A stretch of 64,000 bases of DNA, from assembly GCF_963676685.1 (NCBI RefSeq), contig NC_092344.1, forward strand, positions 64,790,001-64,854,000, written 5' to 3'. Each line of letters opens with the position of its first letter. The stretch's first letter is position 1. The position numbers were made by a program, and so were the translations under genes. Origin of the DNA: Mytilus edulis (taxonomy: Eukaryota). This document shows positions 1 to 64,000 of this stretch, piece after piece. Below the pieces are notes generated by a model. The model did not search any database and had not been told where the DNA came from. It was given only the letters and a program-made list of their open reading frames with translations.

Positions 1-370
1 TTTTATTGGCGGGAATAAACCTTCACCAGGAACGCTCAAAGCCATAAATTTGAAAGTCGGATTTATTTGATCACAGAAAAATTGCGTTTGCATGCATATT
101 TCCTTCCCGCGTCATTTTCATTTAGATTTTGTTTTTGTTTAATCGATAACGAAGTTTTTGCTGAATAACAACTTCTAACCAAAATGTGTTACCTTAGGCT
201 TTTCATTTTGAGATTTATAAGAAAATCTTACAATATCATTAAGAAACAACAGAGGGTGACAGACATTTATTATTAATGTATACTTTTGTTAGAATAAGGC
301 GCCTTGCTAGAATTTTCAGCTATTGCAAACTTATGGATAATTTAGATGTTCTATCCTTGTATATTTATAG

Positions 371-3300
371 ATATATTAGAGCTACCTATTTTAGAAGGGG
401 ATCCATCATTTGCCAGGAATCTCAAGCACTTATATTCTGCCTGTTTAAACAAGGATTCTGTTTTTGACGACACTGCTGGTAAGACACATTTATCTGTTTT
501 GATAGCACCGGATTCACCAAATGCACATTTGAAATATGAAAATAAAGACAAAAATAAAAGCGGAAGATGCCAATTAAGGGTACATTTAAAGTCGAAGAGG
601 AACTGACAACAGTATGGGAAGATATTGAAAATCGAAAAAAAGTTCACAAAACACTTCATTAAAAGTATTAACATAGCGACAAGAACACTACGAGGTGATG
701 TGACAGAGGTGCTCCGAAGGAGAAAGCAGATCCTGCACCCCTGGTGAACCCTTCACATTGATCATGGTATAAGTACAAATTTCGTAATAAGTCTCTTTCG
801 AAGTTTGTCATTGATCTTGACCTCGAATATTTCTTTGTGTATTTTTTTATAGTTGTGTCAATTTTTTTTTTTTTTTTTTATAAAATCATTCAAACTGCTT
901 AAATGTCCATTCAAGTTTTTCGTGCAAAGATGAAATTAAAACCCACATCTTACAAGCATTGTACTACACCATAATGATACAATTTGTTTCTATTCTATTC
1001 TTTTTTCCAGTCATGTCAGAAATTCGTTTCTTCCTGCAAATTCTCCAATTTGATGCCACAATGACCACAATAAAATCCATAGAAGAAATACAGAACTTTG
1101 CCATGTATTATTTTGGATCCTATCCACTCTTTCGATATGACGTGGCTCCAGTGGTAAACGGAGAAGATACTGTATATACTCTGATGGTAACTGTATATTC
1201 ATTTACTTTTTAAACATTATTTTAAAATGACCACAGGATGAGACACAGGACAACTTAATAACGTCCTCTCCTAGAATATTTAGATTGATTGTTTGTTGAT
1301 TGATTAAGTTCAAGACGAGAAAAGATCGATAGTAAATACAATAGGAAGGTTCTGTTATAGTGGTCTTGCATGAAGAAGCCCGGCAAATTTGACTGCTACT
1401 TTATAATGAGGACAAAGCAGATCTAGATAGAGACAGAAATTAAGTCATGTACGAGGCACTAGTAGTTGAGTACCCATCACAATGTTGCTGCAAAGTTTCA
1501 AACCGTGCAGAAGTCACGATTTAACACCCATTCTGACCAGACGTTGCAGCGTATTTGTACATCCCGCACAGCCGAACGAACGCCCAAATTTGACCTCAGG
1601 TGTTTACTGCTGGTCGGAAGAAAACCAAAGTGACCATGATCTTTGTACTTCCCAGTCACTTTTGTGTACTGAATTTTAAGTAACATGCATGTATACAAAA
1701 CTATATGCAACAAGTCCAAACTCTATATGTAATAGAAATGAATAAGTATCATCAATTGAAAATTCCAAAAGAAACTATTATTGATGATTTTTATTTAATG
1801 CCCTAGCTTATTACTTGCACCTACCCGTTTATACAGATTGATGCTGATAATAATGTAATGGACACCATTCTTCTTCTTATTGGAATGAAAGAAACTAAGC
1901 CTGTCATAACATAATAATTTTTATTATTATTTTGTAGCTATTCCCACCTTCAATGTATCTGCGTCGTGATATTTATAATGGTAATATTGATGAAACAATT
2001 GTAAGTATTTGACATCGTTATATTATGATCTACAGCCTCTGTGGTCTCGTGGTATGGTGCTCGGCTTGATTGTGGGAAGTGGAGGGTTTGTTCACTGGCT
2101 TGATCAAACCAAATATCTTTTTTTTAACTGTTTTTTGCTTCTCGGAAAAGTACACGTTTACGTCGGAAAAGTACACGTTTACGAGTAAGAGCAAGAGTTC
2201 GTTTGCTAGTGTAATGTGAAAAAAAATGTATGATTTTTTAGAGAACAAAAGTTGTCTGTTTTTCAGACGACATGCATTCTTTTTAATAACTTATTCTAAT
2301 ATGACGTGCTTCTTTCGCTTTGTGAACAAACCCATGCTCTAAATCCAATAACATTTGTTTGCACATGCGTATATTGACTACTTCAGAATAATGAATTTTA
2401 TCAAATTATCATGAACTCAAACACTTTCAAACTCTTAAATGACATGACGTTACTAATTCATTTATTATGACTGTAATATGTTGCATTTCGAAATTGAAAT
2501 ATTTGACCTAGATACGACAACCGTTCTTAACGGCTGTTCAAACTGCTCCCTCTGTAAAATCACAGTGCCAGTCGTTTGCTTCTTTACAAACAAAAAAGGG
2601 AGGTTCATGGAAGAGCCTACACAAACGCTTTTACACTTATACTTATCGGAGATAGAAATTACCTAAATTGTCCTATTCAGAATCGAAAAAAATGATGCAA
2701 GATATACTTTATTGTAGTTTTAACATGGGTAGGCATTATATTCGTGTTATTTTATCCCTCACTAACGCTCGGGCAAAGATAATCACCTATATAATGCCTA
2801 CCCATGTTAAAACTACAATAAAGTATAGCTTGCATCAATTATTTCTTAAACATTCTGATGACATGTACGATCGACTCAAACTGATGTCACACAATAAGTC
2901 GAAGTCATATGGATCTAAACAACTGTCTTAGCAATACAACAATATGGCAAGCCGTTCTCGTCAAAACTATGTTTAAACCCTTTCTTCGAAAAAAAATACA
3001 CACTGAGATTTAAAAACCTAAAATAACACACTGAGAAATCGAAATTACACACTGAGATTTTAAATAGACACACTGAGATGAAATAAATTGAAAAACACAC
3101 ACTGAGAATTGTTAATTACACACTGAGATTTCAAAAATACACACTGAGATTAATATGCAAATTACTAATGAATATTCATGAGATGAATAATTCAACAGAT
3201 TAATATCTTGATCTGAAGAACTCTTGTCATTATAATATGAAATGCGAATCCTTTAACCAACATTCGTAATAAATTTCAAGACTTAACATCGCTCATATTC

Positions 3301-6300
3301 ATAAGTTTGTTGCCTATAATTCAGATCATTACTACCAGTAATTAAACATGACTTTATTGTGTCCCTTTTCAAAAGTCTTCCAACTGTTTCCCTGATTTCG
3401 CCAGTTAATCTTTTATATTTTTGTTACGTTTATATGCTATAATAGACACTTGAGTAAAAATTTCACGGCATTCTTTTGCAGATTGTTCCAATGTTTTCTT
3501 ATAATTTTGATAAAGTTTTTCACCATTTGGTTATATTTTGTAATAAGAGTAAATGGGTATCTTTCTTGTTCTTGTATTTCTAAAGTTTTTTTTATTAATA
3601 ATTTGGAACCAAATCGAAGGACTAACGAGTTCTGTCCCTTGTTGTTTTAAGCTTGTAATAGATTCAGATTAAGTATGCTAATTAGATATGTGCGCATAAA
3701 AATTGCGCACAAATCTCAGTGTGTAATTTTAAATTCTCAGTGTGTAATTTTAAATTCTCAGTGTGTAATTTCAAATTCTCAGTGTGTGTTTTCAGTTTAT
3801 TTATTCTCAGTGTGTCTTTTTGAAATCTCAGTGTGTAATTTTCAATTCTCAGTGTGCGTTTTTCATTTTTGTAATCTCAGTGCGTCTTTATGAAATCTCA
3901 GTGTGAAAATTTTAATTCTCGGTGTGTAATTTTCAATTCTCAGTGTGTAATTTTCAATTCTCAGTGTGCGTTTTGAAGTTTTTAAATCTCAGTGTGCTTT
4001 GTTGTAAATCTCAGTGTGTAAATTTTACGAAAAATGGTTTAAACATAGTTTTGACGAGAACGGCTTGCCATACAACAATGTATCAGCGACACGCAAGGCT
4101 CATTCCAGCCCAGTAGTTAGCACTTCTGTGTTGACTTGAGTTATCATTGATATGTTCATAATTATGAATTAACTGTTTACAAAACTTTGAATTTTTGAAA
4201 TACTAAGGCTTTTCTACCTCAAAAATAGATTACCTTTGCTGTATTTGGCAAAACTTACCGTTCATGTAAATGTTTTAAAAGAAATACAATTTTTTTGGAA
4301 CTTGTACTGCCGAAATCGTATCTAAAGCTGATTTAATATCAAAGTAAAAGAGAAACCGCTGTAGATATAAGAAGAATAACTCTGTATATATCTTATATAT
4401 CTTTAAATTTCTATTTTAACTACTCACATTATATATTTTTCATAACCTGTGCATTTGTTATATTAGATAATTATCTTTGAAATTCTTAATGGTAAACTTC
4501 ATTTTTTGATAATACTGATATGGTATATAATTTTTTCAAGTATGGAAAATTGTATGTAAATACTAACAAAAACTAACAGCTGTATAAATATGTTATTTAC
4601 TAATGTTAACGAGGCCGGGATAAGGTACCGGTACTTGATGTTTTTAATCTAACAAATGTACAGATTTCAATAAAATATGATAAATTAAAAAAAAAAAGAA
4701 TAACTCTGTACTTTAAAATATACTAGCAGCAAGTTTATATCTATCATATTAACAGCCACAAGTGACCCCTACTATAGACATAATGTTTTAACTTTTATTA
4801 TAAGGACGGACTTGATTATTTGCACCGTGTTCCTACTGTTCTTGATTCAATATATGGAACCGGTTCTGCTGGCTCTGGTGGTGAATTTAGACGGCGCAGG
4901 GATGCAGACATGGTTAAGGACGACTTTGATTATTTTGATGACGAGAAACAAAATAAAAGACCAAAGATAATTGGCCGGAAGTTATTACAAGAGGATTATT
5001 ATTATGGTGAATTAATACTTGTATAATGTAGATATATTTGAAACTTTTGCAAGAAATATACAACTTGATGATATATTTTAAAAAAAAAATATGATTTTCA
5101 ACATGTTAAAAAGTAAATTTCTCTGTTCAAAATATTTTGTTTAAGTTAAATTGAGTTTTACAGTTAAGTAGCAATTATAAATATAGAAAACAAGATGTGG
5201 TACGATTGCCAATGAGACAACTGTTCACAAGAGACCAAAATGACACAGAAATTAACAACTATAATAGGTCACCGTACGGCCTTCAAAAAAGAGCAAAGCC
5301 CAAACCGATAAAGCATGTAAAAATAAGGACTTTGTAATGTACATGTTGACCAATGATTCTCGTATGGACAGCAACATCACAGTCATATAATCCTAGCTGT
5401 CACAATAAAAAAACCCACAACAAACGTGTTCATATTACTCTGATTTAATCTATTTACAACAAAAGTATCAAATCGCAATTTGGATGAGTTTACATTAAAG
5501 AAACAAATTCTATATGTAGGACTTTAAAGTGCGATGGGGACGCTAAAGTGCGATGGTCACGGTAAAATGCGATGGTATACGCTAAAGTGCGATGCCACGA
5601 CACGCTAAAGTGCGTTTTTCGCGAATGCGTGTTTGTAAAGAAACAAATTATATATAATCAAGCAGTTCATTGAAAAAATATTACTATTTGACAATATTTT
5701 CATTGCAATTTTACCAAAATTTCAGATGATGAAGGCCAATCCGTATATAATACTGCAAGAGCAAAATTGCTCGATGTCTTCAAATTCGAAAGGCAGCTAA
5801 ATCAGGTACAATAGAATGATTGATTTTTTGACTAGAACAAAAAAAAATTGGAAATCTGTCCAAAAACAAAGACTTTTCGACATCTCACTTTTTATGTACA
5901 CAAAATCGATAATCCACTATCTATCTTCTCGAACTTTACTCAGTGTTACCGGAACCTCGGATGTCGCAAATGTTATTTCTGTCATTATGGGAAATGTTGC
6001 AATAATAACGTTGGAATTAAAACCACGAATCTGAAAACGTTCATAATATACACCGAAAACTAGTATAAGAAGAAAGGAAATCATTCAATAACCTGAAAGA
6101 GAAAGATGGCGGACGCCGTCATGATAAGATTCCTCTTCTGGTTTTTGTATCAATTGTAATTTGAAATAGAGCTGATTATAATATATTTCAATGTATTTAA
6201 AAACGAGGAGATGTGGTATGATTGTCATAGAGACAAGTATCGACCAGAGACCAGAGGACGATGATTCTAACAACTGCATGTATAAAGTAGATTATTAGGA

Positions 6301-9300
6301 AGTTGCTATTCATTGTCGTATATTTAAATGAGCATTACTGTTATATATACACCAGAAAGAATAATTCTGTACTTATATGAGATCCGAATGCATCCTATAG
6401 CAGGGAAAAGTATGCTAGTAAAATGCTAAATTATCAAGTAAAAACAGAATATTCAAGCAACTGTGTTACATAGACAATTACATTTAATGTTTGTTCAAAA
6501 TGAGGCAGGATACAAGAAGTCGATCATGCTTAACATAATACATTTTGTGATCTTACCTACTAGTATATTCGTATTGTAAAACAGCTGATCTCAGGACAAA
6601 GAAGAAAACGTTCTGATGCTCAAGTTATTATTAAGACAGTTAAACATGTACTTTTAATCTATCTTAATGAATACGAACTATCACAATAATCTGGTATCCA
6701 TAATATCAAGTGCTCTAATAGGGTGAGCATAGTCAACATACTCTCATGTGTATTCATAATTGACGCATTTTACATCTTTAATTCCAGATTATCCCTTACA
6801 GAAATACTGATAGCCAGACAAGTAGTAGTAACATACAGTTTAATGACCTGCAAATTAGGCACCCTTCATTGAATTGGACAGATATACTCCCAGATGTAAA
6901 ACCGAACACACCAGTCAGCATTTCACATTCAACTTATTTCTATGGTTTGGATAGACTTATCGCCGATACAAGTGCAGATATTATCAAATTATATGAGTTG
7001 ATAACAGTAATCACTCGAGGATTATGGAAATACCTCCCATATGATAAGCGGACTTATTTGTATTTTAGTGACATCATAGAAGAGCGATATGATTGGTTGA
7101 GATGTGTCAATTTCACCTTTGACCTTTTGAATTCTGAATTGCATAAGGAATACTCCGTAAAGATGTCGACCGATATAGCTGATGGAATAGAGGACACAAA
7201 AACTGTGATTGAAAATATAACAAATGTTGTGAAATTTAATACAGACAATTCCACAGACCTCAGTAAAGAAACGAAATTGTCACTCTTTAATAAATTGTCT
7301 TCACTTCAAGTAGAGGTTTTACCGCCACCAAACGTGGATTTATCATTCAAATTAACGTCTTCCATATCATTTGTTCTTTCTGCAACTGAATGTTTGAAGA
7401 AACGATTCAATGAAGATATGGCAAAACTGGGAAAATCAACGAAATCAACAGTGACTGAATGGTCAGATCTCAGACCTCAGTATAACGATAGGTTCAATAA
7501 AATAGGTAACATTTTATTTTGAGTATCAAAAATTAAAAGTCTCAGAATAATTTCACTGAAAATTGTGATTTGAAATATTGTTTGCTTTTTATAAAATTTT
7601 ATATTAGAAAACATTTACATTTTGGTGTTATCTCTCTTATCCTCTTAATCTATTTGTGTCTAAAATTATGAAACAAAAGTATGCATAAAAATCCCCTCCC
7701 TCCAATTATAATCGATCTTTTATAATGTCTGTCAATGTTTTTTTGTCATTGTATTATTTTTTAATCTATATTTTGTTGTTGATTAGTTAAATAAAAACTA
7801 TAAATTAGAAAGTTAATGAATCAGACGCAATAAAAACAAAATCCAAAGAAAAACAATATCGTCAGTGATGAAGATCATAAAGAAAATAGTTCCAAAAATC
7901 TGTTCATCAAATTTCGTTAAAATGTATTTTTAAAAATCTTTTACTACTAAAAAATGTGTATTCTATTTTCCAGAACTGCCACTTGGACTTACCTCTTTGA
8001 TGGTTGAGAAAGAGCCCTTATTTCCTATTCTAACAAGTGTAGGATTTAATTTGGCATCGAACATTATAAAGGCATTATACGGTAAGGTTACATATGTCAA
8101 TTCTATGACTGGAACTCAGAAGAATTCGAACCGCCTCGGGTGTTCAGGGTAAAGTGTTCACCTCGAGTGTTGCGGGATGTCATCGGTTCGAATCGCGACA
8201 CGGACTAACCGAATACTTTAAAATGGTCATTTTCTACTTCTCCGCTACGTACGCAGCATTAAGGAGTAAACACACCGTGGCATACTGGCCATCTCGAAGT
8301 CGGATCACTGTGTCCGGTACGATGGCATGTCTTGTAAAATGTTACCTTGTGAAATAGCAGGTTTAAAATCCTGCTTCTCGTGTCGTTCTAGTACAATTTG
8401 TAATTTCTAAAGGTAAATCGATATAGGAAGATGTGTAAATGCATTTTTAACTACGTAGTTTGTGTCTACATACCAACAGTATCAAGTAATTACATTTGTT
8501 TACAGGTTCCATGGATATAGCTTTAGCAGAATCATGGTGGAGTTCATCCTCATCCTCATCTTTCCTCGATACATGGAATTGTTATGACAATCAACTTTCA
8601 TCAGACATTGATGTAAGATATCTCTAATAACGTTTAATATTCATTTCAAAAACAAAAACTTATAAAAAGAAACCTTTCAAAATCTATATAATTTTAAATC
8701 AAATCGTTTTTCTTCGAACTGAAATGAATAGCCATTTGTTTGCACATTGCGAACTAATTTGTTTTATTTGATTCGAACCAAAATGTTATGCAATATATTG
8801 TTAATCTATCTATAGCATATAATTTATGTTAATAAACAAGTATGGACACAGACGCAAATTGTCAGTGGGGTTAAAAGTCGTTACAAATGTATTGAAAGCT
8901 AGACTGGAAATGTGTATTAACAAATTGAGTTGATGTGTACATGTCTTCATTCAAATGCATTGACTGATAAAAAAGGGGGCTTCAACTTCCACCCCTCTCT
9001 ATGAATTAGTTGTTTGAGTGTTTGAATATGGAGTTTGTTAATAAATAGCTGCACAGTAAGCGCATGATATGTCTCCAATGGGTTTTCAATGTAGCCAGAA
9101 ACTCCTGCACTTATAGGTGTCCAAAAACTATAAAATCCCTTCTTTTTTTAAGCATATATAAAAATTCATAACACAGAAATGTATAATCTGAAATTTATTA
9201 CAATCAAAAGGGACCTTAGGTCAATAGTTTAAACAATTCACCAAAGTTTAATTAAAGGTGATGGATGCATTTTTGTGTTCTTGTTCAAAATTGGAAAATT

Positions 9301-12300
9301 CTCTCTTTTTTAAGGATAAAATCTCTCTTCATAACATGGAAACGAAAATTCTAAAATTTATAAAATCGATGTGGAGCTAATGTCAATAGATATAAGCATT
9401 TCAACAAAGTTTCTTGAAAGTAGGGGAAGTGTTTTCTAGTTATTGTCTGAAGTGTGGATGATGGACTGATAGACAACAGTATACTATAATATGTTGTGTA
9501 TGAGACATTGGTATAATAAAAAGGTTTTGAATGAATAATGATTAGAAACTGTTTAATGCAGTTATTGAGGGAACGACAGTGAAGAAATTGCTGAGATCAA
9601 TGCGTTTGAATCCTAAGAATTCAATTTTTGTTGAAATGAAATAAAGTTCAATTTTTTACCCTTTGGATCTTAATGTAGACCAATTTGAAAACGGGACAAT
9701 CCTGTGCAATTGAATATTTCTGGCTATTGGCAATACTGTGCAATTGAAAATTTCTTGCTATTGCGCAATATTGTGCAATTAGATATTTCTTGCTATTGTG
9801 CAATACTGTGCAATTGAAGATTTCTTGCTATTGCAGAATACTGCGCAATTGAAAATTTCTTGCTATTGCACAATATAGTATAATAATTTATGACCCCGAT
9901 TTGGACCAACTTGAAAACTGGGCCCATAATCAAAAATCTAAGTACATGTTAAGACTCACCATATCAAAGAACCCCAAGAATTCAATTCTTATTCTTCTTA
10001 GAGTGCGAAAACCTTTTATTAGCCTTTTAAAGCTTGCTATGCAGTCAAGGTTTTGCTCATTGTTAAAGGCAGTATCTTGACCTATAGTTACTTACTTTCA
10101 TGTCATTATGGCTGCATAAAACCAATAAGGGCAAAATTCTTCTGGTTTAAGTTGGTTTTATTGTGCTGTTTTCTTAGACAGTGTAATATTCTCAAGCTTA
10201 TTTTAATTTTGGACCCTTTAGACTTTAATGTAGACCAATTAGAAAACAGGACCTAAAATTAAAAATTTGGACATGGTTAGATTTGGCATATCAAAGAAGC
10301 ACAATACCGTAATTCATTTTTTTGCTGAAATCAAACAAAGTTTAATTTTGGCCCCTTATTCCTTGGGACCAAAACTCCAAAATTAATCCAAACCTTCCTT
10401 TTGTGGTCATAAACCTTTGTAGATTTCTATTAACTTATACTAAAGTTATTGTTCAAAAACCAAGAAAAATGCTTATTTGGGGCCTGTCTGTTGGAACTAA
10501 AATTAGCAAAATCTATCCCAACCCTCCTTATGTGGCCATAGACCTTATGTTAAAATATCATAGATTTCTGTTTACTAATACTTAAGTTATAGAGCAAAAA
10601 CCAAGAACAATTCTTATTTGGCCCCTTATTCCTAAACTGTTGAGACCAAAATACCCCAAATCAATCCCACCCTTCCTTTCATGGTCATAAATCTTGTGTC
10701 TAAATTTCATATATATCTATTTTACTTTTACTGAAGTTAGAGTGCGAAAACCGAATGTCTTTGGATGAAGACGAAGATGCCAACGTGATTCCAATGTACA
10801 ACCAAAAAGTTTTCAATTTTTGCGGTTGTATAAAAATGATCTCAAATCAAATTTTTAATGGAGTTTGCAACAGTAATTATTCAACTACTCATTTTAATAC
10901 ATCATAAAGTATTAAAGTGTAAATGTCATAGTCATGGTGATGATGCCTCCGCTAGCATATAACGTTATAAAGGTACATAAATCAAGAACTGTAAAAGTGA
11001 AGCTGCTAAAAATTGAACTTAAACCGAGTTTAGAGGTACCAGAAATAAGCATTATATACACATTTCACTAAATTTAGTTGAGACAAACTTGAGAAATTTT
11101 TCCATTTGTGAAAGGGGATAACCCTAGAATGATAATCAAAGTGCTTGTAATCACCGAATGGCTATTAAAGACTGCTTAAATTTATCAGTTGGTAGTAAAG
11201 TGAATTTTGCATTGTATATTGTATATATAGCATTATTTTTAGTCGATTCAACTACTATTCTGGACAGAGAAAGATAACTCCAATTTTCAAAGAAGATTTC
11301 ATAAAGCAATGGTTTTAGGTTATATTAATTCAACAACCATTCTGGACAAAGAAAGATAACTCCAATTTATTGTCTTGAATCTACAAAAATGTTTGTTTTT
11401 GGCCCTCAATTCCTCGACTGTTTGCCCCATAACCCACAAAATAAACCCCAAACTTCTACTTATGGTATTAAATATTATGGTACAGTTTCAGAACAATTGA
11501 AATACTTATACACAACTTTTTGTACTGACACAAGATTAATGCTTGTTTTGGGCACCTTTGGAACCTTTATTCATAAACCTTAGGGACTATATATATATAT
11601 AACCGCCCCAAAACAATCCCAAGCTTCCTTTTATGATTATAAATATTATGTTATAATTAAATGGCTTCCTTTTTACTTATACTGAAGTTATTATCTGGAA
11701 ACCATCCGTCTTGGGAAGACGACGACAGGATACCTACATGTATTTCAACTGCAAAAATTTCTGTGGTTGTATAAAAATTTCAAATATGTACAATGAAATA
11801 GAGTTTTAGAAATTGATAAGCCTAGATAGGCCTTATAATTTCCCCCCACATAGTTGAAGGACCATTTACACTCAGGACCGAGTCATAAGTAGGCAGTACA
11901 GTCTACAGATGTATTAAAACAACCTAGCATCATATTGCTAGTAGTGGGAGTAGCATTCTCGGGAAAATTTGTTCGTTTTTTTTTTATAATATGTTTGGTT
12001 CAAATCAAAATAGAATGCTTTTATCTCCCTAATACTTACATTGTAAATAGAGGTGGTACTACTTTGACAAATCCTTGTACATGAGAGTTTTCTGTCAAAT
12101 CTTTATTTCACAAAGAATGAATTGCATAACAATGAACTGAGCTCAAAGCAAAGTACTTTAATAATACACTTAGACAAAGAGCTAAATCCAGTGATATACT
12201 TTGTACTACAGGTCCTTCATTAACATCCATTGACCAAAACCATATCTCATCAACATTCCATACTACATGGTTGGATTCTGAAGTCCTGAAAAAGACATGA

Positions 12301-15300
12301 TTTTTTTTATCATATTTTAAGTATATAAACACAGGTTTAAACTTTCTTGTTGTATAATCATTCCGTATCTAGCAACTATCAATTTGCTTAATGCACATAT
12401 TGATATATGTTGAGTGTACCTCTGTTGGAAATAAGAACACACAAACCTCCACCTAGTTTTAGTCAATGGACAAAACATTCAAAACTATAAAATATTATAG
12501 ATCTAAGACTTGTCAGTGTCTATTTACCATTGCCACTGAATCAGTGATATATGTATTGTACACATAATTATATACATGCAAGACTAAAATTATAAAGTAC
12601 ATACATGTTTGTATATAAGACTAAAACTGACATTCATTCCCAAAGTCATTTTCAAATCTGACTTCATGGTAAAATAAGATTCCATATCTACAACCAATTA
12701 AAAGGAAAAATCCCTCTGATAGACTAGCATTTAAATCCGATTTCTAAAATGGAAGCTAGGTCACCTTGGAACTTAGAACTAAAAAAAATCGAAACAATAT
12801 ATCTGATATATTTCAAATGCATGTACATGAAATAATATAAATCTCTAAAATTCACCATATTGTTCCCTTTTTCATCTTCTGTTAGATACTGTATATCCAG
12901 TGGCGGATCCAGAAATTTTCTCAAGTGGGGGCCCACTGACTGACCTAAGAGGGGGCTCGCTCAAGTCATGGTTCAGTGATTCCCTATATAAGCAAACAAA
13001 TTTTTTCTCAAAAAGCAGGCCCCCCCCCCCCCCCTAAATCCGCCTCTGATATCAACCTCTAGATGTCTTTCAATTACATTCAGTTTAGTGTGGGTTGATC
13101 TTTGATTGTTGTACATGTTACAACCAGATTCCCGGCAGGGGGCAACTTTGTAAGACCGCAGAGGTTCAAGCTTAGATTTTAATAAATAAAAATTGAAATT
13201 GCAGATCAACATCCGTTTAAGTACAGGAGAAGTAATGAATGCGGACGGAGCACTTCAACTCATCTATCAGGTAAAATTCATTTAGTGATACGCTCAACAT
13301 TTAATTCAAGAAATATTGTAAAATGTATACACAGGACGGTTGTCATGTTGAAGTGTGAAAAGGAAAATATATTCAAGCAAAACACATCTGCGTTCTAGGG
13401 GAAGCAAAAGCGGAATTACTATATTTCACGAATATAAGGCTTCTGGATTCATAAAATATTTTGTGAGTACCATTTTTATTATCATACATAGTTGCTGGAT
13501 AAACATATGCTTACTACAATATATGGTAGTGAGTTTATTTACCCTTCCGGAGAACCTGTGATCATCTTTAGTTTTTGGTGGGGATCGTAATGCTCAGTCT
13601 TCAGTTTGCTATTTTGTGTTTTGTGTACTGTTGGTGTTCTTTTTCTTATTTAGCCTTGGAGTTGTCAGATTTCGAATCGTGAGTTTAAATGTCCCTCAGC
13701 AGCCCTCTCCTTAGCAGCTACTTAACATGCAGGCCATATTTGCAACTGGACAATATGCCAGCAGCAACCGACGAATCTAAATATGGCGATTTAATGTACA
13801 AAGTTTCATGTACATTTTTGTATTTTGTTTTGTAAAAAAAAAAATATTTAGGAAAATTTTAGTCAGAAAAGTGTCACTTGTCAAGTTCTTTAGTTGAAAT
13901 CATAAATCTGTGGATCTTACTTATATTATCCCGTTGTCTTATCCACTGCAGTGACATTTTAACTTTCAAATGTTAAACATCCAAATCATGTATTATGCCA
14001 ATCTTCCATCATTGGTGTGTTTTTCCTACTTCGACTATAAAGTAATATTGGACCTGACTAAATCACATGAAATATGATACAGGATAAATTATACCGAATT
14101 GAAGCACATAGTCTCACTCCGTTGATCTAGCTGAACATAAGGTATATCATTATATTTGAAGGAATATGAGCGACAACTGAAAGCTGCAAATACAAAGAGA
14201 TATTATCTTCCGATATTATCTGCAACTCCGGAACAATTGTTTCTTCTGCATTTCACACAAGTAAGTTCATAAGTTTGTATAAACGAGTAAGTAAAGACGT
14301 TGTTTATCAAGTCAAAATTTCCTCAAATTTCATCAGTTTTGTCATGCAGAATTTACTGAATTCTGGGAAAGAAGGTAGATTTGTTTGTTATTAATTTGTG
14401 TATTTTCATTTACATTTCTGTTTTGACATTATCTATCTCTTGAAAGCGGACATTACCACCATGCATGATAAAAGTAAGTTTAGTAAACGTTTAACACTTT
14501 CGAAAAAGGTATCTTATGCGTTTGTAGGTATATTTATATCAATGACCCTGATGTTGAAAGTATGTTAATAAGTCAGCTTTAAATCATACATTGACTATCA
14601 AGTTACTAGTTGTTGTCAGTATCGAACAAAATCATGTTTTTGTAAGATAAAACGGTAACCTATAGCTATTAATTTCTGTGTCATTTGGTCTGTTGTAGAG
14701 AGTAGTAGCATAAGCAATCATACCACATCTATTTTTTTATATTTGCTTTGATAAGAAATTCTGTGTAAACGTGTATTAAGAATATCATAATCAAATTTCA
14801 GCTATCATTTGTATATAAATTCATTTCTTTATTTAGAATTTTTGTGAAGTTCCATACCAAGGTACAACATCAATGAGTAAAAATAGGTAAGAGATATCAA
14901 AAAATTTAACATAATAAAAACGTAGATTTGAATTCTATTCCATTTAATAAATGACCTTTAAGAGATTTGTTATTGAACGCAAAGTAACAATTTATGAATT
15001 GTGTGCGTCCGTAGCACTTTCCTATATATGCCGTCACCAGGAACGTTTTATCCTTTACATTTTAATTCCAATGTATGCATACGTCTTGACAAAAAAAAGG
15101 AATATTTAATTTAGCAGATATCTTCGAAAGCAGTATTGTTAATTAAAGTATCTTCTGAAATTCTCTTTACTTGAAATTTGTTATTATGTATTTGCAGTAC
15201 TAGCATTTCTCTTAGTTTTTTTTAAGCAGATGTTAACATGTATAGTATTGGATTTTATTGATTATACATAACGAACAGTGCCAAATGTTTTATGTTTATA

Positions 15301-15831
15301 CATGACACGAAAAACAAACCACTTCAAAAACAAAAAAGGTTAGTTCTACAAAATGATCATCTTGGCTCTCCTACCAAAAGTTATCGGACATAAAGGGTCT
15401 GCGTACGTATTGACACAACTTATACAGCCAAACGCACTCTCAATTTTAGTATGTGTTTAACTACTGACTGAGAAGTTAAAAAGGACCATATATCTAACTC
15501 CAATAATTGAGCAACACGTGTTCGAACCGGAAAGAGTAAATGCTTCATGTACACTTTAAGGTTAAGCAGTATCTGTATATATAAGTGTGAACCTTAAATA
15601 ATTGATTGTTGCAAATCAATTCATTTATTAACATTTATGTTTGTTTTTGCTTTATATAATTATATTTTATCATTCAAAGTTATTCTTTATTCTTTATTTT
15701 CCATGATATCAAATTTTTATTTTTATTTCAGAATTAATCACGTGCTTAAAAACAGTGATTTCTTCCATAAGGCATTCCAGTGTTCTTCTGATAAGGAAAT
15801 GAACCAAGAGAATACATGCTCTTTATTATAA
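371..15831 (+). CDS. M13 family (neprilysin/endothelin-converting enzyme-like) protein, predicted catalytically inactive; 5'-partial, 11 exons in window
   Basis: Exons, all AG/GT-bounded with matching phases: 371-478, 1011-1186, 4805-5006, 5726-5805, 6788-7505, 7974-8081, 8506-8612, 13205-13270, 14162-14260, 14837-14886, 15732-15831 (TAA). The spliced product shows M13 landmarks in order: LKHLYSACLN, LLDVFKFERQL, LNWTDIL, YNDRFNKIELPLGL, WWSS..F..WNCYDNQ, STGEVMNADGAL, LPILSATPEQLFLLHFTQNFC, RINHVLKNSDFFHKAFQC...MNQENTCSLL. N-terminal exons lie upstream of the window. Confidence 0.88.
545..795 (-). repeat. Decayed 3' tail fragment of the Penelope-like retroelement family
   Basis: Degenerate match to 19090-19500 and 49398-49680 (agaggtgctccgaaggagaaagcagatcctgc versus caggtgctcaggaaaggtaagcagatcctgc). 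Confidence 0.55.
2033..2220 (+). mobile_element. Degenerate tRNA-derived SINE (Meta-domain-like)
   Basis: tRNA-like head (gtggtctcgtggtatggtgctcggc...ggtttg) followed by tcaaaccaaa...tgcttctcgg...gagtaagagcaaga; related copies at 8131-8395 and 30680-30850. Confidence 0.5.
2693..2837. mobile_element. Palindromic (hairpin) MITE-like element
   Basis: Arm tgatgcaagatatactttattgtagttttaacatgggtaggcattata is the near-perfect reverse complement of tataatgcctacccatgttaaaactacaataaagtatagcttgcatca, around a short spacer. Confidence 0.8.
2944..4071. mobile_element. Non-autonomous foldback-type DNA transposon with TIRs, subterminal minisatellite arrays and a TSD
   Basis: TIR atggcaagccgttctcgtcaaaactatgtttaaacc at 2944 and its reverse complement ending at 4071; direct repeat acaacaat at 2936-2943 and 4072-4079; ~21-bp cacactgaga units at ~2998-3150 and inverted tctcagtgtg units at ~3714-4020. 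Confidence 0.9.
4090..4256 (+). repeat. Fragment of the hammerhead-bearing repeat family (ribozyme part absent)
   Basis: tactaaggcttttctacctc...atagattacctt.gctgtatttggcaaaact matches 18847-18900 and the reverse complement of 27900-27955. Confidence 0.65.
5190..5310 (+). repeat. Short interspersed repeat (aagatgtggtatgattgccaatgagacaac family)
   Basis: Related copies at ~6207-6260, ~14655-14735 (inverted) and ~52920-53040. Confidence 0.6.
5524..5615. repeat. Short tandem array of (c)gctaaagtgcgatgg units
   Basis: About five imperfect copies with ~19-22 bp spacing are directly visible. Confidence 0.75.
8131..8395 (+). mobile_element. tRNA-derived SINE (Meta-domain-like) in an M13 intron
   Basis: B-box-like ggttcgaatcg followed by cttctccgctacgtacgcagcattaaggagtaa...tgtgtccg, which resembles the central domain of metazoan MetaSINEs as I recall it. 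Confidence 0.6.
9050..11776 (+). mobile_element. Cluster of decayed Helentron-associated (HINE/pearl-like) non-autonomous elements
   Basis: Repeated ~150-bp cores (accaaaa.....aaaatcaatcc.aaccttccttttgtggtcata), gacga microsatellite remnants and similar termini ...tgcggttgtataaaaa (10820-10836) and ...tgtggttgtataaaaa (11762-11777). Confidence 0.55.
9703..9875. repeat. ~33-bp minisatellite tgtgcaattgaa.atttcttgctattg..caatac (about 5 copies)
   Basis: Directly visible tandem units. Confidence 0.85.
12898..13048. mobile_element. MITE with CAG...CTG termini and 5-bp TSD (hAT-like, tentative)
   Basis: cagtggcggatccag...ctaaatccgcctctg; atatc duplicated at 12893-12897 and 13049-13053. Confidence 0.8.
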
Positions 15832-16309
15832 GTCATTGGCTATGAACGTTCACCTATGACTCATTTAATGACGAAATTACATGATGTAAAGATTATTTTA
15901 ATAAAATAAGTCTTGAAAATGATATTCATGATTTAAAGTATACGTAGACAGGTTATTTTTCTAAATTCTGAAATTCGCATGTTATATATACCCCAGGACA
16001 TACACAAAAATGATAACTCTCAAATTTGATCTTAACCCACTTTGTCCAGTTGTTGACATAGGGCGACCACAGTTGCATAGCATCTTCTCCTGTCCTTGGC
16101 TTTGCTTCTATGTAGATCAAAGGTTAGATCTCTGTGCGAGGTTGTATAAGTCGTCCTATTTTCCGATTGGCCTGAGGATTCCAATCTTGCACCTGTGTAG
16201 TTAAATTTCTATCTACGTGTTGTAATCGTTCTTTCTATTGGTTATTCATAGTTTTTAACCAACTAGTACATTATTGCCAAAAATGACTATTTATTAAAAA
16301 ACAATACAT

Positions 16310-16470
16310 ATTTTATGTAATGGCCCTGTTTTTTTTTTCTGTAATGGCCCTGTTTTTCTGTAATCACCCTGTTTTTTTGTAATGGCCCTGTTTTATATGT
16401 AATGGCCCTGTTTTATATGTAATGGCCATGTATTAATGCCCAGTTTGTCAGTATTAAGCCCAGTTGCGGT
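16310..16470. repeat. Tandem tgtaatggccctgtttt(n) array
   Basis: About six units; related taatggcc motifs recur at 16755-16820. Confidence 0.75.
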
Positions 16471-17864
16471 TTTTAATAAAGTTATTAAAATAAAGTTGTA
16501 AAGATTATAATACTTTTTTTGTATTTTATTTAATTTAGTAACCAGCAACCAACATTAAAGAACCATATAAAGGGATCACTGTTCATCCTGTTCAAAAAGC
16601 ATTATCATGTTGAAGTACAACGTATATTTTTTCAAACTAAACTGTCATTAAAAGTACCCTCTTGCTGTCATTAAAAGAGTAAGAGGGTACAGTTGGCAGC
16701 AACGCATACACTTTTGTTCAGTTGGTTAGTAAATGTATTAAGAAATGGGTATATAATGGCCTTGTTATATGTCCAAGGTCTGTAATAATGGTCGAGGAAG
16801 TCTGTAATGGCCCGAGGCAACCATTATAAAAAAAACCATTCATGAATACTATATTATTGTCTTGTCCCTTTCCATAATTCTTTGTTGCTAATATTGTTTG
16901 GCCAATTAATGTAAATAATGATAAGTAGACACACGTTCATGAAAACTTGTAATGTTTAGGTAGAATCAGCTGTTATAATTAGTCTCCAAGTTTCTGACCC
17001 ATGTGAGGTATAGATTTTATATTTGAGTTGAAGATCCTGATTTTGATGTTTGTTCTGAGTAATATGCTTTTGTTGTCACAAATTTGACAGCAATCTTTTT
17101 CCCAATTATTTTTTATAATATGCAAAACATATAAAAAAAACCTATGTTTATACTTGGGCATGAAATGTCCGCGTTTCATGTACAAATGAAGTTCAAACTC
17201 TCTCTTATGATAAACGACTCATCATTGAAGTCCACTGGTAACATCGATTTTATTGTCACAAAATCATTTATTGAACATTCCTATAGTTGAATTTACACTT
17301 TAAATTTATGTTTATCATTTACCGAGGGTTAAAATTCAAAGTTGACGTTATATTGTTGCGTGTTAGTTTTTTGTATTATTTAAAATCAAGTTAGTGATAT
17401 AGACCCATATATTCTTTACAAAAATATATAACTTAAATGCACATGGGTTATCACTTGGTAAACGTATCAGTGAATAGAGCTATGTTTGTCTCATTCTGCA
17501 TGATATGTGAAAGGTTAAATAAATACGATACTGAAGGCCGAGAAAAATTCAAAAAGGAAAGTTCTTAACCAAATGGAAATATCAAAAGTTCAAACACATC
17601 AGACGAATGGATAACAACTGTCAGTTTCTTGACTTTTTACAGGAATGTTCTATGCAGACATGAACTAATGTAGAATGCATATTAGTCAAATGGAAATCGC
17701 AATAATGCACTGCAGTATCATTGTATATGATATATAATATAATATAAGCTATATCATGAGACAACTAATCAGAACTTACTTTTGTTAATAAATAATCTTT
17801 CGTCAGCTATTCTAAATTTCCTTTCCAATGCAAAACGAGAGGCGAAAGATATAAAAGGGACATT

Positions 17865-18800
17865 TAAGATCAGCATGCTTGATTTCTTGATTGACATTAT
17901 ATTTGTTATGTTTGATAATATAGATGAAGATAGTGTTTTTCAACAACAAAAAAAGCGACATTTCCATGGGAACCAATCGTACTCCTCATCTTACCGACGT
18001 TTTCGTTTATCACAAGTCTGACTTCTTCTCCTGAATTCTTATGAAAAGAGAAAAGAAGTTAGCGGCATCCTTTACTCCGCTATGGAGTTCATGTTCTCTA
18101 AATGAGTAATTCAAAATATGGCCACTATGGATCGCATCTATCCCTTCGAACCTAATAACTTGATTTAAGTTGATATTACATATAGGATTTGACAATACGG
18201 GTCGTTGGCATCAAAACGTTACGACAAAAGAGATAATTTTAGTTTCCCATTGTGAACTTTTCATTTCTATGTAGCAACATTCCCGCAGCGCCTGCGTACG
18301 GAGGACAAATCTCCTAGTTGATACAATATTCCAGAGCATGTGTTTCCTATCATGATTCCCTTTATAGAGAGTGTAGCTTACAAGGAATCTATCAAATCAA
18401 GAGTTGCATGTGGTTAATTTGAAGTCATCCATTCGTAAAATTTACGCGTTAGTTGACAGTTGGAATATTTGTATCAAAAATGACGATCAATATGTTCCAA
18501 TTGTTGCGACTAAAATATCACCTTTTCTTCTTACCGAATAAGACATATCACCGGGTTTGTACTGACATGAGGTACACGACGTGTGCCACATGTGGAGCAG
18601 GATATGATTACCCTTCCTCATCACCTGAGATCACTCCCATGTATTTGATGGGATACGGATTACACAGTTTTGGGGTTTTATAGTTAGTATTTATGTTGTT
18701 GTTTGTCTATTTGTCTTTTACTTTTTGGGTTATGGCATTGTCCGCTTGTTTTCGACTCGTGAGTTGAAATGAACCTTTTAGAATCCTTCGACTCTCTTAT
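17865..18800 (+). pseudogene. Decayed Penelope-like element reverse transcriptase fragment plus 3' tail
   Basis: Frameshifted remnants of MLDFLID.IFV.F, FQQ..GIPMGTN, YDKRD.F.FPIVNF.FLCSNIPAAPAYG and QLI.YSRAC, followed by the tgtgccacatgtggagcagga tail shared with other copies. Confidence 0.75.
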
Positions 18801-18846
18801 ACACTCATAAAACAGGTCAAAAAAGCAGGACAAAGAAAACGAAAGA

Positions 18847-19046
18847 CTAAGGATTTCTTATCCCAGGCATAGATCACCTTAGCGGTATTTGTCACAATTT
18901 TTTTGGAATTTTGGATCCTCAATGCTCTTCAACTTCGTACTTGATTGGCTTTATAAATATTTTGATATGGGCGTCACTGGTGAGTCTAATGTAGACGAAA
19001 CGCTCGTCTAGCGTACTAAATTGTAATCCTGGTACCTTTGATAACT
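18847..19046 (+). mobile_element. Retrozyme/Penelope-pLTR-like repeat with a minimal type I hammerhead motif (core mutated to CUGGUGA)
   Basis: 18971-19014: gcgtca-CTGGTGA-gtctaatgtagac-GAAA-cgctcg-TC-tagcgt; stem II gtct/agac is intact; the catalytic core A6 is changed to G. Confidence 0.7.
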
Positions 19047-19089
19047 ACTATAAGCACTTATAAAACCAAATAAAAAACATATTCATATC

Positions 19090-19500
19090 TAAGAGAGGGC
19101 CGAAAGATACCAGAGGGACAGTCAAACTCATAAATCGAAAATAAACTGACAACGCCTGGCTAAAAATGAAAGAAAACAAACAGACAAACAATAGAACACA
19201 TGACACAGCATAGAAAACTAAAGAATAAGCAACACGAACCCCACCAAAAACTAGGAGTGATCTCAGTTGCGACGGAAGGGTAAGCAGATCCTGCTCCACA
19301 TGTGGCACCCGTCGTGTTGCTTATGTTATAAGAAATCCGGTAAATAGTCTAATTCGGTCGGTCACATTCATGAAAGGGAAGGGGTTTGTAGTTACGACGT
19401 AAGGAACAGATCCGATATCATTTGTGAACCGGTTATTCCATAACGGTCGACCAACTACTGTTGACGTCCGTAAAATTATCAAAGGGATGATTTCGTAAAC
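19090..19500 (-). mobile_element. 3' terminal fragment of Penelope-like family
   Basis: Highly similar to 49398-49745, which runs directly into RT remnants; other copies at 13530-13700, 22490-22700, 28640-28945, 32880-33110, 47870-48125. Confidence 0.7.
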
Positions 19501-19997
19501 TTCTATATACATGAACTACAATGAAAACTATTACAATTTTAAACGTCGCAAAGGAAACCAAATTTTCTACAGTGAAACAACTGGTTGTCGTCCGGAAAGA
19601 TATCACTTTAATACTTATTCACACCCCATCACAGAAAACCTAAACCAGTATATCACAGCGGAACCTTCGTCGCAGACAAAAAAGAAAAAAACTGGTTTAT
19701 CGTCTTTTGTTGTTATCAGTCGAAAGTATTTTACGGGTCACTATTGCTTTCATTATTTTATGACCATTACTTGATGCGTGCACATCGTTAAAGTGATAAT
19801 AAATCAATGAATTTTGACACAGAATATATAATGTCCCAGACGCATGTCTTTATCTACCTGCTGTTCGTCTGTCATATAACGTAATATAGCATGTATAGTA
19901 TGACCTTGAATGATAAGAAACGTCATGCTAGAAGTCGTTAAGTAAAATTAAAACTCTTATCTGGGATTCAAACAATTCATGCATTTATTCTGATACA

Positions 19998-21941
19998 ATG
20001 GCTACTAAGTATGAAGAAAATAACTTTGAAGAATTCGGACAATTCAAGGACTTATTAACATGCACTATTTGTCGGAATATTTTGACAGTCCCAAGGCATT
20101 TACCATGTCTCCACAATTTTTGTGAAAACTGTTTAAATCAACTATTATCAACTATTTTGAAAGATTGTAGCGAACAAATTTTTAAATGCCCAATATGTTG
20201 GAGACCAGTTTCCATGGAAAAGGGGATAAACGATTCTGAGTCATCAGTAATGCAGTTTCCTCTGAACTATTTACTTATGAATATAATAGAACAAAAGGCT
20301 ACCACAGTGTCAGTGAGCTTTTGTAATTCGTGTGAGCTGAATGGAAATAAAAGTGAGGCAATTTCATGGTGTACTTATTGTAAAGAGGCATTTTGTAAAA
20401 ATTGTGAAAGATGTCACAGAGCATTCAAAATAACATCGACACACTGCATATTATCCCTGCACGATATGAATGCCGACGAAACAAAATTTAATTCATGTAG
20501 TATGATTTACTGTTATCAACATCCCGATAAAATAGTTGAAGTGTATTGCATCGATCATTCTAAATCATGTTGCTGTTTATGCGCAACACTTTCACACCGG
20601 AAATGCGAAAGAGTAATTCCTATTAAGGACGCGGCAAAATGTATAAAGAGTTCAAATACTGTGAAGGAAACATTTATTCATCTGGAAGAACAATTAAGGA
20701 AAGTTGACGAATTGATGAAAAATCGTGCAGACTGCATGGACATATTTGATAAGGAAACCGATGTTGCTATAAAACAGATGAATGAAAGGAAAGAAATCTT
20801 GATAAACCATATACATAGAATATCGGACGTAACATTAAATCGTTTGACTGCATCGAAAAAAGACATATTTGTGTCTCTTACCGATGAAGTTTCTGGTTTG
20901 TCAAGGTATAGGGCTTTTCTTGATAATATATATAGGTTTTCCATTGCCTGTGTGGAACATGGTTCAGATGAACAATGTTTAATAAATATTGAGAAAATCA
21001 AATCTAAATATTTAGAAGTTAAAAACGAGATGCAGAGCGTAATATCACAATCACGAAAGCCCTCGGTAACCATCGAAGTTAATGATTTTATTAGAAATTT
21101 CATTCAAAACTGTAAAACGTTTGGAAATAGTTCATTAGATCTTTTAACAACCAAAGCCTCCTTCGGACTGTCCACAAAGAATTTTGATATCGGAAACATT
21201 GAAGTCTTGAAAATCATCCATATTAATGACGGTGGTTTTGGAAGCAGACAAATAAGCGGAATTTTCATGGATGACGCAATTTTAATTACGGATTCCCTGA
21301 ACAAAATGATTTTAAAATACGATGAAAAATATGTTATACGGACAAGAATGAAATTATCCAAGGAGATAAGTGATATTGCACGCATAGATACGAACACTCT
21401 TGCGGTTGCCTCTTCGCTTTGCACAGAAATCTACATCATTAACATTGCTAATATGAGTTTAATAGAGGCAGTTGAAACACTTTCCCCTGTCTTCGGCTTA
21501 GCGTATGTAGATTCACATTTTATTACCGCATATAACGATACACTGACTTGGACAACATTATCTGGACATCAAATTAAACAGCACAAGACTAAGGGGGATA
21601 CATGGTATGTTTCTGCATCAAAAACCAATTCGTATATTTATGCGGACGGCACAAATTCAGTTTCGGTTGTCGAAGACAGAGGGAGAACTACATCGTACAA
21701 TTCTAAAACATTAACGAATCCAAGAGGAATAGATACTGATTCGGAAGGAAACATTTACATTTGCGGATTTAATTCTTCTAATATTCACCAAATTTCTAGC
21801 GCAGGCGAACTTATTAGCGATATATCATCAATTAAATTAGGAATTGAAAGACCTTGGGTAATACGATTTAAACCTCAATCGGGAATTTTTCTATTAACAT
21901 CATATGATAAAGGAAAATTTGTAATTTGCCAATTCAAATGA
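19998..21941 (+). CDS. Intronless TRIM E3 ubiquitin ligase (RING, two B-boxes, coiled coil, NHL-like beta-propeller; TRIM2/3/56/71-like architecture), 647 aa
   Basis: C3HC4 RING CTIC...PCLHNFCENC...CPIC; B-box1 CNSC...WCTYCKEAFCKNCERCH; B-box2 CYQH...YCIDHSKSCCCLCATLSHRKC; helical middle region; C-terminal NPRGIDTDSEGNIYICG propeller repeat; single uninterrupted ORF. Confidence 0.93.
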   Translation: MATKYEENNFEEFGQFKDLLTCTICRNILTVPRHLPCLHNFCENCLNQLLSTILKDCSEQIFKCPICWRPVSMEKGINDSESSVMQFPLNYLLMNIIEQKATTVSVSFCNSCELNGNKSEAISWCTYCKEAFCKNCERCHRAFKITSTHCILSLHDMNADETKFNSCSMIYCYQHPDKIVEVYCIDHSKSCCCLCATLSHRKCERVIPIKDAAKCIKSSNTVKETFIHLEEQLRKVDELMKNRADCMDIFDKETDVAIKQMNERKEILINHIHRISDVTLNRLTASKKDIFVSLTDEVSGLSRYRAFLDNIYRFSIACVEHGSDEQCLINIEKIKSKYLEVKNEMQSVISQSRKPSVTIEVNDFIRNFIQNCKTFGNSSLDLLTTKASFGLSTKNFDIGNIEVLKIIHINDGGFGSRQISGIFMDDAILITDSLNKMILKYDEKYVIRTRMKLSKEISDIARIDTNTLAVASSLCTEIYIINIANMSLIEAVETLSPVFGLAYVDSHFITAYNDTLTWTTLSGHQIKQHKTKGDTWYVSASKTNSYIYADGTNSVSVVEDRGRTTSYNSKTLTNPRGIDTDSEGNIYICGFNSSNIHQISSAGELISDISSIKLGIERPWVIRFKPQSGIFLLTSYDKGKFVICQFK

Positions 21942-24446
21942 AAATAGTTATACTTGTCTGAAATGAAGAAAATACAACATCGTTAATTTTGCAAGACGAA
22001 AACAAATTTGACTTAATCGGCGACCGCGAAAACGTATTGCTAGTGACTTGATTTGTGACTATAAAACATGTGAAATGTCAATCTCGGTCGTTTTTATTCA
22101 GGCACTCAAAGTTCTTAATATATATTGACCCTTTTGAAAGCGATAAAGAAATCATTTAAACAAGTCACATAAACATATTCTTATCTTGCTATGTTTGTAA
22201 TATTTGCCATAAGATGTTAATCACAAATCCTTCAATATCACTGAAAAATTCGTTTGATAATTTACTATAAAGGTACTATCAGTTAATTGCCATCGACAAA
22301 ACAACTATGTCTAATGACCTGAGAAAATATTCCCAATACATAATAATCTGACAAACAGTGTTCCTGTTTAACAATGTGAAAGGTGTTAAATAATAAAGGA
22401 CATAAAGAGCATAATGTCAGCCTTAGACTCTTCTGCATACATAGTTTGATAAGCAAGACCTTTAACAAATGGTTGAGTTTGCATAAAAGAAACGCGAAAG
22501 ATACCATAGCAATATTCAAACTCATAAGTCGAGGCAAAAGCCATTTAAAAAAGAAAAAAAAAATCGATAAAAGACGAAACGAAAAATAACAGTAGACAAA
22601 AAACAAAATATAAATGCAAAACTAAGCAACAAGAATCACATAAAAAACCAGATATATGGATGTTTCGGTAAGGCAAAACTGATCTAGTACCACTTGTGGC
22701 TTCGCTTAAAATGAAAGAAATAATATAAGTAATCAGCATGATACCGTTGATGTCGTTTAAATCTGTTGCAATTTATGTTTAGTGTAAATAGTGCGTTTTC
22801 AAATTCCATACAGCGACTTAAAACAATTTCTTACTAATGTGAACATATAACTTAGGTTACTTTTACCGGAAATTAGTGTTATTTCAACTTTCAAAAAATA
22901 TTCATATACCGTATACATGTACAATGAATTCGATCTTGAAATGCAAAGATAGCCATTTCAAAGAAACAAGATACACGAAATATAAGAAAGGCAATCTTAC
23001 CTAAAATGATAGGCATTAACTTATTCGAGAAGCGTCAAAACTTAGTGTTGCTCTTGCTCTTCCAACCGGTTTTCACATGCGTGCATGTTTCCATGTTTAC
23101 CGTCATTGACTACCAATACAGGTTTGATCTCATGCTGACGACCCAGTTCATTTTAGAACAAATGAAAAAGTGCATTTGTCCAAATGGGTTTGAATTATAG
23201 ATAAAGGTCTGAAAAATCTCAATGAATATCAATAGATCCTGGCGTTGGTTGACATTCAGTGATCCTGTCAATTATTTATTTTTCTAACGCCAAGAATACA
23301 AATTATCTTGCGTCCTCAAAAAGATACATAAAATATGGATGAACGTGTAGGTAGTGGTGTACTAATGCAGATCAACAGTTGTAGATAGGGACTCTAGTCA
23401 TCGGTTAAGATACTCTATATATTGAAGATTTTTATAACGATATTCGAACAGTTATACAATTTATGAAACAGGAATTAAGCTACACTAGCAGTGCTTTTCT
23501 TTTGTTCCTCATCCGTGTGCTGTATTCATGTCTCTCAAAGTTTCGAAGCTCTGAATCATTTTATATTATTTTGCCTTCCAAAATATTTGGTTTCAATCAC
23601 TATTGGCAGGTGCAGTGCCAGTGGTTTAGATGCATTTGTTTACATTTTTTGAATCTTTTTGTTGGACAGAACTAAAACAAAATAAAACACAAGTCATACA
23701 CACTAGAATTTACGTGCTTCTAAATTCAATGCTAAATCTTAATTTTTTTCTATAGTTTGTCAGTGACTGGTGTTTTTTTTTTGTCGCTTTTTTCTTAGTC
23801 ACTGTGTTGCCTGTTTTTCTTCGATTCTTTGTTTTTATTTACTGCATTAGTATCATATCCTCTTTTGAGATCAAATTTCCAAAATATTTTTTTGGAATAT
23901 TGATTTCTTTATAAACATCCGATATTTATTAATGTTTTATACAATTCGTCATTCAAATTTTTCAACGATCCAATTATCTTTCATTAAGCTGCAAACGTAT
24001 TAAATATATACCCTGAATCATCCCTTTCAAAACTATTATACTTGTTTTTATTAAAATGTATTAATATCTCAAAATTTTTCAATAGTTCTTTCAAAATTTA
24101 AATCCCTTATTTATCTTAAAAGTTATTCCGTTATCAAATATTTTCCTTAATAATAGGAGGGAATTGGCATTTACATGAAACCTAGTGGTAATACTGAGTA
24201 GCAGGGGCATTAATCAATTTGGATCTTTAAATCCAAAACAAAGAATTTAAGCTAAAACATTTGCATTAACAAGATAGAAAATTATTTTGAATCGATTCTA
24301 TTTCATCCAATGACAGTTGAGATCAATTATCTTAAAGTGAATCCTTTTATTATTATTATTTCGTATAACATAAAATGGTTTTCCAATCAGTTTTAAAGAA
24401 TATCATGCATAACACATCTGGACAGGTTGACAATCTAACAAGAAAT

Positions 24447-25754
24447 ATGAAGGCACTGCTTATTCTGCTCATAATTCTCCCTGTAAACGCTGTTTTATAT
24501 TCTGACGGAAAACGTTTGAACGAATATCTATTAGCGAATTACTCAAGACGTTTACACCCTAGAATCAACCTTAGCGAATCAGTTACAGTTATAGTTGATC
24601 TTTTCTTGAACTCCGTCGTCGATTTTGATGTTTTAACTGGAATTTTGACGTTTGCAGGAACATTTTCATTATCGTGGGACGATGAACAAATTGGTACGAG
24701 ATGGAATAATTCTGAATTCAGTGAGATTACCAAGACACAACTAAATGTACATGAAGTATGGGTTCCGAAGCTTTATATTCGAAATATGGTTGAACAAACT
24801 TCAATCTTTCAGTTCAGCAGCACATTTGATAGTGAGTCAACATTTGTATCATTTTCGCCAAATGGAACAGCTAGGATAAAGCTTGTTACAGTCCTTCAGA
24901 TAAGTTGCACCACGGATATTACATTTTATCCGTTAGATCAACACAAATGCGATCTTTCAATCATTACGCTCAACTTTAACAGGACCGTATTACTTAGAAC
25001 GTTGTTGACTACAATGTTAAATATGCACACCGTTGAAAATTCTGAATGGACTATATCCTCTTCAGTATATAGTGGCATTTCAGCAGGTCCGTTTTCGGAG
25101 CCCATATATGAATTAAATTTCACTCGAAAACCATACTTTCTGGTTCTGAATTTAGTTTGTCCATCTATTATTATATGTACAGTAAATAGTTTATCATTCT
25201 TGATACCAGTAGCATCAGGTGAGAGATTGTCATTCTGTGTCAGTCTTCTGTTAACATACATTGTTTTCTTAACAACTGTTTTAGACAAACTACCACCAAC
25301 AGACACAGTGTCTTTGTTTAATATTTTTTTGTTAGTACAACTTATTTATAGTAGTTTGACAGTCTTTGGAATAATAAAAACACTTGAATATTATCATTTC
25401 GAAGGCAACACAGTTGTCCCAGTTGCATACAAAAACATTGTTAGATTTGTACTTCGTTGCAACTTTAACTTGAAGATTTCACCGAACACGACGACTACGG
25501 CAAAAACATTAACTGAAAACCATTCTTCTTTTAGCACATATAAGAACAATGATGAAAACAAAATGAATCTTACAAGCGGAGACTTGAAAGATAATAAGGA
25601 TGACACAGCGGATCTGGACAGTGACTACGACAATATTGCATGGCGAGACGTAGCAAGAGCTTTAGACAGGATTATAAATATAATAGCTACATCTGTTGTT
25701 ATTTTGAACCTGATTTTGTTTTTGATAATAATGATTGGATTACATACAGAATGA
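24447..25754 (+). CDS. Intronless Cys-loop ligand-gated ion channel subunit (nAChR-like, non-alpha, divergent), copy 1
   Basis: Signal peptide from ATG 24447 (MKALLILLIILPVNA; the ORF is open from 24375), VWVPKLYIRN, Cys-loop CTTDITFYPLDQHKC, ENSEW, RKP-M1, M2 SGERLSFCVSLLLTYIVFL, M3, WRDVARALDR-M4. Confidence 0.93.
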   Translation: MKALLILLIILPVNAVLYSDGKRLNEYLLANYSRRLHPRINLSESVTVIVDLFLNSVVDFDVLTGILTFAGTFSLSWDDEQIGTRWNNSEFSEITKTQLNVHEVWVPKLYIRNMVEQTSIFQFSSTFDSESTFVSFSPNGTARIKLVTVLQISCTTDITFYPLDQHKCDLSIITLNFNRTVLLRTLLTTMLNMHTVENSEWTISSSVYSGISAGPFSEPIYELNFTRKPYFLVLNLVCPSIIICTVNSLSFLIPVASGERLSFCVSLLLTYIVFLTTVLDKLPPTDTVSLFNIFLLVQLIYSSLTVFGIIKTLEYYHFEGNTVVPVAYKNIVRFVLRCNFNLKISPNTTTTAKTLTENHSSFSTYKNNDENKMNLTSGDLKDNKDDTADLDSDYDNIAWRDVARALDRIINIIATSVVILNLILFLIIMIGLHTE

Positions 25755-27747
25755 TCTGAAGCGCAAAGAGGGGTTTTGTATCATACACTAGATTTTCTTT
25801 TAAATGTCTTAATAATTAAACAAAATTCAAAATGATTATTTTTTTTAAAATTTAATTTAAAATATGTTGATCTGGGTGTATCATGTTAAGGATGGATTAG
25901 GAATAAATCTAAATATTATCGAATAATTAAATTTGGATATGATTGGCCATTCTACAGATAGACTGTAAATCGGTACTAATAAGCACACTTTATGGAGGAC
26001 TTGGTTGTGTAACCATATGAAGCTTAATTCATACAGAACCTTCTTAAAGACATAGAAAATGTCATCTGCTGAGTCCTTTAATTTCATTTTGAGATGTATT
26101 AATGATGTTCTATCACTCAATAACCAAAACTCCTGAAAACAAAATTTGGAAAATTTCTTCTTCTGGTACGCATTTTTTATTTGTCCTCCATATTTTCTTT
26201 TAACGCAAACTTATAATTAAAGTCATGCCGAAGTTAGAGGACGCCTTTGTTTCGCTACTTTTGTTTTTGCAGATTTTTTCTTTGCAGTTTTATTGCTACC
26301 TTAATTAACATTTTAACGATTTATTAGATATTAATGTCGGAACTTAATTGTGCTTACATGTATATCAAATAAATGCAGAATGTTTATATTGTTATACACA
26401 AAAAAGAAATAAATATTTTTCAACATTTAACTGTCGGAAACCACATTTGTGGATTTTTTAAAAATATTTTACTGGAGGAAACCATATCTGTGGAAAAAAA
26501 TCTGACTTGATACTAAGAATCCATGATGAATGTATAGAACCGAAAATTGGCAAAGCTGGTAGAATCTTGAGAATGTCGAATAGCTAAAAAATGAGGGCTG
26601 ATTCTAGTTTTAATTCATAACTGTGTATTGCGGTTGGATAAGTTTTTAACTTGAGAGTCTTTTCTTCAGAACTGTCAAAAATTGCTAATACAAAGCATGT
26701 TTTAAACAGTCATAGACCAGTTCTGTTTTACGACAGAACTGTCAGAATGAAGTATGGTGTCGAATTTGAATGATCAGCTGTAGAGTAAACTGTAAATATC
26801 AGTTGCAGAATTGTTTAGATTAAGGCAACAGTTGTAAACTGATGTTTAAATGTAGTAATAAAAAATTCTTGAGCTGTCAGATTTTGTTCTTAATTATAAC
26901 AACAATTTTAATTCACGCAATTGACGATACACAGAAGGTAAAAGGGCAGGTTTTTAGATTAATTTGTTATTCATTTATCAGAAAGAGTAAAAAAATCAGA
27001 AAATTGTTAACAGCCTTGATCGTATATACGCTATTTTCTCGAATATTGTTTTCCAAAAAAAAGGAAAATGACAAAAAAAAAAGTTTACCTTACATTAAAC
27101 CATATTTTGATATTCATAATGTATAAACTAGAATTTAACTTTTTGTAAATTAAAATATCACTTAATATGTGTTGATTTGCTGTTATGAAAACCTATGGCT
27201 CGCCATCTAGTCTTGTCGAGAAATAGGACTACATACTATGAATTACGTCCCTTTATTTCATTTGCTGGAAGCGTACTAATTTTACTCCAAAATACTTCAG
27301 TCTGGGAGAACATGATTTATTTATTAGTTGTAATTGGGTTTGAAATAACTTTAACTAACTGTGATTAATGTTATATCTGCATTTTATTGCTTTTTCTTTA
27401 TGTTTTTTATCTTTTGTTTTTCTGCTGATTTGTGAGTGAAACCATATTTTACCATTTTCCAAGGTTATGGGATAGATGACAAATATATTAACCCTAAAAT
27501 ATTATGTACGTGTCTGTCCCTTTTTTATATATATAAAATATGTGCACATTCTTATAAAAACGCTAAATAACATATGATTAAAAGTAACAGCGTTCAACAG
27601 GAATAGTTTGTTTTTGTTTATATTAGTATTAACTTAAAATTGATATGATTGATGAAATACAATAACTAAAAAAATATTTGACAGGAAAAAAATGTTTAAA
27701 TCTGTGCTAAAAATCAAACTGCGAGGATCTGTTTTCATGTGCAAATA

Positions 27748-28010
27748 AACTCATCATAGATACCAGGATTGAAAGTTTACATTTACGCCAGACGCGCGAT
27801 TCGTCTTCAAAAGACTGATCCGTGACGCTTGAATAAAAAAATGTTAAAAAGGTCAAATAAAATACGAAGTAGAGCATTGAGGACCGAAACCTTCTAAAAG
27901 TTTTGCCAAATACAGCTAAGGTAATCTATTCCTGAGGTAAAAAAGCCTTAGTACTTAAAAAATATCATCATTTTGTTAATGTTAATTTATAATTATGAAC
28001 ATATCAATGA
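27748..28010 (-). mobile_element. Hammerhead-bearing repeat copy (degenerate core)
   Basis: Minus strand of 27785-27828 reads gcgtca-CGGATCA-gtcttttgaagac-GAAT-cgcgcg-TC-tggcgt; flanks match 18847-19046. Confidence 0.65.
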
Positions 28011-28639
28011 AGTGGAAGCATCAGTTTTTCTATGGTATGATAGTCCAAATCTTTTAAAACACTTTTTTTTCTTGTGAACCGCTTTTGAGAGAAAAAAAAC
28101 CCTGTTTTTGGCTTTAACAAATTTTTATCTTTTTAATGTACATGCAAGGTAAAACATACGACCTAACACTAATCATAATATCTTCTTTGTATAAAAGAAA
28201 GTTAGTATATGAATCTTCTAATGTAAAACGGATGGTTTAAGACGAGATAATTAATTTTCATTAATCCAATTATACTTAAGAATGGAATTTCATCCTGATG
28301 AGACATAGAACATGTAACAGCAGTTATCACATTATTTGTAGTCTGCAAGTATGGATTTTTATTATAAAACTCTAGAATAAACTATATATCTAACAGCTTT
28401 TCATTGTTCGTTCAGAGAAAATGTATTTGTTGCGTGTGAATATTTGATATTGTTTAATACACACGCATATACAGTTTCATTTTAATTGCCATCACATGTT
28501 TTTGTCATAATCATTTCTGATACAGAAGGTGTTATTTCGGTAAGAATAATTATTATGGTTATTCATATATAATTTTTTTTTTATTACATCATAATATATA
28601 ATTATTTGGGGGAACGTTATCTTCGAAACATTTAAACAT

Positions 28640-28945
28640 CAGATATGTTCCTTATGTCATAACTACAATCCCGTTTCCTATTCACGAATGTTACCTACCG
28701 AATAAGACCATTTACCCGGTTTGTAATAACCATAGTTACACGACGGGTGTCACATGTGGAGCAAGATTTGCTTATCCGTCCAGAGCACATAAGACCACCC
28801 CAGATTTTGGTGTGGTTCGTGTTGTTTATAGTCTTTAATTTTCTATGTTGTGTCTTGTGTACTATTATTTGTCTTTTGTATTTTTTTAGCCATGTTTTTT
28901 CATCTATGAGTTTAGCTGTTCCTCTGGTATCTTTCACCCCTCTTT
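28640..28945 (+). repeat. Penelope-like 3' tail copy
   Basis: Reverse complement of 19090-19420. Confidence 0.7.
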
Positions 28946-29224
28946 TAAACCTATGTCATGCAATAAGGTACAAAATACATGCAATATGACAAATAAGACA
29001 CTAATCATCTTCTAATTTAAACCAAGCCGTGTCACAGAGAGATTCATGTCTATTTTCAATTACATCGAAGTCATGTGAAAGACATTATAAATATAGTTTA
29101 AGTAATAGTAAAAGCTCAATGATAAGTTAATATTGATATTGAAATAGTCATACAGGTATTATTTGTTAAATAAAAAAGTATTTGAGAGTTGCTACTCCAG
29201 AGATGTGGCAAACCCCATTTATTT

Positions 29225-29263
<39 letters not shown>

Positions 29264-29681
29264 TATGAGTATTATATGAGAACAAACACTTTTATTTTAG
29301 TCGTCCGTCATTCCCTTTTCACGGCTATAGATGAAGCATAAACACGTTGAAAAAAAACATTTTATCTTTCTTAGTTTAATAATCGCCTGACATAATCATA
29401 TATTATAAATAATAACAACGGTAGATATTAATTTAAAGAACCATGCTTAAGAAGTATTTAAAAGAAATATAATTGTTCAGTCTTGTGGTAAATTGCACAA
29501 AATAACAAAAAAAAGTTTGAACTATTATTCAGTGATTTAAATAGATATTACAGCATTTAACAAGATCGTGTACTTTTAACATGGAATCATTTTTGAAGTT
29601 GATTCACTGTTGTTTGCATCACGTCCAGTGGCAAATATTTCATTCATGTTCATGACGAGAAAACATTAATTTTAAATACAA

Positions 29682-30335
29682 CAAGTACACACCCGTGATA
29701 TCGCGGGTCCGTGACTGAATTAAAGTATATAACTATGCCTAAGCCTTATTTTAGTAATTGGTTTTGTCATCTGATAAGTCATGTCGATTATAAGATACAC
29801 AGTTTTCTCTGCTTTCAAATCTTTCTGTTTGAACCCGTCAACCTGGAACTTATCAGTTATTGGAAATAATAATTATTTGGAAAACAAAAGGTCCTGGCTA
29901 TTCAGGAATGGAGTATTTTTTAATCAACAGCATTGTCCTATATTAGTTATCTTAGAAAGTCTTGCTGATTGCTGAATAAAACTACAATAGGGAAAAATTT
30001 GACAATGATTGAATTTAGTAGTGTCAGTCCTTTGATTATGACCCGTGTATATAGCAAAATCCTAAATACACCGTTTGGTGGTGCGCCTGTCAAATGCGGA
30101 ATGTACAGATAAGGTAACAGCTGAATATACTATTTGTATCGGTATCGGATTCGACCCGGAACTTGTTAATTATTGGCAATATTAATTATGCTGAAAACAA
30201 AAGGGTCTGGAGTGGTGTAATTTTTAATCTACACCATTGTCCTATATTAGTTATATATAGAGTTGAATTCTTTGATTTGTCGTTTTTACCCGATGACGGC
30301 TGACAAATTGGACCTCGTAATTTTAGTATTATAGA
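29682..30335 (-). mobile_element. Non-autonomous Helitron
   Basis: On the minus strand it begins TCtataatactaaaa (30335), ends with hairpin cccgcgatatcacggg followed by ...gtaCTTG (CTRR-like), and sits between A and T with no TSD; it has an internal partial duplication (29845-29950 versus 30157-30255). Confidence 0.75.
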
Positions 30336-33300
30336 TAGGTAGGACTTGCAGTAGTCGGTCGACATTAAGGTTAGACGTAAACTTGTAATACCAATGGAAA
30401 ATGAGGGTAGATTTAAAAGGATCGACATTTAGCCTTGAAACAGCTCGCCACAGTGGGACCCCTAAAAAAATTAAAGCAAGAGTTTTTACTTTGCAGAGAG
30501 CAATGATCCTCTAAATCTACCCTGATGTGGGCCATCATTATTTACGTGTAGTTTCCGATATCATTTCACGCATCTAATTTAAGTTAAATACTTTTAGCTC
30601 GCATTAGTAACCATGAGAATTCTGTGAAACTGTATTGTTAATTATGCTGGAGGTTTTGGTGTGATATTCTTTGCGACTGCTCTCCTGGTTGGTCTCGTGA
30701 GAGTATGTTCGCATCGAGAGCGGGAGGACTTTGGTCCGAATCCCTACCGGGTCAAACGGCGGGTGACTTGTTTCCCTCCGAACTGATAGTTTGTGAACTT
30801 ACACGTTAAAAATTCCGTCTCAGTATGTCGGTCTAGTGCAAAGCAGGGTTAATTTTCATATTATATTTCCATTCCATGCTTTTGTCCTGAAAATTCATTC
30901 AATTTGTCACTGGACGTCATCCATAATCATTATTTATTTTACCGTTACTATGCAGTGAAGTGTTTTTCTTCTACGGATTTATATTTCACCTTCTATAATT
31001 TCCACCGATCGAAATTAAAAAGGGGCATGGAAAACTTTTCAACCAAACATTTTTCTTAATACTCAACTCCGTATTATTTAGTCATGTTGCGGTTTTGGGC
31101 TTTTTTGTTCTGTATAGCATGTATATTCTTCTTGCTATTACAAAAATCTGTATGTTGACTCTTAATGTTTTGATTTATGCGTGTCGTTGGGTTGCTGTCG
31201 TATTGATGTATACCTTTATATGCGTTTTCAAAACCAAAGGATTGATTGGGTATAGAAATATTGACATCTCTGGATTTCTCCCTTCCGACAGTATATCTTT
31301 GCTAAAATTGGGTGCGGCCGTTTAGCTGTTCGGATGTATAAAATATGCAGCCTCGTTTGGTCGAAATAAAAATGTCGTATATTCGATGCCTGGTGTAATG
31401 AGAGTTTCACGCTATCTACCTGAATAAATCGTTGAGCGGGAAATACGATCTACGATTGAAATTTCTAAAAAAAAAACCCAACAAAGGTCACCTGGATCAT
31501 AAAAAAAGTCGCATGGGTGATGTTAAAACATCTTTTGCGCCTTTTACAAGGTCAATTATACATAAAAAAAATAAAAAAAATTTAGATAACAAAACCGATC
31601 AATAAGACAATACCTAAAGAATAAACGAAACGGCCAAAATAAGTTGAATCTTATTATAAATTGTTGCCAATTGCAACCTTTTTTTTTTTATCTGATTTTG
31701 CTTTTATGACAACTATACCAGATATATATATATAAAAAAATTGACACAGCAAATTTTGCCACCTATACGACACTGCCGTTGCTTTACGTTTCAATATATG
31801 AGTTATTGTATGTACTCAAAGGAGATATTTTTCTGTTCTGATCCCCTCCTCCTTGTTTGGCTGGATACAAAGTAACTCCTGATGTGGACTACGCCGGTTA
31901 CTAAATGTTAACAACAAAATAAATTCAAAGAGAAAACAGTGGAAAGAAATTCTAAAATTTACGCTTAAAAATCAAATAGAAGTAAAAATTAAATACACAA
32001 AAAATGGAAAACCGTTTTTAGACAATTATCAACTGAGAACTAATGATTATTCATCACTAAATGAAGCTGATATATTAATTGCTCCCGTAATGTCCAGTGG
32101 CAAATATATCACGCATATTCACGACAAGGTGCAAAGTGAATCGACCTGAAGCAAATGATTGACACATAACTAATATATAGAGTTTGCTAGAGGTAAAACG
32201 TATGCTGTACTAGAATAAAGTTGAAACATGATCAAAATCGTAAGTTAAGCTATTAGCCCCACTTTTTTTCTCCACGGAAGACGCACGCCAAAAAGAAAAC
32301 GACATGAATTTACGATCAATAAAGCCCACTTAAATTTAATGAAATATGGACAAACTTTGTAAATAAATTCCTATTGCAGCCAGCATTTCCCTGTTTTGGA
32401 CAGGTTTGTGTTTCCACTCAAATACCGTCTGATTATTGACCGAGGATATTTTAAAATCAACCAAAAGCACTTTGATGGTATTTTATTTTCCATTCCCATT
32501 ATGGACCCCTTGCATTTAAGAGGGCGTGTCTAATTAGTCATGCACGATTAACTTTTAGTAAATTGAACCTGCAACTTAAAGACCTACACCGGGTTAATAA
32601 GTTCGAGGTACAATAAGTAAACAAAAGAAAGCCTATTTGAAATGGGATCGTCCCAAGTATCTTAAATAATTATTTTGCGTTGAATAACAATGAAAAATTT
32701 AATTGTTTGAAAACTAATTTACTTTCAAAATATTACTTTTATTCAAGCCACTTCATATTTTCCCTCATGTACCGTTGACATATTTACGGCAATGATATCA
32801 CTTCTTTTACCGTCTCTGGCTAGGCATTTAAAAAAATATGAACTCCTCAAAAGATTTGAGTCTTTTGATATGTGAGACCATCTTGCCTTTTAGTGGGGTT
32901 TTTGTTGCTCAGTCTCAAGTGTTCTATGTTATATTTTGTTATATTTTTTTTTTATTTGTCTTCTGATCGTTTTTCTTGTCATGACATGGCATTGTCTTGT
33001 GTACTGTTATTTGTCTGTTTGACTTTTCTTTTTTTTAGCCATGTCGTTGTCATTTCTTTTTTCGATCTATGAGTTTGAATGGCCATCAGGTATTATTTTC
33101 CCTTCATTTAGTGACGCTTGAATTAAAAACCGGACAATTAAGCACGAAGTAGAAAAACGGTACAGGAAAAATAACTTGATGAAGTTTGCTGATTACGAGT
33201 AGGAACATCTATTCCTGGAGGTAGAATAACTAATGAATTCAAAATAGTTTTAACTCCGTGTGATATTATCTGAACATATTCTAAACAGTCTGTTTCCAAT

Positions 33301-34059
33301 TTTTGTTGTAAAGACAACATCGAGACTAAAAAACAAAACAAGGGCTCTATAAAAATCGGAAAATTCTCATACCTATTGTTGGTCCATGATTCAAGAATTC
33401 AATCACACTTGTCATTTTGTTTTATTTATGTTAAAAATGACACAAATAAACCAAGCCATATAATAAAAAAGCTAAATACATGTTACCTTTTTGTTTTAGC
33501 CTAATTTATAATATTTAATGTAATGCATTTTTTTAAATTTTTGAACCATATGACAAATTATACGTAATTTAAAAAAATGATTTAAAAGTATTGAACAATT
33601 ATTTCAAATATTTGTTTCAAATGGAGAGGTAGAACTGTTTTCCTGGATTATTTATAAAAAAAAATACATATATACAACGTAGAGTTTAAAAATCTTGAAC
33701 GAGAATGTTATTGAAATTTCTTTTTTTATTTAAGCGAAAAAAAAACCCCACAAAACAAATGTTACTCCCAAGAAATAATCATGCCTAGGCAATGATGAAA
33801 GGTCGCATACACTCGTATACAGTAATGATAGTTCCTTCATAATTAGCAGATACAAAAACTCATGAAAGACACTTAGTCACTTTGCGTTGAGGCCTTAACT
33901 AATTCGAGTGTGTCTATTTTTGGTGTTGGATTGTGATGGATTTTGTCGGATTATGTAATGTATCCGGTTGTTTTCTGTAATTGGTTAATACATCAGTTTT
34001 ATCATGTATATATTTTATATCGTCATTTTATAAAATTTAGTGTATGCAAAAGTTTAAAT

Positions 34060-34270
34060 TATTCTAAATAATATGGATGTTCTGGTACCTAACAGAAACC
34101 CTGGCCGTTTTTGGCACAACTTTTTTGAACTTTTGGTCCTCGATGCTGTTCAACTTTGTACTTGTTTTGACTTTCAATCTTTTATATCTGGGCGTCACTA
34201 GTAAGTCTTGTGTGGACAAAACGCACTTCTGGCGTATTAAATTTTAAACCTGGTACCTTTTGTTAGCTAT
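34060..34270 (+). mobile_element. Hammerhead-bearing repeat copy (heavily degenerate)
   Basis: ggcgtca-ctagtaa-gtcttgtgtggac-aaaa-cgcact-tc-tggcgta...cctggtacctttt; same layout as 18847-19046. Confidence 0.6.
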
Positions 34271-34379
34271 TATTCGTGTGTTTCTTTGTCAAATATGTTC
34301 TCCTATTTACTAGTATTTGTATTGTAGTCCCGTACTGTTGTGTTGTCATTTTGATGTTATATTTAACATGGCCACGAAA

Positions 34380-34797
34380 GAAGGAGGTTTGGCATGCCAC
34401 AAAACACATTTGTTTTCTTTAAAAAATTTCCTGTACCAAGTTAGGAATATTGTCATTGTTATATTATAGTTCGTTTCTGTGTGTGTTGCATTTTAACGTT
34501 GTGTTTCTTTTGTGTCATTTGTTTTCTCTTTGAGTGTGAATTCACATTATTATAAGACGTGTCACGATACTTTTCGATCCAAAAGTCATGTATTTAGTTT
34601 TGAAGTTATATTTGTTATTCTCATCGGATTTTTTCTTATGCTTAGCTCGTTTCTGTGTGCGTTACATTTTAACGTTGTGTCGTCATTCTCCTCTTATATT
34701 TTATGCGTTTCCCTCGGTTTTGGTTTGTGACCCGGATTTGATTTTTCTATCGATTTATGAGTTTTGAACATCGGTATACTACTGTTGCCTTTATTTA
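34380..34797 (+). mobile_element. SINE-like interspersed repeat (ggcatgccacaaaacc...cctgtaccaagtcaggaatat family)
   Basis: Near-full second copy at 52368-52803; fragments at 40005-40098, 46268-46400 and 37385-37580, and inverted at 36765-37010, 51850-51985 and 61898-62690. Confidence 0.7.
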
Positions 34798-34934
34798 GTC
34801 TAGCCTGATAATTTGATACAATAAAATACTTTAATTTAAAATAATAAATGTAACATAAATTCATCCACAGTTTAAGAGTTCTTTTTTTTTTCATTTTAAT
34901 AAAACAATCATTTTGATGCTGGGAGTTGGTATTC

Positions 34935-36231
34935 TTTTTTAGCTCATCTGGCCCGAAGGGCCAAGTGAGCTTTTCCCATCATTTTGCGTCCGGCGTCCGT
35001 CGTCGTCGTCGTCCGTCGTCCGTCGTCGTTAACTTTTACAAAAATCTTCTCCTCTGAAACTACTGGGCCAAATTTAACCAAACTTGACTATAATCATCAT
35101 TGGGGTATCTAGTTTAAAAAATGTGTGGCGTGACCCGGCCAACCAACCAAGATGGCCGCCACGGCTAAAAATAGAACATAGGGGTAAAATGCAGTTTTTG
35201 GCTTATAACTCTGAAACCAAAGCATTTAGAGCAAATCTGACAGGGTTAAATTGTTTATCAGGTCAAGATCTATCTGCCCTCGAATTTTCAGATGAATCCG
35301 ACAACCCGTTGTTGAGGTTGCTGCCCCTGAATTGGTAATTTTAGGGAATTTTTACTGTTTTTGGTTATTATCTTGAATATTATTATAGATAGAGATAAAC
35401 TGTAAACAGCAATAATGTTCAGCAAAGTTAGATCTACAAATAAGTTTACTTGACCGAAATGGTCAGTTGACCCCTTTAGGAGTTATTGCCTTTTATAGTC
35501 AATTTTTAACCATTTTTCGTAAATCTTAGTAATCTTTTACAAAAATCTTCTCCTCTGAAACTACTTGGCCAAATTAATCCAAACTTGGCCACAATCATCT
35601 TTGGGGTATCGAGTTTAAAAAATGTGTGGCGTGACCTGGCCAACCAACCAAGATGGCCGCCATGGCTAAAAATAGAACATAGGGGTAAAATGCAGTTTTT
35701 GGCTTATAACTCAAAAACCAAAGCATTTAGAGCAAATCTGATATGGGTTTATCAGGTCAAAATCTATCTGCCCTGAAATTTTCAGATGAATCGGACAACC
35801 TGTTGTTGGGTTGCTGCCCCTAAATTGGTAATTTTAAGGAAATTTTACTGTTTTGGGTTATTATCTTGAATATTATTATAGATAGAGATAAACTTTAAAC
35901 AGCAATAATGTACAGCAAAGTAAGATTTACAAATAAGTCAACAGGACTGAAATGGTCAATTGACCCCCTAAGGAGTTATTGTCCTTTATAGTCAATTTTT
36001 AACAATTTTTATTAAATTTTTAAATTTTTACTAACATTTTCCACTGAAACTACTGGCCCAAGTTCATTATAGATGGAGATAACTGTAAGCAGCAAGAATG
36101 TTCAGTAAAGTAAGACGTACAAACACATCATGATCAACAAAACACGATTTTGTCATGAATCCATTTGCTTCCTTTGTTTAATATTCACACAGACCAAGGT
36201 GAGCGACACAGGCTCTTTAGAGCCTCTAGTT
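34935..36231 (+). mobile_element. Helentron-associated non-autonomous element (HINE/DINE-1/pearl-like)
   Basis: T-run, subterminal IR gctcatctgg with hairpin ggcccgaagggcc, (cgt/ccgt)n microsatellite, two ~500-bp tandem cores (~35030-35530 and ~35531-36040) plus a partial third, 3' subTIR ccaaggtgagc and terminal stem-loop aggctctttagagcct, ending ctagtt. Confidence 0.88.
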
Positions 36232-37175
36232 TCTTCAACTATTCACAAAATTATCGGTACGAGATAATTGTAACCATGTTTAAATAACACTTTCTTTAGA
36301 AATTTGAGAAACATAGCAAATCATGTGTTTATTTACTTCAAAAAGTAATAATTTCGAAAGAGACATATTAACACATTTAAAGGTCTTCGCAAAATAAAAA
36401 TAAAAAATGGGTGTCTCAGAAATAACACTTATTAAAGTTGTCAATGGTTGTGACAAAGTTGGATCTACACATAAGGATTTTTATTAACACACAGGACCAA
36501 TCATCTAGTGCTAAACTAATTTTGAATAGCAAAGAAACATCCTTTGTTCTATATTACAATGTAGATAATGAAAATTATAAAAAAAAAATCCATATCAACT
36601 AGTCATTGCAAATTCTGAACCATTAAGATGCAAACTGATATAAAGAAGAACCTGTGTATCTAAAGTTTAACATCTAATATAAAAGACACCAAATCGTTAT
36701 CTTATATATGTACAAATCTTGGAAAATACATTTGTAAATAACTTAACTTTATCAAAACAGAACCAAGTAAAATCACAAAAATACTGAACTGAAAATAAAA
36801 AAAAAGGAAAGTCCCTAATCCAATGGCAAAATCCAAAGCTCAAACACATGAAACGAATCTATAATAACTGTCATATTCCTGATTTGGTACAAACATTTTC
36901 GTATGTAGGTAATGATTGATTTAGCCTGGTTTTAAACTAGCTTAACCTCGCACTTACATGACAGTCGCATCAAATTCCATTATATTGACAATGATGTGTG
37001 AACAAAACAAAATGTAAGAAATTTTTATATTTTTATTAAAAAATAGTAAAAGGGACTTTCATAGTAAGTTAATTATTCAGGCTAAGTATGATTTATTTGC
37101 AGATACTAAACAGGATGGATTATATTTATCTAAAAACTGTAACATGACAATTATAATTTATTTTCAGATATTTAA

Positions 37176-40100
37176 ATGATTTTCATTTTGTTAGTATTGA
37201 TAGCAGCTACACATTTTGCTACAGGTTAGTTTAGAAAAAAATATTATTCCGATATTAAATTTATATATTTACACAAAAAGTATTGTTTAGAAATAACGAC
37301 CTTTTAATGCATAAATAGGTCATAATGAACTATAACATTTCTGTAATAATTTTAGAAAAATAATCATGGCATTCTATTCAACTGTCATACAAGTAAGAGG
37401 TTTAAAAGAGAGCTATAAAACCAGGTTTAATCAGTCATTTTCTATAAAAGGAAGTGCCAATACTAAGAGAGGAATATGACAGTTGTTTTCTATTTGTTTG
37501 ATGCGTTGACCTTTTGATTTAATCATTTGATAAGAGACATTATGTTTTGAATTTTCCTTGGAGTTTGTAATTTTTGTAATTTTGTTATCAACACCTTTTG
37601 GAATAAAAAAAAGTATTTACTTCTGTGGTTTTTGTTTTTGTTTTTGTGTTAGTGTTTTTTTCTCATAATTATTGTTTGAATTCAGGCAATTGCAAACTGA
37701 TTTATTTTTATTATAGCTTGTATCCATTTCATTTGAATTTTTGTCTCCTTAAAATTATATATATTTTTACGAGAAGTATGTAGCTTTAAGAGAGCGTGGT
37801 ACTTTTGATTTAAAGTCCCTATTTCGACCGGATATTACAGAAGATTCTTTTAGTCCGCACAGCCAAATAGAAACTAGAATGTAGAAGGGGTTTTACTGCC
37901 TGAAAATATGCCAATACTCTTTTGATAATGTCATTAAAGGTAAAATAACAAAAATGCTGAACTGTAAGGACAATTCAAAGCAAAAAGACCCTTATTATTC
38001 ATAATTGATCTGGTTATGTATAAACCTTTTTATAAAAGTAATACGTATATATCTTTCGATTGAGATAACCGATATAAAAGAAAATACACACTAATAATAT
38101 GTAATATTTTCAAAATATGCTTCCATTCATATTTTTTTAGGATGGAATCGTTATTACCATCGAAATTATTATTACAACAACTATGGTACAACTGAAATGT
38201 CAACAGGACCTACAACAGAAGATACTAGTAATAGTTCGGTTACTATGAATCCCTTTACGAACGGTACATTTACTACTGAAATGACAACAGGACATACAAC
38301 AGAAGATATAAGTGCTAGTACAGTTACTATGAATCCCTCTTCTATTGGTACTAGTAATTCGAATTATATGACAACAGGACATACAACAGAAGATATAAGT
38401 GCTAGTACAGTTACTATGAATCCCTCTTCTTTTGGTACTAGTAATTCGAATTATAAAATACCAGTAACTATTCGACCAAGAAAAATTGGTTAGTATTATG
38501 TGTATGTTAACAACTATTTCTTATCTTTTTCTTTTCAATTTACTAATTAAAGATGGTAAGGATTACAGGGAACAATTATAAATTTGCAAAATTATCAACA
38601 ACATGTAAACTAGTTCATGAGTGTGTGGAAGAAACAATTTCTTCATGTCAAAATCACGACGAGTCATGTGGTTAAAGAACCCAATGTATGTAAACAAACT
38701 CTGAATATAAAAAAAAAATAAATAAAAAAAATAAATCTTACGAATCATTTGGATATAATGAAACTGCAGTTTGAAACTAAACGACAGAAATTTTAGATAA
38801 AAGATGAGGAGACAATTCCCATAGGACTGGTGTAATACCACCATTTATTTGCTCATATAAGTCTTTGTTAATTTTGCAATTTTCCTAAACATGTGCTTAA
38901 TGTATCTTTGTTTCAAATCAAGAAATACTAGTTAAGGGTAGAGTTTTATCCCATCCAGTACTACGGAAAAAATGTCACATAACATTTCATTTCATTAAAA
39001 ATAACAACCATCACTGGAAGTTATACAATCAAATTTTCACTCCTTGTATAACTGTGTACAAGCTTTAGTAATTATGTAACCTCAAGATTCCAAAATATTC
39101 TATAGAAACAACAATTAAAAAAAAAGAACAGTGCTGTGAAACAACAATATTATATGTTTATGACTTAGAAAATATTTTCTGCAATGAAATGTAGTATTAA
39201 TTTCATACAACAATCAAATTCAAGAGAATATTTTTTTTCGACCTTTGGTCGTATGCAACCAGATATGACGTTCTATGAAATGGTTGTATTACACATTCAT
39301 GTGCTTTACACCGAAGCCGTTTTCCTGCTACTAAACCATATAGGGGAATTCCTAGCACATTCCCTTAAAAAGTATATTTGAGTTTTTTACTCTTATATTG
39401 AACTAATAGGAAACAAAATTATTAATGCAAAACATGGTTTGTTTTTTTTTAAATTAAAAAAAATTCGTTGTCTTTATTTAGAAGAAGGATGTTACACAGA
39501 AATGACATTCCACATAATTTGTGTAACTCAAAATTATTTTTCCCGATGAATTGCCAATTGAGTGGTTCTCGTAGTGTTATTAATTAAAACATGTCATGTC
39601 ACATCTAAATTTTTTGATTGTCTATATTTCAAAAACCTTTAGGATGTGGGAAGAAGGGAGACATAATATTTGTACTAGATTCATCTGGCAGTGTAGGAAC
39701 ATCTAACTGGAAAGTTATGCTGAAGTTTGTGCAAGATGTCATCAATATTTTTACTATCGGTAAAAATGATGTTCAGGTTGGGGTTGATATCTATGCTAAT
39801 TCTGCTTCTACACGCATAAGGCTGAACTCTTACCAATCAAAGACACAGTTAATGGATGCTGTGAAACGTATTTCCTATACTAATGGTGGAACAGCTACAA
39901 ACCGGGCGATACATCATTTGATAAGCAGTAGTTTTTCGTCGTCACATGGTAATTAATTTATAAATGATTAGAGCTCAGAAACTTCATTTATTGTTTTATA
40001 TTTGATACGTTTCCCTCAGTTTTAGTTTGTAACCCGGATTTGTTTTCCTCTATCAATTTATGAATTTTGAACAGCGGTATTCTTCTGTTGCCTTTATTTG

Positions 40101-43100
40101 TTTAAAACTAATGGTTTCAGCTACGTCTTTTAAATAAAACAAAAAATGATTCATTTCACTTCAGTTTTGAAAGTAATTTATTGCATTGATTATTTTTGCT
40201 GTGGTCGCATCATACGTTAGTCATCACCTAAATTATATTCAAACTACATGTAGCTAAATGAAAATATAAATACTCAATTAGTTTTTAAAATCCGTTAAAA
40301 ATAAAAGACTGATAACATTGGCAAAACATGTAAATCACTGAATGCTAGTATTGTAATCATAAGAAGAGTATGAACTTTTACAATGTAATACGATACTAAT
40401 TCATTGAAACTTTTGTTCTGATCTTCAGGTAGCCGGGTTGGAGTCCCGAAGATTGGCATCATATTAACAGATGGCAGATCGAATTCACAATATTCAACAA
40501 TATCTGCTGCCAACGCCGCCAGAAGGAAGGGAATCGAGTTGTTTAGTATTGGAATCGGTAGTAGTGTCAATACTATAGAACTGAAAGGAGTAGCAAATGA
40601 TCCAGACAGTATGTTTTACTTCAGTGTCCACAATTTCAAAGCGTTGCAGTCAATTGGGAGTAGATTAGCCTCAGAAACATGTCAGAGTATGTAAATATAC
40701 ACAAAGTTAATATTGATATTTTAAGATTTAACTGCTCTTTATGTAAAAGCGAAATTGTGTTTTTTATTTCCTTATAAAAATCATAATTACTTATGCACTG
40801 AATCTAATCTCGTTTGTGTTGTGTTTGAAATTGGGTTAAGAAAGTAACAGACCGAGTTTTATTCATATTTAGATATGAAGCGAAATATACTTCATAGCAC
40901 TTTTTGTGTGTGATGCTCTTGAACGTTTATAATTTTTGTTTTTGATTCTCGAGCTTGACTTGATGATTGTTGTTCACGGAAGGGGTCTGATGTGATGCGC
41001 ATATACTTTATTTTATAATTATCACTTGTTGTATACAGAAGCTTTAGTTCTGAATATAACAAAAGAGTGGCGAAAGATACCAGAGGGACAATCAAACTCA
41101 TAGATAAAGAAAAATGTGTCCCCTGTACACGGATGCCCCACTCGCACTATCATTTTTTATGTTCAGTTGACCGTGAAATTTGGATCAAAACTCTTATTTG
41201 GCATTAAAATTAGAAAGATCATACCATAAGGAACATGTGTACTAAGTTTCAAGCTGATAGGACTTCAACTTCATCAAAAACTACCTTGACCAAAAACTTT
41301 AACCTGAAGAGGAACGAACGGACGAACGGACGAACAGACGAACGAACAGACGGACGGAAGAACGGACGTACAGACCAGAAAACATAATACCCCTCTACTA
41401 TCGTAGGTGGGGCATACAAAAACTGACAACGACATGGCTAAAAATGAAAAAGGCAAACAGACATATAATAGTACAAAAGATACGACATAGAAAACTAAAG
41501 ACTAAGCAACATGAGCCCCACCAAAAATTGGGGTGATCTCATGTGCTCCAGAAGGGTAAGCAACTACCCCTTAAAAGAGTAAGTGCTATATTTTCAAGAA
41601 TGTATATTAGATTTTTCTTCTGTATCATTGAACACATTTACCATAATTAATACTTAACAAAGTTTCTCAATAGTTTTTAACATCGTTTCACCTTTTGTTT
41701 GGATACAGTGTATACATTTTGCACGAATATACATATTTATGTATAAATTGAGCGGTTGAAGATGATGTTAATGATAATTCAAAAGTTATTCAATGAAAAG
41801 CCAACAGTAAACTTTACATAAAAAAAAATCAATACTTATATTTAAAAAAATAATAAAAATTATGATAATTATAATTTCATTCGTTTAAACGGGCAGTGCA
41901 TTAGAATGAAATTAATTTCTCCTGGGTGTTTCATCATATGTAGCATAGAGGGCGTAATGTTTTCCCGCTTCAAAATTATTTTCGCAGTATTTTATTGCCT
42001 ATGTAATCATTCAGCACGACATCGTCAATCTGAGCAGTCGAATGTTCTTGGTAAATTTTAATTCTGGTTAAAGTTTATTAAGCTTTTATTTGGAGAATTT
42101 TTGTTTGATACTGATGTTTGAATTATATATTATATGTGGAGATATATATGTATGAATTATGTTTATTTCTTATTAAATATAGAGCATCGGCGTTGTCGTG
42201 CGACTATCCACTTTACAAAGTCTTTGGTATTTATTATAGCCTTTTATGGCGTGTATATTCAGAGTGTATATGTATGCTTGGATATTTGGTACAAGTATTG
42301 GTTATACTTGGATATTTGGTACAAGTATTGATTATACTTGGTTATTTGGTGCAAGTATTGGTTCTATGTCTACATTGATGGGTGGTTTATACCAGGAGAA
42401 TAATAAATCTAATGATTACGATTTTGTTTCAGATCTTGACCCGATAATTGGTAAGTGTTTTCTTTTCATATATATGATTACAAACATTTTGAATCATTAG
42501 ACACATTTTATATTCCAAGTGTTTCATCTTACTGGAAGCTTCAACGTGATTCATGGTGATAGTAAATTAAAACAAGAACAACGTCACTATGTAAAATTTT
42601 ATTTTCATTATAAAACACCACCCTTGGAATCAATTATTTTAACAGAAGAAAAAAGAGAATTGTCAACACATGTCATAAATTGAATTTATTAAATCATCTC
42701 TTCGAAAAGAGTACAACTTTTATCTTTTAAGCTGTTATGAGTTTGATAGTTGTAACCTTAATTGGGATATGCTTGAAAATATTTGTCATCTTAGTTTTAT
42801 TAAGTTTCCTCTTATTAAAAGGTTGCAAAGCTGGTGCTGATATAGTATTCCTCGTTGATAATTCTGGAAGTGTTGGTTCAAGCAACTTCAATACCACCTT
42901 GATGTTTATTTCTGATATTGTTAACGGTCTAAATATCGGCAAAGAGAAAGACAAATTCCAGTTGGGAGTTCTAACATTTCATACTCCAGTAAAGGCAGAA
43001 TTTAATCTTGACGAATATCAGGATAAACAAGACATACAGAAAGCCATTATGGAAATCACATACGAAGGAGGTGGTACAAATACAGGAGGAGCTATTAAAT

Positions 43101-46100
43101 ATTTACACACAACAGCATTCTCGAGGACTTCAGGTATAGTTGCTTTTTCTAAGCAAACCATGATCTTAATCATTTTCAAAATGATCGTGTAATTGATTTT
43201 AATTTCATGTCTTTTCCAATTGTATATAAATTAAAAAAAAAGGTTTGAATGAATGATTTATTTTCTCACAAACCATATATATATAATCACATGATTAATA
43301 AACAATCAGTTATAGTTGTTTAAACAAGAAGATAGACTTTCACAGAAATATATTTGACAAATCTACACAGTTTCTAAAGTTCAACAGAATTTTGGATTGA
43401 ATATACTTGTTCGGATTGGGTATCATTCTCTATTTGACATTCGTTAAAGTGCTCTTGATTGATATTCTTTTTAACAAAAAATGACAATGCTTTAATTTTG
43501 ACATATTTTGTTTCTATTACAAAAAGAAAAAGATGAATAATTTAATGCAAAGATAAGCAGCAAATCAACACCAGTTTAAAAAATATGTAAATAACGGAAT
43601 TGAGCCGTTATTATTGTTATTTGGTTATACTTTTAGTACTCACGTAAGAAACCGTTAATGTTATCAAAAGTTCTAGGCTTATGATTTAATACACCAGACG
43701 CGCGTTTCGTCTACATAAATCTCATCAGTAACGCTCAGTTCAAAATAGTTGTAAAGAGCTAACAAACTGTAAAGATAGCACACCATGATTTGGTCAGAGT
43801 TATTTAGAATATTTCAAAACTCCTACAGACAAAAGTGAGGTATATTGTCACCTAATCAATGTTTGTATGCACCATTTATTAGCATTATGTTTTCTGTTCT
43901 GTGCGTGTGTTCGTCTGTTTGTTCGTCCGTCCGTTCGTTTGTCCGGCTTTCTCGCTTCAGGTTAAGGTTTTTGGTCTAGGTAGTTTTAGATGAAGTTGAA
44001 GTCCAATCAACCTGAAACTGAGTACATATGTTCACTATGATATGATCGTTTTAATTGTAATACCATATAAGACTCTTTACCCCGTTTTCAAGGTCCACTG
44101 AACATAGAAAATGATAATTCGGTTTGGGCATCCGTTTACTATGGACACATTCTTGTTTATCATGTTTTTACCTGAGTTTGGATTAAACACTCAAATTGAA
44201 ATGAAATTGTGAAAATTGGGACTTGCATGCATTTATTTCATATTTATGTTACATTTTCGTTTTATTTTCGTATCAGGGCATAGACCTGGCTATCCAATGA
44301 TTGGAATATTAATAACAGATGGGTATTCATCAAACAAGGCAGAAACTCGAAAGGAATCAATGAACGCCCGGTTGAAGGGCATCAAAATGTTTTCCATAGG
44401 AATTGGTAATGCCATTGACACGACGGAACTTGAAAGTGTTGCTAGCGAACCAAAAAGTCAGTTTGTTTTCACTGCTGCAAGTTTCAAATTATTGAAATCT
44501 ATTGAATCATTATTGCTGAGTAAGACATGCGAAGGTACGTGTTTAAATGATATGAAAATGTTTACATATTTGCCAGTCTATCAGAAGATGAACTATATGT
44601 CAAATCAACTACTAATATGTGTTGTTTCAGAATCCGAAATACATATACAAAACAAATTAGATAATTAAGTTAACTAATTTTTTTTATTTGTAGTAGATAA
44701 AAAAGTGCAAGCGTCGGTAATTTTTTAATATACTAAAAGTTATTAAGATCTCTGTAGTTCAGATATCATTAGCATAGTTAAACACTTATGCTCATGAACC
44801 GATTGAAAGTTAAAACAAAATCAAGGAGCATTGAAAATAGAAGCGTCAATTTGCATCTGAACGTGATCTAATATAATTGAATTAAAAACATTAAGTTTTT
44901 CTTAGTGTTGGAAAAGTAATTTATATTCAGATTTTTAACTCAAGCTGGCTGTTGATTCAGATTTATTTGGTCACTTTTAAGCATTGTGGTTCTAGTGTTT
45001 ATCTGAAAAAGACTCGAAGTTGAACAATAAAATTATAGAAGTGTCAACTAATGTGTTCACTTGATTGATTTATTATAAATTGGACAATATTAATTTTAGC
45101 ATTAAACAAAACGGCAAAACGATCGAAATAAACATTAAATTTAAAACGTTTATACATTGTTTCATGAAGGGTATTTTTGAATAGCCAATCATAAACTATA
45201 TTTAAAATTCATGCCTGATTCATTTAATTTCAGTTGCTGATATCAGTGAGTATTCATAAATTATAATAATGAAACAATTGCATACCGTTGAAACTTATAA
45301 AACAAATGGTTTTCAACATGACAAAAGGATGTCTTTAGCTGATAGACAAAATGTTTACAGCCAATCAGAAGATGTGTTAAGCCAAAATTAAATAATTGGC
45401 TCGTTATTCCGGAAACTCAATTGTAATCAATTGCACACATGTCATATGCATGGTATATAATAGATGTGAAAATAAAATGTATTCCAAATTGTTATTAATT
45501 TACCCTTCTGATAAATTTAGACGCACAAAATGTATAAATTTTATACTTTATTCTTTTATTTTTTCAAGTGATGCACATTAATATATGTAAGACTTAGTAT
45601 TGTCTTTCGATTCAGCTTGTTGGGGGAAAACAGACATTGTATTTCTACTCGAGGATTCCTGTCATATCGGAGAGACGAATTTCAATAAAATGTTACAAAT
45701 GGTTATAAACCTTGCGGAAGAAGTCCCAATTGGTAACGGAAATATTCAGATTGGTGTCAATACTTTCAAATGTACTGCTAAATCAGAATTTGTACTTGGA
45801 AAGTACAAAACTGGAAATGATATCATCAAAGCTGTCCAGAGAATTAAATACACAGGTGGAAAAGTGTCTATTGGCAAGGCTATTGAATACACCAGAAAGA
45901 ACAGTTTTCCAGGTCTTTATTTAACTCATCTATAAAGAGCTATCTGAACTTTATGTAATTTAACTCTTTAACAAGACATGATCTCAAAATGCATTAGGGA
46001 ACAACATGTATAACATAATATTTGAATTCCGAAGCAACTATTAATTTATCATTTTGTATTTCAATTTATATCATTAAATGTACTTTTTCTAAATAGAAAT

Positions 46101-47087
46101 ACACATTTGGTTCATATTGGCAAATTATCATTCCTTTCCAATTTTTTTTTGCAATATCGTAATTTCTACATTACTAGTTCGATGAACAACTAAACAAATA
46201 TATAAGCGGACATATTGATGACTGTTGTACCCCATATTTTAACCATGTCATACTTTTAAAAATGCCGATACCAAGTCAGGAATATGACAGTTGTTGTCCA
46301 TTCGTTTGATGTGTTTTATCATTTGATTTTGCAATTTGATTAGGGACTTTCTGTTTTGAATTTTCCTCAGAGTTCAGTTTTTTTTTTACTTTACTTTTTT
46401 CAGATTTGTTAGTTCGGACAAATGACACAAATTAAACTTAATTCTTAATTATAACTCTTGAAAATTATGCTTTCTTCTTATAAAAAGAAATTGTTGATAA
46501 CAATTTTCTTTTTTTAAACAGAAAATCGCAGTAAAGCGAGGAAACTGATGATTATTCTAACAAATGGATCTGACAAGGCTCTATCAAAAACACTAGGAGA
46601 AGCCCAAAAAGCGAGAAACAGTAACATAAAGATTATGGTAATAGGAATCGGCGATTATACCCATCAAGATTGTCTCCAGGGAATGGCAACAGTACCGCAT
46701 GATAAATACGTATTTTCCCAAGACAGTTTTGATCCTCTGAGAAATATGAGAGATGTTTTAATACAAAGAAAATGCTCTGGTGAGTACTAGAACTTATCTG
46801 TCTTTCCCATTGACATATTTTAACAGCTCTTAAATACCTACAAATCTGTTCACCTAAACAAAGGTTACACGTATTCGGAACATTGTACGAAATATAATAT
46901 GCTTATATATATACCAAACACATGCATCGGTAAAAAGGTTGATATAATTTTCATTGATTGGAATCTTTTTAAAAAAAATTTTAAAATCTCCAATGTTTAC
47001 AGTCGTGTTATTAATCACTGGTATATTAATCATAATATAATGCTATATATAATCTGATTTTGACATTTTTCTTTTATTTCAGCATAG
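37176..47087 (+). CDS. Secreted protein: signal peptide, Tyr-rich N-terminus, Thr/Ser-rich repeats, three von Willebrand factor A domains (matrilin/collagen VI/PTMP-like vWA), 706 aa
   Basis: Exons 37176-37224, 38141-38488, 39643-39948, 40429-40686, 42433-42450, 42822-43133, 44277-44534, 45234-45245, 45616-45912, 46522-46779, 47083-47087 (GCA TAG). All introns are phase 1 GT-AG; total 2121 nt = 707 codons. vWA motifs: DIIFVLDSSGS...ILTDGRS, DIVFLVDNSGS...LITDGYS, DIVFLLEDSCH...ILTNGS. AATAAA at about 47139. The donor after 45912 (gtcttt) is weak. Confidence 0.87.
38197..38454 (+). repeat. Coding tandem repeat (one 84-bp and two 87-bp units) encoding a Thr/Ser-rich mucin-like spacer
   Basis: 38281-38367 and 38368-38454 differ at one base (MTTGHTTEDISASTVTMNPSS[I/F]GTSNSNY); 38197-38280 is a more diverged unit. 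Confidence 0.9.
41060..41562. mobile_element. Penelope-like tail fragment interrupted by a nested HINE-like element (~41108-41420)
   Basis: gcgaaagataccagagggacaatcaaactcatagat resumes as aaactgacaacgacatggctaaaaatg after an insert with a tgtgtcc..tacacggatgcccca hairpin, a (gacg/gaac)n microsatellite and a cccctctac..gtaggtggggcata end. Confidence 0.8.
42279..42362. repeat. 30-bp tandem repeat (about 3 copies) gatatttggtacaagtattg.ttatacttg
   Basis: Directly visible. Confidence 0.85.
43691..43734 (-). ncRNA. Minimal type I hammerhead ribozyme motif, best-preserved copy (intact CUGAUGA/GAAA core, weakened stems)
   Basis: Minus strand: gcgtta-CTGATGA-gatttatgtagac-GAAA-cgcgcg-TC-tggtgt, with a palindromic stem III (cgcgcg) and a GUC cleavage triplet. 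Confidence 0.65.
43870..44158 (-). mobile_element. HINE-like element, inverted relative to 41108-41420
   Basis: cattatgttttctg...(gtcc/gttc)n...ttcaggttaaggtttttggtc.aggtagttt...gggcatccgtttactatggacacattcttgtt is the reverse complement of the 41108 copy. Confidence 0.78.
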
Positions 47088-48155
47088 CTTTTACTGTTAG
47101 AGTTGAAATGGATAGTTTGACCTATGTTACCAGAAAAAAATAAAATATTAACGCTGTGAAAATTAAAGTCAATTTTAAAAATTATGCTTCTTTAAAAATA
47201 TTTATTGTTTTTTGGGGAGGATACGGAAGTAAATATGACATGTGTCCATTTTAGCCCATTTGTAAAAGGTGTCCAAAACATCACAATGAAAAATCTTGTA
47301 AACCACCTATGACGGACACTCTACATGTACCTACCAATACAAATACATTTAACATTTTACATAAAAACAAGTTAAGCCATTTCAATCGATATTTTATAGC
47401 GTGTCTGTTTATGTTGTAATGTTACACTACTGTCTCAGGTTTGAGTGAAGGATGGCGCTTGTAAAAGTTTAAACACGCTGCTTATTAATACACCTGTCCC
47501 CAGTACGGAGCCTACTGGTCAGTGGTTGTCGTTTGTTTTTGTTGTTCATAAGTCGTTCTTGTTTCTCGTTTTTCATAAAGATTATACAGTTGGTTTTCAT
47601 GTTTGAATTGTTTTACACTTTATAGCTTACTCTTTAGTGCCAGCCAAGACTCCGTGTTGAAAGCCGTGCGTCGACCTATGTTTTTTTACTTATTATTTCA
47701 TTGTCGATTATCAAGTAATGAGACAGAATCAGAACGAGAAGAAGAACAAATATATATATACTAATAACCGTAATATGTCTACATGACAACATACAGTCTT
47801 CGCCATCTGGAGTTGATTGACAGTTATGAATTATCCGTGTCATAAATTGCCACTTATATATTCTAGATGTCAATACAACCATCCCGTCTCTTTTCCTCGA
47901 TTGTACCATAGACGAATGGGACATTTCACCAGATTCGTATTTGAATGATCGACACAAATGTGTTACATGTGGCGAAAAAACTGTTTATTTTTCCGGACAC
48001 TTTAGTTTTTCGCCGTTTTTGTGTGTGGTTTGTATTGTTCAATTTATAGTTTTCGTTGAAGTGTTTTGAAAACTTGTTCGCCCTTTCATCTTTTTCATTT
48101 GATGCCAAAGCGTTGTCAAATTGTCTTTAGTTTATTAGCTTTTAATATATCTTAA

Positions 48156-48700
48156 GGAGGCTCGAGGGTACAAAAAAATCAGCAAAAATTTAAACAGTTT
48201 TTTTTCATTACAAATTTTATTTACTTTATTAGTTGTTACTTTATCATATGGTATAAAATCAACCAAACAAATCAAGATGACTTTTAAAATGTACTTATAA
48301 TTGAAAAAAACCTCAAAATTACCTCCTTTTGGTGCAAAAATGCTATTGTTTGGCATTAGAATTGAAATATCTTTTTCAACCCGTCGCTGACCTATATTTT
48401 TTATTATTTTTTTTTCAAATAAGCTGTACTTAAACTAAACTATAGTAAAATTTAAGGGATTTCTGCAATTAAGTCATTTTTTTTATTTCGATATTACTCT
48501 ATTTCTCTTATTAGTTTAATAGAAAAATAGGATCTAAACAAAAATGTATGCTTCTTTCGGAGACAGATTGTAAGCCTAAATGGACGGTGATCCCGTTTTT
48601 TTATTTCATTTTTCAATTAAGTATATGATAAAGTTCATTTATAGAAAAATATAGCGAAATCCTATTTAAAAAAAACAATGATTTATACCTGCGAGCCCCC
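48156..48700. mobile_element. Non-autonomous TIR element with TTAA TSD (Kolobok-like)
   Basis: TTAA|ggaggctcgagggtac...tacctgcgagccccc|TTAA; second copy at 56594-57918. Confidence 0.85.
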
Positions 48701-48767
48701 TTAATTATAATCCGCCTCTTGTTTCATCAACAAACATGTAGCTCTTCCACTGCATCGAATGTGATAA

Positions 48768-48869
48768 GATATGTATCCACTCGAGACAATTAAGTTTTCA
48801 AATTTAAAACGCAAGGCTCGCCGAGCGTTTTAAATATTTATACTTTAACTGTCGGAGTGGACACATATC
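48768..48869. repeat. Imperfect palindrome (centre of a foldback/Crypton-like element)
   Basis: gatatgtatccactcgagacaattaa...tttaaaacgc-aaggctcgccga-gcgttttaaa...ttaactgtcggagtggacacatatc. Confidence 0.7.
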
Positions 48870-49397
48870 GTATTGCACGAGAGTTGGTGGCGGTGAAATC
48901 TTTTTCTTAAATGTTTTTTAGACGATAGGCAAACAATCTTAATACATCTTGTCGAACGATCTGCAAAAAAAGGTGTTTTTTCTATGTTAAGTCATCCGTC
49001 ATAGTCAGTTTTTTTTACATGGCTTCACAATAGGAATTTCAAAGGAAAGCAAGAAATTTTGACATCATTATCGAATCGAATGTTGACCAATGAAGAGCTG
49101 ATATCAAACAAACCACACGTTAATTAATTGCAAATAATCAGCTGAAGAAAAATCATCTAGGAATGAGATGAAGGTTTTTTTATTTATGTCAAGCTATAAA
49201 TAGCACTTAGTTAATACATAGACTAACAATAATCTGCAATCAAAATCAAAGTCTTTATAATTCAAATCCAAAAAATAATGAAACTATTGTTTTATGATTA
49301 AAGATAACCACCGACGACGTTCCTGACTGGGGACTCAATATCAAACGTATAGTTGGGTTAAACTAGTGGTGTTCTCTAAATAAATAAATAATTATTT

Positions 49398-50862
49398 ACG
49401 AAAGAGGGACAAAAGATACCAGAGGGACATCAAACTAAAAAATCGAAAATAAACAGACGAATTCATGGCTAAAAAAAGACATACAGACAAATAATAGTAC
49501 ACAAAACACAACATAGAAAACTAATGACTAAGCAACACGAACCCCACAAAATACTGGGGTGATCTCAGGTGCTCAGGAAAGGTAAGCAGATCCTGCTCCA
49601 CATTTGACACCCGTCGTGTTGCTCATGTTAATTCAAACCCGGTAAATAGTCTAATTCGGTAGGTAACATTCGTGAAAAGGGAACAACGATATGTGGTCAA
49701 CTAACGTGTGATGTCTTCCGTAAAATTTACGATGGGATGACTTCAACTTAACCATTTGGAACTCTTGGTTTTATAGCTTACTCGTGAGCAGCAACCCCTT
49801 ATCAAGGAAATCATGATAGAAAATACAAGCCCAGGAATATTATATCAATAAGGAGATATATACTCCGTATGCAGGCGCTGCTGCCCTCATTGCCAATTTC
49901 TAGATGTAAGTCAAGTTATGAGACAGACTTATTTGTATCTGTTGTATACTTTATCTCTAGTTCGATGGGATAGATGCTTTTAACATAGTCACCAAATTTT
50001 GAATATTCAGTGAGAGAAAATCAAATATATAGCAGGAAAGAAATGTTTAATGATATTGCTAACTTCTTTTGTTTCTTCCTGAGAAGTTCTTGTATGTAGC
50101 CAGCCTAATAGAATAAAGGAACAAATCGGCAAGAAGAGGGTATAATTGGTTTCTCATAGGAATGACGATATTTTATTGGAAAATACGTCCTCCAAACGTA
50201 ACAAATATGTTGTCTAACAAGAAATCAAGCATCTTGATAATGTCAGTTTCAGAGATTTTTTTCTTTTAATCAGATTGATTCTTTACATAATAGATTAATC
50301 CTCCATATACAAGATACTTGTATCTAGGTAGGCCATTTTTATGAAACAAAGCAGTACCAACTCTTTCAATTTGTCTTTTAATTTGGAATTGGGAATACTT
50401 GTGTAAAGTGTAGACAAGTCAAATGATTTAATACTATTGCAAGATGAAAGAGTCTTAGATTGTATGTACTCTAAAAGATCTTTGGAATTTTTAATATCCA
50501 AATTTGATTCAGGCCACCTCAAGAGTAGGCAGTTTCACAATACCATTGAAGCTCGACTACGATTGCTGATAAAATAGATGTTAATAATTTAGAAAGAAGT
50601 TTATTGGAGTACTTGGAAGACCCAGCAATACACAGTTGTTTGTCAGGACACTTATGTAGTTTAGGTACCCAATACAGCGATGTAAGTTCTTCATCTTCGG
50701 TTGAAATGCCAAAGGAACATATAACAGACCACGATTTCCTCTTTGGTATGTGTCGTGGGGGTATATATTGAGTTTCCATGTGAATTGTCAATATCTAATT
50801 CATTTATCATGCAGTTTATGTAATTAGATTAACACATAAAAACGATGTTGTTAAGGGCTTTA
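49398..50862 (-). pseudogene. Decayed Penelope-like retroelement (RT domain remnants and 3' tail)
   Basis: ORFs 50519-50791 (LYWVPKLHKCP..Q..IAGSSK.S.K.LSKLLT) and 50295-50522 (NSKDLLE...SIKSFDLSTLYTSIP..KLK) are PLE RT motifs; MLDFL.DNIFVTFGGR.FQ remnants follow, with frameshifts and stops. Confidence 0.85.
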
Positions 50863-52271
50863 TACAAATATAATGCGTAATTCAAATGTTTTCTTTGTTT
50901 TCAATATGGATCAGTTGTCTTATAAGAGAAAACCAAAAATTTACAAACAAATAAACAAACAAAGAACATGCAAATTTACCCAACCGAACTCAGAGTACTT
51001 GAAATGAAGCAAGACTGTTTTACATACTCTAATAAAGGGAGGTTTTATACAGCAGTATCTTAATATCATCATATTATATTGACCACACGCTTAACTCTGA
51101 ACTATACAAGAACCAATTACAAGGAGTATATGTAAGTAGGTTTATTCGTCTGGTATTTAATGTTCGATTGTAAAGTTTAATGCAGCATTTTTAATGTATT
51201 CATATTACAAACAAGCATAAGATTATTCAAAATAATTCCTATGAATATTTACATTATAACAAGGTGTTAATTTACTTTAGTTGTTGCAATTTTGGTATTT
51301 GCTTTATTTGTGAATTGACAAGTTAAACAGTTTATACAGGAATTTGATGTTTGACTTGCATTTGTCTTTCAATTATATTGTATAACTTGATTGATTCATT
51401 TATTAATCCATTTAAACCATATGCGTTTTAAAAAGATGTCTTGGAAAATAATATTGAGGATGTTACTTATGTCATCTGTGATCGTTTGTTTAGTAAAATA
51501 CACTTCGAAAAATAGTAATCCGGGTCACAAACTAAAGTCATATGACACTTCAAATTAATAAAAAAAAAAATGTTTTTATTTTTTATACGTGAATGACCAT
51601 GTTTTACTATTAAACAGGTGCACATGAACATATTGTTAACGATATTAAGCTGTTTTAACACAATTATGACCTCGTAATGTTCAGAATCAGTTCTTAGATA
51701 TAACTGTTTAGAATATTTCAAACTGTTAAAAGAACACTTCTTATTAACTTAAATAAAAGCAGCTATATGAACGTGAGAACAGAGTCCGCTGGGTTTTCGT
51801 TTACTAGTATTTGTAATAATATTTAGGCCATGAGAAGTATCTGAAAATTACGGCAACAGTAGTATACCTGTGTTCAAAGGACATAAATCTATTGAGAGAA
51901 AACAAATCGGGGTTACAAACTAAAACCAAGGGAAACACATCAACTATAAGAGAAATATAAAACGAACAACAGGAACACTGTAGTGAACCAAAAAAAACCC
52001 AACCCAAACCTGTAAGTATTAAGCAAAAATAAAACATTATATTTAGATAAACTCTTATACAGGTCAATGAGCACCATGGTGATGTAAATTATGGTTAAAC
52101 GATTTGGATTACACCAGACTATACCATCACACATAAGTGCGTTTAAACAATGTAGAAAGAAAATTAAGAAAACAAAAACTCATGAAGAAATATAATATGT
52201 TTTACTTACAACAATGCAATTATGATGCATAAGAAATAAAACAAATATTTAATTGATTTAAGAAGTATTAT

Positions 52272-52338
52272 TAGTTATCAAAGGTACCAGGATTATAATT
52301 TAATATGCCAGATGCGCGTTTCGTCTACATAAGACTCA
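52272..52338 (-). repeat. Truncated hammerhead-bearing repeat
   Basis: Minus strand: TGA-gtcttatgtagac-GAAA-cgcgca-TC-tggcat...cctggtacctttgataact; the CTGA half of the core is lost at the junction. Confidence 0.65.
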
Positions 52339-52367
52339 AGTATGAAACAGATGGAAGTGTTAGGACA

Positions 52368-52803
52368 GGGAGGCATTGGCATGCCACAAAACCAGGTTTG
52401 ATCCACCATTTTTTCCTTTAAAAATGTCCTGTACCAAGTCAGGAATATGGCAATTGTTATATTATAGTTCGTTTCTGTGTGTGTTACATTTTAACGTTGT
52501 GTTTCCGTTATGTGGTTTGTTCTCTCTTATTTTTGAGTGTGAATTCACATTACTATAAGACGTGTCACGGTACTCATGTATCCCAAATTCATGTATTTGG
52601 TTTTGATGTTATATTTGTTATTCTCATAGGATTTTGTCTAATGCTTAGTCCGTTTCTGTGTGTGTTACATTTTAATATTGTGTCGTTGTTCTCCTCTTAT
52701 ATTTAATGCGTTTCCCTCAGTTTTAGTTTTTTACCCCGAATTTGTTTTTTGTCCATTAATTGATGAGTTTTGAATAGCGGTATACTACTGTTACCTTTAT
52801 TTA
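52368..52803 (+). mobile_element. SINE-like interspersed repeat, same family as 34380-34797
   Basis: Colinear high similarity along its length. Confidence 0.72.
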
Positions 52804-53989
52804 GGACAAGCGTAATCAGTTGTAGTGTAGAACTGTAAATCTTTCAAAAAGGGCAGTACTGCCTCTTGTAGAAACTGTTTAAAGGAGCCAGAAAAACTGT
52901 TTCACATGTAATATTAATAAGATGTGGCATGATTGACATCCGCTATAAAAAAAAAGTTCCAATAAAGGGGATGTGAGCAATCAGACAACCGTACGACCTT
53001 CAGTTGTGAGAGAATACCATACCGTATAGTGGTCTATAAAAGACTGTTCTTAAACATTTTAAAATAAGTTACTTTTCTAGATACTTTGAAAGTACTTTGA
53101 TTTGTGGGTTATAATTTTTTTTGTGTCAGCAAAAGTTGCATAATCGTAGGTTATTCAATTCGTGGACTTTTTTTTATTAATAACAATAGTGAAAACGTGA
53201 AGCCTTAAATAATCAAGATTCTTTAAAATAATCAAATCTTGTTTAATAGTGATTTGTGTCACATTAAAAAAAAGTGACGTGTTCGTCTTTCATTACTGAC
53301 AACATTTATTAACATTTTTTTTAAACTTCTGCCTTCGGTAATTAGGTGGCTCATGTATGTGTGTAAATTGTTTCGATCGGGAAAAAAATGCAGAATTAAC
53401 ATTTTAAATATTACACATGTGTAATCAGAGGTGATTACCAGAGATCAAAATGTTCAACAAATTAGCTATCATTTAAGTCGTTCATTTCGCCAATGTTAAA
53501 TTGAAATATACTACAAATATACTTCAATATCGTAAAATATATGCCTGTGAAATAAAACAACAGCTTCTCTTATCGTCACCGGTGAAAACTAATTTTACAC
53601 GAGAATTAAAAGTCTAAAAGTTTTTTGAAAGATTAAAGGAGTAAACAAAATAAGATTATGTTCAAGTATTAAAAAGGTCAAACCTACATGTTGATCCTTC
53701 CATGTCTTGATTTGGGCAACAGTTTTTCTTTTTTGTAGGACACTTAAATTCGTGGACAAATTCCATGGAAATTAGGAAATCTGGTACCCAACGAATAAAG
53801 ATCCTTCTACAGCCTTTTTTTAAGAGACGTTAGAACTTTTCTCAACTGTTAAAAAATTATTATACACGGTGATTTTATCTGAAACAATTACTTTAATCTA
53901 ATGTTGTGTTTTCATATAAATTGACATCTACATTTTCTAAATTTCGTACATTTATTTTTCTATTATTTAGACATTGGATTGTCTCTTAA

Positions 53990-54763
53990 AGATGTATTCT
54001 TCAGACTTTTCAGTCTCGTTCAGTCTCGTTGAAATCTCGTTCTGGAATTATTTCCAAAACGTGTTATCCAAGTGGAAAATATCAATGAATTTTAGAAATA
54101 TTATAATCGAACATAACTCTATGAAAAAAATTGTGTATTCACAATGAATGGTTTTTAAGTAATCAAGTTTTCAAATTTTACGACCAATCAAGTCAGTATT
54201 TTAGCCAAATTTTGAGAAATGGGTTAGGGATACAAAACATGATTTTACAAGAATCATGTACATCCCATATCATTTTGGTCTTTTCAATTTTCTTAGATAT
54301 GTTTTTTTTCAATCATTTATAACAAAAAAGTTTAAATAATATGCATTTTGTTCTTAAAACTGGGAAAAATCACAAAAATACAAAATTGACAGCATGGTAA
54401 ATTTTACACAAAAAAGCGTCAAAATTTAATAAACATTTCTTATATTAACACCTTCCTATAGTTTTTTTTTAAGTAAAATTTATTCAGATTGGTCCACTTC
54501 ATCTTTATAGAAAGTATGAAAAAAATTTAAATGTGGAACTGTGATTTTTTTCACGAAAATAGCCCAAAAATAGGTAAAATTTGATGAAAAATGGGAAAAT
54601 CATCAAAATTGAGCATTTTCAAAGGACCGTAGCAAAAAAAGAAGTGCATCACCGTATGATTTTTTTCTTCACTAATTATTTTGTTAGTCTTATAAACCCA
54701 AAAATCAGGTTAAGAAAAAAAGTTTAATTCTCGAAATTTTTGGCTTCTCAGAGGTGTACATTA
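53990..54763 (+). mobile_element. ~770-bp non-autonomous TIR element with TTAA TSD, copy A
   Basis: TTAA|agatgtattctt...gaggtgtacatta|TTAA; colinear with 56836-57589. Confidence 0.8.
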
Positions 54764-55209
54764 TTAATGTCCTTAATTACGAATCCATTATTTTTACTCT
54801 ATTTTATTGTTATGATAATTCTTGTGCTATTTTAGCTAACATCGCTGGTTTCAATCACTCTCAAATTTCCGTTAATTATTCTATAGTTAATCAATTAGTT
54901 TTCTTTGTTTTTGTGACGACAGTTATCAAATATTGTCTATGTGATGTGAGTAGTGAATTAACAGTTAAACTACTTTAGTAAACACCAGGGGACAGCAATC
55001 AATATTGACTAATGGTATCTGAATGAAATAATTGCATTGAAGTTATACGCTGTTGTCAATCGACTTAGTTTCATCCTATTTCATTTGCCATCTGTTTTAA
55101 AAAAACAGTAACCACAGATTAATATTACTAAGAGTTATATAATTATCGCCGCACTGTCCTTAGTTACAACATATTAATTCTGGACATTCAAGTTTTTTTT
55201 ACTAGAAGC

Positions 55210-56523
55210 ATGAATGTACTGCTATTTGCGTTCGTAATTACTGCAGTAAAGGCTGCTTCATATTCTGACGAGAAACGGTTAAAAGAGTATTTGCTAGCCA
55301 ATTATTCAAGAGGTGTGAAACCAAAAACTAATCTAAGTGAATCACTTACAATAATTGTTGATCTTTACTTGAACTCAGTCATCGACTTTGATGTTATAAC
55401 TGGAATTATGACCATTGCTGGAATATTTTATATAACATGGGAAGATGAACAAATTGCTACAAGGTGGAACAATTCGGAATTCTCTGATATCGCTTTGACA
55501 CATTTTCATGTACACGAAGTATGGGTTCCAAAGTTATATATTCGGAATATGGCGGAGGAAACATCAATTTATCAGTTTAGCAGCACGTTTGATAGTGAGT
55601 CAACATATGTAACGTTTTTTCAAAATGGAACAGCTATAACAAGTTTAGTAACTGTCTTTCACACAACGTGTAACACGGATATAACAAATTACCCTTTCGA
55701 TAAACATACATGTGATATAACAGTTATTCCACGGAACCTTTTCAGTTCCCTTATTCTTGAAACGTCAGTTACTTCCGTTTTAAATGAGTACACAATTGAA
55801 AATTCTGAATGGAGTGTATGTTCTGCAGTTCAACAGGACCTTTTAGGTTCAGTATCGAACGTCAATTTTGTTCTATACTTAACTCGTAAACCATATTTCC
55901 TGGTTCTGAATTTAGTATTACCATCTATTATCATATGCACAGTTAATAGTTTATCGTTCTTGATACCAGTAGAATCAGGTGAGAGATTGTCATTCTGTGT
56001 CAGTCTTCTGTTAACATACATTGTTTTTTTAACAACTGTTTTGGACAAACTACCTTCTACAGACACGGTGTCGTGTTTCAATGTATATTTGTTTTTACAA
56101 CTTATTTATAGCAGTTTTACAGTCTTTGGAATAATAAAAACTCTCGAGTACTATCATTACGATTGCAAAAAAGTCGTTCCTATGTCATACAAAAACATAG
56201 TGAGATACTTGCACAAGTTCTTGTGTTATGTAAAAATTGCACCAATCAAAACGATAATGGTGACGACAAAATCATCAAAAGAAGATCATTCTCCTTTAGG
56301 CAATAGTCAGAACGTTGACGAAGACAAAGGAAATCACCAGAAGAGGGACATGACAGATTATGACCATAAAGAATCATCAAATAATCTCTGCAATGGACGT
56401 CATCATACTACATGGCGAGATGTAGCAGAGACATTAGACCGGGTTCTCAATATGATAGCTATAATTGTTGCTTTGTTTAATTTCATTGTGTTCTGTATAA
56501 TCATGATTGGATTGCAAAATTAA
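55210..56523 (+). CDS. Intronless Cys-loop ligand-gated ion channel subunit (nAChR-like, non-alpha, divergent), copy 2, 437 aa
   Basis: Signal peptide MNVLLFAFVITAVKA, VWVPKLYIRN, Cys-loop CNTDITNYPFDKHTC, ENSEW, M1-M3 nearly identical to copy 1, WRDVAETLDR-M4. Confidence 0.93.
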   Translation: MNVLLFAFVITAVKAASYSDEKRLKEYLLANYSRGVKPKTNLSESLTIIVDLYLNSVIDFDVITGIMTIAGIFYITWEDEQIATRWNNSEFSDIALTHFHVHEVWVPKLYIRNMAEETSIYQFSSTFDSESTYVTFFQNGTAITSLVTVFHTTCNTDITNYPFDKHTCDITVIPRNLFSSLILETSVTSVLNEYTIENSEWSVCSAVQQDLLGSVSNVNFVLYLTRKPYFLVLNLVLPSIIICTVNSLSFLIPVESGERLSFCVSLLLTYIVFLTTVLDKLPSTDTVSCFNVYLFLQLIYSSFTVFGIIKTLEYYHYDCKKVVPMSYKNIVRYLHKFLCYVKIAPIKTIMVTTKSSKEDHSPLGNSQNVDEDKGNHQKRDMTDYDHKESSNNLCNGRHHTTWRDVAETLDRVLNMIAIIVALFNFIVFCIIMIGLQN

Positions 56524-56593
56524 AACAGTCTAGTTAATTTACCTTTCAGCATGTTCAGCTTTTATAATTCATATAACTTGCATTTCTTTTTAA

Positions 56594-57918
56594 GGTGACT
56601 CGTGGGTACAAAAATTTCAGCAAAAATTTGAACCTTTATTTTTTCATTACAAATTTTATTTATTACACTATTAGTTATGACTTTATGATATGGTAAAAAA
56701 ATCAACCCAAAAAATCGATTCGGTTTGGCCCAAGATGACTTTTAAAATGTCTATATCATTGAAAAAGCTCCAAATTATCTCCCTTTGGTGCATAAATGCC
56801 ATTTTTTGGCATTAAATTTGAAATATCTTTTCTAAAGATGTATTCTTCTGACTTTTCAGTCTGGTTCAGTCTCGTTGAAATCTCGTTCTTGAATTATATC
56901 CAAAATATGTAATACAAGTGGAAAATATCAATGAATTTTAAAAAGATAACTCTGTGAAAAAATTGTGTATTTACAATGAATGGTTTTTGAGTAATCCAGT
57001 TTTCAAATTTTACGGCCAATCAAGTCAGTATTTTTAGCTAAAATTTTGGGAAAATGGGTTATGGATACCAAAATTGTATTTACAAGAATCATGTACATCC
57101 CATATCATTTTGTTTTTTTCAAAATTATTAGATATGTATTTTTTCAATCACTTATTACAAAAAAGTTGAAATAATTTGCATTTTGTTCTTAAAACTGGAG
57201 AAAATCACAAAAATACAAAATTGATAGCATGGTAAATTTTACACAAAAAAGCGTCAAAATATGATAAAACTTTCTTATATTAACACGTACTTATAGTTTT
57301 TTTTTCGTAAAATTTATTTAGATTGGTCCACCTTATCTTTATAGAAAGTATGAAAAAAGTTTAATTGCGGAACTGTGATTTTTTTCACGACAATAGCCCA
57401 AAATAGGTAAAAATCGATGAAAAATGGGAAAATCGTCAAAATTTGGCATTTTCAAAGGGCCGTAGCAATAAAAGAAGTGCACCACCATATAATGTTTTCT
57501 TCACCAATTATTTTTTTACAGTCTTATGAACCCCAAAATCATAAAAAGTTTAATTCTAGAAATTTTTGGCTCCTAAGAAGTGTACATCCTTAACTGATCG
57601 GTGACCTATTTTTTTTATTATTGTTTTCATATAAGCTGTACAATAACTAAATAATTGTAAAATTTAAGCGACTTCTGTAATTAAGTTATTTTTTTTTCTT
57701 CGATATTACCTCTATTTCTCCTATCAGTTCAACCTAAAAAAAAGGACATTAACAAAAATGTATGCTTCTGTCAGAGGCAGATTGTCAGCTTAGATAAACG
57801 GTGACCCCATTTTTTTATTTCATTTTTCTTTTAAGTATATGATAAAGTTCATTTATAAAAAAAATATAGGAAAATCCTATATTAGAAAACAAAATTTGAT
57901 TTATACCCAGGAGCCCCC
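56594..57918. mobile_element. Kolobok-like TTAA element (family of 48156-48700) with nested copy B of the 770-bp element at 56836-57589
   Basis: TTAA|ggtgactcgtgggtac...tacccaggagccccc|TTAA; the host sequence aaatatctttt...resumes as ctgatcggtgacctat after the insert, which is bounded by ctaa and ttaa. Confidence 0.85.
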
Positions 57919-57944
57919 TTAAGTATGATGAACTTTTATTTTTA

Positions 57945-58980
57945 TAATGTATATAAAAAAGAAACAAGTGATCAACTTACAGTCGAAGCTAACATGAAAC
58001 CTATGATATAAGCGGATACATACATTTGTCTATTTAGTTTATTAACTCTTCACTTTATAATTTGATTTTATAATTTTTTTTTATGAAACCGAGTATGAAA
58101 ACAGCTAAATCGATAAGTGATAAACTTTATTTGTATGGTGATTAATTGTGTTAAATCCATAATTACGATATTTACTCACAATAGAATGGTCCTGAGTTAC
58201 ATGTAGATCAATTTTATTCATTAAAGGAAGAACATTTGATCGTTAAAATGTTAATCATGTTTGTTGAGAAATCCATGCCAAATTGTGTAATTCAATTGTT
58301 ACATTTGTACGTATGACAGAAAAACTTCAATATTTCGGAAAATTATGGCTCGTCATTTTTTCTTCTTTTTATTGAATTCTTTATTCTAATGAATTAAAAA
58401 AAGAACAAGTGATAAACTTATGATCAATGCTAGCATGAAAACCATGATATTAAATTTTATATAGATTTGTTAATACAATTCAGTAACTCACAAACATATA
58501 ATTTTACTTCATTTCATGAAACCAATTATACAAACATTTAAATTGATAAGTGATAAATCCATAATTAATGATATTTACATACTATGGAATGGTCATGAGT
58601 TAGATCAATATTTATCATTAATGGAATACTAAACATTTAATTGTTAAAATGTTAATCATGTTTGTTAAGATTTCCATACCTATTTGTTTAATTTGCAATT
58701 GATTGTTGAATTCTAATGAATATAAAAAAAGAACAAGTGATCAACCCGAAAAGCTAGCATGGAAATCATTATATAAACGGAGACATAAATTTGTTAATCA
58801 ATTCATTTACTCATCAATTTACAATTTAAGTTCATTTCATGAAACCGATTATACAAACATTTAAATGGATAAGTGATAAACTTTATTTGTATGGTGATTA
58901 ATTGTAGTAAATCCATAATTAATGATAATTATTCACTATGGAGTGGTCATTTGTTAAATCAATTTTAATCATTAAAGGAG
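57945..58980. repeat. Degenerate long tandem repeat (three ~300-440 bp units)
   Basis: Recurring aaaaagaacaagtgat...gcta.catg...gaaacc...gataagtgataaa...aaatccataatt...ggtc at ~57955, ~58398 and ~58725. Confidence 0.75.
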
Positions 58981-58983
58981 GTA

Positions 58984-60223
58984 TCAATCTCTGGCGCAGA
59001 GTTCATATCCGTTCTATACATGCTCCACCATTCTGCACTTGGTAGAGGTTTCCCGATTTGCTAACGTACCAGTACGAACTAGGAACCGTCATTGAACGTT
59101 TGAAATTAATTAATTTATGCCCTTAAAGTCAACGCATGTTTCATGAATTATTACCAACATTATTTGGAGGATTTTTAGCTTCAACATAAAATAAAATTCA
59201 TTTTGATATTTTCATTTTTCGTAACAAATGATATTGTGTGTACTCGATTACAATTTCAACCAACCGTTGCTAGTACCAACTGCACAAACGGTTTGAATTA
59301 AGATGTGTTTCCCCTGAAATTGCACAGACAAAAAGAAGCTAATTATAAAGCACATTCATATGTTTATCTGATATAATGTTCTCCTGTAATATTTATATAA
59401 CAGTATGTAATTTCATTTAAGTATGAGTATATGGCAATAATTCTAGTCGTTTAAATTCAATAATTCAAGAGTTGGTGGGTTTTTTCATAGGCAACAGAAA
59501 AGTAGATACTGACCTTTCTTTTCTTTCAGTTTACTTGTTAAGGTTGCATTTCTAGAAAGGAAAATTTCTTAAGTTGTTAATAATAAAGATAGGAAGAGTG
59601 CTCTTTTCTCACTCATTATGAAATCTCAGCTCCCGCATCCTCTCAAGAAAAAATATTTTGCTGCAATTATCGATATAGATTACATGAATAATATTTACTA
59701 ATTTCAAAATCATGCAAGGACTTTATGTAATTGTAATATGGAATCAACAATAGAAAGAATTTCATAGTTTTTATTTTAATTATTCCAACTTCTGCTTACA
59801 ATTTTTTTTTATATATAAATAAACGACGGAAAAGCAATACTATAACAAACAGAAATACCAATCTATATTTAGAATCTAATTAAAACGTCGAGTCAACTCA
59901 GTTCTTTTTAGGTCTGTTTGATTCATGACCTTGTGCACAGCTGAATTATATCATAAAGATTCATAAACAAAGTCTCCTAGAAACTTTGAAATCGTTATCA
60001 AATAAAACGTTAACCTATTTTTTACTGATATGCATTTCAATTCGTTTCATTTTCTAAGGACGAATAAAATAATCTCATGCATTAAATGATGCCTCTAAAA
60101 CTGCACTAAACGATAAGTTACATACAAACCGTACATGGTACGTTGCAAATCGGGAAACCTCTAATATGAGTGTAGTGTTACTAAAAAGTAGTGAACGGAT
60201 AAGATCTCTGCGCTTAAAATTGA
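58984..60223. mobile_element. ~1.2-kb element with long imperfect inverted arms inserted in the third tandem unit
   Basis: tcaat..gcgcagagttcatatccgttc pairs with gaacggataagatctctgcgc..attga; agaggtttcccgatttgctaacgtacca pairs with tggtacgttgcaaatcgggaaacctct; tandem-unit-like sequence resumes after 60223. Confidence 0.7.
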
Positions 60224-61402
60224 GGAAGCATTAGATTGTATAATATTTATCATTTTTGTTTAAATTTCCTTACCAAATTGTCACATTTAATGTTTAGAAA
60301 ATCATGGGTCATCATTTTAAAATATTTTTTTTTCGAACGTTTACTTTTAATTCTACCTAACAAAGATGTCAAGAAAAATGAACCTGGCTCACTAAAATAT
60401 GAACTTTTTTCAAAGATAGGAATATGTATTATATATATTAGTGTATACTTAATCATTGTTGATAACAATAAGTTAATATTAGTAAGTAAACTTTATCTAG
60501 GGTCTGTCATGATTATTCAAATTACCACAGTAAACAGTAGTGCTATAAACCGACTGAATATCAAAAAACAAATAACAATTTATAAGCATTTGACATTTTA
60601 CATATATAAATGAAATACATGCATAGTATAATAGCTAAGCAAACATGCATACATCAAAGCAAGCAAGATACAATGCTTAGACGATGTTTATACTTGAAGC
60701 TTTGATCTAATATAATATATGCACTGGTAGTCGTAATTGTTAGATCGTGATGGACTAGTTTAGTTTCACACTTTTATTTTTAGTTGGATATAGAAATGCA
60801 TTGCAAGTGTATTGAAATACCACTAAAAAAGTACAAAGCACTAAAATATATAGAATAAAATGCAACGTTACCGTAAGGATAAGCCGATAATCTTGTTCAT
60901 TGCAGATATATATTAAATATTTGTTTTGTTTTATCGAAGGTGTTAGTCACTTAAAACTTTATTAGAGTTTATATTACATACTTTCAAACTTTTCTTGACT
61001 TAAAAGTTGAAATATAAGATTTTATACTTGTCCACCCATTTGGGATTGATTTCAAACGATATAGGATAACATTATTTTGATAAGCTATTTTAAGGTAACG
61101 ATTGCATATTGTATCTGTCTGAATGAATCATTGGCCAAAAGCTAGGTATGTTTTCCCTTTCTAATTTTTAAGAAGCTATATAAGCATTGAAATACAGTCC
61201 GTCTTGATTTCACGTTATATTTCTTATTGTCAATCTAAAATGCCAAAATATACTTTTGAACTTAAAAAATCAGTAGGTTTAAATAATCATAATTTTAATG
61301 TTTTGTTGCTTTCGATTAAACCAAACATGTTTTCTTAATTATATCCTAGAAATAGATACAATCAAATTCGGATACCATCAATATATTTCAGGGTTTGTTT
61401 AA

Positions 61403-61610
61403 GGGGGTAGACCTTGGTTCAGGGAGATAACTCTTTAAATCAGTTAAGCGTTTGTAAAAGTCAAGTTCATCAATGTATTTTAAGCATGCACCTGAAACAG
61501 ATTGAAAATAATCTATGTAACCTAGAAGCTTAGAATATATTTTTGAAAATGGTTGACACAAACGTACTGGTGATTTAAAGAGTTATTTCCCTTAACCTAG
61601 GTCTACCTCC
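61403..61610. mobile_element. MITE with TTAA TSD (Kolobok-like)
   Basis: TTAA|gggggtagaccttggttcagggagataactctttaaatca...tgatttaaagagttatttcccttaacctaggtctacctcc|TTAA. Confidence 0.88.
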
Positions 61611-61897
61611 TTAAATGGTGCGAAATCCTGACAATTTAAAAAAAATAAATCTGTTCTGTCATTCTTTTGCTCTTGCTTGAGGTTTTTTTTTATTTTCCAA
61701 AAATTAGAAAAAATATTTGACCAATACCTTGAAATTTTTTATTGAGGGTATATATTTTGATTTTAATTTTTTTTTGAAGTCAAATATTTATTGTCATATA
61801 AACTCTGAACAATAAGTTTGTGACAAATAATATAAACATACACAAAATACATTTAACAAACAAAACCATGAAAACAAAAAAAAAGCAAAAAAGCAAA

Positions 61898-62690
61898 AAG
61901 TAAAATCACAAAAATACTGAACTTAGAGGAAAATCAATTCGGAAAGTCCATAATCACATGGCAAAATCAAATAATAAAACACATAAAAAACGAATGGACA
62001 AGAACTGTCATATTCCTGACTTGGTACAGGCATTTTTAAATGTAGAAAATGGTGGATTAAACCTGGTTTTATAGCGCTGACCCTCTCACTTTGATGACAG
62101 TCTCATCAAATTCCGTTATATTTACATTAATGCGTTAACTAAACAGACACAATAAATAAAATAGTCAAAATATGGGTACATCAGTCATCATCGTATAACA
62201 ATTTTAAAAGGAACAATTTAACAGAACACAAAAACATCTATCTACAAACACATTCATTGATTTTTGTGTCTGACGTCAGAAAATTTTATACGTCACATAG
62301 ATTTATCGTTCAATGTGCATACAAACAATTTTGAAATTTACATAGGCAATATAAGCATATAGGGTTTAAAAATCAAAAGTATGTAAGAATACATTTCAGA
62401 AATAGACCGAGATTGAAAATAGTCCAAAAGTTATATATAGAATTTATAAGAATCAACAATAGTTAATTCCACTGCGCGATTGAATGATTTTGACGTTTAT
62501 GGTTCAACGTATTTTGTAATTCATAATAGAAATATATCATAATGACATAAAATAGAACAATATCATACTGACGGGATCTGTTAAAGTACAGAGTCACGTT
62601 ATAAGAACCAAAGAAATACAAAAAGTCGCATATACAAAACACACCACCAAAAAATGAAAAACAATACAAACACATTGACGAGATGTATCA
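61898..62690 (-). mobile_element. Long SINE-like repeat (cctgtaccaagtcaggaatatgacag family)
   Basis: Contains the reverse complement of the shared core (ctgtcatattcctgacttggtacaggcattt...ggtggattaaacctggtttt). Confidence 0.6.
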
Positions 62691-62759
62691 GTACAAAACA
62701 ATCTATCTATATGATATATAAATATATTTTATAAATAAATCAAGAGTCCTCTGTCCTCA

Positions 62760-63180
62760 GTTCTAATGCCTGTTTAAAAACGGACCCTAAGCTTCCTACT
62801 TCTTTTGAGGTTGATTGACAAAGAAGATATTTAATATTTTCATTTTCTTGCCAAGACATAAAACCTGGCATATGTTTAATTACATTTCCTATAAAGTTAT
62901 CTCTTAGTTTAGTAATTTTTTTTCAGTATAAAATAAAATGGGCTTCATTATCCATTGTGTTACAGGATGTGCATAGTCTTTTTCTCTAGGTATTGTTAAA
63001 TTTCCTTCCTTTTCTATCATTAAATTATGATCGCTTATTCTCATTTTTGTTATGTTACTTCTCTTTTCAAAAGATTTACAGTTGAAGTAGTTTTCCATTT
63101 CTAAATTTTGCTTTAAACTTTTATATAAATACAATTTACTTTTTTGATCTATGTTTGCAAATTTTTATTCAAATATATTT
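62760..63180 (-). pseudogene. Decayed 3' end of a non-LTR retrotransposon ORF2 (RTE-X/L2-like)
   Basis: ITKMRISDHNLMIEK-G...IPREK(R)LC..C...EAHFI: the C-terminal Cys/His region typical of these LINEs, frameshifted. Confidence 0.65.
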
Positions 63181-63309
63181 GTGTAGAAATTTAAGAAATT
63201 GATATTTTATGGTTTTTTTTAAAATTTTTGAGTAATTTTTTTCTTTTAATGTATAATTGGGTAATGGGTTATTCCTTCTGTATTCTTAAGGCAATCGAAA
63301 TCGAAGTCG

Positions 63310-63395
63310 ATAGCACTTGTGTGGAATTCGAACTCATAACCTCAGTGTTGACTGGCTAGTGATACAGTTGTTACACACAGCAACCGAGGCTCCCT
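63310..63395 (-). mobile_element. tRNA-derived SINE head fragment
   Basis: Minus strand gggagcctcggttgc...gaggttatgagttcgaattcc gives a B-box-like motif; not a full cloverleaf. Confidence 0.45.
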
Positions 63396-64000
63396 GAACA
63401 ATAGAAGATGTGAGGGATTAGTCAATAATAAAAAAACAAAGGACCTAAACACACAGACGAAAAGCGGTCATTAGTTTTCTGTAACGTAGGACAAATCCCT
63501 AATATACAAATATAAACATGCTATAGAACCTGAAGTAACAGTCATACCAAGAATTAAACAAAAGACTAAGATCACGACAATTGTAGTCGCACATGGATTG
63601 GATTTGAAAAGTTTTGTAGTAATGCTCATCGTTTAAGTGAGGAATATTTGTATACTCTATGGGTGATGTATCAATTATTTGCATGGAAACGGTAAAATAG
63701 ACATTCAAACCATTTTGTATGTAATATAATGGTAGTTAGTTATTGTGTTAAGGAATTTTTTCATCAAATCATGCTTATATATTTAAACTTGTCTTGTGTG
63801 TGAATTTTTCGTCCACGTTTGTTATTTGTTTTTCACTTGGACATGGCGATTCGTGATGGTACGATCACTGCATACGCACGAAATCTTGATGCTGGTGGTA
63901 ATGGTTTATTGTTTTTTTTTCATGTTAAAATCTAACTGCTAGTTAAAAATAGACCAACACAACGATCTATATGACAAACTAAAGTGTGAAAATAATAATT

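Follow-up and report, generated by a model that had tools for sequence, protein, structure and literature searches.

Bivalves carry 100-200 nicotinic-like genes, nearly all of which are orphans. The intronless nAChR-like genes of these animals have been treated by Jiao et al. 2019 (PMC6896357), and according to the sections of that paper drawn on here, nAChR-gene expression is highest in gill in all bivalves studied, the oyster gill is without ChAT, the genes are expressed ahead of nervous-system formation and react to stress as well as to infection, the full principal site is found in only 13 of 132 oyster genes, and a wider ligand range together with an environmental response is proposed. 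In the gill of another mussel, nAChR domains are enriched; gill enrichment is, however, a result for the whole family and not for the long-linker clade described below. Octopus CRT1 gates despite lacking both the acetylcholine (ACh) cage and the β1-β2 Glu, and its affinity is reduced by polar substitutions at L153. Loop C of CRT1 is short. In lophotrochozoan GluCls, the loop-A Arg can coordinate carboxylate. Vertebrates possess accessory nAChR subunits (α5 and β3), and the serotonin site of 5-HT3 uses a loop-D Trp, a loop-A Glu, and a loop-B Trp. Finally, in the portions of the respective reports considered, the annelid orphan Alpo4 (PMC10338036) responded to no ligand tried, and ZAC (PMC13036004) opens in response to Zn2+, Cu2+, and H+, its zinc site requiring two aromatic residues.

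The two genes under study lie on the forward strand of the analysed window, a stretch of 64,000 nucleotides of Mytilus edulis DNA. Gene 1 (A-type; 24447..25754; 435 amino acids) and gene 2 (B-type; 55210..56523; 437 amino acids) are both real and intact. Each is an uninterrupted ORF for a single-exon Cys-loop channel subunit, where single-exon refers to the coding exon and leaves room for introns in the UTRs, and each contains the Pfam ligand-binding and transmembrane domains above the curated cut-offs. In gene 1, an upstream ATG at 24375 is also in the open frame; the signal-peptide-like start is that at 24447. The 13-residue Cys-loop (Cys-X13-Cys) and the cation-type M2 (G-E-R at -2'/-1'/0', Leu at 9') that had been claimed in the first-pass annotation are found in both genes. 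The AlphaFold model of gene 2 (pLDDT 77) matches nAChR chains with a Z-score of 28.6 and an rmsd of 2.8 Å over 343 aligned residues. The ligand-binding domain with Cys-X13-Cys, the four transmembrane helices, and the fold, the latter taken from the gene 2 model alone, are those of a pLGIC; an ESM Atlas search led to the generic domain family only. With a single coding exon, a tandem array, lineage-specific paralogues, and a degenerate site, the pair belongs to the bivalve intronless nAChR-like expansion.

The coding region of gene 2 is covered by contigs in four of four runs, at a depth of 2-5 and mostly with 0-7 differences per piece, the runs having been chosen for containing gene 2 and their RNA nature being a guess, with DNA possible. 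Among the 24 runs considered, 18 were merely guessed to be RNA, and none carried a tissue label. The unique sequence flanking gene 2 (53134-53669 and 54876-55009) is uncovered in the same four runs, and no splice joint is present at a candidate acceptor upstream of the ATG, where two contigs read through; neither blank carries evidential weight.

The M2 pore helix is located at 25221..25286 in gene 1 and at 55981..56046 in gene 2, with identical residues (-1'E, 2'S, 6'S, 9'L, 13'V, 16'T, 17'T, 20'D). Glu at -1', the lack of a Pro-Ala anion motif, and an acidic 20' ring are the sequence characters of a cation-selective pore. The codons at 25212..25268 of gene 1 and at 55972..56028 of gene 2 (codons 255-273), which span the M1-M2 loop and M2, include a 54-nt run identical in both genes. 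This is likely a gene-conversion tract, and the similarity of the two genes in M1-M3 is partly due to gene conversion. Conversion confined to gene 2 was rejected, since the identical run joins gene 1 with three of the five B-type copies; a fourth B-type copy has an overlapping run of 56 nt identical to gene 1.

Pocket positions were read from alignments to human α2 and α7, and also to 5-HT3A. The replacements initially reported for loops A, B, and D are borne out by the α2 and α7 alignments: in loop D, W55 is Thr (gene 1) or Ile (gene 2); in loop A, D89 is Lys and Y93 is Arg in both genes; in loop B, W149 is Leu in gene 1 (Cys-loop and loop B, 24906..24971) and Arg in gene 2 (55669..55734). 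Loop C, reported as devoid of the vicinal CC and about six residues shorter, indeed lacks CC and is shorter than that of α7 by six (gene 1) or seven residues (gene 2), with Y188 deleted in both genes and Y195 replaced by Phe (gene 1) or Val (gene 2). A complete loss of the aromatic box, as was claimed for both, thus applies to gene 2 (five of five residues); in gene 1 the loss is four of five, Phe remaining at Y195. Without the vicinal CC and with Y93, W149, Y188, and Y195 all changed or deleted, the genes do not qualify as nAChR α subunits, and because the complementary-face Trp (W55) is also lost, they are not ordinary β subunits either. The 5-HT3 site is likewise missing from gene 2, in which the loop-D Trp, loop-A Glu, and loop-B Trp correspond to Ile, Asn, and Arg. 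From the loss of the cage residues, it is a well-supported prediction, in line with the original proposal, that both genes encode ACh-insensitive cation-channel subunits of the bivalve intronless expansion.

Loss of the cage does not single out the window genes, because all 80 intact single-exon relatives in the same genome have a degenerate cage (loop-C CC in 0/80, loop-A Tyr in 0/80); Arg at W149 is restricted to the type of gene 2. These 80 relatives remained from 96 matches, 16 of which had no intact frame of at least 360 amino acids in the fetched stretch. An extra ten-residue segment after loop A had been described as a feature of the pair. The linker between the loop-A Trp and the first Cys is in fact longer than in α7, albeit by seven residues and not by ten (49 versus 42), and it is common to 32 of the 80 relatives. 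HMMER puts six α7 residues inside the lengthened segment, so that the extra residues are split 4+3. Loop A with the lengthened β4-β5 (Omega) linker is found at 24759..24842 in gene 1 and at 55522..55605 in gene 2, for which a short helix is predicted at residues 126-131 (pLDDT about 73-75).

The linker measures 49 residues in all 32 clade members, despite an identity of only ~25%, versus 41-44 residues in all 48 other relatives, and the loop-B Trp is present in none of the 32, versus 42 of the 48. Loop A of the clade has Lys at D89 (28/32) and Arg at Y93 (21/32), Trp is absent among the six commonest residues at the W55 site of loop D, and an acidic -1' residue, 9'L, and 13'V are each found in 32/32 pores. 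The clade, comprising at least 32 single-exon genes, received an SH-aLRT support of 100 in the tree of the 80 genes; in a FastTree analysis of 185 rows, the long-linker group forms one side of a branch with a support of only 38%. A cluster look-up for 30 representatives gave the organism for four clusters (oyster and two scallop species), none of them long-linker. The gene expansion, the residue loss, and the sensory hypothesis have already been published; it is only for the long-linker clade that no description was found in the literature searched.

The two genes are no special pair, as they had been presented, but the first two of nine copies in a 271-kb array in a Mytilus genome. Four further B-type copies, 89-91% identical to gene 2, lie just outside the window. 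One array member contains stops, and one B-type copy shows an altered Cys-loop core residue and the loss of one codon. In M. coruscus, both an A-type and a B-type gene are present on one contig, the counterpart of gene 1 (P0005) being 86% identical over the kept columns. Within loops B, C, E, and F, identity to named counterparts from other Mytilus species is 71-87% (seven comparisons), two further cross-type pairs give 79% and 59%, and gene 1 and gene 2 share 42%. The pocket loops are thus conserved from species to species and differ from paralogue to paralogue, a pattern to be anticipated if each paralogue kept a specificity of its own.

Between gene 1 and gene 2, identical residues amount to 2/10 in loop B, 4/14 in loop C, 8/16 in loop F, and 8/12 in loop E, versus 105/158 in the rest of the extracellular domain (ECD), 74/83 in M1-M3, and 15/17 in the vestibule linker. 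The reported divergence of loops B, C, E, and F against a nearly identical M1-M3 consequently holds for B, C, and F, while loop E is not unusual. Selection was assessed partition-wise by Nei-Gojobori counts and IQ-TREE codon models, the partitions being fixed from α7 homology. For seven paralogues, omega rises from ~0.1 in M1-M3 through ~0.2 in the ECD scaffold to 0.48 in loops B, C, E, and F, where omega=1 is rejected downward (p=0.004) in a codon fit with kappa at its bound of 1; for the gene 1/gene 2 pair alone, the loops give a noisy 1.1. A comparison of ECD and transmembrane dN/dS had been suggested site by site; by partition, across the seven paralogues, values are higher in the ECD, and all are below 1. 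By these partition-wise methods no positive selection was found, and of the earlier "diversifying" it is the faster evolution of the pocket loops that stands, under purifying selection.

The reading that we tentatively favour, while placing it somewhat short of probable, is that the two genes, as members of the long-linker clade, encode subunits of cation channels which a chemical from outside, probably a polar or acidic one, opens at a water-facing tissue, for example, the gill. Pentamer assembly, cation flux, and the absence of ACh gating would be in keeping with what is known of the family; the outside origin of the ligand, its polar or anionic nature, and the water-facing tissue may be suggested, if weakly. 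Alignment suggests that the pocket of the clade is polar or basic, unlike the hydrophobic pocket of octopus CRT1, and it is on alignment that the idea of a basic pocket rests. By analogy with Alpo4, it is possible that there is no gating at all. An intronless ancestor would already have been without loop-C CC and loop-A Tyr; the loop-B Trp would have been lost later, in a lineage also containing oyster and scallop genes; the linker would then have lengthened and the genes multiplied by successive tandem duplications, with conversion events spanning M2 from time to time. A more far-reaching version, which we consider doubtful, envisages a mussel family of at least 30 ionotropic chemoreceptors, derived from nicotinic-type channels independently of those of cephalopods. 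Their basic pocket would detect acidic signals from the water or from biofilm (on food quality, bacteria, or settlement), and their Omega-loop helix, specific to the clade, would give the vestibule another shape or let clade members assemble only with one another.

The same anatomy would be expected of channels that open upon a non-cholinergic signal from within the body, such as an amino acid or metabolite, a host-derived haemolymph signal, H+, or a metal ion, and serving ciliary, immune, or developmental control. This alternative, which we regard as unlikely, would accord with the early and the stress- and infection-responsive expression of bivalve nAChR-like genes, with the precedent of ZAC (short loop C; Zn2+, Cu2+, H+), and with the use of a loop-A Arg for glutamate binding in GluCls; yet one ligand poorly explains at least 32 paralogues with different, separately conserved loops, and the zinc site of ZAC needs two aromatics. 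Rather unlikely, too, are accessory subunits without agonist binding that would tune heteromers with ACh-binding α subunits. Both site faces are lost, conservation is highest in the pore and in the vestibule linker, few oyster genes retain a full principal site, and ACh control of gill cilia has been suggested; however, purifying selection acts on the loops, which vary with the type of paralogue, accessory variants by the dozen would be atypical, and an ordinary β role is impossible with the loop-D Trp absent.

Much less probable is homology to the cephalopod chemotactile receptors (CR), with sensing of poorly soluble, surface-bound terpenoids or steroids. The genes are intronless, in tandem, and cage-less, a CR-like clade extends to bivalves according to the literature, both genes have an aromatic residue at the position of CRT1 Y39, and CRT1 is narrowly the best PDB match of the gene 1 ECD (52.7 bits versus 52.3 for α2). 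The clade profile, by contrast, favours α7 (188.6 bits), with CRT1 outside the best 60 of 343 PDB matches; CRT1 is not among the matches listed by Foldseek and VIA for the gene 2 model, which does not exclude kinship. In the CRT1 pocket (Y39, Y58, F124, A152, L153), one of five positions stays aromatic, the rest being polar, smaller, or alignment-ambiguous: Y58 is Thr/Ile, F124 is Val, and L153 is Asn by ungapped count or Leu in the gapped HMMER alignment of gene 1. Close kinship to these receptors was not found in PDB matches or linker, the trees having contained no CR sequence. The first-pass analogy, apt for the lost cage and the missing introns, therefore amounts to convergence at best, given the short linker of CRT1, its rank, and its hydrophobic lining where the mussel pocket positions carry Lys/Arg/Asn. 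Drift of redundant duplicates towards pseudogenes, to which the 16 of 96 matches without an intact frame, the one array member with stops, the one B-type copy with an altered Cys-loop core residue and a lost codon, and the literature on barely expressed intron-poor bivalve genes might point, is already largely refuted for the clade and highly improbable, with omega far below 1 in all partitions, both types also in M. coruscus, and a linker of invariant length.

The clade is sharply defined by its fixed linker, the absent loop-B Trp, the basic loop A, and the near-invariant pore. Because of this definition, of the ease with which its single-exon genes can be cloned, and of its counterparts in several Mytilus species, the clade offers a tractable set for testing Cys-loop channels as bivalve external chemosensors; such a function, if true, would matter for filter feeding, the settlement of larvae, and biofouling.

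With vertebrate α7 nAChR and 5-HT3A, the best PDB matches by profile and by single sequence, respectively, the window genes share fold, Cys-loop, and cation-type M2, their M1-M2 being notably similar to 5-HT3A. Identity is ~23-25%, and because the agonist-binding Trp/Tyr residues are replaced, automatic names (HTR3, as given to the M. coruscus counterpart, CHRNA7, α-type) mislead. Alpo4 of Alvinella, an orphan, and human ZAC, with its short loop C, are nAChR-like and not ACh-gated, but keep key site aromatics according to the parts of both reports used (PMC10338036, PMC13036004). MolluscaGenes (bioRxiv 2026, PMC13174522), in the part considered, presents several divergent nAChR clades in which binding residues are replaced, and puts forward a role in ionotropic chemosensation; the supplementary trees and motif figures for its 15 clades may already include the window genes. 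The genes of Jiao et al. 2019 (PMC6896357) are alike in tandem arrays and degenerate ACh sites, while no clade that combines a lengthened Omega loop of constant size, the missing loop-B Trp, and basic residues in loop A is resolved in the sections drawn on, and Mytilus is absent from the genomes used. Cephalopod CRT1/CRB1 (PDB 8EIS, 9E6B), as far as covered in the excerpted account (bioRxiv 10.1101/2025.10.28.685082), resemble the window genes in being intronless and in having lost the ACh cage, and CRT1 also in the aromatic residue at Y39 and the absent β1-β2 Glu; documented for CRT1 are a hydrophobic pocket, the short linker (42), ligands, sucker expression, and positively selected sites.

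Gene 1 (A-type, 24447-25754) and gene 2 (B-type, 55210-56523) are single-exon, uninterrupted ORFs on the forward strand, and in both products the Pfam ligand-binding and transmembrane domains exceed the curated cut-offs. For gene 2, the AlphaFold model predicts a pLGIC subunit fold (mean pLDDT 77), which matches muscle nAChR chains with a Z of 28.6. The nearest named proteins are those of Mytilus species, including one M. edulis protein at 92% identity. M2 is of the cation type and the same in both proteins (-1'E, 2'S, 6'S, 9'L, 13'V, 16'T, 17'T, and 20'D). ORFs, domains, M2 residues, and the model of gene 2 thus agree with the first-pass annotation of intact, cation-type nAChR-like subunits; the feature is real and was mainly read correctly, yet it falls within a described gene expansion.

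Pocket residues were read from HMMER alignments to alpha2, alpha7, and 5-HT3A, in alpha7 numbering. The W55 position is occupied by Thr in gene 1 and Ile in gene 2, W149 by Leu and Arg, and Y195 by Phe and Val, respectively, while both genes carry Lys at D89 and Arg at Y93. Due to deletion of the Y188-CC tip, loop C is shortened by six residues in gene 1 and by seven in gene 2. The principal and complementary faces are both lost; an ordinary alpha or beta subunit is therefore ruled out. The proposed loss of the acetylcholine cage holds for W55, Y93, W149, and Y188 in both genes, but gene 1 retains an aromatic residue (Phe) at Y195. Val replaces the beta1-beta2 Glu, which is no argument for a dead channel, since CRT1, an octopus chemotactile receptor that gates, has Phe there. 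Overall, the subunits are intact: pore and gating interface are conserved, whereas the binding site is remodelled. At M2 16', all 80 intact single-exon relatives (both genes plus 78) carry Thr or Ser, and 17' is also Thr in a 10-gene subclade containing genes 1 and 2; in alpha7, polar 16'/17' residues reduce Ca2+ permeability and slow desensitisation.

In a search of the 1.37-Gb genome, 96 of 357 candidates, ranked by similarity to gene 2, were scored; as all 96 matched, the genome contains at least 96 matches. All 96 sequences were retrieved, and the 80 with an intact frame of at least 360 aa were kept for later counts, the other 16 being left out. Loop-C CC and loop-A Tyr are absent from 80/80, so their loss is a family-wide rule. 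Nine copies, one of them carrying stops, lie inside 271 kb beginning in the window (six on the forward strand, three on the reverse); genes 1 and 2 are two of these nine rather than a special pair. Seven named M. coruscus matches, apparently on one contig, are consistent with a counterpart of this array. The B-type copy L005 (G000:C1:64896505-64897815) has Ser for Phe in the Cys-loop core and lacks one codon in beta1, and may be decaying. Two elements of a repeat (53987-54760 and 56590-57500; about 88-91% alike, 2.83 kb apart, high contig depth in four runs) flank gene 2 and could have helped local duplication. Between the receptors, a multi-exon gene (38098-46790, forward) encodes a Ser/Thr-rich repeat exon with units of 84-87 nt, then three vWA domains (Pfam VWA), each divided between two exons; the product would be matrix- or adhesion-like. 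A TRIM-like single-exon gene (19998-21941, forward, 647 aa) has a Pfam RING, by eye B-box-like and coiled-coil segments, and a propeller-like C-terminal region. Fragments at 50295-50794 (reverse) resemble, by eye, a decayed retroelement ORF; the tested piece had no Pfam match.

What is new is a sharply delimited clade which, judged by sequence, combines a fixed Omega-loop extension with a basic, Trp-less pocket. In a tree of the 80 genes, built on columns at least 60% filled, 32 cluster together (SH-aLRT 100). The spacing of the loop-A Trp and the first Cys is exactly 49 residues in 32/32, 41-44 in the 48 others, and, as counted on alignments, 42 in alpha7 and CRT1. The loop-B Trp occurs in 0/32 members versus 42/48 of the others; Lys at D89 is found in 28/32 and Arg at Y93 in 21/32. 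The linker, for which a short helix is predicted in the gene 2 model, follows a conserved pattern (Ser in 29/32, an aromatic residue in 31/32, another in 29/32, and an acidic one in 31/32) and corresponds to the Omega loop, described in Brams 2020 (PMC7015668) as lining the vestibule and controlling entry to an allosteric site. The 49 spacing recurs in 39 of 142 database proteins (340-520 aa), and each of the 14 among them that carry an organism name comes from Mytilus; the clade is likely mussel-centred. A FastTree of 185 rows (47 of the 80 genes of this genome, 13 outgroup domains, and the 125 database proteins left once 17 near-duplicates had been removed) places the long-linker group on one side of a branch with only 38% support; the linker likely arose once, though this is not firmly established. 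This group is nested in a 68-row branch (support 95) which includes oyster and scallop clusters and keeps the loop-B Trp in one row; Trp loss therefore likely preceded linker gain. The clade members L017 (G000:C14:7889050) and L018 (G000:C14:7895252), 6 kb apart, encode identical proteins, either because they duplicated very recently or because the assembly holds the locus twice. Distant relatives (P0030, P0031, and, inferred by length, P0035) carry, ahead of the ligand-binding domain, a long N-terminal extension (about 300 aa) of Pro/Thr-rich repetitive sequence.

Genes 1 and 2 share 22/52 residues across loops B/C/E/F and 105/158 across the remaining extracellular domain (ECD), compared with 15/17 along the linker and 74/83 through M1-M3. 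Loops B/C/E/F reach 71-87% identity in seven comparisons with named counterparts from other Mytilus species, and 79% and 59% in two further, cross-type pairs. The dN/dS comparison of ECD and transmembrane region gave, for seven paralogues, omega values of ~0.1 for M1-M3, ~0.2 for the scaffold of the ECD, ~0.4 over all six loops together, and 0.48 for loops B/C/E/F, significantly below 1 in all four partitions; for genes 1 and 2 alone, the last rises to 1.1, from 13 synonymous changes. The pocket loops thus evolve faster yet are constrained, and of the diversification proposed earlier the faster rate stands, but positive selection is not shown across the seven paralogues. Synonymous divergence of the pair drops from 69/145 in the ECD to 16/62 in M1-M3 (p=0.004), and a 54-nt identical run spans M2 (simulated p=0.003). 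The synonymous drop is absent in the unlinked A-type copy. Together, these results point to gene conversion inside the array; the near-identity of M1-M3 noted earlier would then partly reflect homogenisation.

The coding region of gene 2 is covered by contigs of four runs from four studies (depth 2-5; 0-7 differences in most pieces listed). As these runs, presumed to be RNA, were picked for containing gene 2 and bear no tissue label, this is only a weak hint of transcription. By family knowledge, the subunits would form cation-conducting pentamers. Acetylcholine would most likely not open them, because its quaternary ammonium requires an aromatic cage and would face Lys/Arg in the mussel pocket. 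The tentatively preferred reading is that the channels sense external polar or acidic cues at epithelia facing the water. It is based on the large number of paralogues whose loops are separately conserved, on gill enrichment (a family-wide result), and on a precedent in Lynagh 2015 (PMC4338433), where a loop-A Arg binds carboxylate, a likeness taken at the level of the loop. That an internal ligand, H+, or a metal gates the channels is rather doubtful, and a role as accessory subunit is unlikely. Homology to the cephalopod chemotactile receptors (CRs), with sensing of hydrophobic surface ligands, seems improbable from profile ranking and alignment: CRT1 is narrowly the best match for the gene 1 ECD, but the clade profile puts alpha7 first and CRT1 below the best 60 of 343, CRT1 is missing the long linker, and of the pocket residues that a 2025 preprint names for it, only Y39 has an aromatic counterpart. 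Decay of the gene copies is very improbable.

Jiao 2019 describes intronless tandem expansion of bivalve nAChR-like genes with principal-site loss, gill expression, and a possibly wider ligand range. MolluscaGenes 2026 describes clades in which binding residues are substituted and puts forward a role in ionotropic chemosensation; its supplements, which lay outside the search, may include the long-linker clade, of which no description was found in the literature searched. Related work includes PMC10338036, PMC13036004, PMC9957406, PMC5549309, and PMC9993606. The mussel genes resemble the expansion of Jiao 2019 in being intronless and tandem with a degraded site, and differ from octopus CRT1 in the spacing of the clade (49 instead of 42).

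Follow-up and report, generated by a model that had tools for sequence, protein, structure and literature searches.

The plus strand of the window (the whole 64,000-nucleotide stretch of Mytilus edulis DNA analysed here, GCF_963676685.1 NC_092344.1:64790001-64854000) carries at 37176-47087 a gene of 11 coding exons, which translates without internal stop into a protein of 706 amino acids. The protein consists, in this order, of a signal peptide, a 15-residue Tyr-rich tag, a 100-residue Thr/Ser stalk and three vWA domains, so that the modular build put forward in an initial annotation of this DNA was borne out by the 706-aa translation and by Pfam. The tagged gene is a lineage-specific variant of a common type of secreted vWA protein. 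We read its product, tentatively and with somewhat less than even confidence, as a secreted matrix adaptor of the matrilin/collagen VI type, in which the Tyr tip on its stalk would anchor the protein in the extracellular matrix and the vWA heads would hold collagen or a similar ligand.

All introns of the gene are of the GT-AG type and lie in phase 1; the exons and associated features are collected in Table 1.

Table 1. Exons and features of the triple-vWA gene, in positions of the window
Feature	Position	Strand	Remarks
Coding exon 1	37176..37224	+	start codon; codes for 16 residues of the signal peptide (predicted)
Exon 2	38141..38488	+	348 nt, phase 1-1; codes for tag and stalk
Tyr/Asn/Arg/His tag	38143..38187	+	residues 18-32; 6 Tyr in 15
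Stalk repeats	38197..38455	+	three 87-nt (29-residue) Thr/Ser-rich tandem repeats
Alternative acceptor	38207..38207	+	in-frame AG at 38205-38206; would skip the tag; corresponds to M. californianus isoform X2; without a pyrimidine tract here
Exon 3	39643..39948	+	first half of vWA1: Cys134, D145-S147-S149, T216
Exon 4	40429..40686	+	second half of vWA1: D249, Cys319
Exon 5, 18-nt micro-exon	42433..42450	+	vWA1-vWA2 linker; size-matched gap in contigs of X1, X3 and X5; orthologue proteins
Exon 6	42822..43133	+	first half of vWA2: Cys328, D339-S341-S343, T412
Exon 7	44277..44534	+	second half of vWA2: D445, Cys515
Exon 8, 12-nt micro-exon	45234..45245	+	vWA2-vWA3 linker; 12-letter gap in X3, X5 and X13 contigs
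Exon 9	45616..45912	+	first half of vWA3: degenerate metal site E533, H537, K603; extra Cys536 and Cys573
Exon 10	46522..46779	+	second half of vWA3: N634, Cys670, Cys704
Exon 11	47083..47087	+	final coding bases and stop codon

Splicing was checked in 8 of 24 public runs, comprising six contig sets and two raw RNA runs; the RNA status of the contig sets is a guess, yet exons are joined at GT..AG in their records. Exon 1 is linked to the tag exon in a 2145-nt contig of run X10, with the joint running from 37222 to 38139 (GT..AG), and in contigs of X1, X5 and X2 upstream letters precede the tag exon start. The tag lies within a spliced record in at least four of the six contig runs (X10, X1, X5 and X2), and the joint between the tag exon and the first vWA exon is present in all six. 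Retention of exon 38141-38488 in transcripts, on which the initial annotation had staked its proposal, holds for contigs of the window gene; an isoform model of M. californianus is without the tag. The weak-looking donor after exon 9 is in use, its joint from 45909 to 46519 being found in four of four contig runs, and the last joint, from 46778 to 47082, in three of four. The 12-nt micro-exon is missing from public models P0002, P0004, P0014 and P0018, through either annotation error or alternative splicing. The raw RNA runs X21 (approximately 6% read) and X24 (approximately 18% read) gave zero reads on the three exons tested, although the species label holds the gene in other runs, which argues for restricted expression.

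An acceptor at 37167/37168 points to another 5' untranslated exon upstream of coding exon 1, and a piece of run X10 (37167-37222) has a loose end in front. A tentative candidate for the end of such an exon lies at 28531-28539 (+), 8.6 kb upstream of the start codon and next to a consensus donor; it matches the X10 loose end with one mismatch, over nine letters only. Three 30-nt repeats at 42273-42363 lie in an 86-codon frame (42183-42450, +) that continues without a frameshift into the 18-nt micro-exon, and short X13 contigs covering 41997-42398 could stem from DNA, from intron retention or from an alternative first exon of a two-domain form. Elsewhere in the window, two intronless ligand-gated ion channel genes at 24369-25754 and 55132-56523 (+), each with Neur_chan_LBD and Neur_chan_memb domains (Pfam), are alike and flank the vWA gene on either side, likely through local duplication of acetylcholine-receptor-like genes. 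A single frame of 669 codons at 19932-21941 (+), with a RING finger, Cys/His-rich boxes, a coiled region and a beta-propeller-like end, is of the TRIM-type E3 ligase kind, and an exon-like frame at 6782-7522 (+) matches peptidase family M13.

Residues 1-16 are the sole strongly hydrophobic stretch of the 706-aa model, and by the small-residue rule of signal-peptide cleavage the cut would fall after Gly17. The cluster of six Tyr in 15 residues reported right after the signal peptide was found exactly there; alongside Tyr, the tag holds 4 Asn, 2 Arg, 1 Trp, 1 His and 1 Gly, and no Lys, and its DNA is 29% GC. The mature protein as a whole (75 kDa) contains 3.3% Tyr. Six Tyr in 15 residues exceeds chance expectation: in non-coding DNA of the window, only 2 of 40,260 stop-free windows of 15 codons hold at least six Tyr, none of 891 such windows behind a phase-1 YAG does so, and the four other long ORFs reach at most 4 Tyr per 15. 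Among 148 distant vWA proteins, 19 have a 60-residue stretch with at least 40% Ser plus Thr and three have 5 Tyr in 15 anywhere, while none has 4 Tyr in 15 inside the first 80 residues and none combines both features; a Ser/Thr stalk beside vWA domains is hence fairly common, an N-terminal Tyr cluster is not. Tyr sulfation follows a nearby acidic residue, and was thought unlikely for the tag, which has none.

The Tyr cluster is also conserved, a further point that the initial annotation had left to be settled in orthologues, with 5-7 Tyr kept in the tags of five Mytilus species. The M. galloprovincialis tag (P0190, annotated there as a 71-aa orphan) is identical in 15 of 15 residues as read by eye, that of M. 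trossulus (P0001) in 14 of 15 with 5 Tyr, and that of M. californianus (P0011) in 13 of 15 with 7 Tyr. In M. coruscus (P0002) the match falls to 9 of 18, with 7 Tyr and 4 His, indicating that composition is kept where sequence turns over. The vWA part of the window protein is 96% identical to that of P0001; against M. californianus, identity is 87% in the tag, 65% in the signal peptide and 92% in the vWA part, the contrast between tag and signal peptide being one of 13/15 to 11/17, a small sample. Most differences between tags are single-base steps among NAY codons and could have arisen by drift in AT-rich DNA. Acidic residues, Cys and Phe are absent from the tags of all five species, and His is 1 in 15 in four of them. 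The tag had been thought to escape the ORF track; this does not extend to annotation in general, since the orthologue models P0001, P0002 and P0011 include it, and the protein is already in public gene models of orthologues, under automatic names.

These data bear on the possibility that exon 2 was gained for the stalk and brought the tag along as a nearly neutral by-product, so that only stalk and vWA domains matter. The acceptor of exon 2 precedes the repeats by 66 nt and is set in AT-rich sequence with many NAY codons, and the low GC content of the tag DNA and the strongly changed M. coruscus tag fit this explanation. The exon moreover contains 12 in-frame AG sites, the first of which (38207) corresponds to the acceptor of the tag-less M. 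californianus isoform; that second model, P0003, differs from P0011 in lacking precisely the tag plus the first residues of the stalk. No tag-skipping joint was seen in X10 or X2 contigs, which drop rare variants. We nevertheless regard a by-product as rather unlikely, given the rarity of six Tyr in 15 codons in both the non-coding and the phase-1 acceptor windows, the persistence of 5-7 Tyr in five species whose tags acidic residues, Cys and Phe never entered, and the presence of the tag-containing form in at least four of the six contig runs.

The spacer behind the tag, expected to be Thr/Ser-rich and about 95 residues long, is indeed Thr/Ser-rich, with 26 Thr and 16 Ser (42%) and only 6 Pro (6%), but spans 100 residues (33-132). 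Four full-length orthologues carry 2, 3, 3 and 4 repeat units, and residues 10-130 of P0001, the tag included, have a pLDDT below 50 in the AlphaFold model and are predicted to be disordered. Thr/Ser-rich tandem repeats, variable repeat number and disorder are the marks of a mucin-type stalk, and the composition suggests that it is probably O-glycosylated. The X10 and X2 contigs are each short of one 87-nt unit, reflecting either a length polymorphism within the species (a two-repeat allele) or assembly collapse. A furin-like cut at the stalk end was considered and dropped, as the basic residues are not conserved among orthologues. No second copy of exon 2 was found in the genome at the DNA level, and a protein search of the genome gave only two weak unrelated matches (E 0.5 and 0.9); the exon was also absent from the 20 kb of the paralogue described below, and an ESM Atlas search with it gave no usable match.

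The tag might instead bind a partner non-covalently, by stacking on chitin or glycans, by binding metal through His and Tyr, or by sorting the protein into secretory-granule condensates. It is the aromatic and His content that stays conserved, and in M. coruscus the tag has shifted to a higher His content (4 of 18 residues); mytilids moreover have YGH-rich foot proteins (PMC5549309, in part), and mfp-3s self-coacervates with its Tyr mostly unmodified (PMC5132118, in part). On the other hand, exon 2 matched no chitin-binding or other family in Pfam, and four of the five species have but a single His in the tag, and we consider non-covalent binding a minor possibility.

A paralogue lies 280 kb downstream on the same contig, with the same vWA exons and a signal exon spliced straight to vWA1; it matches M. 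edulis P0013 at 100%, exon by exon. The tagless paralogue (P0013/P0005/P0012/P0004, carried under the names 'cartilage matrix protein-like', 'matrilin-1-like' and 'COL6A') shares with the tagged gene three vWA domains, at 69-76% identity per domain, as well as the exon breaks and the degenerate third metal site, and differs in having no tag/stalk exon and a Leu in place of Cys670. An unnamed protein, P0008 (66% identity), is tagless too. A tree built from the vWA parts unites the four tagged proteins in one clade (support 98/100) with a stem length of 0.25 changes per column; the corresponding value for the tagless groups of Mytilus is about 0.04. P0027, chosen as outgroup, covers just 32% of the columns and the tree is not resolved at its base, for which reason we do not claim that the tagged copy evolved faster. 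The absence of exon 2 from the paralogue indicates that the tag/stalk exon was probably gained; under this unresolved base, parsimony favours the gain of one symmetric exon of phase 1-1. The tagless isoform model, together with a tagless paralogue persisting in four species, implies that the vWA part works without the tag. P0006 (M. galloprovincialis) and P0007 (M. californianus) form a second tagless group (support 99/99), which suggests a third paralogue; only two members of the triple-vWA family were found in the genome. At least 150 matches to vWA exons were counted there.

Pfam placed PF00092 on three stretches of P0001 (E 6.6e-126), in keeping with the vWA superfamily profile, and found no families other than the vWA type, EGF, FN3 and collagen triple-helix domains all being absent. 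Each domain sits between a Cys pair, and the inter-domain linkers are 6-8 residues long. Of the three heads envisaged in the initial annotation, vWA1 and vWA2 retain the metal site, their five MIDAS residues (D145 to D249 and D339 to D445) being invariant in all eight aligned family members, whereas vWA3 has lost it in all eight (E,S,H,K,N/S; here E533, S535, H537, K603 and N634). The extra Cys536 and Cys573 of vWA3 are again invariant in 8/8 and may form a disulfide that seals the former metal site, as a pseudo-MIDAS. Cys670, which among the eight aligned proteins is confined to the tagged clade, replaces a Leu/Val in a helix and is hence likely buried; its use as a free thiol for cysteinyl-DOPA links was dropped. 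The AlphaFold model of P0001 (mean pLDDT 74, pTM 0.49) comprises three alpha/beta vWA folds, with a TM of about 0.9 to single vWA domains in Foldseek, where PTMP1 ranked first (E 2e-33, 27% identity), followed by collagen VI and integrin I domains. A sequence search of solved structures placed collagen VI alpha 3 first (E 5.9e-161, several stretches) and PTMP1 second (E 9.3e-43). No transmembrane stretch was found, the highest 19-residue hydropathy after residue 20 being 1.33.

In the adaptor model that we favour, cleavage after Gly17 would leave the tag as a free N-terminus, which the acidic stalk, O-glycosylated and extended, would keep away from the heads. The clustered Tyr, with His, Arg, Asn and Trp, could first stick to like sequences through aromatic, cation-pi or His-metal contacts, and might then be fixed by oxidative cross-links, as DOPA-quinone or dityrosine, so that the Tyr tip would replace the job of the matrilin coiled coil, which the window protein lacks. 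The first two vWA domains would bind the matrix ligand through a divalent metal, collagen binding being suggested by the family. Candidate matrices would include the byssal core, the periostracum or shell matrix, gill or connective tissue, and mucus. The spliced architecture, a conserved tag beyond chance, the invariant MIDAS of vWA1 and vWA2, the fold matches and the precedent of preCol-D speak for such an anchor. Against it count the failure of the literature search to turn up tissue, proteomic or modification evidence for the gene, the tagless isoform model, the persisting tagless paralogue, a tag of only 15 residues, the drift among NAY codons and the example of mfp-6, which has 20 mol% Tyr but 3 mol% DOPA (PMC5132118, in part); as its Tyr is poorly converted, Tyr richness does not imply DOPA.

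Should the tag prove to be modified and anchoring, a matrix protein would have been turned into a tethered cross-linker by the gain of one symmetric exon, while a paralogue of the ancestral type survives intact at a distance of 280 kb, and splicing might act as a switch. The untagged paralogue would then serve as a natural control for an adhesive protein evolving from a matrix protein, and the combination of Tyr tip, stalk and vWA heads would offer a small, defined design for wet collagen-to-surface linkers. If the tag is neither modified nor anchoring, the gene adds another secreted vWA protein to a large family, represented in this genome by far more than a hundred exon matches. The combination of tag, stalk and triple vWA was not described in the titles and abstract openings searched; key foot-gland and byssus catalogues lie outside that scope and could already list the protein. 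Six accessions of orthologues and paralogues were not mentioned in the main texts searched. Neither family peptides nor names matched the supplement of PMC13022425 or those of PMC6641155 and PMC6508894, which both concern Perna (peptides may differ in PMC6641155).

Local richness in Tyr, Asn, Arg, Trp and His is a property of TMPs, and the tag shares it with mfp-3 and the YGH-rich foot proteins, with no homology shown. The likeness to mfp-3 that had been drawn is weak, a partial overlap in Y/N/R/W/H composition, and fails in size, Gly and overall Tyr: mfp-3 is small, unstructured and Gly-rich, the whole protein being 5-7 kDa with 25-29 mol% Gly (PMC5132118, in part), whereas the window gene encodes a folded protein of 75 kDa with a single Gly in the tag. 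It is relevant here whether the protein might be a primer of the byssal plaque or interface, its DOPA tag sticking to the outside surface in the manner of mfp-3 while the vWA heads grip preCol fibres. The overlap in composition with mfp-3 (PMC5132118, in part), PTMP1 as the top fold match and the restricted expression suggested by the absence of exon reads in both raw RNA runs are all consistent with such a role. We consider it distinctly unlikely in view of the mismatch in size, a tag with one Gly and no Lys, the low Tyr content overall and a gene that is not PTMP1, and the failure to find the protein in the supplements searched counts weakly in the same direction. Furthermore, mussel proteins with vWA domains have been reported from the shell layers nacre and myostracum (PMC4517812, in part), and genes that bear the name cartilage matrix protein are reported for basal-membrane cells of the gill (bioRxiv 10.1101/2023.05.29.542712, in part); with the many vWA exon matches in the genome, a vWA domain does not point to byssus. 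A bolder version carries equally little weight with us: gain of one exon might have given Mytilus its own byssal or periostracal primer, with a DOPA tip, a glycosylated stalk of variable length and an alternative acceptor that switches the tip to yield anchored and free collagen-binding forms.

The relation to PTMP1 (PDB 4CN8/4CN9/4CNB) suggested at the outset stands as one of fold, PTMP1 being the best match among solved structures in that respect, and not as one of orthology. Both are secreted Mytilus proteins with tandem, Cys-bracketed vWA domains and a short Cys-x-Cys linker, and PTMP1 is the best mollusc sequence match among solved structures, the match being confined to the vWA part. PTMP1 has two domains instead of three, however, and its intra-domain intron breaks about a dozen codons earlier, in the helix after the G-x-T motif, whereas in the window gene the break falls on the Gly that precedes the Arg of the next loop. 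This intron position, the identity of 27% and a separate PTMP1 gene on contig C11 rule out that the window gene is PTMP1. Immediately downstream of PTMP1 on C11 (L037:3150-3800, L038:50-620, minus strand) we noted frames with Tyr-Thr-Pro-Ala-Pro and Pro-Tyr-Val-Ala repeats, together with one EGF-like exon, exons of collagen-type Gly-X-Y sequence and a repeat frame rich in Trp, Ser and Ala, possibly a byssal or matrix gene cluster.

The secreted vWA adaptors of the matrilin/cartilage matrix protein group and the arrays of collagen VI and XII are the source of the automatic names. Matrilins have EGF repeats between their vWA domains and a C-terminal coiled coil; the window protein, by contrast, has short linkers without EGF and a stop two residues after vWA3, which leaves no room for a matrilin-type coiled coil, and it differs from collagen VI and XII in having no Gly-X-Y triple helix anywhere in the 706-aa model. 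For the tip, a precedent is offered by the byssal thread itself, in which core-gland matrix proteins contain DOPA and the N-terminal DOPA of preCol-D is oxidised for covalent cross-links (PMC11667028, in part). The window protein lacks the collagen domain of the preCols, but resembles their DOPA/His ends in presenting a short Tyr/His terminus on a structured protein, which in the preCols serves for cross-linking (PMC11667028 and PMC4754843, each in part).
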